Positions 1-64,000 of a stretch of 64,000 nt of DNA are shown one piece after another (within the stretch, counting starts at the first letter, position 1; each line of letters starts with the position of its first letter). The stretch lies in contig NW_026889805.1 in the NCBI RefSeq assembly GCF_033153115.1, positions 4,340,001-4,404,000 on the forward strand. Direction: 5' to 3'. The DNA comes from Saccostrea echinata. Its lineage: Eukaryota. A model generated the notes under the pieces. The model did not search any database. It saw only the letters and a list, made by a program, of their open reading frames with translations, and was not told the origin of the DNA. The position numbers and the translations under genes were made by a program.

Positions 1-222
1 CCTGTGGACTAATCGAAAAAGGAATAAAATCAGCATACACATGTATATAATATTTTCAATTTTTTTTAAGTGCAGAAAAAGAATGAAACTATTTTTCAGA
101 AATATGATTTCTTTTTGATATTGTCATCAATTATACTTGGCTGTTAACATACCAGTATCTAATTTTTCCTCTTCAGATTTCAAACAAACAAGAAAATTTG
201 TCTGCTTTACAATACACCTTAC

Positions 223-1837
223 CTTTTGATCCTTCATCTGGCAGAAAGGGATCATCTACAGACTTAACAGGAACCGGTCCTAACTTCATCAACTCTTTTG
301 TAAGATCATCAACTTCTTCTTCTTCCATCATCTGACGCAATTCTTCCTCCAGTTCATCCTAAAAGTGCATTTCACATTCTGTTGAAATCGCTGCATAAAA
401 AAATCGTATCATATTTTTCTCGGAGACTTGTTTAAAAACTTACGTCATCATCTGGACCAATACGCATGCTTAGGGCTTCTTGAGCCTCTCGTGCCAGTTC
501 CCTCTGTTCCTCTATATCCTCCATTAAGTTTTGTATTTTATCTACATCTCTGGAACAAATTGTTCAGACACACAAAGTGAATTATAAACTTCAAATACTT
601 TTAGTTAAAAAAATGCACATAGATTTTCATTTGAGACTAAATTCAATTTCCAGATAACCTTAAAAGAATAATAATAATATCGAGAGTATGATTTTCCGTA
701 GAATGTTCCAAACTGATAACTGCTTTAAGAAAGCTCTCAACACTCCTCACTAAAGAGTTTTGATTCCATGGTAGTTTTATGCAGTAAAAGTGACTTACCT
801 TTTGATGTACATTGGAATAAACAGAAAAAAATCTGTCAGTAAACTACACAGTTTGAAATAGATTCAGCTTTTTTAACATCATAATAGACCAGAAAGAATA
901 ACAGAATACAATATTTGCATGTATTTTCCCAAATGAATGTTAGTAGCTCAGTGTTCTCTGTTAATTACTACTCCATTGTCTTCCCACGTTTATGGCAGGT
1001 ACCCTATGTTGAAAACTAGATAAACCCACCCCTTATTTGATACAATTATCTGAAAGTCCTAAAAAAATCACATTAGTATTTACTATTTAGAGCTTTCTTA
1101 ATGCGAGCTATATATCAGTTAACTCATAAAACATTATTCTGCATCATATAACATATCATGACAAAATCTAAATATCATAACGTACAATTTTAGATTAGCC
1201 TTCTGTAGAGCTTCCTTGGCGGTTTTCATGACTTGAAGGACGGTGCTCGTGGTACCCACATTTTCTAAATCTTCCCTCTGTAGTTCAATGGTTGACAGAG
1301 TATTATCAACCTCGGTCAGCTGTTTTTCAAAGTTTTTCTTTTTCTTCAAGGCTTTTAAGGCAACTGTTGATCAAAGAGTAAAACTAATATCACAGGAGGC
1401 AGCTTTGTTTTCTCATTTTGAAAAAGAGAAGCAGTTTTTTGCAGAGAAAAGAAATGGAATTACACTTTATTTGCAATGTGCAATCAAAATTATTCTAAAC
1501 ATATGTAGTTAATATGTTTTCCTTTCAAAAATATGAATAATACTAGAGAATATATTTCGAATAATTCTGATGAATAAAGAAAATAAACTCCAGTGTTTTA
1601 CTTTTCCCCCTACAAACAGTTTTAAAATTAAATTTGTTATCGTGAAATTGTCGTACCTCGTTTGTTTTTAAATCCTGCGCTCCTCGCCTTTTCAGTTTCT
1701 TGTTGAATATTTTCTTCTAGATAAACTGATTTTTTATTTAACAAATCCTCCAGATCACGTAATTTTTGAATCGCTTGTTCCGTGGAAACATTCTCACTCT
1801 CTTTCCCCCAAAATCGACTCCAAAATTTAGAAGCCAT
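223..1837 (-). CDS. CHMP4: SNF7/CHMP4-family ESCRT-III subunit, divergent and 3'-partial. Exons 1837-1657, 1363-1186, 549-444, 358-223; next acceptor probably at positions 3-2
   Basis: GT-AG introns with matching phases give MASKFWSRFWGK..EQAIQKLRDLEDLLNKK..KNKRVALKALKKKKNFEKQL..TLSTIELQREDLEN..LDVDKIQNLMEDIEEQRELA..DELEEEL, colinear with CHMP4/Snf7 helices. Confidence 0.9.
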
Positions 1838-2113
1838 TTCTATCGGGATCGGAAAAAAACATTAAGGAACGACAACTCCAGTGTGTATTTATTCTTTACA
1901 GTTAGCGCGTGACGACATGTAATCATTTTGAATATAGAAACTTACAACCTTTAAATTTCCAGATAAATCATGACTATATATTAAGGGTATGTAAGGATCA
2001 CAAGCCTACAGGTGACTCATCAAGACTAATCTGTACATATCTGAGCATGATAAAAATTGTACACAAATAATTTTCGTGACTATCTACAAACTGATAAAAC
2101 ACTTCTAAAGGAT

Positions 2114-2155
<42 letters not shown>

Positions 2156-2749
2156 TTTATTTTATTTTATTTTTAAAAAAACTATAATGAATAAATCAGG
2201 CCGGTAGGAAGCAATTTAAGGGAACCAAACATTTTTGGGGGGAGGCACTACCAAGCATTTAATTTACTTGACATTAGATGTATAGAACACTCTATCGTTA
2301 AAATGATATTGTTTTACGTTCTTTTGTTATGCCCTGTCCGTGTTATGGTGTTTTTAAATGCCGTAGCTTTCCTTACAATTTATAAGCAAAATACATGTGG
2401 AATGTAAATAAACTAATATAAATAAACACATATTATAAATGTGTATTTATTTTATCCTGCAACTACCCCTTGGATTGACCTAATAAAGGTAACCTAATAA
2501 ACCAAAGTTTTATTCGGTCAATTCCCTAATAATTTAATTCTAGTTATAACGCGGTATTTGATTGGATAAAAAAATTTACTTTATATCGTATAAATTGGGT
2601 TGCCTACGTCACAATGACTTGCGTCAAAAACGTATCGATCCGCCTGACGTTACATTTGAATTCTGTACAATTTGAAGTCATTTTTTAGGGGCAACCATCT
2701 TTTTTCTTAAACTAAATGAATGAAAATTAAATTATAAGGAATGAATTTA

Positions 2750-3418
2750 ATAGCTACCCATTTTATACTGTATAAAGTGGGTTGGAACAGTTTACGCTTT
2801 TTTATGTAAGGGTTAATGTACGAGTAGCGCTCCATTCCTTAAAAGTAATGGAGCCGAGGCCCCGAAGGGGCCGAGGCCCATTGCTTTTAAGGAATGGAGC
2901 GCCACGAGTATATTAACCCGCGTAAAATTCACCTTTTTAAAATGCTTGTATTTATTTTTGTTAATATATAATAAAGAATATTTATATGATACACTGTAAA
3001 TATACATTAGATATTAGTAGTTAATTTATATATAGAGAGAAAGTAGGGCGAAAAAAGTGTACTGAAGTTATTCTAACCCAGTGACAGCCAACTGCTTCGA
3101 TAGCACAGTGAAATGAGTTGCCGATTACGAAGATGAGGTTCGATTCTCGACATTAGAACATATCTATTTTTTTCTTAATGTGAAAATAAACCTGATAAAA
3201 TTTTCTAAGTTCTTTCCTCGGAAGAGGCAAGGGAAGGAGAAAAAGAACATAACAAATTCCCTTTTCAATGTTATTTGCAACTCTCCATTCCTGAAAAATA
3301 ATGGAGCGCTCAAACAAAGGAGTGACGTCACAGGTGGATTTTACAAACCGCTTCGCGGTTTATAAAGCGTAAACTAACTGCCCCAACCCACTTTATACCT
3401 TATAAAATGGGTAGCTAT
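2750..3418. mobile_element. Non-autonomous TIR element (MITE) with an internal long hairpin
   Basis: ~50-bp imperfect TIRs (ATAGCTACCCATTTTATA..GTTTACGCTTT / AAAGCGTAAAC..TATAAAATGGGTAGCTAT); internal palindrome 2810-2919 centred on GGCCCC-GAA-GGGGCC. Confidence 0.75.
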
Positions 3419-3425
3419 GTTATAG

Positions 3426-3553
3426 TTACACTACAGATATTAATTGGCTATCGGTAAATACACTCACAGTTTTTCATTCACGAGGGGCGGAGCCCCGAGT
3501 GAATAAAAACTGTGAGTGTATTTACCAATAGCCAATTAATATCTATTGTGTAA
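3426..3553. repeat. Long palindrome, probably the end of a hairpin-type non-autonomous DNA transposon
   Basis: ~60-bp near-perfect arms around GGGGC-GGA-GCCCC. Confidence 0.75.
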
Positions 3554-5548
3554 GTTACTTGTACCAGAGGACCAATGAGAGAAAATCAAGTTGATAATAA
3601 GCACCGCCTACTACATGGTGTCAAGCCACGGTCCGGAGTCTGTAGTATAAATAGCTGTCTCCATCTGCAAGGATCATATTTTGCTACGGTTCTGCTGCTG
3701 CAAATCACTGATAAAAAATTCGGAATGGGTGCATGTGATGATGTTGTACTTTCGAAATGTTGAAGACACAGAGGACATGATTTTTTTTTGGTCAGGTACA
3801 GGTGTAAGGATTGTAAACTACATATAATATACTGACGCCGTTGAAATTTTCATATATAGCAATCGACGTATAGAAACAGGGACATATATACTGTCTAGTA
3901 TATAGGTCCCTGATAGACACCATGAAATGATTTCTGACATTATAATGAAAGTTTGAAATGCTTTATGAAGTAAAAAAAACGCAGGGACTTCTGATCAGTG
4001 TTAAATTGCTACATGTACTTAGAAAATAGAAAGACGAGAATTCGAGAAGAATGTGTCAGGGAACGCATAGAAAAATTAAGGAAAAAATTACGAGGCGAAT
4101 TTTTAGTATTTTTAAAATTTAAAATGTTGACTTCATTCATTCATCAGCCATTGCCAAGCATCATTCATTCATCAGTCAAGGTCTTGTCACAGTATGGCAT
4201 GATGCCAAAAAGTGGGCGTGACTTAAAAAACTGTGATTTTTCTGGCAAATAGCCTACACAACAGCAACATCAAAGCAAAATCTACCGCCAGTTCTATGGT
4301 ACAATAACGTAGGTCGCGGGTTTGCTGACGTCATTAAAACTGGGTCCGCAATTTATATGGTTTGGGCGACTTTCTTATGCACATTTGATTATGACGTCAC
4401 AATGAAAAAGAAATTTCTGTACATCATTATCTACCTACTAGTATAACTTTTGTTGGAATTGGTATTTTATTGTTATATTATTTAAGGAGATGAAGGACAC
4501 ATGGTCACATGACTTTGTTAAACTACGTCATATCTCCATTTATATAAGTGCAAAACGTGTAAAGCATCAGTTCTTGTAAAAAAAATTTGACAATTTTTTT
4601 TCTTTAATTACCATCTTATATTAAAAAAAATAAAAAGTTTAACATTCTTGTTAACATTAACAAATTATGAAAAAGATTGATCCACTCCTCTGTTTCTTTA
4701 CAAGTCGGTGACATCATACACGATCTGCTAGTACAGCAAGATCATACTCGGTGAATACAAGGGCGGTATTATTATGTAAAAACAGGTCATAATCAGTATA
4801 TGATGAAGTATTTTGAGAAACGGGGAACACAAAAATTATTTTTGCATGGCTGATGACGGAAATCTTATGTAGGTATATCTTATTTCGCTTATTTAGCTTA
4901 CGTGTGACGTCACAGTTGGTTTTTCCCGTACTCGAGAAATGTAAACATGACAAGTTTTTGTCCTGCTTATGTCGTCTTTAACGATGTTCTGTGCAATATT
5001 GAGGTCAGCTTCACCATTCCAAATTTTTACAGTTAATCAATAATTTGAGGGACTTGCATTTTAACGTAAATTTAAAAATATTGAATGATAGGATTTGTTG
5101 TGAATTACGTTTTTTGTTGTTTAAGTTGTCTTAAAAAGTTCGTAATTTTCCCTATCCAGATGCAGTGTGATAGATGAAACTTGCCTTTTCGAATTTTAAA
5201 CCCAATTCATACTCTGAAATATTTTAAAAGATACATGTTCACTTACATATTTTTTATATATGCTTTAAAAATCCAATTATGGACAGAGTAATGAGCCCGG
5301 AAACATGGAGAATTAAAACTCCACTTAGAAACTGTAGGGCATAATATTTGTCAATCAATATCTCTAAAATAAGGTAAGAAACCTAATGATATAACTGCTT
5401 TAAGGTATGTGGGACATACTTAATAAGAAATGTACAAAATATGAAAAAAATTGAATGACAAGTATTTTTTCAGCTAAAGGTCCTTCTTCCCCTTAAGGCA
5501 CAACTTATCACAAATAATGAAAGTTTTTTACAATTTGAATAGTCGATA

Positions 5549-6609
5549 AAATATATGGAGATAACGAACAGTATTCAAGCTCAAAAGTCCATTAAACAAT
5601 ACAAAATAGGAGCAGAGCAAACACGGACCTCTAAACATCAGAGGTGGGATCAGGTGCCATGGAGGAGTGAGCATCCCCTGCCGACCGGTCACACCCGCCG
5701 TGTGCTCCTTGTCATGATCGGGAAATAACGGAAAAATCCGTCGACAATTCAGTGTGTAAATAATGGCCTAACAATTAGTATGAAAAACGTCAGTCAGCAT
5801 TTGACTCAATGATAAATTGTATTTGCTGACAAGTACATTGTATCGACCATAGAACTTACGAAATGATGACTTTAAACGAGACAGCTGATATTCTTGTTTC
5901 ATCAACTTGTTTGTCAACAATTTACCTCGTTTAAGAAATTGTTCATACGTAGAGCATGCTCTTGCGTATCGAATCAACTGAGAGATATATACCCCGTATG
6001 CAGGTGATGAAGGTATATTGCTGCATAAGTAAGGGAAATTGACGATTGAAAAGTTAAAGTCATCACGTTTATCATAAAGCTTGGTTGTTAGATTACCATT
6101 AACGTCTTTTTCAAGTAAAATATCCAAATATGAAACAGATGTGTCGGACTCTGTGGTATCTTTTATCTCAAGCTCACCAGGATATATCGTATCGACATAA
6201 GAATGAAAATAGCCATTGTTAATTGACAATACATCGTCGATATATCTAAATGTCGAGTTGAAGGCCACAACAAGTGTTTTCTTCTTTTCATGTACAAGAT
6301 TTTGGACAAATTCTGCTTCATATGAATACCAAAAAAGGTTTGCTAATAACGAGGCGCAATTGGTACCCATGGGAATTCCAGTAGGTTGTTGGAAGACCTG
6401 GTCTCCCAAAACCACATAGATATTGTCAATCAGAAACTCAAGCATCTTTTTAATGTCAACTTCAGAGTACTTGTGTGTACAATCAGAATGTTTTTTAACA
6501 AAATAATTTTGCAAATGACCAATGACAAGGTAAGTATATTTACGAGTTCCATTTTTATTGAAAAAGCAGCTGTCAATTATATCAAAAAGCCTGGACTTTA
6601 ATTTATCGT
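5549..6609 (-). mobile_element. 5'-truncated Penelope-like retroelement (RT at C-terminus, Naiad-like), open frame
   Basis: GIPMGTNC, FRYIDD and LYDKRDDFNF..PAYGVYISQLIRYARAC motifs; ORF stops right after the thumb region with no C-terminal GIY-YIG; conserved 3' tail. Confidence 0.85.
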
Positions 6610-8789
6610 ATTTAGATATAACTTTTGTTGGAAATGGTACACAGTAGCTTAGTGTAATATATTATTTATAGAACAAACTGAAGTTATCAAATATAATGAA
6701 GGCTTATATTACGATTTGAATCCAACACTGGACGTATTAAAAAGCGTTTCATTATGTTTTATCAATCGCATCCCGGAGAGCGCCCGGAGAGAATTTTCGG
6801 CTTGTTGGAAAGGTCCGCGAAATTGCGATTGATTAGATATCACATGGTATCGCGAAACGATATGGGCACATGTTTCAACTGACCTCTTTTCCTTTGAACG
6901 TATTTGAATTAGCAGTTTGTTTAATTAATAAAGAAATCATTATATAACAATCACAAATACACCTATTACATTAAAAGTTTAACCTTTATTTTTAAAAATA
7001 TATTTAAAGGTTTATCACAAATTAAAAACTGCTAAGGTACTATGAAACATAAACTAATACATTTTTTGAGCGACACTGACCTCCTGTAAGTAAACACAGG
7101 CACTTGGGATATGGATTCCCCCTTTCCATATTTTTTTCTCTTTAAATCTGGGGTCGATTCACCTTTTTCCTCTTTTTGTATTCTAATACCGACAATTTAC
7201 CCTTAGGCCGTAAAGATGCCCTTAGATGCGGGTAAATTAAACGAAATATTTACTAATCGGGGGCACATGAAAATTAAATGGAAATATGAAACGGAAGAAG
7301 AATGTGTAAAAAAAAAAAATCATTGATGTCTACATATTTCATGTTATCTTATGCTGTAGATAAATAATCATGCGAAGTTTAAGTTTAAGAAGTGAGTTAA
7401 ACGACGAGAAAATGACGTAGTTCTTAAAAATGTTGAATTTTGCGATATAAAATCAATTGTCTACATTTAAATTACCCGAAGACATATTATTTTTTCCACA
7501 TAGATTCATTTCAAATCAATTCTACTTTAAGATACCAAATGGGGCCAATTTCGTCTGCACCATTTAAAAGTTAATGATATTTTTTGAAAAAAAAAATCTT
7601 GCCTGAAAACGAGCCGAAATAGGAGGATAAAACGTACGCTCAACTAGGACCTCTGGACACCCGCAAATAGTTCGTCATTTTGCGTAGTAATAAAACATTA
7701 TATGCACAAAAGTAAATTCATCTGTATCAATATGGTGGCCTCAGGTCACCCTATGTTTTGATTGAATTTTATCTAAAAAAAAAAAAAAGAAGAAGTTTTC
7801 TCTGTATTACTCCAACACAATTATATTAATAACTTTATATTCTAGTAGATCTTTCTAATAGATTAGCAGAGACGTGAAGGTAATGTTTTAAACATTAAAA
7901 CATGACAACAAGTTGTTGTCATAATTAAGGCTCGGTGTCGGACGCCCCTCCCCCCACCCCTTTCACAAATGTTCGGTGCTTAACTTTATCAAACAATACA
8001 TGTATTATTATCAGCGGTTTGAGAACCAGTGTACTTTATTTGTTACTGTGTTAAAAATTGCACACAGGGAAATTGAGACTTTAGTCATAAACCTAAAGTG
8101 TTCAATTTAGGTCTATGGTTCAGTATTATCATCAGTCATCTACGATACTTGACTCTGCTTAACTAAAAGACAACGAAAAAAAGGCAAACAGTATGAAAAT
8201 ACGCTTCTTCTGAACATTTAATCATGTGAAGAAAAAATTATTTCTTTCACTATATAATTTCGCCTATCGTACATAATCAAAGAGTACACCAGTTCTTTTA
8301 TCATTACACAAATAAAGGTTATTTTATATCATAATAATAAAGATAAAGGTTACCTCTGTTCCTATAGGAAAAAGAAAATCCACAGAAATTAAGAACTTTA
8401 AATGAAAATAAAATTAAGTCCAAATTTCGTTTTAATATCCTGAATTTGTTTTCAAATTAACTGATTTTCATCTACAAACATATAGTGAACAATTGAAATA
8501 AAAAGGTTGAGATACCAAACAGAATTTGATCTCAAAAATCCTATTAACAAAGTTATTTGAAAACAGAGTATAAAACACAGATCCCTAAATTCCAGAGATA
8601 TGATCAAATGCATAGAAGGGATCATCCCTGGTCATATCAAATTTATTGTCATAAGCCTGCTTTGAGCAATATTTTGCATATGGAATGATAAAAAAAATGT
8701 GTCATATCAATGCGGAGACCGGAGACCATCAGGTATTGTATGTCAATAAGGAAACAAGAGTGTGCAAAACAGTCACCAGATACCACCAA

Positions 8790-9888
8790 TGTGGAGACCA
8801 GTGGTAGACTAATGTTTCATATCAAAAGAGGTCACCTTATATTGTACATCGATAGGGAGACCAGAGGTCACCTTATATTGTACATCAATAAGAAAACCAG
8901 AGGTCACCTTATATTGTATATCAATACGGAAACAATAGGAAACCTTATATTGTACATTATTAGGGAGAACAAAGGTAATCTTATATTGTACATCAGTAGG
9001 GAGACCAGAGTTCACCTCATATTGTACATCAATACGGAAACAATAGGAAACCTTATATTGTACATCAATAGGGAGACAAGAGGACACCTTTTATTGTACA
9101 TCAATAGAGATACCAGTACTCAACCTATATTGTACATTATTAGGGAGACCAGAGATAACCTTTTATTGTATATCACTAGGGAGACCAGAGGTCACCCTAT
9201 ATAGTATATCATTAGGGAGACCAGAGGTCACCTTATATTGTACATCAATAGGGAGACCAGAGGTCACCCTGTATAGTATATCATTAGGGAGACCAGAGAT
9301 CACTTATTTTGTACTTCAATACAGATACCGTAGGACACCTTATATTGTCTATTAATAGGGAGAAAAAAGATCACCTTATATTGTACATTAATTGGGAGAC
9401 CAGAGGTCACCTTATATTGTACATCAATACGGAGACCAGTGGTCACATTATATTGTACATAATTAGGGAGACCAAAGATCACCTTGTATTGTATATGGTA
9501 CATTAAGAGGGAGACCAGAGGTCACCTTATATTGTATATCAACAGAAAGACCAGCGGTCACCTTTTATTATACATCAATATGAAGACCAGAGATCACTTA
9601 TTATGTACATCAATAAGGTAACCAGAGGACACCTTATATTGTACAGAATAAGGGAGACCAGAGGTTACTTATTTTATACATTAAAGGGAAACCAGAGGTA
9701 ATTCATTTTGAACATCAATAGGGAGACCAGTGGTCACTTTATATTTTACATAATTAGGGAGACCAGAGGTAACCTTTTATTGTATATCAATAGGGAGACC
9801 AGAGGTCACCTTATATTGTACATCAATAGGGAGACCAGAGGTCACCTTATATTGTACATCAATAGGGAGACCAGAGGTCACTTATTTT
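8790..9888 (+). repeat. 36-bp minisatellite (GGGAGACCAGAGGTCACCTTATATTGTACATCAATA)n, roughly 30 degenerate copies
   Basis: Direct periodicity; explains the RETRGHLILYIN pseudo-ORFs. Confidence 0.95.
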
Positions 9889-10521
9889 GACCTTGTCAGC
9901 AAATACAATTTATCATTAAGTCAAATGCTGACTGTACAATATAAGGTGTCATCTAGTGTCCCTATTGATGTATAATATAATTTGACTTTGGTCTCCCTGT
10001 TAATGTAAAATATAAGATGACCTCTGGTCTCCGTTTTGATATGCATCATTAGTTTACCTCTTATCCTAACATTGGTGGTATCTGGTTACTGTTTTTCACA
10101 CTCCAGACTCTTTATTGAAATACCATACTATATGACCTCCGGTCTCTGCATTGGTTTGTCACATTATTTATCATTCCATTTGCAAGATATTGTTCAAAGA
10201 AGGTTGTTGACAATAAATTTGATGTAACCAGTCAACAAGGGATGCTCGCTCCTATGCATCTGATCTCATCTCTGGAATTTAGGAATCTGTGTTTTCTGCT
10301 CTGTTCTCAAAGTCCCTTATTAATAGGATTTTTGAGATCAATCTCTGTTTGGTATCTCAATCTTTTTTTTCATTGTTCAGTATATGTTTGTAGTAGAGTA
10401 TCAGTTAATTTGAAAACAAATTCAGGATATTAAAACTAAATTTGGACTTAATCTTATTCTAATTTAAAGTTCTTAAAGTCTGTGGATTTCCTGGAGGAAC
10501 AGAGGTACTTTTTATTTGTTT

Positions 10522-11478
10522 TATATGAAGCAGAATCTGTTAAAATTCTTTTACGTGAAAAGAAGAAAACACTTGCTGTGCATGGTCTTCAACTCGACAT
10601 TTAGATATATCAACGACGTATTGCTAATTAACAATAGTTATTCCCATTCGTATGTCGACGCAATATACTGTACGTGTACATAATTTGGCGTATTCAAAAT
10701 CACTGAGTTGTTATCGTAATCATGAATTAGCGCTACACATGTCTGTGTCCTGTATTGTATTAAGAAATTATTTCTTATTTCGGTATTCATAAATTAGAGC
10801 ATCGTCGTCCGCACCAAAGTCGCTAAAATATGAAGCCTGCTTGTTAAGTACACATACAGTTTCCCGGTGAGCTTGAAATAAAAGAGTCTGATTCATCTGT
10901 TTTATATTTGGATATTTTACTAGAAAAAGACGTTAATGGTTATCTAACAACAAAGCTTTATGATAAACGTGATGGCTTTAACTTTTCAATCGTCAACTTC
11001 CCTTACTTATGCAGCAATATACCTTTGTCACCTGCATACGGAGTTTATATCTCTCAGTTGATTCGATACGGAAGAGCATGCTCTACGTATGATCAATTTC
11101 TAAAACGAGTTAAGTAATTTACAAACAAGTTGATGAAGCAAGAATATCAGCAGTCTCGTTTAAAGTCATCATTTCGTAAGTTCTATGGTCGATACAATGA
11201 CCTTGTCGGCAATTAAGTCAAATGCTGAGTGACTTTTTTTCAAACTGATTGTTAGGCCATTATTCACACACTGAGTTGCCCACGGATTTTTCCGTTTTTT
11301 CCCGAACATGACAAGGAGCAAACGGCGGGTGTGACCGGTCGGCATGGGATGCTCACTCCTCCATGGCACCTGATCCCACCTCTGATGTTTAGGAGGTCCG
11401 TGTTTGTTCCGCTCCTATTTTGTAATGTTTAATGGACCTTTGAGTTCGAATACTGTTCGTTATCTCCACATATTTCAT
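10522..11478 (+). mobile_element. Degenerate 5'-truncated Penelope-like RT copy
   Basis: YEAE, FRYINDV and LYDKRDGFNFSIVNFP remnants with frameshifts; ends in the conserved 3' tail ..TATTTCAT. Confidence 0.85.
10668..10859. mobile_element. Small Tc1/mariner-type MITE nested in the PLE
   Basis: Ends CTGTACGTGTAC / GTACACATACAG; inserted at a TA in the RT 'GATATATCCC' site, and the PLE sequence resumes on either side. Confidence 0.6.
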
Positions 11479-11699
11479 AATCTTTATTTGTGTTATGATA
11501 TAAAAGAACTGTTGCAATCTTTGTTTATGTAAGATGTGAGAAATTATTGAGTGAAAGAAGTAATTTTTTTCACATGATGAAATGTTCAGAAGCTTATTTT
11601 CATACTTATTGCCTTTATTTTGTTTTTGAGTTGTCTTTTAGTTAAGCAGAGTCTAGTATCGTAGAAGCCTGATCTCTGCATTCATATAAACTTTTTGTG

Positions 11700-13110
11700 A
11701 TATCTGGTCTCTCTATAACACTGTAATGTACAATATATAGAGATCTTTGGTCTCCGTATTCATTCACAACTTTACGTGACCTCTGCATGGTCTCCCTAAT
11801 TATGTTTTATATAAGAGAACCTCTGGTCTTGACATTTATATAAACTCTATGTGACCTCTGGTCTCTCTAATGAACAACATAAGGTAACCTCCGGTCTCCA
11901 CAATGAAGTGCAACGTAAGGTGACCTCTGGTCTCCCTATTGGTGTACAATATTACGTGACCTCTGGTTTCCCTATTAATGTAAAATTTAAGGTGACTTCT
12001 GGTCTCCGAAGGATGTACAATATAAGGAGTCCTTTGGTCACCCTAATGAAGTACACATAAGGGGGCCTCTGGTGTCCATATTCATATTATACATGTGATC
12101 AGTGGTCTGCAAAGAATGAACAATATAAGATGCTCTCTGGTCTTCATATTCATACACAACTTTGTGACCTCTGGTCTCGTGAATAATGTATACCATTAGA
12201 TGACCTCTGTTCTCCGTATTCATAAACACTTTTATGTAAAATATGGTCTCCCCTATGATTAACAAGGGGACTCCAGGTATCCAGGTCTCCAGGTCTCCGT
12301 ATTCATCTACAACATTATGTGACTTCCGGTTTCCCTACTAATGTAAAATATAGGGTGACCTCTGGTCTCCCTATTGATTTAAAATATAAGGTGTCCTCTG
12401 GTTTCCCTATCAGTGTACAATATAAGGTGTCCTCTGATCTCCCAACTAATGTAGGATATAAGGGGACCTTATGGTCTCCCTTTTGATGTACAATATAAGT
12501 GATCTCTGGTTTCCCTATTGATGTACAATATAAGGTGTCTTCTGGTCTCCCTACTGATGTAGGATATAAGGGGACCTCTGGTCTCCCTATTTATGTACAA
12601 TATAAGGGGACCTCTGGTCACCCTAATGAAGTACACCTAATTGGGACCTCTGGTCTCCCTACTAATAACAAGGGGACTCCAGGTCTCCGTATTCATCTAC
12701 AACATTATGTGACTTCTGGTTTCCCTACTAATGTAAAATATAGGGTGACCTCTGGTCTCCCTATTGATATAAAATATAAGGTGTCCTCTGGTCTCCCTAT
12801 AGTTGTAGGATATAAGGGGGACCTCTGGTTTCCCTATAGATGTAGGATATAAGGGGACCTCTTGTCTTTCTTCTGATGTACAATACAATGTGATCTCTGG
12901 TCCTCCTAATGATGTACAATATAAGGGGACCTATGGTCCCCGTATTCCTAAACTTTGTTACCTCTGCCCCCCACATAAAGAATATGGAAACATGAGGTTG
13001 TCTTATATTGTACATCAATAAGGATATCAGAGGTCAGACGAAGTGGTATATGAATCAGTAGACCAGAGGTAATCTTATATTGTTCATTATTAGGAAAACA
13101 TGAGGTTACT
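11700..13110 (-). repeat. Second array of the 36-bp minisatellite (minus orientation to ~12950, then a short plus tract)
   Basis: Repeated TATAAGGTGACCTCTGGTCTCCCTATTGATGTACAA; internal higher-order duplication 12260-12400 vs 12667-12800. Confidence 0.9.
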
Positions 13111-14001
13111 TGAAGTTATAAGGAGACAATAATTAAAAAAAATGTGGCATGTGAAAAATTATCTTTTCAAATCCACTCCAAGCAAAACTTGAGACCCTGA
13201 TTTTTTTTTTTACAAGCAAACAATTTCACAATTTCTCCTAATTAATTCTCTAAATTTATGTAATTGGATGGGGGATGATATTAGACAACTTTTCCCTCAA
13301 ATACAGTATATGTATTCCAGAAGCAATTGACAATGGGTTCATGTTTTTTTACGTTTATTATTTTGGAAAATATACTAGTAGTTTTGATTCGATTATGAAT
13401 TTGATAGGTGTAAATTCCACGGAAAGGGGGAGGAGAACTTCAGCCTCCATCCTCGCAAGACAGGGCGTACATCTACTATGTAAGATTAATATTAACCAAA
13501 GGTTCACTAAAGTGTTAAACTGATAAGGTCGCCTATTGAGGTATGGGCTCCAAAGGGAGACCAAAGGACACCTAATATAATTTATTACCAAATAATTATT
13601 CATTATCTTTAAGGATCAGTGAATAGTCCGAGCGGGGTGGGGGCAAGACCTACAATGTACCTCCTCCCCCTGCTTGTTTGATCTGCGAATGCAGAGACAG
13701 GAGGTCGCCTTCTCTGACATATTAATAAGGAGATCAGAGGTTAGGTACTGTGTTAACTAGATACTGTTGCCTTACATGGAATAATAATATCATTAAAGAG
13801 ACACGGGTCACCCTACGTAATCCATTGCAGTATAACCTATATCTTATATTTTATAATATTGCAGTCAATGTTGCCCCCCTCCCCCCGTATCTTTCCTCAT
13901 ATCAGATGATTATTCCTTTGACAAAAATAAATTTTCTGTTTGTTGTTTTACACTATAAAGGCATCACAGTAGTGCGATTTACTCTATTTTCACTTTACGG
14001 T

Positions 14002-14137
14002 NNNNNNNNNNNNNNNNNNNNNNNNNNNNNNNNNNNNNNNNNNNNNNNNNNNNNNNNNNNNNNNNNNNNNNNNNNNNNNNNNNNNNNNNNNNNNNNNNNN
14101 NNNNNNNNNNNNNNNNNNNNNNNNNNNNNNNNNNNNN
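14002..14137. other. Assembly gap (further gaps at 15682-15813 and 39129-39381)
   Basis: Runs of N. Confidence 1.
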
Positions 14138-14845
14138 TTTTGTTGGATGTATTAGAAATAAAAATCCAAAAAAATCACAGAATATTTTCTGCAAGCGCTT
14201 TCGCCATGCTAGGCTCTTCAGGCAGTTATACAAATGTCAGGTAGGTTACCTGGTAACGTCCAAAAGCAAAAGTTCATTGTGAATTTTATGCCAGTCAGTA
14301 TCATCTGAATAAGGATACATGTATATACTCTCTTTGATTATAAAACGTGCATTGATCTAGAATACAGATAAGGAAGTTTCAAGTTTAGTGAATGAATTTT
14401 ACTGAGTAGCAAAGAAATTATCTGGTGGTTTGAAAACTACACCACTGACCGAAAAGAAACCAATTTTCAACAACAATCTTGTTGACAAAATTTGATGTTC
14501 CTGTAAGTTATTTTTTTTTATTGAAAACTTTTATGTACATGTAGGAAAAAGAAAGAATACAAAAATAAATGCTTAAATATTTATTTGAGAAAAATGCCAC
14601 TAAAATAAAGAGCATGAAAAAAATTCTTATTTGTAAAATTCTACAATTTGCCAACTATGTCGCCAATTACCTGTGTATTGTGTTGTGTATAGGTATTAGC
14701 TGCTTCAGCTATCGCACGAAGCATATAAAATACGTTTGCAATGTTTTCTGTACACTGTAGTCAGGGTTGCAACTGAAATTTCTAGTAAAAAAGAAATCTC
14801 GACTTATAAAAAAGCATTTTTATATCATATTCATTTCACTTACAG

Positions 14846-16291
14846 TCACTTATTGTGGACAACATCTAAATAATCATTGTCTTTTATTTCATGTTTTTCA
14901 ATTTCATTTAATGGACTCAAATATTTATCATTGCTTTCTTCGACGCATTCAGCATTTTGATTGGAACTATGACACGTTAAGCTAACCCCGTCCTCGTAAC
15001 TATGGATTGAATCCGAACTATGTACTACAGGCTCTATGATTTCAATATATGCATGCGTTTTTCCACTTGATTCTGGTTCTAGATATCCACCATTATTTCC
15101 CGTGGAGGAAGAGTTTTCGTCGTCAATTTCCCTATAATGGGAATAGTTTGTTTTCATTTCCTGATTTATTTTGGACTTAGGCTCTTCATACTTGGTACCG
15201 AGAGGTTGCGTCATTTCCTCCATTATTATGTTATAACGGTTTCCTGACACTTCGCCTTGATTTACCAGATTTCTATCTATATCAATTTCCTGATATTCGC
15301 CAGATTCGTTTCCTTCCTTAAAGTGTTTTGATTTATTATCGTTTCTATATGTTCTATTGTTATGCAGAACCCATAGTCTTCTCACAACAGCAAAAAGTAT
15401 AGCAATCAAAATTATTATAACAACAGCAGCAAAACCAACCACTATCAGTATAATGGTTAAAATGTTAGGCTGATCCTTTGTTTCTACAGTCGGTGGTTGT
15501 GATGATTTACTCTTTAATTCTGTAGTTAATCTACCTGTTGACCATGAAATCGGTAGTGTAGACGATGATACCTCAAACACTGATGTGACTGGTGATGATA
15601 TTATTGTAGACGATTTATAATTTTCAGATTCTGTAGATATCTCTGAAAAATAAATATGTACCGTGGTTTGTATCAATAATANNNNNNNNNNNNNNNNNNN
15701 NNNNNNNNNNNNNNNNNNNNNNNNNNNNNNNNNNNNNNNNNNNNNNNNNNNNNNNNNNNNNNNNNNNNNNNNNNNNNNNNNNNNNNNNNNNNNNNNNNNN
15801 NNNNNNNNNNNNNAGTAGACATTTTTATTGTCCATGCAAAGGATAAAAGGTTCTTTGGTATCTATTTTATTATTCAGAATTAAAAATTCAAAGATCAGTA
15901 CATGAGGATCCAAGCATATTGATCAGTAAGAAATAAAGGTTAATATGTTTATCTCTATTTTTGGGTGGTAATATATTATTGTATCCTTATACTTGTCTCC
16001 TTTTTCGATTGTTTGTTTTTTCCATGAAGATGAAGGCTGAATAGAAATTTGTTTTCATTCTCTTTTAGAACGGATCAAAAATATTATGATTTTTTATTAT
16101 GTCAGAGTATTTGTTTGTTTGTTTGTTTTTTTAAATTTAAGTTTCTGATTAGAATAAACGTATACCGTCAAGTATAGATGAATCTATTTCGACTGATATA
16201 CAGAAATTGTCATAACTACTTTAAACGTTTACTTTTTTGCATGAGTATAAATATATTTCATTAAATCAATTACCTTTACCATTTTTGTTGT

Positions 16292-16384
<93 letters not shown>

Positions 16385-17510
16385 CATTACTTTCAAAACA
16401 CTATCAGAAGTGATTTTCTTTTATTGTGATTTAATTTATGTTCGAAGGATTTCTTTCATTTTCCACATGTATTCGATCCCTTCAAGTCATTGAAATAAAT
16501 TTATTTTTCCTTAAATTAATAGCAGTTTCTCAGTTAGAAATATTGAATTTCTATGAAAATCAGATATTATACACTGCCTGGATCTTTGAGTCTATAATGT
16601 CCCTTTGTGTACTTTGTTTGAACTTGAGTGTCAAAAATCCTTGACATGACTTTTTAAAATTTCATAAAGTCACTCACCTACCCTTTACCAATACTTTTTT
16701 TTTTTTTTTAATTTTTTTTATGTACATTTAATAAACAAAATATACATATTGCATTGTCTTTGAATCAGAAAAAATAAATGCAGTTGGTTCGTAAATTAAT
16801 AACTTAAGGATATATTTGGAAAGGTAATGCCTCGAGAAAACTCAGCAATACATTATAGTCCCTTAGGAATGATTGCGCGTTACATACATGTACATTACAT
16901 TTTGTATTGTAAAATATAAGTGATTAACATCTAAGTTTTGTTTGCATACCATTCCAGTATCAATTCCAGGTACATAAATATAATAACCACCCCCTTTCTC
17001 TCTCTTTCTCGTAAGCATTTAATATGGTTATAAGAAGGAATTGGCATACCTTTACAGCCTGTGATCTTGTCGCAAACATGCAATGGAGGACATGTACAAT
17101 CTTCCGCACACAGTCGTCCATACGAACCAGATGGACATTCAACGCTACAATTCTTTCCAAAGCTCCCCGCAGGACACTCTAGGTAGAAAGATTCCTTATT
17201 TCTATACATAAAATTCCTCTGCAGTTCATTATTTTGGAAAGTTACCCTATTCTCGCATATAGAAAAACATTGTCTTCTAACTTTCGTTATATATTGTCAA
17301 TTTCATGTTAATAGTAGAAGATAATAAGCTTCTTTGGTAGTGGTAAACGAAATAAACTGCAAGTGTCCATATCTTACCTGCACAAGTCTTGTTTACGTCC
17401 AAAAAGTAATTTACAGGACAATTTGTTGTCCCACTACCTTCATCCGTTAAAGTCAAGTATCTATCGTTCAATAGAAAACAGTAAATCCATTTCATGATAT
17501 GTGTTTTCAT
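14846..17510 (-). CDS. Gene A: single-pass EGF-like (MEGF10/CED-1-like) receptor, ~352 aa. Exons 17510-17378, 17178-17050, 15642-14846
   Basis: Phase-1 GT-AG joins give ..NCPVNYFLDVNKTCA-ECPAGSFGKNCSVECPSGSYGRLCAEDCTCPPLHVCDKITGCK-S/T stalk-TM (ILTIILIVVGFAAVVIIILIAILFAVV)-tail with YQEI, YNII, YEEP, SHYREI, YLEP, YIEI, YLDV. An N gap lies in the last intron. Confidence 0.75.
16294..16380. repeat. (TA)n microsatellite in an intron of gene A
   Basis: Direct. Confidence 0.98.
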
Positions 17511-18800
17511 TTTTCGTACATAGAATTCAACAGGAAACATCTTCATATTGTTTGAAATAGCTCTCCATCGAAGCGGATGTAGACATTCATGAATGAATTT
17601 AGAAATACAGAAAAAAGCAGTATTTTAGCAAATACAAACCGATCTAAAATCGAAGTGTTGATTGAAATGCTGTTAAAAAGGCATTCATTTACCGAATAAA
17701 ATTCCATATTATAACATCAAAGAGAATTTTAAAATAACATTTTTTGTTTTGGTGCCTATCTTCCTGGACCTATAATACACCTGTAAATCAAGTCAAATAC
17801 TCATTGCCTGAGTACTTTTTTGTCTTAGTTTCATTGAAATACAATTCTAATTTTAATTCTTGCAAGTAGGCATAGGAATGCTACGAACGCAGATTCCCTC
17901 TGTTATAAGCTTAGTTTAACTGAATAATGAATTTAATGTAATGTCAAGACCAAGTGGGCTAAATAGTCACTCCAGTTTTTCATGTGTAAAATAATGATCC
18001 CTGAAAATAGGTAGGATTAAGAGACATGTAAATAGCATATTCGTACCTAATTTTATGATTCGTGATTATTAGATTGTGGCTTCCATCGACATTTTTATAA
18101 CCCAAAATTCCTCCAATGGGATTGAACTTGTATTTTACATTACCAAATAAACCAAACAAGTAATTTTGACCCATATTTTGGAAACATAAATCCTAATTGG
18201 AGTCTTGAATAACTCTTATGTAATACCTACAATCACTTTTAGAAGCGTTTGAACTGAAAACCGAACTTTAACACGTGTATGTGATCTGCAGACAACATGG
18301 CATCCTAACCGATTAAATACGTGAGTGGATGCGTATAAAACGCCATATCCGTAGTAACGTCATACATAAGAACGTCATATATAAACAGCGATCAGCTGAT
18401 TGCAGAGACAAATTATGACCTTTTAATCTGAGAAAAAGACATACAATCATGACTAAGGAATCTCGTTAGGTAATTGTCAATTCTAACTTTAATTAATGGG
18501 TGGGAGCTGATGCCTGACCCAAAATTAGGATAATCTATTAATAGGATCATTTAATATATATTTTTAGGTTCATTGTATTAAGTATATAATGTAGAGTGGG
18601 AGAAAGCTATGGGAAAGAGTAACTCCCTCAAGTAAATTGATGCTCCCGCCTGCACCTCTTTATTTAATCTAAATTGTAAGTATTATTTATCATTGTTGCT
18701 AATTATAGAAGACATTTTTCACTACAATTGTATGATTGTGAGAAGCATGATAAGAATTATTTTCAATTTCAGACATTCCTCTTACTTTAATAGTACAGTA

Positions 18801-20548
18801 CCAACCAGACCAAACCTGACACAAAGCAGTCCCAGAGCAGTCCCGGGGACTGCTAAAATTTAATGGGCGGAGCTTACTCAGAATGGGATTACCAATAAAC
18901 AATGTAACTATAAAAGGCAGTTGAAATTGATGATCATTTCTTTCTGAGAAGTATCAACAAATATTTACAATTCTTACGCGACAGTCATTTCTGAACTGTT
19001 GAGAAAACCACAGTACCCGTATAGAAACAAATAATAATTACTGAACGAAGAAGGCGTTCACTCTTATTAAAAACATGAATATTTTAACACAATTATATGA
19101 ATTGGTATATTAATTTTTGACCAAAATAAATAAATTTATTTATTTTCTGTGATTGATATTGGGTTTCATATTTATTTTTTATATAGAAAATTAAACCTGA
19201 ATTGTTTATTTTCTACCAGAATTAGCTTTAAATAGATCTTATAATTATGGAGCGAGGCCGATTCCCATACTATACTCTTAATGCATTTTTCTTAAGTATT
19301 GGAACTTTTGAAAAATTCCTTGTTAATTCTTTGTTAAATTTTGCCGAGTATTATATTTCAGTCATGATTATTTTCAATGACTTGCCAATTTAATTATCGT
19401 TAGATTCTCAGTTTTAAGTGTTTTATTCTATAAATGTTCGAGTGTACATCTGTAAATCACGCGAATGGAACCCTCAGATTATGTTCAAAATTAATTAATC
19501 CCGAAATAAATTTATTCACAATTATTGAAACAAAGACTTTTTGCAGTACATTGATTGAAATTAGTGTCATTGTTGACCAGCGTGTTCAGTGATGTGTTAC
19601 ACTGATACTCAAATAACATGCATTGACTTTCTGCTAATAATGCTCAAAGGCGATTGAAACCTCAGGTGTTGACGCCATTTTATACAACAGTATTGCTTTT
19701 TATTAATCGGTCAGGTAAATAAAAACAAAACAAATAAGAAATAAGTCGCAATTCCCGATATTTTGAAATGTTTATTTTTTAAATAAATGTACTCTTTTAA
19801 TACCTTGTTTATAAATTAAAAACTAATTGATAAATAAATCCCCCAATAATTGTTCACATTATTCATGGGACAGAAGAATGGTAGAATAATTCTATTTCAT
19901 GGTCTTTTAATAAATTATTAGGTTTTATTTGAGGGCGGTAAAAATAGCATGGAGTGCTCTTTTTAAGCATGATATTACCTTTTTCAATTAAGAAAAAAAT
20001 CCAGTACAGTACATCCCTCTGAATATCTTATTGAAATGACAAGTTTTTTTTTTTTTTTTTTTATTTTTTTTATTTTTTTTTTTTATAAATAGTGCTAATG
20101 CAAACTTTGAGTGCATAATTTGACGGTATTAATTTATTAAATAGGCCTAGATAATTTTTTTTCAAACACCTGTATTTTCAAATACCTGAAGTTTAATTAA
20201 AGGGATAAAAATCATCTCCTGAACTTTCCTTTTTAACTACTTTCATTTTTTAAAATTAATTCTAGACTACAATTGTGTAAATTTATACCCCTGAAGACGT
20301 TTAATAATTACATGTATAACTATCTCTACTTATTAAAATTTTGTAAGAAATACTTTTTTTTCTTAAACGCATCTCTGCAGAAAGTAAGCAAAACAACAAC
20401 AGGGAGCTGCAAATTGCGAATACACAAGGGGCGGAACTATCATGTCACTCAGTGGGTCTGCTTTCTAGAGCAGTCCCACAGCAGTCCCTTAGCGGTCCCA
20501 GAGCAGTCCCGGGGACTGCTTTCTGGGACTGTTTAGGTGTCAGGTTGG
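18801..20548. mobile_element. Non-autonomous DNA transposon with TA flanks and subterminal CAGTCCC/GGGACTG repeats
   Basis: Ends CCAACC..TGACAC / GTGTCAGGTTGG, each flanked by TA; absent at the paralogous site ~31298 (ATAGTACATGCAAAC). Confidence 0.75.
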
Positions 20549-21641
20549 TACATGCAAACCTTTTTATCATTAGGCATTCTTATTTTTGATGGCTTAATGG
20601 AATAAAGAAACGTTTTACTTGTATACATACATTGTAAAGGAACAAAATACATTTTTACTTTTAATTCTACAGAAGGATGCTTACCTCTAGAAATACTCTA
20701 AGTAAGTCTTGTTTCAAAAACACTAAAAGTAACACTGAAAAGATTTATCACATATTAAAATCATGTAAACAATATGTTTATTCATATTTATGTGAGTCAC
20801 ATTATCCATTTTCCCATACTTTTGTTAAAAGTGGGTCTTAAATGCATTCACACTTGGTCACTAACAATTTTAAAATAATTTGACAATTTAGTTTCTGGTT
20901 TTGGGAAAATAAATAACTTCCTTATAATAAATATTAAAAAATGATATCTTCACCTTTAGATGACTCAGCACTGCATAATTATGACTATGAAATTTTGAAG
21001 CAGCAAAGCAAAGTTTTCCAACGATTTTTTCCCCGAATTTTTTGTTGCTTTTGCCCTAGGAGCCATACAGTACCCATCACATTGTTAGGATGCTTGCTTT
21101 TAAAATCTTAAGTTTGTTGTACTTCTTCACAGGACTTTCTAAAAATATTTTATTTGTACTTCCATCCATTTCAAAGGAACCACATACAATTTACATAAAT
21201 TAAATAAATAATAAAATTAATGATTTCTAGTCAGGAAAACAGGAATAAAGTCACATAGATAGTTTCAAGATAAACCTGGAAATGTTTTTGAAAAAAAAAA
21301 CATCATTCTTAGGATCAACGTCTACATATTGCAAGCTTATTGCTCAAAACGTGGGTTTTGATGCAGGAATTGGACTCTTAGGGGCTCCCGGAGATTGAAA
21401 TGTAATTATTTTTACGAAAAGTATGTGTTAACATCTTTCAGGGTAATTTGTCATCTATATCCAAACATTTCTGAAAGATAATAGATGGATTTGTTTTCAA
21501 ATTATGTACCCTTCTGGAAAGATGAGGCTGCAATGGAGTTCAATGCACGTATTTATAAGAAAAGACAAAGAAATGATTTTTAAAGGATCTTTTGAGGGAA
21601 TTCTTTAATAAACTTTTGGTTATTTTCTCTCTTTAGGGATT

Positions 21642-21993
21642 AACCGTTCACGGTAGCTCAGTCGGTAGAGCGCTCGCTCCGTTGATCGGGAGGTCGTGAG
21701 TTCGAATCTCAGCCGCGACTGACCTAAGTCGATAAAAAATGGGTAGCAACTGTTCCTTCGCTATGCGCTCGGTACTTTCTAGTGAAAGTTGCGGGTCCTT
21801 CGGATAATGCCTTAAAAACCAAGGCCCCGCGTCACGGCTGGCGTTGGCGTCATAAAGATCCCTCACTGCTCAATAGCCCTGAGTGTTACGCATAAGTCAA
21901 AATTTGAAGCTCTTCCCCCGTATATGGTGACGTCTCTATATCAGTGAACAATTCTCGATTGGGACGTAAAACAACATACAATCAATCTATCAA
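21642..21993 (+). mobile_element. tRNA-derived SINE (MetaSINE-like)
   Basis: A box TAGCTCAGTCGG, B box GTTCGAATC, (CAAT)n tail; TSD TCTTTAGGGATT/TCTTTATGGATT; empty sites near 32745 and 42070. Confidence 0.85.
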
Positions 21994-22184
21994 TCTTTAT
22001 GGATTCCAGCAATTTTGAAAATACATGTAGCTTTATGCATTCAAGAGATATGAGAAAAAAGGTTTGTATGAATTGATATGATTTCACCTACAACATATTG
22101 GCTCAAAAACATTTTGCAATGAAGAAGAGAAGAGCGCATACAATCATACTTAAAAACCGGAATGTCGGGGAAATTTAGGACCGT

Positions 22185-23276
22185 TGACTTTTCAACTTTG
22201 TACACAACCATTCCCCACGATAAATTAAAGTCCAGGCTTTTTGATATCATTGACAGCTGCTTTTTCAATAAAAATGGAACTCGTAAATTTACTTACCTTG
22301 TCATTGGTCATTTGCAAAATTATTTTGTTAAAAACATTCTGATTGTTCACACAAGTACTCTGAAGTTGACATTAAAAAGATGCTTGAGTTTCTGATTGAC
22401 AATATCTATGTAGTTTTCGGAGACCAGGCCTTCCAACAATCTATTGGAATTCCCATGGGTACCAATTGCGCCCCGTTATTAGCAAACCTTTTTTTATATT
22501 CATATGAAGCAGAATTTGTCCAAAATCTTATACGTGAAAAGAAGAAAACACTTGCTGTGGCCTTCAACTCGACATTTAGATATATCGACGACGTATTGTC
22601 AATTAACAATGGCTATTTCCATTCTTATGTCGATACGATATATCCTGGTGAACTTGAGATAAAAGATACCACAGAGTCTGACACATCTGTTTCATATTTG
22701 GATATTTTACTTGAAAAAGACGTTAATGGTAATCTAACAACCAAGCTTTACGATAAACGTGATGACTTTAACTTTTCAATCGTCAACTTCCCTTACTTAT
22801 GCAGCAATATACCTTCATCACCTGCATAGGGGGTATATATCTCTCAGTTGATTCGATACGCAAGAGCATGCTCTACGTATGGACAATTTCTAAAACGAGG
22901 TAAATTACTGACAAATAAGTTGATGAAACAAGAATATCAGCTATCTCGTTTAAAGTCATCATTTCGTAAGTTCTGTCGATACAATGACCTTGTCAGCAAA
23001 TACAATTTATCATTGAGTCAAATGCTGACTGACGTTTTTCACACTAATTGTTAGGCCATTATTTACACACTGAATTGTCGACGGATTTTTCCGTTATTTC
23101 CCGATCATGACAAGGAGCACACGGCGGGTGTGACCGGTCGGCAGGGGATGCTCACTCCTCCATGGCACCTGATCCCACCTCTGATGTTTGGAGGTCCGTG
23201 TTTGCTCTTCTCCTATTTTGTATTGATTAATGGACTTTTGAGCTTGAATACTGTTCGTTTTCTCCATATATTTCAT
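22185..23276 (+). mobile_element. 5'-truncated Penelope-like RT copy (frameshifts, stop)
   Basis: DFSTLYTTIPH..GIPMGTNCAPLLA..FRYIDD; full 3' tail; absent at the paralogous site ~32935. Confidence 0.9.
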
Positions 23277-24283
23277 TTCAATAAACAATTGTGAAAATAT
23301 TAAAGATATTCTGAAAACAATAGATGGAACACAAGTTTTACATCAATTTTATTTTATTTCATATTTATCCAATATATTTATCACATTTCAGTGTGTTCAT
23401 TATCGGTCGGTTCCCGTTGTTTTGTTTTTTATTTGGGGGGGGGATTAATTTTGGTGGAACAAGACAATACATTGTTTTAGTTCCCAATATGTTTATCTTC
23501 TCTAACCAATCTATTTTGTTTGAATAGGATCCCCCATCCTGATAATTATTTTTTTTAAGCATGAGCACGTCAATTTCACTTCAGATCTAAATATTCTCTG
23601 ATATTTCCGGTGGACGTAGAATTTTCCTTGTCAGTTTCGTAATAGATATTTTACATTTCCTTTTCTAGTTTTGACCTTTTTTATAAATACTTTGTTCTCC
23701 CGACATTGTCTATTATTCTATTATTATCCTCCTAAAGCTTAGATCTGATTCACCATCATTACGTTGATGTTGTTATCATTATACATTTCCGATCCACTCC
23801 ATTCCTTGACATTTATTGACTCATTTTCCTTTAAAAGTTTTCTTTAAAAAACTTATTTTTTTTAGCCATGCAAAAAACTAAGTTTGGAAACACACTATGT
23901 TCACCTACAGTTAAAAAAACAAACAAACAAATTTTACTCATCTCCCACACAGAAAAGTTTAATAGCTTTTTAATATTTCTTCCAAATGAAATAATTAGAA
24001 GATGTTTTAATTGTGTAAAATTAAAAATACGACTATACATTGGAACCGTAAATCACATTATCCTTTTACCAAATTATGTGGCTTGCTTAAACAGAAAGTT
24101 GTGTAACTAAACAGAAATCACTTCCATAGTGATGGAGATGCCTATTTTAGCAAAGACGTTTTGAATTTTGGAAGAAAAAAGTGTTATTTATCCTTTAGAA
24201 CAAGATCTAGTAAATGAAATGTGCCTATAGGATTCTCAAATCCTCAAATTTGAGATTTCCATTTTCCATTCCTTTTCAAATTA

Positions 24284-24627
24284 GCCTTCACGGTAGCTCG
24301 GTCGGTAGAGCACTCGCTCCGTGATTGGAAGGTCGTGTGTTTGAATCCCGCCTCGGCTGACTTAAGTCGATAAAAAATAGGTAGCAACAGTTCCTTCGTC
24401 AAGCGCTCGACACTTTGAAGTGAAAGTTGCGGGTCCTTCGGATTAGACCTTAAAAACCGAGGCCCCGTGTCACGGTAGGCGTTAGCATGATAGAGAACCC
24501 TCACTGCTCAATGACCCTAAGTGCCGAGTAAAGGTATAAATTTGAAGCCCTTCATCAGTATATGGTGACGTCTCTTTATGAGTGAAATATTATCGAACTG
24601 GATGTAAAACAACATACAATCAATCAA
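24284..24627 (+). mobile_element. tRNA-derived SINE, same family
   Basis: A/B boxes, same body and tail, degenerate ~14-bp TSD; also present in the duplicate at 33934. Confidence 0.85.
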
Positions 24628-24706
24628 TCCTTCTTAAATTATGCTTATTTACTAAGTTAAACGTAGTGAAATAAGATGTATGGGGCAAAATTTCAAGGGA
24701 AACACA

Positions 24707-25092
24707 ATTAAGAAATGTTTATAAGTGTGAGTTATTGGTGTGTAAATCACACAGACTTGTCACGTACGCATATTTCATGAAGCGCACTAGCGCTTCATGA
24801 AAAATATGCCTACGTGCAAGTCTGTGTGACTTACACACCAATAATTCACACTAAACTTAAAAACATTCCTTATTTACATTTACATGTTTAAATGCACTAA
24901 AAATATATTCAATGTTTGAATTTCTCCCTGCCCTAGATCGTCATATTTTATTGACGTCTCTGTAGCCTCATTGTGACGTCACTTTAGCGCGAGATTCTTC
25001 GTGTATATTTCTACGCGTGAGTATACACAAAAATGGCTTTCAAATCAATTTCACAGTTGGCTTAGTAGAAAAACACAGCAAATGTAAATATT
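24707..25092. mobile_element. Hairpin-ended non-autonomous element (Crypton-like architecture, tentative)
   Basis: ~80-bp-arm palindrome 24709-24872 centred on GAAGCGC-ACTA-GCGCTTC, plus short IR TATTTACATTT/AAATGTAAATA; absent at the paralogous site ~34355. Confidence 0.65.
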
Positions 25093-25391
25093 GAAAAATA
25101 AATACGTTTTATACTTGAGTTTACAATGAAAAATGAAGAAACCAGTTAAAAATATTGGAGAGTTTTCCAAATTAGACAAATGATATGCATACAGATTGCC
25201 TACAATATCTCAAAAACAGGTGATTTAAATGTTCTTGAACTCTTCTTTCAGAAATGTTAAATATCTGGATTTTTTTTTTACATGATTTCAAATTGAATGC
25301 CATGAAAATGCGTCATTTTCAACAAAATTCGTTAATACCAATGAAGCAGGGGAAAACGGAAGATTATAATACATGTAGTTATGACGTCATG

Positions 25392-26443
25392 ATGAAATAT
25401 ATGGAGATAACGAACAGTATTCAAGCTCAAAAGTCCATTAAACATTACAAAATAAGTGCAGAGCAAACACGGACCTCCAAATCATCAGAGGTGGGATCAG
25501 GTGCCATGGAGGAGTAAACATTCCCTGCCCACCGGTCACACCCGCCGTGTGATCCTTGTCATGATCGGAAAATAACGGGAAAATCCGTCGACAATTCAGT
25601 GTGTAAATTATGGCCTAACAATTACTATGAAAAACGTTATTCAGGATTTGACTCAATGATAAATTGTATTTGCTGACAAGGTCATTGTATCGACCATAGA
25701 AATTACGAAATGATGACTTTAAACGAGACTGCTGAAATTCTTGTTTCATCAACTTGTTTGTCAATAATTTACCTCGTTTTAGAAATTGTACATACGTAGA
25801 GCATGCTTTTAGGTATCGATTCAACTGAGCGATATAAACCCCGTATGCAGGTGATGAAGGTATATTGCTGCATAAGTAAGGGAAGTTGACGATTGAAAAG
25901 TTAGTCATCAAGTTTATCATAAAGCTTGGTTGTTAGATTACCATTAACGTCTTTTTCAAGTAAAATATCCAAATATGAAACAGATGTGTCAGATTCTGTG
26001 GTATATTTTATCTCAAGCTCACCGGGATATATCGTATCGACATAAGAATGGAAATAACCATTGTTAATAGACAATACGTCGTCGATATATCTTAATGTCG
26101 AGTTGAAGACCACAGCAAGTGTTTTCTTCTTTTCACGAATAAGATTTTGGACAAATTCTGCTTCATATGAATTTGAAAAAAGGTCTGCTAATAACGAGGC
26201 GCCATTGGTACCCATGGGAATTCCAATAGATTGTTGGAAGACCTGGTCTCCAAAAACCACATAGATATTGTCAATCAGAAACTCAAGCATCTTTTTAATG
26301 TCAACTTCAGAGTACTTGTGTGTACAGTCATAATGTTTTTTAACAAAATAATTTTGCAAATGGCCAATGACAAGGTAAGTAAATTTACGAGTTCCATTTT
26401 TATTGAAAAAGCAGATGTTAATGATATCAAAAAGGCTGGATTT
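25392..26443 (-). mobile_element. 5'-truncated Penelope-like RT copy (frameshifted)
   Basis: ORFs 25901-26461 and 25615-25920; absent from the duplicate at ~34640. Confidence 0.9.
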
Positions 26444-26569
26444 TGATAGTTTTAAGACCAAAAAAGGCAGTATGAACTCATACCTTTGTCATTACATCTT
26501 TACCTTAAAAGTCAGTCTTAAGTGATGTGAGAGAATTTCATGACTTCAAGCAGGATTTCTTTATTAATT

Positions 26570-40534: not shown

Positions 40535-42189
40535 TTTTGTTAAAAGAATTCAACGGGAAAAATTCTTTCTATTTATTGAAAAAAACTCTCCATCGAGGCG
40601 GATGTAGACATGAATGAATGAATTTAAAAATACAGGATATATATAAGCAAACACAAACCGATCTAAAATCGAAGTGTTGATTTCATGCTATTAAAAGAAA
40701 TTCATTTACCAAATAGAATTCCATATTACAACATCAAAGAAAATTTACATAATAGCTATTTTTGTTTGTTTTAGTGCTTATCTTCCTGGACCTGTGATAC
40801 ACCTAAAAATCAAGTCAAATACTCATTGTCTGAGTACTTTTTGTCTTAGTTTCATTGAAATACAATTCTAACTCTAAATTATATTCATAGGAATAAGGCG
40901 ACAAATTACACACATTTTCTTACAGGTATTCCAATTTCAGGCATTCCTCTTAGATTAATAGTACATAAAACTTTTTTGTCATTAAGCATTCTTATTTCTG
41001 ATGGTTTAATAGCATAAGGAAACGTTTCACTTGTGCACATACATATGTAAAGTAACAAAATATCTTTTCACTTTTAATTCTTCAGAAGGATGCTTACTTC
41101 TAGAAATACACAAAGTAAGTTTTGTTTCAAGAACACTAAAAGAAACACTGAAAAGACTTAACACAAATTCAAATCAAGTAATCAATTTGTTTATGCATAT
41201 TTTTTGGCATCACATCATTCATTTTTTCCTATACTTTCATTAAAAGTGGGTCATTAATTTATTAATGCATTCACACTTTGTCAAAAACAATTTTAAAATA
41301 ATTTGATGATTGAGAGTCTGGACTTAGAAGATAAATAACTTCCTTTAATAAATATTAAGAATTGATATCTCCATCTTTAGATGACTCAACACTGCATAAT
41401 GATGACTATTTAATTTTGTAGCAGCAAAACAAAGCTTTTCAACGATTTTTTTCCCGAATATAAATCGTTGCTTTGGCTTTAGGAGCCATGCATTGCCCAT
41501 CATAATGTTAACATGCTTGCTTTTAAAATTTGTTAATTTGATTCTCTGTACTTCTTCACAGGGCATTTCTTAAAATATTTAATTTGTTCCTCCATCCATT
41601 TCAAATGAACCACGTACAAATTGTATAAATTAAATAAGTAATGAAATTGATGATTTATAGTCAGGGAAAATAGGGATAAAGCCACATATAGTTTCAAGAT
41701 AAACCCGGAATGTATTTGAAAAACATCTTACTTTAGAACAACGTCTACATATTGCAAGCTTATTGCTCAAGAGATGGGTTCTGGTGCATGAATTGGACTC
41801 CAACGGGGTTCCGAATATTTAAATTTGATTATTTTTACGAAATGTAGGTGTAAACATCTTCTCGCTGGTTAGGATGCTAAAAATTTTCAGCTATAGCCAA
41901 ACATTTCTGAATTGGAATAGATGGATTTGTTTTCAAATTGTGTACCCTTTGGGAAAGACGAGGCTACAATGGAGTTTAATGTACATATATATGAGAAAAG
42001 ACATAGAAATGATTCTCTAAAGGATCTTTTCAGGGAATGATTTGATAAACTTTTAGTAATTTTTTTTCTATAGGGATTCCAGCAATTTTTTAGATACATG
42101 TAGCTGTGTGCAGTCAAGAGATAGGAAAGAAAATTGTTCTTTTTAATTGATATGATTTCTTTTAAAATATACTGGCTAAAATAACATCA

Positions 42190-42305
42190 ACTTGTTTCTC
42201 AATAGCTTGCATCGTTTTAGAAATTTGTAGTACATAGAGCATGCACTTGCGTATCGAATCAACTGGGAGACATAAACTCCATATACAGCTGATAATGGTA
42301 TTTTA
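42190..42305 (-). mobile_element. Short PLE RT fragment
   Basis: Reverse complement encodes an AVYGVYVSQLIRYASACS-like segment. Confidence 0.7.
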
Positions 42306-42306
42306 A

Positions 42307-42434
42307 AGAAATAATTCCCGCGTCGGAGAAATTGTAGGAGAATATACCCCGATAGTCGAGAGCTTTGGTTGGCAAATAAAAATCGAGCACGAAGGTATAT
42401 TCTCCCACAATTCCGACTGTGAGGGAATTATTTC
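42307..42434. repeat. Imperfect long palindrome (hairpin-element end)
   Basis: AGAAATAATTCCC..AATTGTAGGAGAATATACC / GGTATATTCTCCCACAATT..GGGAATTATTTCT. Confidence 0.65.
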
Positions 42435-43668
42435 TATTCTGCTACGGTGAATATTTAAACTTCTTTATATAGAATTACAAAAACTTTATTTGGACGTCAT
42501 CATTTCATCATTTAGTAACTGTTTTTCTTATGGGTGTAGTTTTACAATAAGCAGTAAAAAAAGGTTGTTTGCCCCGACACACTTTTTCCATCCCCACCCC
42601 CTCCTCGGATCATCTCAAACTGATCTTTGTTATCAAAGCGAGAGATTCTTCAATGTACATTACATGATGTTCATTGCCAATATTTATAGACAGTCAATGT
42701 GATTCAGAAACACATGACATGATGTTCATTGCTAATATTTACAGACAGTCAATGTGATTCAGAAACACAGAACTTGAATGCTTCGACAAACGAACAGGAA
42801 TTTTATAATTTATCACATTGTTTTGTAGAAAATTCAATACCTATTTTAATCATAAAATGTGCCCTCAATATTCTAAAACAAGGAAAATATTTTCAGATTA
42901 TTACTTTTTATTTAATTAACTAAAGAAACCTCTATACACTACACACACAAAAGATTTATAATTCTGTGGTAATTTTATGCAGATAAAGCAATCTGCCCTT
43001 TGATCTAAACTAAAATAAAAATAAAAATAAATTAAAATTTACAATGTATTATTCAATTTGTTATCAAATCAAGTATTCCTAACATTTTTATTTGTCTAAA
43101 TGAATTGATAAAACACTTCATTTTGATGTATATTCCCACACTTAAGCATGCAACGAAGATTTCTCTTCATCAGATACTTCATTCTCTTTGAGACATTGAA
43201 ACATTTTTCCTGAGGGTAAATGCTAGATACCCACTGGTGAAAATATAAAAGCTTATCTTAATATATACTAAGAAATACATTTTTATGCTTTATACACTAT
43301 ATAATGTTCTCAATGGCCAGAAACATTTTCCTTTAGTATCTAGAAGGCCCTTAACCTCCAATTGTCTAAAGAGTGTTCATTAAATTTCACTGATTATCAA
43401 ATAAACGATCTTGTCAAATGCTCTAGACTCAAACATGAAAATTTGAGCTATGCCGCATTTGTTCAACGTGTGTGACAAAAACTCCACCTTAAGAAGTGCA
43501 TTCTGCAGAGATTTTAGACAAGAATTTAGAAAGTTAGTAAAAATGTTCATAACATTTTGTTAAATGTTTTGTTTGAGTCATTTTCCATTAACAATTATCT
43601 GTCATACTTTTAAAATATGACAAAGTGAAAATAAAAATAAAATGTAATAAAAAAGAAAGGTAGAGTAC

Positions 43669-45077
43669 CTCTACAGCCTTTGATTCTGTCGCATCTGTCG
43701 GGGGAACATTGACAAGATTTTGCGCACAATTTCCCATATGTGTTGTTTGGACATTTCTTACTGCAATTCCATCCAAATGTTCCTGGAGAGCACTCTAATA
43801 AGAAATACTTCACTTTTCATGTGAATTAAAAAAAGAAATCATATACTAGCATGATTTCACAATTTTTTTTTAAACTAATTGTTAGGGCATTATTTATAAA
43901 CTGAACTGACTAAGGATTTTTCCATTTTTTTCCCGATCATGACAAGGAGCACACGGCGGGTGTGACCGGTCGGCAGGGGATGCTCACTCCTCCATGGCAC
44001 CTGATCCCACCTCTAAATTTTGAGGTCCGTGTTTGCTGTGCTCCAAATTTGTATCGTTTCATTGAACTCTCGATATTGAATATTGTTCCTTATCTTCATA
44101 TTTCATTCTTTCTTATTGTTTAGTGTCTCCTTTTTTACAAACACTGGTGCTTAGTTTTCTTTCGTGTTACTACTAAGCGTTAAAAACTCCTAAAGGCTGT
44201 TAATAAATAAAATTATTGATTGATTGTTTGTTTGTTGTTTTACGTCCCGTGCGAGAATTTTTCACTCAATTTGAGATTTCACCATTTATACCGGTGAAGG
44301 GCTTCAAACTTAGACCTTTACTCGGCGATCAGGGCCATTTAGCAGTGAGGGTTCTTTATTGTGCCAACGCCTGTCGTCACACTGTGCTTTGGATTTTAAG
44401 GTCTAAGCTGAAGGACCCGCAACTTTCACTTTAAAGTACAGAACGCTTGGCGAGAAGCAGCCGCAACCTTTTTTATTGACTTAGGTCAGTCTCAGCCGTG
44501 GTTTGAACCCACGACCTTTCGATCACGGAGCGAGCGCTCTAACGACTGAGCTACCGTGTGACGGTTAAAAGGATATGGCTTTCAGAGGCGGAAAATTCTT
44601 TATATTGACATTACAGTATTGATCTGTTCTGTTATCAAATACAGATATATAAATTGTGGATACTTCCCCACGTGATCAAACAGTGGAATTTCTTTGTTTT
44701 AATATCTGAAACAGCAAAATACATGCTCATGAGTTGGAAATGTAACGATCAGAATTTGATACTTCTCTCAATCGCTGTTGACAATACATGTACCTTACCT
44801 GAAGCGTAATATAGTATTTGAATAACAGAATTTGAGATATGCTATATGCACTGAATTTATGTCTTGAAGTTGATATACATTTAAAATTTATCTACGTCCA
44901 ATCAAATATCAACTTACCTTTACAAATCCTGTCAAAATCCAAAAAATAATTGACACAGCACAGTTTTTGAGGGTATGTTTGGTGATAGCATCCTGTATCG
45001 TTTATTTCTTTTGTCACATTCCTGCAGGACCAAACAATTGTTATGAAATAAATCCATTTTAAGTCGTGAAACTTCAT
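43669..45077 (-). CDS. Gene D: divergent family member, first two exons (45077-44918, 43794-43669); 3' exon not identified
   Basis: MKFHDLKWIYFITIVWSC (signal-like)..GC..LCCVNYFLDFDRICK-ECSPGTFGWNCSKKCPNNTYGKLCAKSCQCSPDRCDRIKGCR; phase-1 GT-AG. Confidence 0.65.
43845..44107 (+). mobile_element. PLE 3'-end fragment in the gene D intron
   Basis: ..AAACTAATTGTTAG followed by the conserved tail. Confidence 0.8.
44213..44566 (-). mobile_element. tRNA-derived SINE in the gene D intron
   Basis: Reverse complement has TAGCTCAGTCG, GGTTCAAACC and the same body and tail. Confidence 0.8.
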
Positions 45078-46409
45078 GACACATCCAAAAAATTGAAGAG
45101 GAAAAAACTATATAAGGCGTCATAAATGTAAAACATTGTCGATATTGGAATTTTAAAAAAAAATTGATTACGTATACAACACAATAAACCGTACACTAAT
45201 TAAAAAAAAAGATTTATTAATAAAAGAAGAAGAAAGATCTATCTAAGAAGAGTTGTTTTATGATATATCAATATGATTTTTTCATGTCTTCTGTCACTTT
45301 TTTTCCCTCAGATAACCCAATGTGATCTGCTCCTGTCCGCCGGCGTGCTTTATGCTGGATGATTTAAACACTTTCATCTTCCCTTCGTTTTTGAGATGCC
45401 TTAACCAATTTCAATCAGTTTTTCACATACAATCTATGTATTGAAGAGGGGGGGGGGACTTAACTTCATGATGATAGTTCCCTCCTGGGGTTTTTAAAAG
45501 GTTTGACTAAAACCATTTAGGTTCATACAATCATTGAAAAAATCTTTTTTCATTTTGAAAACTAGCAAGTAAAGTGGTTTTATTATTACAATGAGCTGCT
45601 AATCATCTATCAAAATTTGAAATACAGGACCTTTTGTTTCTAGGGTTTATACCCCCTGAGTTGGCTTATTCTATCTTAAAAATGTACTGATAAAAAACAG
45701 TTGCCTTGAATATTTTTTTTCTTCCTTATTCTTGAATATCTTTTAACAAACTGTTTAGCAATTACTTGACCGATCAACAGAAGAGGCTTACTCTTCTTGA
45801 CTCCTGATCCGACCTCGGGTTTTTCCAAGGGTCTGTTTTGATTAATTTTTGAAAATCATGACAATTTTGTCAGGGATTCGTGTCCCAGTTGGGCTAAGTT
45901 GGTCATTTATTGCAGATATTTGACAGTCTAAAAGTCTCTTTACTCTCAGATATCTTGTAAGAAGTTTACATGAGGCTTACTCCTCCTAGGTACCTGATAC
46001 AACCTCTGACAGTTCCAGGGCTCCGTGTGTTGTGCCCTCTTTAATGATTTGTATTGTTTATGGATATTTTTATAGATAGATCACTGTTATCTTTACCTTT
46101 TCATGAGGGTCCAGTTTTTGACTATCCTTGTCATATAATTTTTTTATGTAAATTATGTCATCTAGAATTTTTATTCATACATAAAGAATGCAAACTTCAA
46201 AACTATATGCATGATAGCAGTTCTTTGTTTTATTATGATATTTGTTCCAAGGAGACCCCATAGAAGTATGGCTATGTTGAATATTCATTTAAAACACATT
46301 GAAAATATTCTTTACTCCCTAAAATTAAAAAGACAGACTTACCACAGTGTGATTATAAATCTTTTACATTCAACAATAATCAAATTTGCAAAATTTATAT
46401 CATATATCT

Positions 46410-46673
46410 CCTAAGTCTAAAGTTTCAGTCCTACGTGGGGCTGAGTAGGTCATAACCGAGATTCTCAAGCCACCGTCAAGGTCCAGTGAGCTCTTGTTAC
46501 ATAAACAGGTGATTTTCATGTTAATCAGATGTGGATATTTTCCTAAGTCTAAAGTTTCAGTCCTACGTGGGGCTGAGTAGGTCATAACCGAGATTCTCAA
46601 GCCACCGTCAAGGTCCAGTGAGCTCTTGTTTCATAAACAGGTGATTTTCATGTTAATCAGATGTGGATATTTT
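46410..46673. repeat. 132-bp near-perfect tandem duplication
   Basis: Units start at 46410 and 46542; one mismatch seen. Confidence 0.9.
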
Positions 46674-46719
46674 AAAACGCAATAGAACGCTTAAAAAATT
46701 TGAAATCACAAAATTTTAC

Positions 46720-47130
46720 CAAATTCAATAGCATCAAAACGTCTGACTTTTCAATACTTCAAACAACCATTCCACATAAATTGAAGACCAAGCTCTTTGA
46801 CATCATAGAAAACTGCTTCTTCGATAAAAAATGGAACTCGTAAGTTTGCATACTTTGTCATTGGTCATACGCAAACTTATTTTGATATGAAATATACTAA
46901 TTCTACACACAAGCACTCCGAGACTGATATTAAAAGCTTGAGTTTCTCGTTGACAATATCTATTAGGTTCTCGCAGACCAAGCCTTTAAACAATCATTTG
47001 GAATTCCCATGGGTACTAATTGTGCAATGTTATTGGCAAATATGTTTTTGTATTCATTTGAAGCAGAATTTATTCATAAACTTCGAGATGAAAAGAAGAA
47101 TCTCTTGCTGTGGACTTCAATTTGACATAT
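46720..47130 (+). mobile_element. Old degenerate PLE RT fragment
   Basis: SIKTSDFS, NGTRKF and GIPMGTNC remnants with frameshifts. Confidence 0.75.
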
Positions 47131-48159
47131 GTTAATAACGAGGACCTTAAATCACTTGTTTTAAAACGTCCAAAATTTAGGGAATCCCGATCTTTCAACT
47201 GGTGTCATCATTTCATACATAGAAAATTACACCAGACGATGGGCTAAACATGATTTAAAAAAATTTAATAAGAAATTAAAAGTATCAAATGAATGTTGAA
47301 ATCTCGCATTAAGCGATTGAGGGCAATATGAAAACCATCTATCCCTTTATTATACCGTCGACATTCTGTTCTATTATTTTCAATTTTCTTCCGCCATCTT
47401 CTTGTTGTTATAAGCTTTTGATCAATTTTTAAAAGTTTGTGATTGAACTAATCAGTATTATTGTTTTTTGTGCAGTGAAAATAATGTTTTGGGGGAAATC
47501 AGGACAAATGAGATGAAATCGTGTGTAACTAGATGACAAAATGTCTGATGTTTGCTGATTTCCCTTTTGTTTGTGAATCCAAGATTTCGTCATTTGTTAC
47601 TTTTACTTTTAATAAATGACATATTTCATTCTCACAAATATTGTCCTGTTTTATAAGTCACTTTAAGCAATAACAGGCTTCGGTGAGCTGTTTGTAAGGA
47701 AAATAGACATACTAGATATAATTCAGGAAAAGAAAATTAGATAATATTGGAGAAAGTATAGAAAGAACAAAAAGTTTACCCTGTAGCCAAGAAGATATTA
47801 ACAACATTTTTGTCGTTTATGGTGTAATTGTTGCACCAGGCCCATGTCTTGAGCAATCTTATTTTGTAATAAATGACAATGCTTGCAAAAAAGTTCGTGT
47901 TGGTCTAAGTGTTGTGGTCTCTTTGGTTGGAAGATTTCCCTACACATTTTTAGGTAGGACTTTGAAGTACCTCATTGACTTATTTCTGTCCAATAGGGTC
48001 AAGGTATGAACAAACTTTTAATCTAAAATTTATTAAAATGTTTGATGTACTGAGATATTCAATTAGCAATATGAAATATTTTTTCTGAGATTTTAAAATC
48101 ATTTCAAAAATGACACAATCCAGATTTTTACATCCCTTTTATTTTCCTTTCAAATTGAA

Positions 48160-49677
48160 TTACAAAACATTCACAACATCTAAATATTCATTATTTGCCG
48201 ACTCGTGTGTTTTTGGATCATTGCGTTTTGTGGAGCAAGTCTTGTTACAACGTGCTAGGTTCCCAGTATCTTGATACTCCTCTAGTTCATCTAGATCTGA
48301 TTTGTTTGAAGAACTTCTCCCATCCTTATCATCATTTAAGGAATTAGATTTATGAATCAAAGGTTCTATAACTTCTATGTATGCATGAACTCGTCCACTT
48401 GATTCCGGTTCTAAATATTCTCCGTCTTTTCCGGTTGTATTTTCCTTATCAATTTCATGATCGGTTTGTTTTATTTCCTCTTCTATTTTTGACCCTATGT
48501 GTAAATATTTTGGTCGTATTATATCATCCTTTATTCTATTATAACGATTGTCAGGCATCTCATTCGCTATCATTTCGTCTAGGTTTATTTCATGATACAC
48601 TTCCAATTCATTTCCTTCCTTAAAATGTCTTGATTCATTTTCTTTTTTGGGATATTTTTTCTTAGAACGACTAGAAAACAATTTTTTGGCTATTGTCGAA
48701 AGTATTATTAGAAAAAGAAAAGCAATCACTCCTCCCATTATTATTATTATTAGCGTATTATTATTGGCCTCTTCTTTTGTTGCTATCGTCGGTTCTGGGG
48801 AAGAATCCTTACTTGTTACCTTTGTAGTTGATTCTGTTGTTCGTCTAGAAGTTGCCTTAATTGGCTCAGACGACTCAACAGAGGTTGCGAGAGATATGAA
48901 CGTTGACGTTTGAATTGTTGTTTCTGGAAGTAATCAGAAAATCAGAGAGGGTCAAAATTAGTCTTTTTAAATACCAATGGTCTTTGAGAAAAAAATTCTA
49001 CCTTCAATTTTTTATAGATTGCACACCTTTTTATATTTATGTTAATTTTTTAAAGTAGCATTTAAATAGAATGTGCGTATGTCTTAAGTATCATGCTTGT
49101 TTTAAGTTGTATTTTTTAAGACATTAACTTTTCATATACCTTTAATAACACAGCCAAATGCTCGGTCACAGTAAAAATCAGATGTACATTTACACTTTTT
49201 TCCACATAGTTTTCCATAAGAACCAGAAGGACAAGTCTGTGTGCAGTTGTCACCAAAGTATCCAAGCTCGCATGCTGAAAACAAAGACTGCATATATTAC
49301 AATTCTACAAATACTCAGTGTTATAATACACCAATACAAAATATCTCGGATATGTGAAAATTGATTAAAATTTAATCATTCGTTTTCATTTAAAAAAAAA
49401 CAACTCTTCTACAATATAAATTATACAACTATAGGAAATGGAAAAATAATTAGAACAATCTTAGTAACAAGTGATCACACTTACGCAAACAACTATTCTC
49501 AGCTTCACTCCAGTAATGGCTAGTGCAACATTTTTTGTCATTTGATCTAAAGGTAAATAATAGAATTTACTACCAATACAGACAATTAACATTGATGCGG
49601 TAAGGGATAGGTAAGTTGAAACATAAGATGAAACTTACCTACCGCAATCGGCAGGTGTCATTATTTCCAGACGACAT
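48160..49677 (-). CDS. Gene E: single-pass EGF-like receptor with ITAM, ~331 aa. Exons 49677-49643, 49546-49485, 49274-49140, 48923-48160
   Basis: MSSGNNDTCRLRSNDKKCCTSHYWSEAENSCLPCELGYFGDNCTQTCPSGSYGKLCGKKCKCTSDFYCDRAFGCVIK-stalk-TM-tail containing DNRYNRIKDDIIRPKYLHI; exon sizes and phases identical to gene F; start codon uncertain. Confidence 0.8.
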
Positions 49678-49918
49678 ACATTTCATCAAGTTATAGCAGG
49701 AGACATATACGGCGTTGTAGTGTTAAAATAACGATTCCTATATTTATTTTTAGCACTACAAATAGATTTGGTGGATCTAGTTTGTAAATATAAATACCTC
49801 ATATTGGTGTGCGAGTTAGCTAAGCGGTTTTCCTCAAACTCTTGTTCCTGGATTTTATAGTGTCTCTTAAAAATAAAAAAAAAATAACAAACGAAAACAA
49901 ACGAAAGTTTGAGAAAAC

Positions 49919-50063
49919 TGATTACTAACGAGTACTGGTGATTACTAACGAGTACTGATTGATTACTAACGAGTAATGGTTGATAACTAACGAGGACTGG
50001 TTGATTACTAACGAGTACTGGTGTGATACTAACGAGTACTGGTTGATTACTAACGCGTACTAG
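49919..50063. repeat. 21-bp minisatellite (TGATTACTAACGAGTACTGGT), about 7 copies, upstream of gene E
   Basis: Direct periodicity. Confidence 0.9.
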
Positions 50064-50397
50064 TTATGGGACCTGTTTATCCAATTATACAAACATTGAT
50101 TTACATGTATATGTTTTGGTGTAATAAACATGCCACTGATTAAATTGCATATCCCGATAGTATATGTCCCTAGTAATATACCTCGATGATCCGTGGAAAT
50201 AACATAACAAGGAAAAAAAAATCGCTGATGTTTCCGAACATACTCTGTACCTACATTTTTGCGACCATAAGTATGAACTTTGGAGAGAAGACCTTAGAAA
50301 AGCAGCCAATTAGAATCGTCGTAGGTACGCAGTATATTTAAGGCGCCAAGTGGAAATATTGCCAATTTTTATGACAGATTAGTTGATGTTATAGGAT

Positions 50398-50750
50398 TTC
50401 AGCAACCTCGTTTATTGTCAGCTTTTCGTAAATTCTATGGTCGTTATAATATACTTATAACATAAGTATAACATAACCTATCAATGAGTCTTATTTTGGC
50501 TAACATGCTTTATACCAATTTTAGGCCTTTGTTTTTATAGTTAATTTGACTATGGAATGTAACGTCTACTTGTTCAATACATAAGGCTAACAGCAGGTGT
50601 GACCGGTCAACAGGGAATGCCTACTCCCCCGAGACACCTGATCCCACCTCTGGAATCTCCGGGGGTCCGTATTTATACCCTGTTCACAGATTTGCATTTT
50701 TGTATATTTTTTTAGATCAATCACTGTTCGTTATCTTTACCTTTTTCACT
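50398..50750 (+). mobile_element. 3' fragment of a diverged PLE subfamily
   Basis: FRKFYGRYN remnant and variant tail CAGGTGTGACCGGTCAACAGGGAATGCC..ACACCTGATCCCACCTCTGG. Confidence 0.7.
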
Positions 50751-51727
50751 ATGATAAAAAATACATTCTTAATCAGACGGCGATTCTTTTAGTATTTTGC
50801 TAAAATCAGACAGATGTAATCATGATTATTCACTATATGTTGAGGACTGTTAGATCGAAATTTTCTATTTAGACTTGTTACGTGATGTGGCAGTGACCTG
50901 AATTTAGCACATTAACTTGCAGTATTGAGGTCACCTATAAATTTCAGTAGTTCAAGGGCATAACCAAGTTAAACTTCTAAAGTTTAGTTAATGTTTTTAA
51001 ATATCTACAATCCCATTGTAGTTTGTGAAAAGTGCTGCGACCCTATATAGATTCCACTATTTCATTGTTAAAATCATAATTGTATGACCGCATGCTGAAT
51101 TTTTGCTGGTCAACTGCAATGAATATAGAAATGATTAATTCATTTTCAAGATTTCAACAGGATCGCAGCACTTTTCAAATAGCTTAATATCTCTAGCGAA
51201 GATAACAGTATGCCATTGCACTAGATCGATTTATTAAGAACCTTAGATCATCCTTCAATGTACATGCATACAAATATGCAGCAGTATCATTTAACTGAAA
51301 ATGTACAGAAAATATATGACCAAAATCATAAATATGACGTTGCACCCAAGTTAATGACTCCATAAATAGTTGCAAATAATATTTCTTTCAATTATAAAAT
51401 ATATTTTTCGTTGTGAAATATTACTTGATTTGATCTCACTGCATACACACTGCTTCGTTTTACGAAATGACGTCTCATCGTTGCAGTGCGATTAGCGATT
51501 TGTTTATACCTTGATTTGTACATGTGCGACTAAAATAACAACAAAACAGAATATAATGTTAGTAATTTTTAGTGTAGTTTAATGCACTTCTACAGTTCAG
51601 TTTAAAATTACAAAATCATTTCATTTTGTGGTATTCGTAAGGATTGTTAGTGTCGCATGATGTCAGAGTTAATATTTCCAATATCAATTTGGCTCCGCCT
51701 CCTTTTTGTAGCCGTAACTGTGCTCTG

Positions 51728-52280
51728 TGAAATATATGGAGATAAGAACATTATTCAAGCTCAAAAGTCCATTCAAACAATACAAATCAGGAGCAAACGC
51801 TGACCTCCAAAACATCAGAAGTGGGATCAGGTGCCATGGAGGAGTGAGCATCCCCTGCCGACCGTTCACATCCGCCTTGTGCTCTTTGTTATGATCGTTA
51901 AATAACGGAAAAATCCGTCAACAATTCAGTTTGTAAATAAGGCCTAACAATTAGTATGAAAAAAAAATCATTTAGCATTTGACTTAATGATAGATTGTAT
52001 TTGCCGACAAGGTCACTGTATCGACCATAGAACTTACGAAATGACAACTTTAAACGAGACTGTTGATATTCTTATTCATCAACTTGTTTGTCAATAGCTT
52101 ACCTCGTTTTAGAAATTGTTCATACGTAGAGCATGCTCTTGCGTATCGAATCAACTGAGATATATACACCCCATATGCAGAAGGTAGTGTCTATTACTGC
52201 ATAAATAATGGAAGTTGACGAAGTTATAGTCATCAAGTTTATCATAAAGCTTGGTTGTTAGATTACCATTAACGTCTTTA
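51728..52280 (-). mobile_element. 5'-truncated PLE copy
   Basis: KDVNGNLTTKLYDK through to the 3' tail. Confidence 0.85.
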
Positions 52281-54942
52281 ACTTTCGTCCAAACATAGGT
52301 CGTGACGTTTATGCAATTGTTCAGGAATTGTGATTCTTTTCTTTTGAATTTTAAAATTTTGTTTAAAGCAGAAATTTTACAGTGCATTTGCTTTTTAGTT
52401 AATAACGGAGGTAACTATGTCACATATTCTAGAGTAATCGCAGAATTGGTATTTATAGACTAGTTTCCAACCATAATCATGATCCATACTTCTCAAGAAG
52501 TTATAAAAACTTCGGGCAGTCCTTTTTTGAAGTTTTTCATCATATTTGTCGTTTTTCAAGCGCCTTTTTCATGGGATGACCACTTCGAATATCCTTGAAC
52601 CATTCTTTTGCCAGATATAAACCAATGTCTGAGACTCGTTTATGTCATTTCATCGTTTCGAGCTCTTCTTCCTACGGACAGGAGTTATTCCCCCACTTAA
52701 AAAAGGTATTGAATGATTATTTGGTGTGCTGCATTATCACCAGTTTTTTGGCAATATTTTTGGCCATTTTTGGCAATTTCCATGGAAATTGTGCATTTAA
52801 CGCCATATTTATATTATTGCCATCTATAATGTCAAACTTATGAATTTTAACACATTAGTACCTAAGATCATAGGGATTTTGTCGAGGTAAATTTTATCAC
52901 ATTATATTTCAGTATTATCTGGTAATAAACAAAACATCGCTGACGATGCTTTTCTTAAAAAGTGAAAAAATAGCGGTGCGCCGATTAGCTATATTTCACA
53001 TCCTTTATATACTATTTAGATTCATATGCCATTACAAACTCATAATACTATCTCAAAATAACAAAAATATCATTTGCAACCATTGTACAAAAAATTAATA
53101 AGTTTGGTCAGTTAATTTAGAAGGTATTTAAAAATCCTCGTATATTAAGCATCTTTACTTCGTGCATTTCTTTTCCCCTACTGATTCAAAAAATAAGTAG
53201 AGGAAAGTACCCATTTAACGCCCCAGGGTGGGGCTAAATCGGTTAAATATTCAATCGCATATTGTATTTTTTTTATAGTGTATATTTAAGGAATTGTAAA
53301 TTTAGATTTTAAAAATGTAGACAAGTAGATTTAAATTACACGAGGCCTTACATGTCAATTTCAATAGTCCCCGCCCACTGACGTCAAACACAATGGCAGC
53401 CGCACGAGAATTACATGCATATAAGACCTCCTTAGCGTCAGACACAAAGACAGCCGCACGAGAATTACATGCATATTAGGCCTTCTTAGCTCCTGACCTT
53501 TCGCTTGGCGAAATTTGCATTCCGGTAAAATGATCAAGAAATCAACTCAACTAACTTTCAAAGAGTTATCAAAGAGAAAACAAATAGAAATGGAAATATT
53601 TGAAATTTATCTTTGATAATAGCTATTACTTTAACAGACTCTTCGAATGATGGTCCTTCCCTTTTCCTCTTTTACTAAATTGTTTTGTTTTTTCCCAAAG
53701 GTGTAGTTCCCGAGAAGGAGTAGTTCAATTGAACATTTATTTAAAATGCATTATATCCTTACTTCTGAGCAAGGAGACAAAGTTTATTCATTGTAATTAT
53801 AAACAGAATTAATATCAACAGTCTCGTTTAAAGTCGTCATTTTAACTTTATTAAAAAAAAAAATTAGTCAAAGAAAATCACATGAATACAGAGTCCTACT
53901 CCAAGATGGAACTGATTGTTCATCGACTGAGATACTCAGGTACCTTCATGCCTCTAGGCCTCTACATACATTATTAATGAATTGGTTTTTATTATTTTTT
54001 TCTTTTTTGATAAGCTAAAATCATTGTTTCTGAAAAACATAAACACACTGATCATCAAAAACGTCTTTGACGTAAGCAGCATCCAATTCGATGGTAAACA
54101 ATGGTGCTGTCCTGTTGATAACTAGTTTGAATTTTTACACTAATCATAAGGCCATGAGTATAGTCCTCCAAGCTGTATCATCCGACTTTCATGCTACTAT
54201 TCATTGCTGGAAAATATCTGAAATCCATCTAAATTTGTCATACATTTAAAAATTTTAAGCCTTCAATCTTTCAAAAGGTTTCAATGATTTTCCCTATACA
54301 TTTATACGTTTACATTATAGCCTCATCCCTGCGTAAGAGTAAATGGTTTGGGAAAAAGTCGATTTAATATTACTCGAGAATGTTGGGACATGTATTTGCT
54401 ACATGTATGTAGCCTAGAATGAAATGTTCAAACATTTTTTGTCAACATTTCTTGCTTTTAAACTATTAACTCCTTCAATGATAAAATTCTTGCATCAGGC
54501 TCATGTCTCTAGCAAACTTATTGTATAATGCATGACAATGCCTGCAGATAAATTAAAGAAGTTGTAGCGCTCCAAAAGGAGATATTTCTTGCAACATTTT
54601 TACTTAAAACTTTGAACAACCTCTTTGGCTTCATCCTTGCCAGATGGGGCCATGGTTTAAAAAAAATTGAAACGTAGTTCTTTTTTCTATGCTACAGTTT
54701 CTATTTCAAATATTAAAATTGCATGTTAATTCATTTTCATTGCAATTTCCTCGCACAACTTAAGCACATCACATATGGTAAACACTTGAAAATCGAAATG
54801 TCGGGAAAATTGTTGATAAGTTCCATATTCAATTAGCAATGAGTAGGCGTGAGATATTGTGTAAGATTTAAAATAAATACATATATATGTAACTAGATAC
54901 AACACGGAATTTTATATCAATTTTATTTTCCTTTCAAATTAA

Positions 54943-56503
54943 TTATAACACATTGACAACATCTAAATATTCGTTATTTGTCGATTCATGTGTTTTTGGA
55001 TCATTGATTTCGGTGGAAGAGGACTTGTCACTCTGTTCAAAATTCACAGTATCTTGATACTCCTCCAGTTTATCTGACTTGTTTGAGGAACTTCCCTCAT
55101 CTTTGTCAGTATTTAAAGAATCAGAGTTATGTATCAAAGGTTCTATAACGTCTATGTATGCATGAACTCGTCCACTTGACTCCGGTTCTAAATACTCTCC
55201 ATTATTTCCGGTTGAAGTTGAGTTTTCCTTATCAATTTCATGATAGGTTTGTTTTATTTCCTTTTCTATTTTTGAACCTATTTGTAAATACTTTGGTCGC
55301 ACTATATCGTCCATTATTCTATTGTAACGATTGTCGGGCACCTCAATCTCATTCACCATCATTTCGTCCATGTTGATTTCATGATACATTTCCGATTCAT
55401 TTCCTTCCTTAATATTTTTTAGTTCTTTTTCCTTTTTGGAATATTTTCTCTTTGAACGTTTAGAACAAAATTTCTTAATCACTGCTAAGATTATTATTAG
55501 AATTAGAAAGGCTATTACTGCTCCCATTAATAATACAATGGTGTTATTATTTGTCTCATTATTATTTGTCTCTTTCTTTGTTGGCATAGTTGGTAATACT
55601 GATGATTGCTTTATTGTTATCTCTTCAGATGAAACAGTTGTTATCCAAACCGGTATCAAAGTTGTTTTGTTTCGTTCAGACGACGTGGCAGAAGTTGACA
55701 GTTTTATTGACCTTGAGGTTTGAATTGTTGTTTCTGGAAGTAAAGAGCAGAATGGGTTCAGATATCTTCTAGATCTTTATCAATACATCTTAAAACATAC
55801 TAGTATAATTTGTTTTAATTATTAGAATGCAAATTGTCTCATAATTATATTATATAGTATTCAAAGTCTAAATGAAGTATTCAGTTGTCATGTCTATTTA
55901 AAGTTGTACTTTCTCGATAAAATAAATAATTATTAGTACCTTTAGTAACACAACCAAACACTCTGTCACAGTAATAACCAGGCAGACAGTTACACACTTT
56001 TCCACACAGTTTTCCATACTGACCCGGAGGACAAGTGTGAGTACAGTTATCACCAAAGTATCCAATCTCACAGGCTGAAAATGAAGAATAATTGTCTGAA
56101 TTCTTTATAATTCCTCAATGTTGTATCAATACAAATACTTTCCTGGATGTTTGGCAATTGAAAAAATTCAATTATTTCTTTACAATTATGAATAATTGCA
56201 CCTACTCAAGGAAAAACAATCATAATAAATCATTTGGTTTCCATTACGAAAAAAGGAATAAAATAAACATAAGTAAACGAAGAAAAATATAATTATGACT
56301 ATAATGCTAGCATCAGACTTACGCAAACAATCATTCTCATCATCACTCCAGTAATAGTTGGCGCAGCATACTTTGTCATCTAAACTAAAAATAAATAAAT
56401 AAAATTACCTTTAAATTTCAACAACTAGTATTACTGTAATATTGGAATATTAGCTGAAACATACCTACCGCAATCTGCAGGGTTCATTATTTCCAGATGA
56501 CAT
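54943..56503 (-). CDS. Gene F: single-pass EGF-like receptor with ITAM, ~340 aa. Exons 56503-56469, 56384-56323, 56074-55940, 55733-54943
   Basis: MSSGNNEPCRLRLDDKVCCANYYWSDDENDCLPCEIGYFGDNCTHTCPPGQYGKLCGKVCNCLPGYYCDRVFGCVTK-stalk-TM-tail containing DNRYNRIMDDIVRPKYLQI and ending EYLDVVNVL. Confidence 0.8.
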
Positions 56504-57511
56504 ATAATTTATCAGATTAAATCATTAGACATTTAACAGCAATGAGCTCTGAAAACTAATCATGCATTTATTTTTAGCACACGTTAAGCGGTTTTAATAT
56601 GTTGTTATTCAATATGCATGCGATAACATTTAATTATACGGTTTTGTTGAAATTGAAACTTCGTGTTTCCAAGCCCTCTAAACTGTTTATTAATTTTTTG
56701 TATGGAGAAAAGCGGAAGTTATAAAACAATTGAACAAAATAAAATGTTATTAATATTTTCCTAAATTTGGAATAGCATAAAATAATGCATTAATGATGAT
56801 GATAATAATAATAATACATGCAGCAAATAGATTAGGTCTTTTCTTCTTTTTTTCTTTTTTTTGGGGGGGGGGTGGAAAGGGGTGGGGTTGTTTGGGGTTT
56901 TTTTTCGGGGGGGGGGGGTGGTGTTTGTTTGTTTGGTTTTTTTTTTACTTATATTGATAATATAGGTATGAATAGAGCCTAATGATATCAAAATTTATCG
57001 ATTTGGTTTTATTTTTGCTTATCCATATACTTCTTTCCCTTTGAATGTGCAAACAGCACTACCAAAATACCAAAAGTAAGGTTTCATTACAATGAAAAAA
57101 ATGGTTCCATACATGCGCCAAAGTGAGATGCATGAACTATCCATTAATTCAAGAAAGCATTCTACATTTTCCTTGACGTTTTGAGTTATCCACTGGGTGG
57201 TGATGTAATGAAATACTACTCAGAACAATTCTGAATCTCTGAGGCTTTTTGTACACATCATCATTCTTTGCTTTGAATTTATGAAAATGCTACTATCTTA
57301 AATACCTTGAGTCTACACTAAATCAGTCTGAGTTGGTTCATTGGGTATCATGGAGGGATAAATGCTACAGACTAGACCAGGATTCGACCTCGGGCCTCCT
57401 AATTTCTTATCAGGCACTCTACAGAATAAGCTATCTGACCATCGGCGAACGCCTAATTCCTCCCTTTTTAAATGTCTTCAACCCCGATGACAGCAATCGA
57501 GCACAGGTACT

Positions 57512-58199
57512 TGTGGACAGGAACCCCCCCCCCCCCCCCAAATTCAACCCCGAGGTTTGTTGGACATTTCTTTCACAAATTATATTTATTACACTTATTC
57601 ATCATGTGTGCCATAGAAATAAATCGTGAAAACTCCAAAATAATCGTTCCACACAAAAATACCCCACTATACATTATAGGAGAGAAAGGACTATCACTCC
57701 GGTTTGTTTACGTTGTACCACCACTGGTCTTTCTGGGTTTAAAAACATGTATTTATTTTATTTCAACCTACAATGTCGGTACTGTCTCTACATTTATTTC
57801 TGTCTTAGTTCATGCTATCGGATTGACTCTGCATTTTGTAAGAATCCCACAATGTCTCCTTAAACAGCATTGCAGTAAGTGCGTTAAAAAACCCTTAAGT
57901 AAACGCAACGGGGGCACACCAAGAAGGTATCACTTATTACGATAACGTCCGAGAGAGTTTTGGCCTGACGTAATAATCTCTCTCGGGTGTTATCATAATA
58001 GGAAATATATTCTCTATGAACTTCCGTTGCGTTTTCCTAAAGATTTTTCAACACACTGACTGCAATGCCGTTTAAGGCGACATTGTGGAGACATCATCAC
58101 ACATAATGAATAAGTGCAATAAATATAATTTGTGACAAAATGTCCAACAAGCCCCGGGGTTGAATATCCGGGGGGGGGGGGGGGGGGGTCCTGTCCACA
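57512..58199. repeat. ~100-bp inverted repeat pair with poly-C/poly-G tracts, enclosing a palindrome at 57935-58000
   Basis: 57512-57610 is the reverse complement of 58098-58199. Confidence 0.75.
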
Positions 58200-59274
58200 T
58201 CGAGGTTTCAGGTTTCACCCGAACATGATCGCGGCACAGGAAGGAAGAACATGAAACAGGTGCATACCTATTTAATAATCTTTCCACCGGTAAACGAACC
58301 TTCACCACTGATTCTTTTTATTCATATTTTTGAATGATTATTATAATTATTTTATTTTTGTTTTTCAGCCACAATTAAAATCCAAAACCGGCAGTCTGAT
58401 TGTATGAGAACTTTTGTACAAAAGCAGACACACATATAATATTCATGTGTACACACTATGGACATAATGATATGAAAGGATTCAATATGCTATCATTTAC
58501 TGTACCTTTTTCATAATTTCCCATGCTTAAGATCATTCTTTTTTTTTTTTGGGGGGGGGGGTAGTCTTTTTATCTTTCTGAACGTAAGAGCATAGCTGTG
58601 AAATGTTTAAAGATCAAAACTATTTGAAAGAAAAAGCTTCATAAGAGCATTTGTATGTTATGATTTGTATTCCATCATCTGTCATTTATTTGTATTAAAA
58701 CAAACTATGATTTTAAATTTTAGATTTTAAACGTACAGATGTTTAAAATTAAGTCCATTCTCTTGATTATTTACTTTCAACAGACTGCAGAATATGTCTC
58801 ATTTTAAAAGTATTTTAAGAATAAAAAAGATAGAGACAGAAGATTTAAAAAAAAAAAAAAGATAAATAATGACAAAGTTCAAAGTATCAAGTTGCCTAAA
58901 ATTATCGTTAATGGAAAGAATGAAGGAGAGACAGGTTCCTCACATAACCATTTCATATTTACCCTTTGACATTCTTTCCAAAATAATTTTAAAAGCTTTT
59001 TGATAATATAAAAAGTGATAAAATGATCTGAAATTTCAAATATTTACTAGCATTTCAATGCCAAATTAGATAAAAATGCTGGACATTTTATCGTAATGAT
59101 TAAACAAAATTATTGATTTTGAAATTAAATTTTTCTTGTGGAAACATTTTCACCGCCTACGTGCGTCGTGCATTTCGAGAAAATATTTCAACCCTTTCAG
59201 CTTATTTTTTTATGCCTGCACCAATTTAAACTTTTTGGCATATATCATCTCTGGACGAAAAGAGGAACTGCGCA

Positions 59275-60773
59275 TCGTTATTAGCAGACCTTTTTTGTAT
59301 TCATATGAAGCAGAATTTGTCCAAAATCTTAAACGTGAAAAGAAGAAAACACTTGACGTGGCCTTCAACTCGACATTTAGATATATCGACGACGTATTGT
59401 CAATTAACAATGGTTAATGCCATTCTTATGTCGATACGATATATCCCGGTGAGCTTGAGATAAAAGATACCACAGAGTCTAACACATCTGTTTCATATTT
59501 GGATATTTTACTTGAAAAAGACGTTAATGGCAATCTAACAACCAAGCTTTATGATAAACGTGATGACTTTAACTTTTCAATCGTTAAGAACTGCGAACGA
59601 TAGTATTGTTCTCCCGCCTACCCCCAAGACAATTTTCAAAAGTTAACATATTTAAATGATTTTCATATTAATATAGATATTTATATAAATTTTCATAAAA
59701 CATTACTTATTTGGGAAAACAAAGAGAGATAACTCTATAATTTTGGTAAAACTTGTGTTTTTCACTATAGAAATCAATGGAAAACGGAAAATATTTTTAA
59801 AACATCTTTCTCCCACCGTGAAACAAACATTCCTTTTTACAGGTAATATGGATTGTTATTTAACAAATTCATACCAAAGCATTTTGTGTTTCAAGGGGGG
59901 GGGGGCATATGTTTACAGTCAAAAAACGACAAAAATACTCATTTTTTCACCAATTTTGAAGGGTTTACAACTTAAACGTCGTATTTTATTAATTACATAT
60001 GTTAAATTTTATATGCCTAAAACATAAGGAAAGATTCAAAGAACATTTATCCATATCCAAGAATATTTTAAAATATGCTCAAGCTTTCAAGTCTGATTTC
60101 AATTGAAAACATCGTCTACCCCCCTTATTAAAAGAGCTGGAATTAAGAGTAATTAACTGTTTAACACTGGTATTTAAATTATCAATCAATTACCATTGAA
60201 CTCTTATTTGCATTTAACAAAGGTTTTTTGGCCAAATTGCCATTAGTATTGAATAAAATGGGTGTAAAATGTAGGCGGGAATCGAGAGTTAGCGTGCGTA
60301 GTTCTTCCCTTACTTATGCAGCAATATATCTTCATCACTTGTATACCGGTTTTATATCTTTCAGTTGATTCGATACGCAAGAGCATGCTCTATGTATGTA
60401 CTATTTCTAAAACGAGGTAAATTATTGACAAACAAGCTGATGAAACAAGAATATCAGCAGTCTAGTTTATAGTCATCATTTCGTAAGTTCTATGGTCGAT
60501 ACAATGACCTTGCCAGCAAATACAATTTATCATTGAGTCAAATGCTGACTGACGTTTTTCATACTAATTGTTAGGCTATTATTTACACACTGAATTGTCG
60601 ACGGATTTTTTTCGTTATTTCCCGATCATGAAAAGGAGCACACGGCGGGTGTGACCGGTCGGCAGGATATGCTCACTCGATGTTTTGGAGGTCCGTGTTT
60701 GCTCTGCTCCTATTTTGTATTGTTTAATGGACTTTTGAGCTTGAATACTGTTCGTTATCTCCATATATTTCAT
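59275..60773 (+). mobile_element. 5'-truncated PLE copy interrupted by a TIR element
   Basis: FLYSYEAEF..FRYIDD..FNFSIV, then an insertion, then FPYLCSNI..3' tail. Confidence 0.85.
59586..60306. mobile_element. Non-autonomous TIR DNA transposon nested in the PLE
   Basis: AAGAACTGCGAACGATA..CCCGCCTAC / GTAGGCGGG..TAGCGTGCGTAGTTCTT; RT sequence resumes after it. Confidence 0.7.
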
Positions 60774-61590
60774 ATTGTGAATTTCATAGTCTCCGCTCCC
60801 CCTGGAGTCTTAGGGGTTTGCTCGAAACTATAAATCTTTATACATTATTTAAAAAATTTTCTTCAATCCCTGAAAACTAGCATCAGCACTGAGTTTATCA
60901 TTATTATGAACTGCTAATCATCTATCCAAATCGTGAAATATGTGTCCCTGGGTCTAGGTTCAGGCCCGTAGAGTGAAAATAAAGTCAACCTTTGAAAATT
61001 GTTTTTCTTATTCATGGACATCTATCAGGCAATCTGTTAACACAATTTTACAGAGGGTTCAGTCCAAGGTGTAACAGTGCTATTCATTGCTCGAGGTATT
61101 CAGATGACCCTCAAGTCGCATTGACCTCTTGTTATATTAACAGATAATTTCCTTCTCTTTGATTGTTTGGAAAAAAAATTACTTCATAATCACTATACAA
61201 TTGAGGTAAAGTATCACTCAAAGTGCCAATATGCCATGGTCTTTACATCATTCTTGCTGGTTAGATCCTTGGTTTTATAATTAATTATAATACCTGAAAT
61301 TCGGCAATACCGTTAACGTTTTCGTAAGATAAATTACTTCAATACAAATGCTTTCTACTAGTATTTTGTTAACTATCAGCGGGGAAATCGATCTCGATTT
61401 TACATAATTACAAACAAAACAATTTTAGATTATCAGGAACATGAAAAAGTGCAGCAGTGTTGAATTCAATATAGTTCCACTTCCTCTAGCATTACTGGCA
61501 TCGTTGCTACTAATTTTATAAGAATATGCTAAGTATTACTATCTGGCTTAATTTAACATAAGCAAACAATTCCAGATATCTAGCTAGAGC

Positions 61591-61771
61591 TACACAGGCA
61601 GAAGTGGCTCGCATAAACTTTATATGAAGTCACATGAATTTTATGTAAATTCTTTGCATGAGAAAGAGACGAAAAAAGAAGACACGTGAAATTTATATGA
61701 AAACTTTCATATGAATTTTACATAAAGATCATATCGCATAAATATCGTGCAAAGAAAACTTCACATGAAAT

Positions 61772-61806
<35 letters not shown>

Positions 61807-61947
61807 TGAATTTCTTAGAAACCAATTCACATGATATTCACATGAAAAAATATTTTCATTATTTGTATATAATTTTACATGATTTTCTCATAATTTTCAA
61901 ATAAAAAAAAATACATGAATATCATTTGAGCCACTTTTCCATGAGTA
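61591..61947. mobile_element. MITE with internal TTCACATGAA-like repeats
   Basis: Imperfect TIRs TACACAGGCAGAAGTGGCTC / GAGCCACTTTTCCATGAGTA. Confidence 0.55.
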
Positions 61948-61949
61948 AC

Positions 61950-62947
61950 ATTGAGTCAACGGCATCCGTTACATCAGGCCAATGTTGTCAAATGATATTG
62001 GCCCCATGCCCTTTTGTCCATCGGCCCAATGTTGGTCCGATCACGATATATTGGCCAACTCAGGCCCATTGTGAAACGTGTTTTCTTCTGATATTGGCCC
62101 AACCTTGAACCAACGTAATTGGACAAATGTTTGCGATATTGGGCCAGTGTTGTCCCAATGCTATATACACAATTGGGTAATTTCCACAAAAATATGAACA
62201 AATTATTTAACCAAATAAATTATAGTACACGATGCAGAATATGCATAGGGGTTAACAATTTGAGCTTTGTTTACATTTAAACTTAGACACAATAAACAAA
62301 CATGAAGACTGTACTTACCATGTTTACGTAAACAAAAATCTTAAATAATTTCAGGTAAATGGTACTTACATTTCTGTATTTGTTAAATGTCTGGACGTAA
62401 CTGTTCAAATCTAAAGAACAAACACTTCAAAAATAATTGTTCCTTTTCACAGTTCGTCTTTATTGTTCTTCTGTAGGAAACTGCCTGGATAAGAATGCGA
62501 GACGTATTAAATGAGTGCAGATTTGACCATCAAGTCCTACCAGAGATTTCATGTATGATTACCATTGAAACTGGCCAGTTTCACGCTGTGAAAACCATAG
62601 CTGTCCTTGTTTGATTGGTCAGAAAATGTGCTTTTTTCTTAGACTATGCTTCCTTAATTTAACACTTAATTATGAAGAATTATGTAATGGTAGTCTTTTA
62701 AATTGGTATGCTTGTTTTATGTCTGCTTTTATTCTTTGATATACAAATTTAATTTTAATTTATACATAATTGAATATGAAAGGTTTTTCTATGTGTGTTC
62801 CCAACACGATTTGATTCATAACAGCATTCGAAGATTTATACGCACAATCTATTTCAAATAAGTTAATCTGATGCATCTTCTACATCATACAGGTATATCA
62901 AGAACCCTCGATATGTGTCACATTTAAACATGATTTTATGAATAAGT

Positions 62948-63007
<60 letters not shown>

Positions 63008-63718
63008 TCCGATTTTATAACGAACCTTCCATGTGTTCCCTGAAATTATGCCATCACCATAATGTTGGGTCAATGTTGTCTGACAAACAAACCGCATCAA
63101 AATATAGATGCAACTCTCCCAACGAACTCCGTCACCTTAAATTAGATATCACATTTTTACAACGTTGGGCCAATGTTCTGTTCCCAACTAACCTTGTCTC
63201 CTGAGTAAGAGGGTGTTACAATATGTTTGTTGACAATGACCCAGTATCAGGCCAATTTAGTATACCCAACGTCAGCCATCGGCCAATGGTCCAACCATTA
63301 GCCAACGTAGTCTTGCTATATGTGTAAACCAGAAAGCAAATCAGCACAAATGTCACCAAAAAAACCCTGTGAGCCATATTAATGATCAATTAAGTGTCCT
63401 CTGTATATGATTATCATAAAGTTTTGTAAAAGTGATGTTTTATACTAATGTGTGAAACATGATTACTTTGATTAAAATATAGACGAAATTCACTGACGCT
63501 GACCAAACGTTGTACTCCCAACGAACTTTGTCACTTTAGATTAGAGGTCGCAATTTTACAACGTTGGGTCAAGCAACTAAACTTGTCTCCTGTGTTAGAG
63601 GGTGTTAAAATATGCATGTTGACAATGATCCAGTGTCGGGCCAGCGTAGTATACCCAATGTCAGCCATCGGCCATCGGTCTAACCATTAGCCAACGTATA
63701 AGTAGTCATGCTATCAGT
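61950..63718. mobile_element. Degenerate non-autonomous DNA transposon rich in TTGGCCCAA/ACGTTGGG motifs, with a duplicated end (63110-63325 vs 63515-63718) and a (CT)n tract at 62952-63003
   Basis: Subterminal motif clusters and a ~200-bp direct repeat. Confidence 0.45.
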
Positions 63719-63814
63719 GATGTATCTTTACTTGGTCCAAAAATATTCTTCGTAATTATTTGACAATTTGAGGCCTAGTTTGGAAAGGGTTTTTAAACTC
63801 CTTATAATAAACGA

Positions 63815-64000
63815 AATATGAAGATAACGAACAACAATCAAGATCAAAAGTCCAATGAAACCTTACAGATTGGGAGCAAAGCAAACAAGGACCTCTAAAA
63901 CATCAGAAGTGGGATCGTGTGCAGTGAAGGAATAAGCATCCCCTATGAACCGGACACATCCGCTGTGTGCTCCTTGTCATGATCGGGCAAACGGAAAAAT
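63815..64000 (-). mobile_element. PLE 3' tail running off the window
   Basis: Reverse complement matches the conserved tail. Confidence 0.8.

What the first reader, a model, noticed from the sequence alone, without database searches (positions are those of the whole stretch)
14846..56503. Tandem cluster of miniature EGF-like receptors with divergent signalling tails: candidate paired immune-receptor locus
Seen: seven co-oriented paralogs (A, B, B', C, D, E, F) that only appear after manual splicing. They share a Cys module and one EGF-like exon, then differ in output: ITAM tail (E, F), ITAM-less Tyr-rich tail (A), very short tail (B), no TM (C), unresolved (D), dead (B'). Known: Draper/MEGF10/CED-1 signal through ITAM-like motifs with Src/Syk-family kinases, and clustered paired receptors are typical of immune recognition. 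Inference: a fast-evolving invertebrate recognition system that automated pipelines would label only 'MEGF10-like' or uncharacterised. I cannot verify novelty without a search.
Basis: partly seen in the sequence, partly recalled or inferred. Interest (0 to 1): 0.85.

Follow-up and report, generated by a model that had tools for sequence, protein, structure and literature searches.

The report
Oyster mini-EGF receptor cluster, ITAM-like tails
This stretch of the black-lip rock oyster genome holds a real tandem cluster of small membrane-protein genes (one EGF-like head, a stalk, a membrane anchor, a tyrosine-rich signalling tail) from an oyster-wide family that databases call only 'uncharacterised' or 'MEGF10-like'; an immune role is plausible but not shown.

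Summary
The window is Saccostrea echinata. All units lie on the minus strand.

- **The units:** each has a Cys-module exon, one 8-Cys EGF exon and a stalk/TM/tail exon. Introns are phase 1 and GT-AG.
- **State of each copy:**
  - A, E and F are intact.
  - E is transcribed and spliced as predicted, shown by RNA contigs.
  - B has an in-phase short-tail TM exon.
  - C is a partial duplicate that never carried a TM or tail, and it has lost a cysteine and a splice acceptor.
  - B' lost its EGF exon.
  - D has no TM exon and no RNA.
  - At least three more units (G, H, I) lie beyond the window.
- **The tail:** it defines a family seen only in Ostreidae among named hits, with seven near-invariant tyrosines. 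These include a YxxI/L-x6-12-YxxI/L pair, found in 29 of 39 tails against about 1.8 expected by shuffling.
- **The ITAM:** E, F and G fit the strict ITAM. A and its S. cucullata ortholog both lack it.
- **Selection:** dN/dS is below 1 everywhere, so fast evolution of the head is not shown.
- **Signal peptide:** E, F and G have none.
- **Family membership:** this is not a MEGF10/Draper member. It has no EMI domain, one EGF and no NPxY. It probably works like one.
- **'Paired immune receptor':** this remains a hypothesis.
- **Earlier notes:** this scan noted other ITAM-like receptor clusters elsewhere in the same genome.

The parts
14846..15642 (-). Gene A exon 3: stalk, TM and 183-aa Tyr-rich tail. 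The ITAM pair is broken (YNII-x11-YEEP). One ITIM-like SHYREI motif. C-terminal YLDV. Stop codon at 14846-14848.
   Evidence: Acceptor tttttcag|AG and open frame. Motifs. The S. cucullata ortholog P0010 has the same YEEP and SHYREI.
15682..15813 (.). Assembly gap inside intron 2 of gene A, not in coding sequence.
   Evidence: The acceptor lies 38 nt below the gap. The gap's flanks are colinear with paralog C.
17050..17178 (-). Gene A exon 2: 8-Cys EGF-like exon, 129 nt, phase 1-1, with an NCS sequon.
17378..17510 (-). Gene A exon 1: start codon, weak signal-peptide-like N-terminus and Cys module (C-PVNYFLD-x5-C).
23389..23831 (-). Decayed relic of an E/F-type cytoplasmic tail, with stop codons.
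   Evidence: tblastn. One search reports 2 TGA and 3 TAA inside. 75% DNA identity to the F tail.
22186..23308 (+). Copy of a reverse-transcriptase-bearing interspersed repeat, inserted into the B-side copy of the segmental duplication. An inverted copy lies at 25391-26447.
   Evidence: blastn finds many copies at 87-96% identity. Weak RVT_1 hit.
29113..29360 (-). Gene B exon 3: stalk, TM and a 13-residue tail (the short-tail exon type). An alternative in-phase acceptor would start the exon at 29348.
   Evidence: The same exon type, with a longer tail, occurs in S. cucullata P0003 and O. edulis P0011.
30030..30155 (-). Gene B exon 2: EGF-like, 8 Cys, 87% aa identical to A.
30347..30479 (-). Gene B exon 1: start codon plus Cys module, 85% aa identical to A.
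33253..33460 (-). Second decayed tail relic, the duplicate of the one at 23389-23831.
   Evidence: The segmental duplication 20.6-31.3 kb ~ 31.7-38.5 kb is shown.
37355..37522 (-). B' exon-1 remnant. The first ATG is lost and 10 codons are deleted. The EGF exon is removed by a deletion equivalent to A 17042-17290.
38477..38650 (-). Gene C stalk-exon fragment. Homology to A stops at A 15528 and is followed directly by the B' upstream region. The acceptor AG is mutated to AC.
39129..39381 (.). Assembly gap in the intron-2 equivalent of unit C.
40086..40211 (-). Gene C exon 2: EGF-like, with one conserved Cys replaced by Phe (GSFSKNFS).
40402..40534 (-). Gene C exon 1: start codon plus Cys module.
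43669..43794 (-). Gene D exon 2: EGF-like, 8 Cys, phase 1-1. No TM exon lies between it and unit C.
   Evidence: No RNA contig covers it.
44918..45077 (-). Gene D exon 1: good signal peptide plus CC-VNYFLD Cys module. It resembles the first unit of S. cucullata P0002 and P0003.
48133..48923 (-). Gene E exon 4: stalk, TM and 179-aa tail. Stop at 48160-48162. The RNA contig ends at 48133. Strict ITAM at 48496-48552.
   Evidence: RNA joint 48923|49140 in runs X1 and X2. Motifs.
49140..49274 (-). Gene E exon 3: EGF-like, 135 nt.
   Evidence: Both RNA joints are GT..AG on the minus strand. Sequence.
49485..49546 (-). Gene E exon 2: Cys module (KKCC-TSHYW-x6-C), 62 nt.
   Evidence: RNA joint 49274|49485. 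Sequence.
49639..49710 (-). Gene E exon 1 (5' end inferred). ATG at 49661 gives MTPADCG. There is an in-frame TGA upstream and no signal peptide. A second overlapping start frame has a tandem donor 3 nt upstream.
   Evidence: About 70 nt of the 1060-nt contig lie upstream of exon 2. N-termini of S. cucullata isoforms X1 and X2 support both frames.
54943..55733 (-). Gene F exon 4: stalk with three NxT sequons, TM and 179-aa tail. Strict ITAM at 55279-55335.
55940..56074 (-). Gene F exon 3: EGF-like, 135 nt.
56323..56384 (-). Gene F exon 2: Cys module.
56465..56487 (-). Gene F exon 1, coding part: MNPADCG. No signal peptide.

Best explanation
This is a tandem, birth-and-death cluster of an oyster (Ostreidae) family of small single-pass membrane proteins.

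**Architecture.** Each intact gene encodes a roughly 70-residue disulfide-rich head: a CC-x-x-Y Cys module plus one 8-Cys EGF of the MEGF/Tie2/SCARF1 type, carrying an N-glycosylation sequon. After the head come a Ser/Thr-rich stalk, one TM helix, a basic stop-transfer stretch, and a disordered tail of about 180 residues.

**Tail motifs.** The tail carries seven near-invariant tyrosine motifs:
- a membrane-proximal YxEI;
- a YxxI/L-x6-12-YxxI/L pair, which is a strict ITAM in E, F and G;
- YLEP;
- H-x-YIEVIE;
- Y-x-D;
- a C-terminal YLDV.

**Most likely mechanism (inferred, not shown).** A ligand or particle clusters the head. A Src-family kinase then phosphorylates the tail tyrosines. The doubly phosphorylated pair recruits the oyster Syk kinase through its tandem SH2 domains, and the other phosphotyrosines dock further SH2 proteins. 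This is how Draper, MEGF10 and PEAR1 work, and how the oyster receptor CgIgR works.

**State of the copies.** The locus grew by nested segmental duplication, repeat insertion and deletion.
- E, F and A are intact, and E is shown to be expressed.
- A is an old lineage with a lost ITAM.
- B combines an A-like head with a near-tailless anchor.
- C, B', two tail relics and probably D are decay products.
For: **Shown**
- Paralogy and exon structure.
- Spliced RNA contigs in two coded organisms and studies cover E. Both introns are GT-AG, and a 1060-nt contig ends 27 nt past the stop.
- The tail profile finds 123 representatives (39 at E<=1e-10). All named ones come from S. echinata, S. cucullata, Ostrea edulis, Magallana gigas/angulata and C. 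virginica.
- Invariant tyrosines persist across paralogs only 26-71% identical.
- The ITAM regex matches 29 of 39 tails, against 1.8 expected from composition-preserving shuffles.
- Purifying selection acts on the tail (dN/dS 0.25-0.30) and the head (0.28-0.44) at dS 0.4-0.6.
- AlphaFold2 gives the head pLDDT 81-91, one TM helix and a disordered tail.
- The family profile hits Tie2 EGF3 at E=4.5e-5 with all Cys aligned, and SCARF1 at 0.03. The fold matches are Tie2 at Z 4.2 and SCARF1 at Z 3.2.
- Duplication blocks and deletions are mapped.
- A is a 1:1 ortholog of S. cucullata LOC134230465, while E, F and G form a species-specific clade.

**From the literature**
- An ITAM-Syk-ERK axis exists in oysters (CgIgR, PMC6994640).
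- Draper signals like an immune receptor (PMC6219719, abstract seen).
Against: - No phosphorylation, kinase-binding, ligand, tissue or infection data exist for any member.
- E, F, G and most database relatives lack a signal peptide. The N-out topology therefore rests on inference: an even Cys count, NC[ST] sequons, a mucin-like stalk and the positive-inside rule.
- Ten of 39 family tails lack the motif pair. Spacing in the 29 that carry it varies from x6 to x12, and one window-genome paralog that lacks it spaces the aligned tyrosines only 3 residues apart.
- The shuffle control ignores relatedness among the tails.
- Only E has RNA support.
- Pfam gives no significant hit for either the head or the tail.
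Confidence: 0.6

Rival explanations
1. The locus is a paired activating/inhibitory immune-recognition locus. Near-identical heads are coupled to opposing outputs: ITAM in E, F and G; ITIM-like in A; tailless in B; secreted decoy in C and D. The system evolves fast under pathogen pressure.
For: - The A and B heads are 85-87% identical but have a long tail and a 13-residue tail respectively.
- A has lost the ITAM and carries SHYREI (S-x-Y-x-x-I). Both states are conserved in its S. cucullata ortholog.
- S. cucullata RefSeq isoforms of one locus join the same N-terminal exons either to an ITAM tail or to a short-tail TM exon.
- Clustered birth-and-death is evident.
Against: - The short-tail TM has no charged residue that could pair with an ITAM adaptor.
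- There is only one ITIM-like match in a tail with 11 tyrosines, which is easily chance.
- Head dN/dS is below 0.45, so diversifying selection is not shown.
- C was born truncated, has lost a Cys and its acceptor, and D has no RNA.
- There is no haemocyte or infection expression evidence.
Confidence: 0.2
2. The exons belong to one or a few long multi-EGF (MEGF10-like) transcription units. The 'miniature genes' would be artefacts of manual splicing.
For: - Every junction is phase 1, so any unit can splice in frame to any other.
- S. cucullata models P0002, P0006 and P0008 chain exons of neighbouring units.
- S. echinata RefSeq P0009 fuses two adjacent units.
Against: - E's RNA contig runs from its own start exon, which has an in-frame stop upstream, to 27 nt past its own stop.
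- Each intact unit has its own ATG, TM and stop codon.
- No joint from E into D was among the joints listed (six more were not shown), and no contig covered D's exons.
- Fused models such as P0009 have two TM helices and look like annotation merges.
Confidence: 0.08
3. The proteins are not receptors. One possibility is membrane-anchored EGF-like ligand precursors, which like pro-neuregulin have no signal peptide and shed the EGF head. The other is transmembrane adaptor scaffolds for Src-family kinases, like LAT, SCIMP or LIME.
For: - No signal peptide, a tiny head and a long conserved tail.
- Language-model look-alikes of the tail are Src-substrate TM adaptors: poxvirus A36R, SCIMP and LIME1. 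All score below 0.9, so they are leads only.
Against: - The EGF is the 8-Cys MEGF/Tie2/SCARF1 type, not the 6-Cys EGFR-ligand type.
- The head is under purifying selection and well folded, which argues for a binding role.
Confidence: 0.1

Closest known systems
Draper / CED-1 / MEGF10 / PEAR1 (Jedi-1) engulfment receptors
   Same: - Single-pass receptors whose ectodomain uses the same atypical 8-Cys EGF type.
- A CC-x-G/N-Y/W motif ahead of the first EGF.
- A disordered tail with an ITAM-like YxxI/L pair used by Src and Syk/Shark kinases.
- Relatives of the window genes are auto-named MEGF10, MEGF6 or PEAR1-like.
   Different: - One EGF instead of about 15-17.
- No Pfam-detectable EMI domain.
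- No NPxY motif.
- No signal peptide in E, F and G.
- A mucin-like stalk.
- A different, family-specific set of seven tyrosine motifs.
- Tandem multi-copy organisation.
Tie2 EGF-like domains and SCARF1 (SREC-I) N-terminal EGF repeats
   Same: These are the best sequence-profile and fold matches to the head. The Cys spacing C-x2-G-x-[FY]-G-x2-C-x3-C-x2-G-x-YG-x2-C-x3-C-x-C-x5-C-x4-G-C aligns throughout.
   Different: In those receptors the EGF repeats sit inside large multi-domain ectodomains with kinase or other tails. The similarity concerns the module only.
CgIgR, the ITAM-bearing Ig receptor of Crassostrea gigas (PMC6994640)
   Same: An oyster single-pass receptor with a classical ITAM, shown to recruit CgSyk and activate ERK. 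It proves that the downstream pathway exists in oysters.
   Different: It has five Ig domains rather than a mini-EGF head, and its tail sequence is unrelated. It is a single gene, not a cluster.
Vertebrate paired receptor clusters (KIR, Ly49, PIR/LILR, SIRP)
   Same: Tandem clusters of similar heads with long or short tails, showing birth-and-death evolution.
   Different: - In those clusters the long tail is inhibitory (ITIM), and the short-tail form is activating through a charged TM residue and an ITAM adaptor.
- Here the long tail itself carries the ITAM.
- The short-tail TM has no charged residue.
- The ITIM evidence is a single weak motif.

Membership tests
MEGF10 / Draper / CED-1 family | N-terminal EMI domain | tested here: not met
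   No EMI hit in Pfam for the exon translations or for ten full-length relatives. Only the CC-x-x-Y...C motif remains.
MEGF10 / Draper / CED-1 family | Many (about 15 or more) tandem atypical EGF repeats | tested here: not met
   Each unit has one 8-Cys EGF exon.
MEGF10 / Draper / CED-1 family | Cytoplasmic NPxY motif | tested here: not met
   The regex finds none in tails A, E, F, G, H or I.
MEGF10 / Draper / CED-1 family | Single TM plus an ITAM-like YxxL/I pair in the tail | tested here: met
   E, F, G and H carry it.
ITAM (D/E-x2-Y-x2-L/I-x6-12-Y-x2-L/I, as defined in PMC6994640) | Sequence consensus in a cytoplasmic tail | tested here: met
   E, F and G match strictly with x8 spacing and the upstream D. 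H matches with x11. A does not. The looser regex, without the upstream D/E, matches 29 of 39 family tails against 1.8 expected.
ITAM | Phosphorylation by a Src-family kinase and binding of the Syk tandem SH2 domains | not testable with these tools
   This needs biochemistry. The pathway's presence in oysters is known from PMC6994640.
EGF-like domain, MEGF/Tie2/SCARF1 type | 8-Cys pattern and EGF fold | tested here: met
   The family profile hits Tie2 EGF3 at E=4.5e-5 and 6u11_A at 9e-11. pLDDT is 81-91. Fold matches are weak: Foldseek probability 0.99-1.0 but E about 0.05, and VIA Z 4.2. Pfam gives only sub-threshold EGF_PEAR1L.
Paired activating/inhibitory immune receptors | Near-identical ectodomains with different tails | tested here: met
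   A against B: 85% (Cys exon) and 87% (EGF exon) aa identity, with a 183-aa tail against a 13-aa tail.
Paired activating/inhibitory immune receptors | Short-tail member has a charged TM residue for an ITAM adaptor | tested here: not met
   B's TM segment contains no K, R, D or E.
Paired activating/inhibitory immune receptors | An inhibitory member with an ITIM | tested here: inconclusive
   A has one S-x-Y-x-x-I motif (SHYREI), conserved in its ortholog P0010. A single match among 11 tyrosines could be chance.
Paired activating/inhibitory immune receptors | Expression on immune cells and response to pathogens | not testable with these tools
   Run identities are coded and their tissues are unknown.

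The most novel reading that the evidence does not exclude
Oysters may have a lineage-specific family of signal-peptide-less (type III, N-out) mini-EGF receptors. Uniformly phase-1, modular exons would let neighbouring units be spliced together. One locus could then combine recognition heads with an ITAM tail, an ITAM-less/ITIM-like tail or an almost tailless anchor. That would be a combinatorial activating/inhibitory recognition system of invertebrate immunity, built on an EGF scaffold rather than an Ig or lectin scaffold.
Probability: 0.15. Interest if true: 0.8.

Novelty: new variant of a known kind. Interest (0 to 1): 0.55.

Why it matters
ITAM signalling outside vertebrates is known from very few receptors: Draper in flies and CgIgR in oysters. 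This finding defines, with exact exon coordinates, an oyster-wide multi-copy family that no Pfam model covers and that public annotation calls 'uncharacterised' or mislabels as MEGF10, PEAR1 or MEGF6.

The family offers three things:
- a compact, testable candidate for Src/Syk-coupled recognition in bivalve cells;
- a natural series of tail variants for structure-function work: intact ITAM, lost ITAM conserved across species, and near-tailless;
- an unusual case of a disulfide-rich EGF head with no signal peptide.

It also warns annotators that phase-1 modular units in such clusters are easily fused or skipped. In one search, an S. echinata protein of 152-485 aa should have matched the tails of E, F and G, and none was found.

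Tried and rejected
- **Pfam:** single exons and ten full-length relatives gave only sub-threshold hits (EGF_PEAR1L, EGF_STAB1-2, TMEM154), so Pfam names neither the head nor the tail.
- **Frame error corrected:** my first A-tail query was out of frame (the error showed). It was redone in frame.
- **RNA for D:** no contig covers D's exons in four runs. This is no proof of silence. The high depth at 43850-44650 comes from repeats.
- **RNA for A and F:** not testable. One read-laying run of at most 6 kb was allowed, and I spent it on D plus E.
- **Further D exons:** I searched the window for the extra exons seen in S. cucullata P0003 (a second Cys+EGF unit and a short-tail TM exon) and for any TM-like open frame between D and C. 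None was found.
- **Foldseek against PDB:** no match at E<=0.001. The VIA Z of 4.2 is within the range of common arrangements. The EGF assignment therefore rests mainly on the sequence profile.
- **Protein atlas:** all tail look-alikes scored below 0.9 and are leads only.
- **Literature:** nothing was found for PDB 6U11 or for six gene or protein ids of relatives. The oyster haemocyte atlas text gave no link to this family.
- **Joined spliced models:** Exons were searched one by one by reference. Whole-protein work used database proteins of S. cucullata and other oysters. In one search only the substitution counts of two exons were pooled.
- **Searches not used:** I ran no further search on checking whether A is annotated in S. 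echinata.

Full report
**Source and orientation.** The window is G000:C56:4340001-4404000 of a 923-Mb assembly. Contig C56 is 22,588,512 bp long. That is exactly the contig length recorded for three Saccostrea echinata RefSeq proteins hit by my profile, and one of them (P0009) matches locus L011 of this genome by eye. The genome is therefore the black-lip rock oyster. GC content is 26-38%. All units described here lie on the minus strand.

- tblastn with the translated exons finds seven co-oriented units in the window. E-values run from 1e-7 to 1e-99.
- I fixed the exon borders from the sequence. Every donor is GT and every acceptor is AG. Every junction is phase 1, and the EGF exon is a symmetric 126-135-nt module.
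- There are two subfamilies.
  - A, B, B', C and D start with an exon that holds the ATG, a hydrophobic N-terminus and the Cys module.
  - E and F (and G just outside the window) have a 23-nt coding first exon (MxPADCG), a separate 62-nt Cys-module exon, the EGF exon and a last exon of about 770 nt.

**Assembly gaps.**
- The gap at 15682-15813 lies in A's intron 2, 38 nt above the acceptor AG at 15644-43.
- The 355-aa ORF that reads through this gap is an artefact of N being translated as X.
- The gap at 39129-39381 lies in the matching intron of C.
- The flanks of each gap are colinear with the paralogous unit, so nothing suggests a misjoin and no exon is touched.

**RNA evidence.** No listed run is on record as RNA. 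Even so, Logan contigs of runs X1 and X2 (organism A, 2025) skip exactly 48923|49140 and 49274|49485. Both skipped stretches are GT..AG on the minus strand.
- One 1060-nt contig covers exon 4 down to 48133, which is 27 nt past the stop. It also covers exon 3, exon 2 and about 70 more nucleotides upstream.
- Run X5 (organism B, 2018, a second study) covers parts of exon 4.
- Gene E is therefore transcribed and spliced as predicted. This removes the first refutation condition and argues against the 'one long gene' condition.
- The upstream 70 nt fall just outside the stretch I laid. I place them at 49639 to about 49710 for three reasons: the exon there ends in a canonical donor, it encodes the same N-terminus as S. 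cucullata isoform X2, and its last three letters explain the 3-nt overhang of the alignment. This placement is inferred.
- D's exons had no contig.

**State of each unit.**
- *A, E and F* are intact.
- *B* shares A's upstream region and first two exons (A 16838-18797 against B 29819-31302, 85-89% DNA identity). It then has its own 3' end, with a TM exon whose acceptor at 29362-61 is in phase. The cytoplasmic tail is 13 residues.
- *The B exon type* recurs at window-relative 73161-73535. With a longer tail, it also occurs in S. cucullata P0003 and O. edulis P0011.
- *C* is colinear with A only from A 18497 to A 15528, and is followed directly by B's... upstream region of B'. It is therefore a partial tandem duplicate that never had a TM or tail. 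It has also lost one EGF cysteine (Cys to Phe) and the acceptor AG of the stalk exon.
- *B'* lost its first ATG, ten codons of exon 1 and the whole EGF exon.
- *D* has a good signal peptide and an intact EGF. No TM-like frame lies between it and C, and it lacks the further exons that its S. cucullata look-alike has.
- *Two tail relics with stop codons* lie at 23389-23831 and 33253-33460. They belong to a roughly 10-kb segmental duplication (20.6-31.3 kb matching 31.7-38.5 kb). Copies of a reverse-transcriptase repeat were inserted into it.
- *Beyond the window,* the cluster continues with G (tail at 64991-65760), H (74346-75152) and I (90581-91441). More distant kin lie at 12.4 and 14.4 Mb of the same contig.

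**The family.**
- A profile of ten tail exons of this genome (A1) finds 123 cluster representatives among 1.84 billion proteins, 39 of them at E<=1e-10.
- Every named one comes from Ostreidae. Their names are 'uncharacterized protein', 'MEGF10', 'MEGF10_11', 'MEGF6' or 'PEAR1(-like)'.
- No paper was found under six of their identifiers.
- Although identity falls to 22-28%, several motifs stay invariant or nearly so: a membrane-proximal YxEI, two tyrosines forming a YxxI/L pair, YLEP, H-x-YIEV, Y-x-D and a C-terminal YLDV.
- The ITAM regex matches 29 of 39 tails, against 1.8 expected from shuffles of each tail. The tails are related, so this is not a probability. The persistence of the pair across such divergence nevertheless indicates constraint.
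- E, F and G fit the strict form (D-x2-YNRI-x8-YL[HQE]I). H has x11 spacing.
- A has YNII-x11-YEEP, and so does its 1:1 ortholog in S. cucullata (100/100 support). The loss is therefore old and maintained.
- A and that ortholog also carry SHYREI, an S-x-Y-x-x-I match.
- No tail has NPxY.

**The head.**
- AlphaFold2 on S. cucullata P0001 with an 18-sequence family alignment gives pLDDT 81-91 for residues 11-70. It also gives a TM helix at 131-175 and a disordered tail.
- The family profile hits PDB chain 6u11_A ('EGF-like domain-containing protein') at 9e-11, Tie2 EGF3 at 4.5e-5 with all cysteines aligned, and SCARF1 at 0.03.
- Fold searches rank Tie2 and SCARF1 first, but weakly: Foldseek E about 0.05 and VIA Z 4.2 and 3.2.
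- The head is thus one EGF of the MEGF/Tie2/SCARF1 type, preceded by a CC-x-x-Y motif that recalls the end of an EMI domain. Pfam does not detect an EMI domain.

**Signal peptide.**
- E's ATG at 49661 has an in-frame TGA 24 nt upstream in the same exon.
- E, F, G and most database relatives start M...C...CC with no hydrophobic leader.
- Four features point to an N-out orientation: an even number of cysteines, a conserved NC[ST] sequon in the EGF, NxT sites with a Ser/Thr-rich stalk, and a strongly basic stretch after the TM.
- That would make these type III membrane proteins. This is inference only.

**Selection and history.**
- Among E, F and G (dS 0.4-0.6), dN/dS is 0.28-0.44 for the head, 0.39-0.57 for the stalk, 0.10-0.29 for the TM and 0.25-0.30 for the tail.
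- This indicates purifying selection throughout and gives no sign of a fast-evolving head, although pairwise averages can hide a few selected sites.
- A, B and C are young duplicates (dS about 0.1). The A-C EGF ratio of about 1 fits relaxed constraint in C, but rests on very few changes.
- The tree shows old lineages shared with Ostrea (A/H type and I type) and a species-specific E/F/G expansion.

**Cross-unit splicing.** S. cucullata LOC134230486 has seven RefSeq isoforms.
- X1-X3 are F-like, with an ITAM tail.
- X4 and X5 are D-like, with three EGFs and a short-tail TM exon.
- X6 and X7 join the F-like first two exons to the D-like EGF exon and run on to the short tail.
- Because every junction is phase 1, such chimeras stay in frame.
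- These are predicted models. In this window the analogous E-to-D joint was not seen.

**Comparison with known systems.** The locus probably works like Draper, MEGF10 or PEAR1, with an EGF-type head and an ITAM-like tail read by Src and Syk kinases. Oysters have the pathway (CgIgR-CgSyk-ERK, PMC6994640).
- It is not a member of that family. The EMI domain, the multi-EGF ectodomain and NPxY were all tested and not met.
- The paired-receptor reading has one feature met (similar heads, different tails), one not met (charged TM residue), one inconclusive (ITIM) and one untestable (immune expression).

**Verdict.** This is a real and previously undescribed variant of ITAM-type EGF receptors, in an ordinary birth-and-death cluster. 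The immune and 'paired' claims remain hypotheses. Other notes of this scan report further ITAM-like receptor clusters with lectin-EGF heads elsewhere in the same genome. I did not test whether their tails are related.

Noticed in passing
window 49639-49690; 56465-56510; L012 about 2459-2500: The first exons of E, F and G hold two overlapping start frames: MxPADCG, and M(K C M)SSGNN.CRLR. Two candidate donors lie 3 nt apart (G|GTAG|GTA.GT). Either frame continues in frame into the Cys-module exon. S. cucullata RefSeq isoforms X1 and X2 use one frame each.
   Followed up: partly
L012:1955-1965 (window-relative about 65960): G's EGF exon ends CAAG|GGTAAA. The only GT is one base out of phase with the phase-1 acceptor of exon 4. 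This could be an assembly indel in a G-run or a recent inactivation of an otherwise intact gene.
   Followed up: partly
window 49919-50065: A 21-bp unit repeated 7 times (88% matches) lies 210-360 bp upstream of E's inferred first exon.
   Followed up: no
window 8827-9889 and 11851-12946: A 36-bp satellite array of about 30 copies, with arrays of the same unit in inverted orientation about 2 kb away. The long ORFs there are repeat artefacts.
   Followed up: no
window 5546-6609, 22186-23308, 25391-26447, 59266-60773 and others: A high-copy interspersed repeat with a reverse-transcriptase fragment (YIDD motif, weak RVT_1 hit), 87-96% identical between copies. Another note of the scan calls it Penelope-like, which I did not test.
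   Followed up: partly
L011 / P0009 (C56 about 12.41 Mb): The S. echinata RefSeq model XP_061164906 (738 aa) runs through the end of one family member's tail into the Cys module, EGF, TM and tail of the next. It has two TM helices and looks like a merge of two tandem genes.
   Followed up: no
L014:1-1152 and L012:9161-9535 (window-relative 73161-75152): Next to H, a short-tail TM exon of the B type lies just downstream of the long-tail exon. An O. edulis model (P0011) splices the two together. This raises the possibility of alternative 3' terminal exons giving long-tail and short-tail isoforms of one head.
   Followed up: no
window 46409-46673: A 132-bp unit repeated twice at 99% identity, between D and E.
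   Followed up: no

What the first reader, a model, noticed from the sequence alone, without database searches (positions are those of the whole stretch)
48496..55335. Consensus ITAM in genes E and F
Seen: DNRYNRI-x8-YLHI (48496-48552) and DNRYNRI-x8-YLQI (55279-55335) fit D/E-xx-YxxI/L-x6-8-YxxI/L exactly. Both Tyr, both Ile and the spacing are kept while the stalks have diverged strongly. Other conserved sites are YHEI, YLEP (YxxP), YI(E/D)V and the terminal EYLDVV. Inference: docking for a tandem-SH2 kinase (Syk/Shark type).
Basis: partly seen in the sequence, partly recalled or inferred. Interest (0 to 1): 0.75.

Follow-up and report, generated by a model that had tools for sequence, protein, structure and literature searches.

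The report
ITAM-like tails of oyster EGF receptors
Two neighbouring rock-oyster genes encode small membrane proteins whose inner tails carry a conserved pair of tyrosine motifs of the kind immune receptors use to recruit Syk-type kinases; the motif is real and under selection, but its function is so far only predicted.

Summary
On the minus strand, E (48496-48552) reads DNRYNRI-x8-YLHI and F (55279-55335) reads DNRYNRI-x8-YLQI. Both lie in the disordered cytoplasmic tail of single-pass proteins built as one MEGF/SREC-type EGF module, a Ser/Thr stalk, a TM segment and a Tyr-rich tail.

The genome is probably Saccostrea echinata. The family is tiny and, as far as found, restricted to oysters: six intact tails here, plus relatives in S. 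cucullata and Ostrea edulis.

- **Conservation:** the YxxI pair is kept in 11 of 13 tails (4 of 5 lineages).
- **Spacing:** the spacer is 8, 9 or 11 residues. The "consensus" x8 form belongs to one Saccostrea clade only.
- **Exception:** gene A and its orthologue carry YEEP instead of the second motif.
- **Selection:** tails are under purifying selection (dN/dS 0.22-0.34), and Tyr makes up 5 of the 15 invariant columns.
- **Readers:** the genome has a Syk-like and a Shark-like tandem-SH2 kinase locus.

An ITAM reading is therefore plausible (about 0.45) but untested. A general multi-SH2 docking scaffold is the main rival. E and F lack a signal peptide.

The scan has already noted ITAM-like tails on other EGF receptors elsewhere in this genome (s1-803080, s1-803137). 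This is a new member of a known kind.

The parts
48496..48552 (-). Gene E ITAM-like pair: DNRYNRI-x8-YLHI (first YxxI 48532-48543, second 48496-48507)
55279..55335 (-). Gene F ITAM-like pair: DNRYNRI-x8-YLQI (first YxxI 55315-55326, second 55279-55290). A third YHEI at 55234-55245 gives an overlapping YLQI-x11-YHEI match.
48160..48923 (-). Gene E last coding exon: Ser/Thr stalk, TM segment (about 48688-48753), 175-aa Tyr-rich cytoplasmic tail, stop at 48160-48162. Other conserved Tyr motifs: YHEI 48586-48597, YLEP 48406-48417, YIEV 48370-48381, YQDT 48265-48276, YLDV 48175-48186.
   Evidence: (AG acceptor read in the DNA)
54943..55733 (-). Gene F last coding exon: stalk with three NxS/T sites, TM segment 55477-55539, 177-aa tail. 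Other conserved Tyr motifs: YHEI 55375-55386, YLEP 55183-55194, YIDV 55147-55158, YQDT 55048-55059, YLDV 54958-54969. The exon start is placed by analogy with E.
49140..49274 (-). Gene E EGF-like exon (C-x2-G-x-F-G-x2-C-x3-C-x4-Y-G-x2-C-x3-C-x-C...), MEGF/SREC/Tie2 type
49485..49546 (-). Gene E small exon encoding ..KKCCTSHYWSEAENSCL (CC..Y(W/F)..C..C lead-in to the EGF module)
49643..49686 (-). Gene E first coding exon (MKCMSSGNNDTCRLR; alternative donor 4 nt further on). There is no AG acceptor in the open stretch and an in-frame stop just upstream, so there is no signal peptide.
55941..56078 (-). Gene F EGF-like exon (approximate limits taken from tblastn)
14846..15680 (-). Gene A last exon. 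It is the same tail family, with GNRYNII-x11-YEEP (second motif not YxxI). An N run interrupts the exon's 5' part.
23389..23831 (-). Broken tail copy (gene B): stops and frame shifts, the first Tyr codon is gone, and the second motif reads YL*K
33253..33460 (-). Broken tail fragment (gene C): stops, and the motif region reads DNNRII..PKYLQK

Best explanation
E and F are functional members of a small oyster gene family. Each protein is a single-pass membrane protein. Outside the cell it has one MEGF/SREC-type EGF module on a glycosylated Ser/Thr stalk. Inside it has a disordered tail of about 175 residues with six to nine tyrosines in conserved short motifs.

Most likely mechanism (inferred, not shown):
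1. Ligand-driven clustering lets a Src-family kinase phosphorylate the tail. The invariant Y-x-E-I site resembles the recalled Src-SH2 optimum pYEEI.
2. The doubly phosphorylated YxxI-x8-YxxI pair then acts as an ITAM. It docks the two SH2 domains of a Syk-like or Shark-like kinase encoded in the same genome.
3. The remaining conserved tyrosines (YLEP, YIEV, YLDV) dock further SH2 proteins, as in Draper.

Shown: the motif, its conservation, purifying selection, the inferred topology, and the presence of candidate reader kinases. Inferred: phosphorylation, bidentate binding, and any immune or engulfment role.
For: - **Motif:** present in both genes. The strict form is expected in only about 0.3% of composition-matched shuffles.
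- **Family-wide conservation:** both Tyr and the first Ile are invariant in 10 of 10 aligned tails, and the second Ile is kept in 8 of 10. With three more tails, 11 of 13 keep Yxx[I]-x8/9/11-YxxI. These cover 4 of 5 lineages on the tree, including the deepest split P0007/P0012.
- **Spacer behaviour:** the spacer varies in sequence and length while the flanking Y/I are fixed, as expected for an ITAM.
- **Selection:** tail dN/dS is 0.22-0.34, with dS 0.43-0.51 among E/F/G, so these are not recent copies.
- **Tyr bias:** Tyr makes up 5 of 15 invariant columns out of 177 (Fisher p=2.3e-4).
- **+3 position:** 5-6 of the 8-12 Tyr per tail have I/L/V at +3 (P 0.0005-0.04).
- **Neutral decay:** the two unconstrained pseudogene copies have lost the first Tyr and the second Ile.
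- **Disorder:** the tail is predicted disordered (pLDDT 54, pTM 0.13).
- **Topology:** there are about 8 positive charges just after the TM segment, and NxS/T sites plus a Cys-rich EGF module before it.
- **Readers in this genome:** the C37 locus has two separate SH2 N-halves followed by Tyr-kinase exons. The C47 locus has SH2-Ank-SH2 followed by Tyr-kinase exons.
- **Precedents (passages read):** C. gigas CgIgR has a classical ITAM and co-immunoprecipitates with CgSyk (PMC6994640). Draper's ITAM is defined as YxxI/L-x6-12-YxxI/L and binds the Shark tandem SH2 directly, and other Tyr also matter (10.1101/198986). Jedi-1 ITAM Tyr pairs 923/941 and 1004/1016 bind Syk (PMC4055271). In E and F the two Tyr are 12 residues apart.
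Against: - There is no biochemical or genetic evidence.
- Expression is unverified.
- Spacing is not fixed across the family (8, 9, 11). The canonical x6-8 form with acidic -3 is limited to one clade.
- Gene A and its S. cucullata orthologue stably carry YEEP instead of the second YxxI while keeping all other motifs. The rest of the tail therefore works without the pair.
- The second Tyr is preceded by basic R-P-K, not by acidic residues.
- Four other tyrosines are as conserved as the pair, so conservation does not single out ITAM function.
- E and F, and the NCBI models of their relatives, have no signal peptide. Surface display therefore needs type III insertion of an N-terminal part of about 140 residues.
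- The tail has no detectable homology to any characterised ITAM-bearing protein: 5 hits in 1.84 billion representatives, all uncharacterised oyster proteins.
Confidence: 0.45

Rival explanations
1. The tail is a general phosphotyrosine docking scaffold. Each conserved pY motif (YxEI, YNxI, YLxI, YLEP, YIEV, YLDV) independently binds a single-SH2 or PTB protein, such as a Src-family kinase, Crk/Nck-type adaptors at YxxP, or SHP-type phosphatases at Y[IV]xV. This would resemble transmembrane adaptor proteins. The ITAM-like spacing would then be incidental to a dense array of YxxI sites.
For: - Five Tyr columns are invariant and a sixth nearly so, and the pair is not more conserved than the others.
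- The spacer varies between 8, 9 and 11.
- The A clade swaps the second site to YEEP and keeps it in two species.
- F, the L002 copy and P0001 also give an overlapping YLxI-x11-Y(H/N)EI match, showing how easily pairs arise in such an array.
- The relaxed pattern arises in 3-7% of shuffles.
- Many single-SH2 genes are present (49 SH2 exon matches).
Against: - The pair survives in the deepest-branching clade (P0007/P0012), where most of the surrounding sequence has changed (32% identity). The spacer there still lies within 6-12.
- In Draper, both a true ITAM and additional functional Tyr coexist (10.1101/198986), so the two readings are not exclusive.
Confidence: 0.3
2. The Yxx(I/L/V) sites are tyrosine-based sorting signals (YxxO, read by clathrin-adaptor mu subunits; recalled knowledge). 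They would drive endocytosis or lysosomal delivery of a scavenger-type receptor, with no phosphotyrosine signalling.
For: - There is an excess of I/L/V at Tyr+3.
- The ectodomain profile resembles the EGF repeats of scavenger receptor class F member 1 (E=0.005) and Tie2 (E=5e-5).
Against: - One sorting signal suffices, whereas here five to six Tyr sites are conserved. They include YLEP (Pro at +3), which does not fit YxxO.
- The invariant Glu at +2 of YxEI and the fixed pairing are not explained.
Confidence: 0.1
3. There is no function. The match is a by-product of an AT-rich, Tyr/Ile/Asn/Lys-rich coding sequence and of recent tandem duplication, and E and F may be decaying copies that lost their signal-peptide exon.
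For: - The genome is 33% G+C.
- E and F tails are 74% identical.
- Two neighbouring copies are clearly dead.
- E and F have no signal peptide.
- Expression is unverified.
Against: - dN/dS is 0.22-0.34, with dS about 0.45 between E, F and G.
- The reading frames and splice sites of E are intact.
- The motif is conserved across Saccostrea and Ostrea.
- NCBI models of relatives in three species also start without a signal peptide, so this is a family trait and not decay of E/F.
- The strict motif appears in about 0.3% of shuffles.
Confidence: 0.05

Closest known systems
Draper-I (Drosophila; CED-1/MEGF10 family)
   Same: A single-pass receptor with MEGF-type EGF modules outside. Its Tyr-rich tail has a YxxI/L-x6-12-YxxI/L pair that recruits a tandem-SH2 kinase (Shark), plus further functional tyrosines (10.1101/198986 and PMC4503800, passages read). 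NCBI's automatic name for the O. edulis relative P0013 is 'protein draper-like'. Language-model features place EMI+EGF_PEAR1L clusters at 0.84-0.85, which is a lead only.
   Different: - There is one EGF module instead of many.
- There is no EMI domain hit.
- The E/F tail has no NPxY.
- E and F have no signal peptide.
- The tail has no detectable sequence homology to anything outside oysters.
Jedi-1 (PEAR1/MEGF12) and MEGF10 (mammals)
   Same: These are EGF-repeat engulfment receptors whose ITAM tyrosines bind Syk. One Jedi-1 pair (Y1004/Y1016) has its Tyr 12 residues apart, as in E and F (PMC4055271, passages read).
   Different: They are large multi-EGF ectodomains with EMI and NPxY/GULP coupling. 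No sequence homology of the tails was detected.
CgIgR of Crassostrea gigas
   Same: An oyster single-pass receptor with a 'classical ITAM' in its tail that co-immunoprecipitates with CgSyk (two SH2 domains plus a kinase) and drives ERK activation (PMC6994640, passages read). It shows that the ITAM-Syk axis operates in oysters.
   Different: It has five Ig domains outside rather than an EGF module. It belongs to an unrelated family and did not appear in the tail profile search.
Scavenger receptor class F member 1 (SCARF1/SREC-I) and Tie2 EGF repeats
   Same: The ectodomain profile of the family aligns to these EGF-like repeats (Tie2 E=4.8e-5; SCARF1 E=0.0046-0.0078).
   Different: The similarity covers only the 45-60-residue Cys framework. 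The cytoplasmic parts are unrelated.
F-type-lectin/EGF receptors with ITAM-like tails in the same genome (scan notes s1-803080, s1-803137)
   Same: These are tandem families of single-pass EGF-containing receptors with ITAM-like Tyr tails in this oyster. They are AI notes that I did not verify.
   Different: Their tails were not hit by the tail profile in the whole-genome search (8 matches, all from the present family), so they are not detectably the same tail family.

Membership tests
Canonical ITAM ([DE]xxYxx[LI]-x6-8-Yxx[LI]) | Two Yxx[LI] motifs in one cytoplasmic tail | tested here: met
   E has YNRI and YLHI. F has YNRI and YLQI. They lie C-terminal to the TM segment, on the side that carries about 8 positive charges.
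Canonical ITAM ([DE]xxYxx[LI]-x6-8-Yxx[LI]) | Spacer of 6-8 residues, conserved in relatives | tested here: inconclusive
   The spacer is x8 in E, F, the L002 copy and S. cucullata P0001. It is x11 in the L004 copy and four O. edulis tails, and x9 in P0007/P0012. All lie within the x6-12 range used for Draper (10.1101/198986).
Canonical ITAM ([DE]xxYxx[LI]-x6-8-Yxx[LI]) | Acidic residue 2-3 positions before the first Tyr | tested here: inconclusive
   D at -3 is found only in the x8 clade. The other clades have G, A or K.
Canonical ITAM ([DE]xxYxx[LI]-x6-8-Yxx[LI]) | Phosphorylation by a Src-family kinase and phospho-dependent binding of a tandem-SH2 kinase | not testable with these tools
   Only the presence of Syk-like (C37) and Shark-like (C47) loci in the genome was shown.
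Draper/CED-1/MEGF10/Jedi engulfment receptors | N-terminal EMI domain | tested here: not met
   The Pfam scan of P0001 and of the window's exons gave no EMI hit at E<=1.
Draper/CED-1/MEGF10/Jedi engulfment receptors | Array of many MEGF-type EGF repeats | tested here: not met
   There is a single Cys-rich module of about 60 residues per protein. It resembles Tie2/SCARF1 EGF repeats.
Draper/CED-1/MEGF10/Jedi engulfment receptors | NPxY motif in the tail (CED-6/GULP site) | tested here: not met
   The E and F tails have no NPxY. A D/NPVY motif occurs only in an alternative tail exon of O. edulis P0013/P0005.
Draper/CED-1/MEGF10/Jedi engulfment receptors | Detectable sequence homology of the protein | tested here: not met
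   The tail profile against 1.84 billion representatives gave 5 hits, all uncharacterised oyster proteins. Atlas feature similarity to MEGF10/EMI clusters is only 0.82-0.87, below the 0.9 level the tool calls more than a lead.
Type I cell-surface receptor | Cleavable N-terminal signal peptide | tested here: not met
   The first coding exon of E has an in-frame stop upstream and no AG acceptor. F has only one AG, two codons before the end. The NCBI isoforms of the orthologue start MSSGNN.. or MNPADC... Only the gene A type has a hydrophobic exon 1, MKTHIMKWIYCFLL...

The most novel reading that the evidence does not exclude
The cluster may be a set of 'retuned' paralogous receptors.
- The ancestral tail carried a Draper-like long-spaced pair (YxxI-x11-YxxI). 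This fits a Shark-type kinase, whose SH2 domains are separated by ankyrin repeats.
- A three-residue deletion in one Saccostrea clade (E, F, the L002 copy) produced a canonical short-spaced, acid-preceded ITAM that fits Syk.
- The A clade converted the second site to YxxP.

One tandem locus would then couple the same kind of ectodomain to different kinases or adaptors. That would be an invertebrate analogue of paired immune receptors, built on a signal-peptide-less mini-Draper scaffold.
Probability: 0.1. Interest if true: 0.7.

Novelty: new member of a known kind. Interest (0 to 1): 0.4.

Why it matters
ITAM-to-Syk/Shark signalling predates adaptive immunity, but few invertebrate receptors that use it are known. 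In oysters, only an Ig-type receptor was found in the papers I read. This family would add a compact, lineage-restricted, tandemly duplicated EGF-type receptor set with natural variants: spacer 8, 9 or 11, and second site YxxI or YxxP. Those variants amount to a ready-made mutational series for testing how spacing selects between Syk-like and Shark-like kinases. It would also bear on oyster haemocyte biology and disease resistance. If the tail turns out to be only a general SH2 scaffold or a sorting tail, the finding is an ordinary uncharacterised membrane protein family.

Tried and rejected
- **Plus-strand reading of the coordinates:** gives stops. Rejected.
- **Pfam on the tail exon, the EGF exon and P0001:** nothing above the cut-offs, only TM-driven weak hits. 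A weak DUF7299 match (17 bits against a cut-off of 27) lies over the motif region. Not used.
- **phmmer of P0004 against PDB sequences:** only SCARF1 at E=0.23. A profile of five ectodomains did better.
- **First protein search with F's last exon:** 1 hit among 547 candidates.
- **Profile search of the 90% clusters:** 5 hits among 4,227 candidates, and it missed P0001 and P0004. That tool is therefore not exhaustive here. The absence of Crassostrea members is tentative and rests mainly.
- **Best tandem-SH2 locus (C9):** it proved to be Csk-like, with SH3, SH2 and kinase and a duplicated SH2 exon, not Syk. The C54 tandem-SH2 locus showed no kinase signature in the 10 kb fetched and was not pursued. 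The C36, C17 and C30 loci showed only one SH2.
- **Expression and splicing from reads:** not obtained.
- **ITIM/ITSM reading of the other tyrosines:** I compared E and F by eye with the recalled consensus [SIVL]xYxx[IVL] / TxYxx[VI]. None of the sites has the required -2 residue. Not pursued.
- **Structure:** folding the tail gave no folded domain, so no fold search was run.
- **Not in print:** a search for draper + ITAM + bivalve returned 0 papers. The search for ITAM + oyster + Syk returned 20 papers, none on this family by title or abstract among the 15 listed. Supplementary files were not opened and could hold gene lists that include these loci.
- **Spliced model:** exons were searched one by one (tail exon, EGF exon). 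The joined protein was not built or searched.

Full report
**1. Observation**

The two stretches read as stops on the plus strand. On the minus strand they read DNRYNRIKDDIIRPKYLHI at 48496-48552 and DNRYNRIMDDIVRPKYLQI at 55279-55335. They lie in long minus-strand ORFs, 48160-48738 and 54943-55659. These ORFs are the last coding exons of two paralogues.

The E and F tails are 74% identical (121/164).

In 20,000 shuffles per tail, the strict pattern [DE]xxYxx[IL]-x6-8-Yxx[IL] arose in 0.25-0.34% of shuffles for E, F and the L002 copy. The relaxed Yxx[IL]-x6-12-Yxx[IL] arose in 3.1-3.7%, and in 6.7% for the L004 copy.

**2. Gene structure**

The window is 33% G+C, with three N runs, and is clearly eukaryotic. 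In the DNA of E I read the following canonical splice sites on the minus strand:

- a first coding exon 49643-49686 (MKCMSSGNNDTCRLR), with a second donor 4 nt further on;
- a 62-nt exon 49485-49546 (..KKCCTSHYWSEAENSCL);
- an EGF-like exon 49140-49274;
- a last exon from 48923 encoding a Ser/Thr stalk, a TM segment and the tail.

F has the same EGF exon and last exon. E and F share 71% DNA identity over 1.7 kb, then diverge into repeats.

The first coding exon cannot be extended upstream. In E there is an in-frame stop and no AG at all in the open stretch. In F the only AG lies two codons before the end. So E and F have no signal peptide.

NCBI's three isoform models of the S. cucullata orthologue start at the same exon (MSSGNNEPC.., MNPADCG..). 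The O. edulis and S. echinata relatives also start without a hydrophobic N-terminus.

The charge distribution argues for N-terminus out and C-terminus in. There are about eight Lys/Arg right after the TM segment, and NxS/T sites plus a disulfide-rich module before it. By inference the protein is inserted as a type III membrane protein. The precedent of neuregulin-1 is recalled, not checked.

**3. The family**

- In the window's own 923-Mb assembly, the F tail finds five intact tails and two broken fragments, all within this one cluster.
- The five-tail profile adds one more tail 10 Mb away on the same contig.
- That sixth tail is 176/176 identical to NCBI's S. echinata LOC133173879 (P0007). 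The genome is therefore very probably Saccostrea echinata.
- Against 1.84 billion representative proteins, the tail profile finds only five. All are uncharacterised proteins of S. cucullata, O. edulis and S. echinata.
- A profile search of the 90% clusters adds P0012 (S. cucullata) and P0013, a short O. edulis protein that NCBI calls 'draper-like'. P0013 shares the ectodomain but has a different tail.
- Pfam gives nothing above cut-off.
- A profile of five ectodomains matches the EGF repeats of Tie2 (E=4.8e-5) and SCARF1 (E=0.005).
- The language-model atlas places the protein next to unnamed short molluscan clusters (0.95). Molluscan 'MEGF10' and arthropod EMI+EGF_PEAR1L clusters follow at 0.82-0.87, which is a lead only.

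**4. Conservation of the motif**

In a 10-sequence alignment, 15 of 177 tail columns are invariant. Five of these are Tyr (Fisher p=2.3e-4):

- the Tyr of YxEI;
- both Tyr of the pair;
- the Tyr of Y[IVL]E[VI];
- the Tyr of the terminal YLDV.

The Tyr of YL(E/D)P is kept in 9 of 10. The first Ile of the pair is invariant, and the second is Ile in 8 of 10.

With three further tails the counts are as follows:

| Tails | Pair and spacer |
|---|---|
| E, F, L002 copy, P0001 | x8 |
| L004 copy, P0005, P0006, P0009, P0010 | x11 |
| P0007, P0012 | x9 |
| Gene A, P0004 | x11, but YEEP as the second site |

That makes 11 of 13 tails, or 4 of 5 lineages on the maximum-likelihood tree. Three O. edulis tails (P0005, P0009, P0010) are more than 90% identical and are not independent. 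The x8 form with Asp at -3 is therefore derived and confined to one Saccostrea clade. The YEEP state is shared by two species, so it is a stable alternative and not decay.

The two dead copies in the window (about 23.4-23.8 kb and 33.25-33.46 kb) have stops. They have lost the first Tyr codon and the second Ile.

**5. Selection and structure**

- Nei-Gojobori dN/dS of the tails is 0.22-0.34 for all ten pairs. dS is 0.43-0.51 among E, F and the L002 copy.
- The stalks are less constrained: dN/dS 0.38-0.58, with 54-64% identity.
- Of the 8-12 Tyr in each tail, 5-6 have I/L/V at +3 (binomial P 0.0005-0.04).
- AlphaFold2 with the 10-row alignment gives mean pLDDT 54 and pTM 0.13. The only element is a low-confidence helix at residues 62-80.

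The tail is therefore a disordered carrier of linear motifs.

**6. Candidate readers**

An SH2 scan of the genome gave 49 exon matches, and a Tyr-kinase scan gave 145.

- The best tandem-SH2 locus (C9) is Csk-like, with SH3, SH2 and kinase and a duplicated SH2 exon.
- The C37 locus has two separate SH2 N-terminal halves 1.4 kb apart, with kinase exons about 8 kb downstream on the same strand. This is the Syk layout.
- The C47 locus has SH2, ankyrin repeat and SH2, followed by kinase exons. This is the Shark layout.

These are exon-level layouts, not full gene models.

**7. Literature (passages read unless stated)**

- In C. gigas, CgIgR has a classical ITAM and co-immunoprecipitates with CgSyk, which has two SH2 domains plus TyrKc (PMC6994640).
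- Draper's tail has an ITAM written YxxI/L-x6-12-YxxI/L, an NPxY motif and ten other Tyr. The Shark tandem SH2 binds the ITAM directly, and non-ITAM Tyr are also functional (bioRxiv 10.1101/198986).
- Draper-I ITAM-Src42A-Shark signalling drives macrophage wound responses (PMC4503800).
- Jedi-1 ITAM tyrosines 923/941 and 1004/1016 are where Syk binds (PMC4055271).
- SYK and SHARK homologues in invertebrates are summarised in PMC13344425.
- No paper in the library holds draper + ITAM + bivalve.

**8. Verdict**

The pair behaves like a selected signalling element, the cell has the kinases to read it, and EGF-type receptors with ITAMs are an established kind.

The data do not discriminate an ITAM from a general multi-SH2 scaffold. 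The family's variable spacing, the YEEP clade, the basic context of the second Tyr and the missing signal peptide are all real caveats. Membership in the Draper/MEGF10 family fails on EMI, repeat number, NPxY and sequence homology, so the claim is 'works like', not 'is a'.

Expression was not checked. I left the stretch out of every later search and masked it in scripts.

The scan has noted ITAM-like tails on other EGF receptors of this genome (s1-803080, s1-803137). The tail profile did not hit those loci, so the theme recurs but the tails are not detectably the same family.

Noticed in passing
window 29098-29349 (-) and L008 9269-9547 (-): There is an alternative stalk-TM exon similar to the C-terminal half of O. 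edulis P0013 ('draper-like', tail with a D/NPVY motif). One copy lies in the gene B region and ends in a stop. The other lies just downstream of the Tyr-tail exon of the L004 copy. The O. edulis model P0005 reads from the Tyr tail into such an exon. This may mean alternative tails, as in the Draper isoforms, or it may be a fused gene model.
   Followed up: partly
window 17388-17510, 30351-30479, 40406-40534, 44928-45077 (-): Genes A, B, C and D have a hydrophobic first exon (MKTHIMKWIYCFLL.. / MKFHDLKWIYFITIVW..) that E and F lack. B and C are pseudogenes: their tails are broken, and C's EGF exon has lost Cys residues. D has exon 1 and an EGF exon (43664-43798), but no tail of this family was found for it.
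   Followed up: partly
window 51728-52279, 59266-60520, 22464-23000, 63816-64000: Repeat copies with 77-95% DNA identity are shared between the E, F and A intergenic or intronic regions. The same places hold reverse-transcriptase-like ORFs, for example 25901-26461. This is probably the Penelope-like element of note s1-803665.
   Followed up: no
G000:C9:42767844-42778000 (L010, L013): This is a Csk-like gene (SH3, SH2, Tyr kinase) with two full-length, similar SH2 exons 4.7 kb apart on the same strand. They could be mutually exclusive alternative exons or an internal duplication.
   Followed up: partly
G000:C37:3721878-3731611 (+) and G000:C47:2110888-2123037 (-): A Syk-like locus (two SH2, then Tyr-kinase exons) and a Shark-like locus (SH2-Ank-SH2, then Tyr-kinase exons) coexist in this oyster genome.
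   Followed up: partly
P0010 (O. edulis LOC125680950): This is the one family member that has lost the otherwise invariant terminal Tyr (..SDTDLDVVH).
   Followed up: no
window 16229-16413: There is a long (TA/TATA-type) microsatellite that reads as YIYIYI.. in two frames.
   Followed up: no
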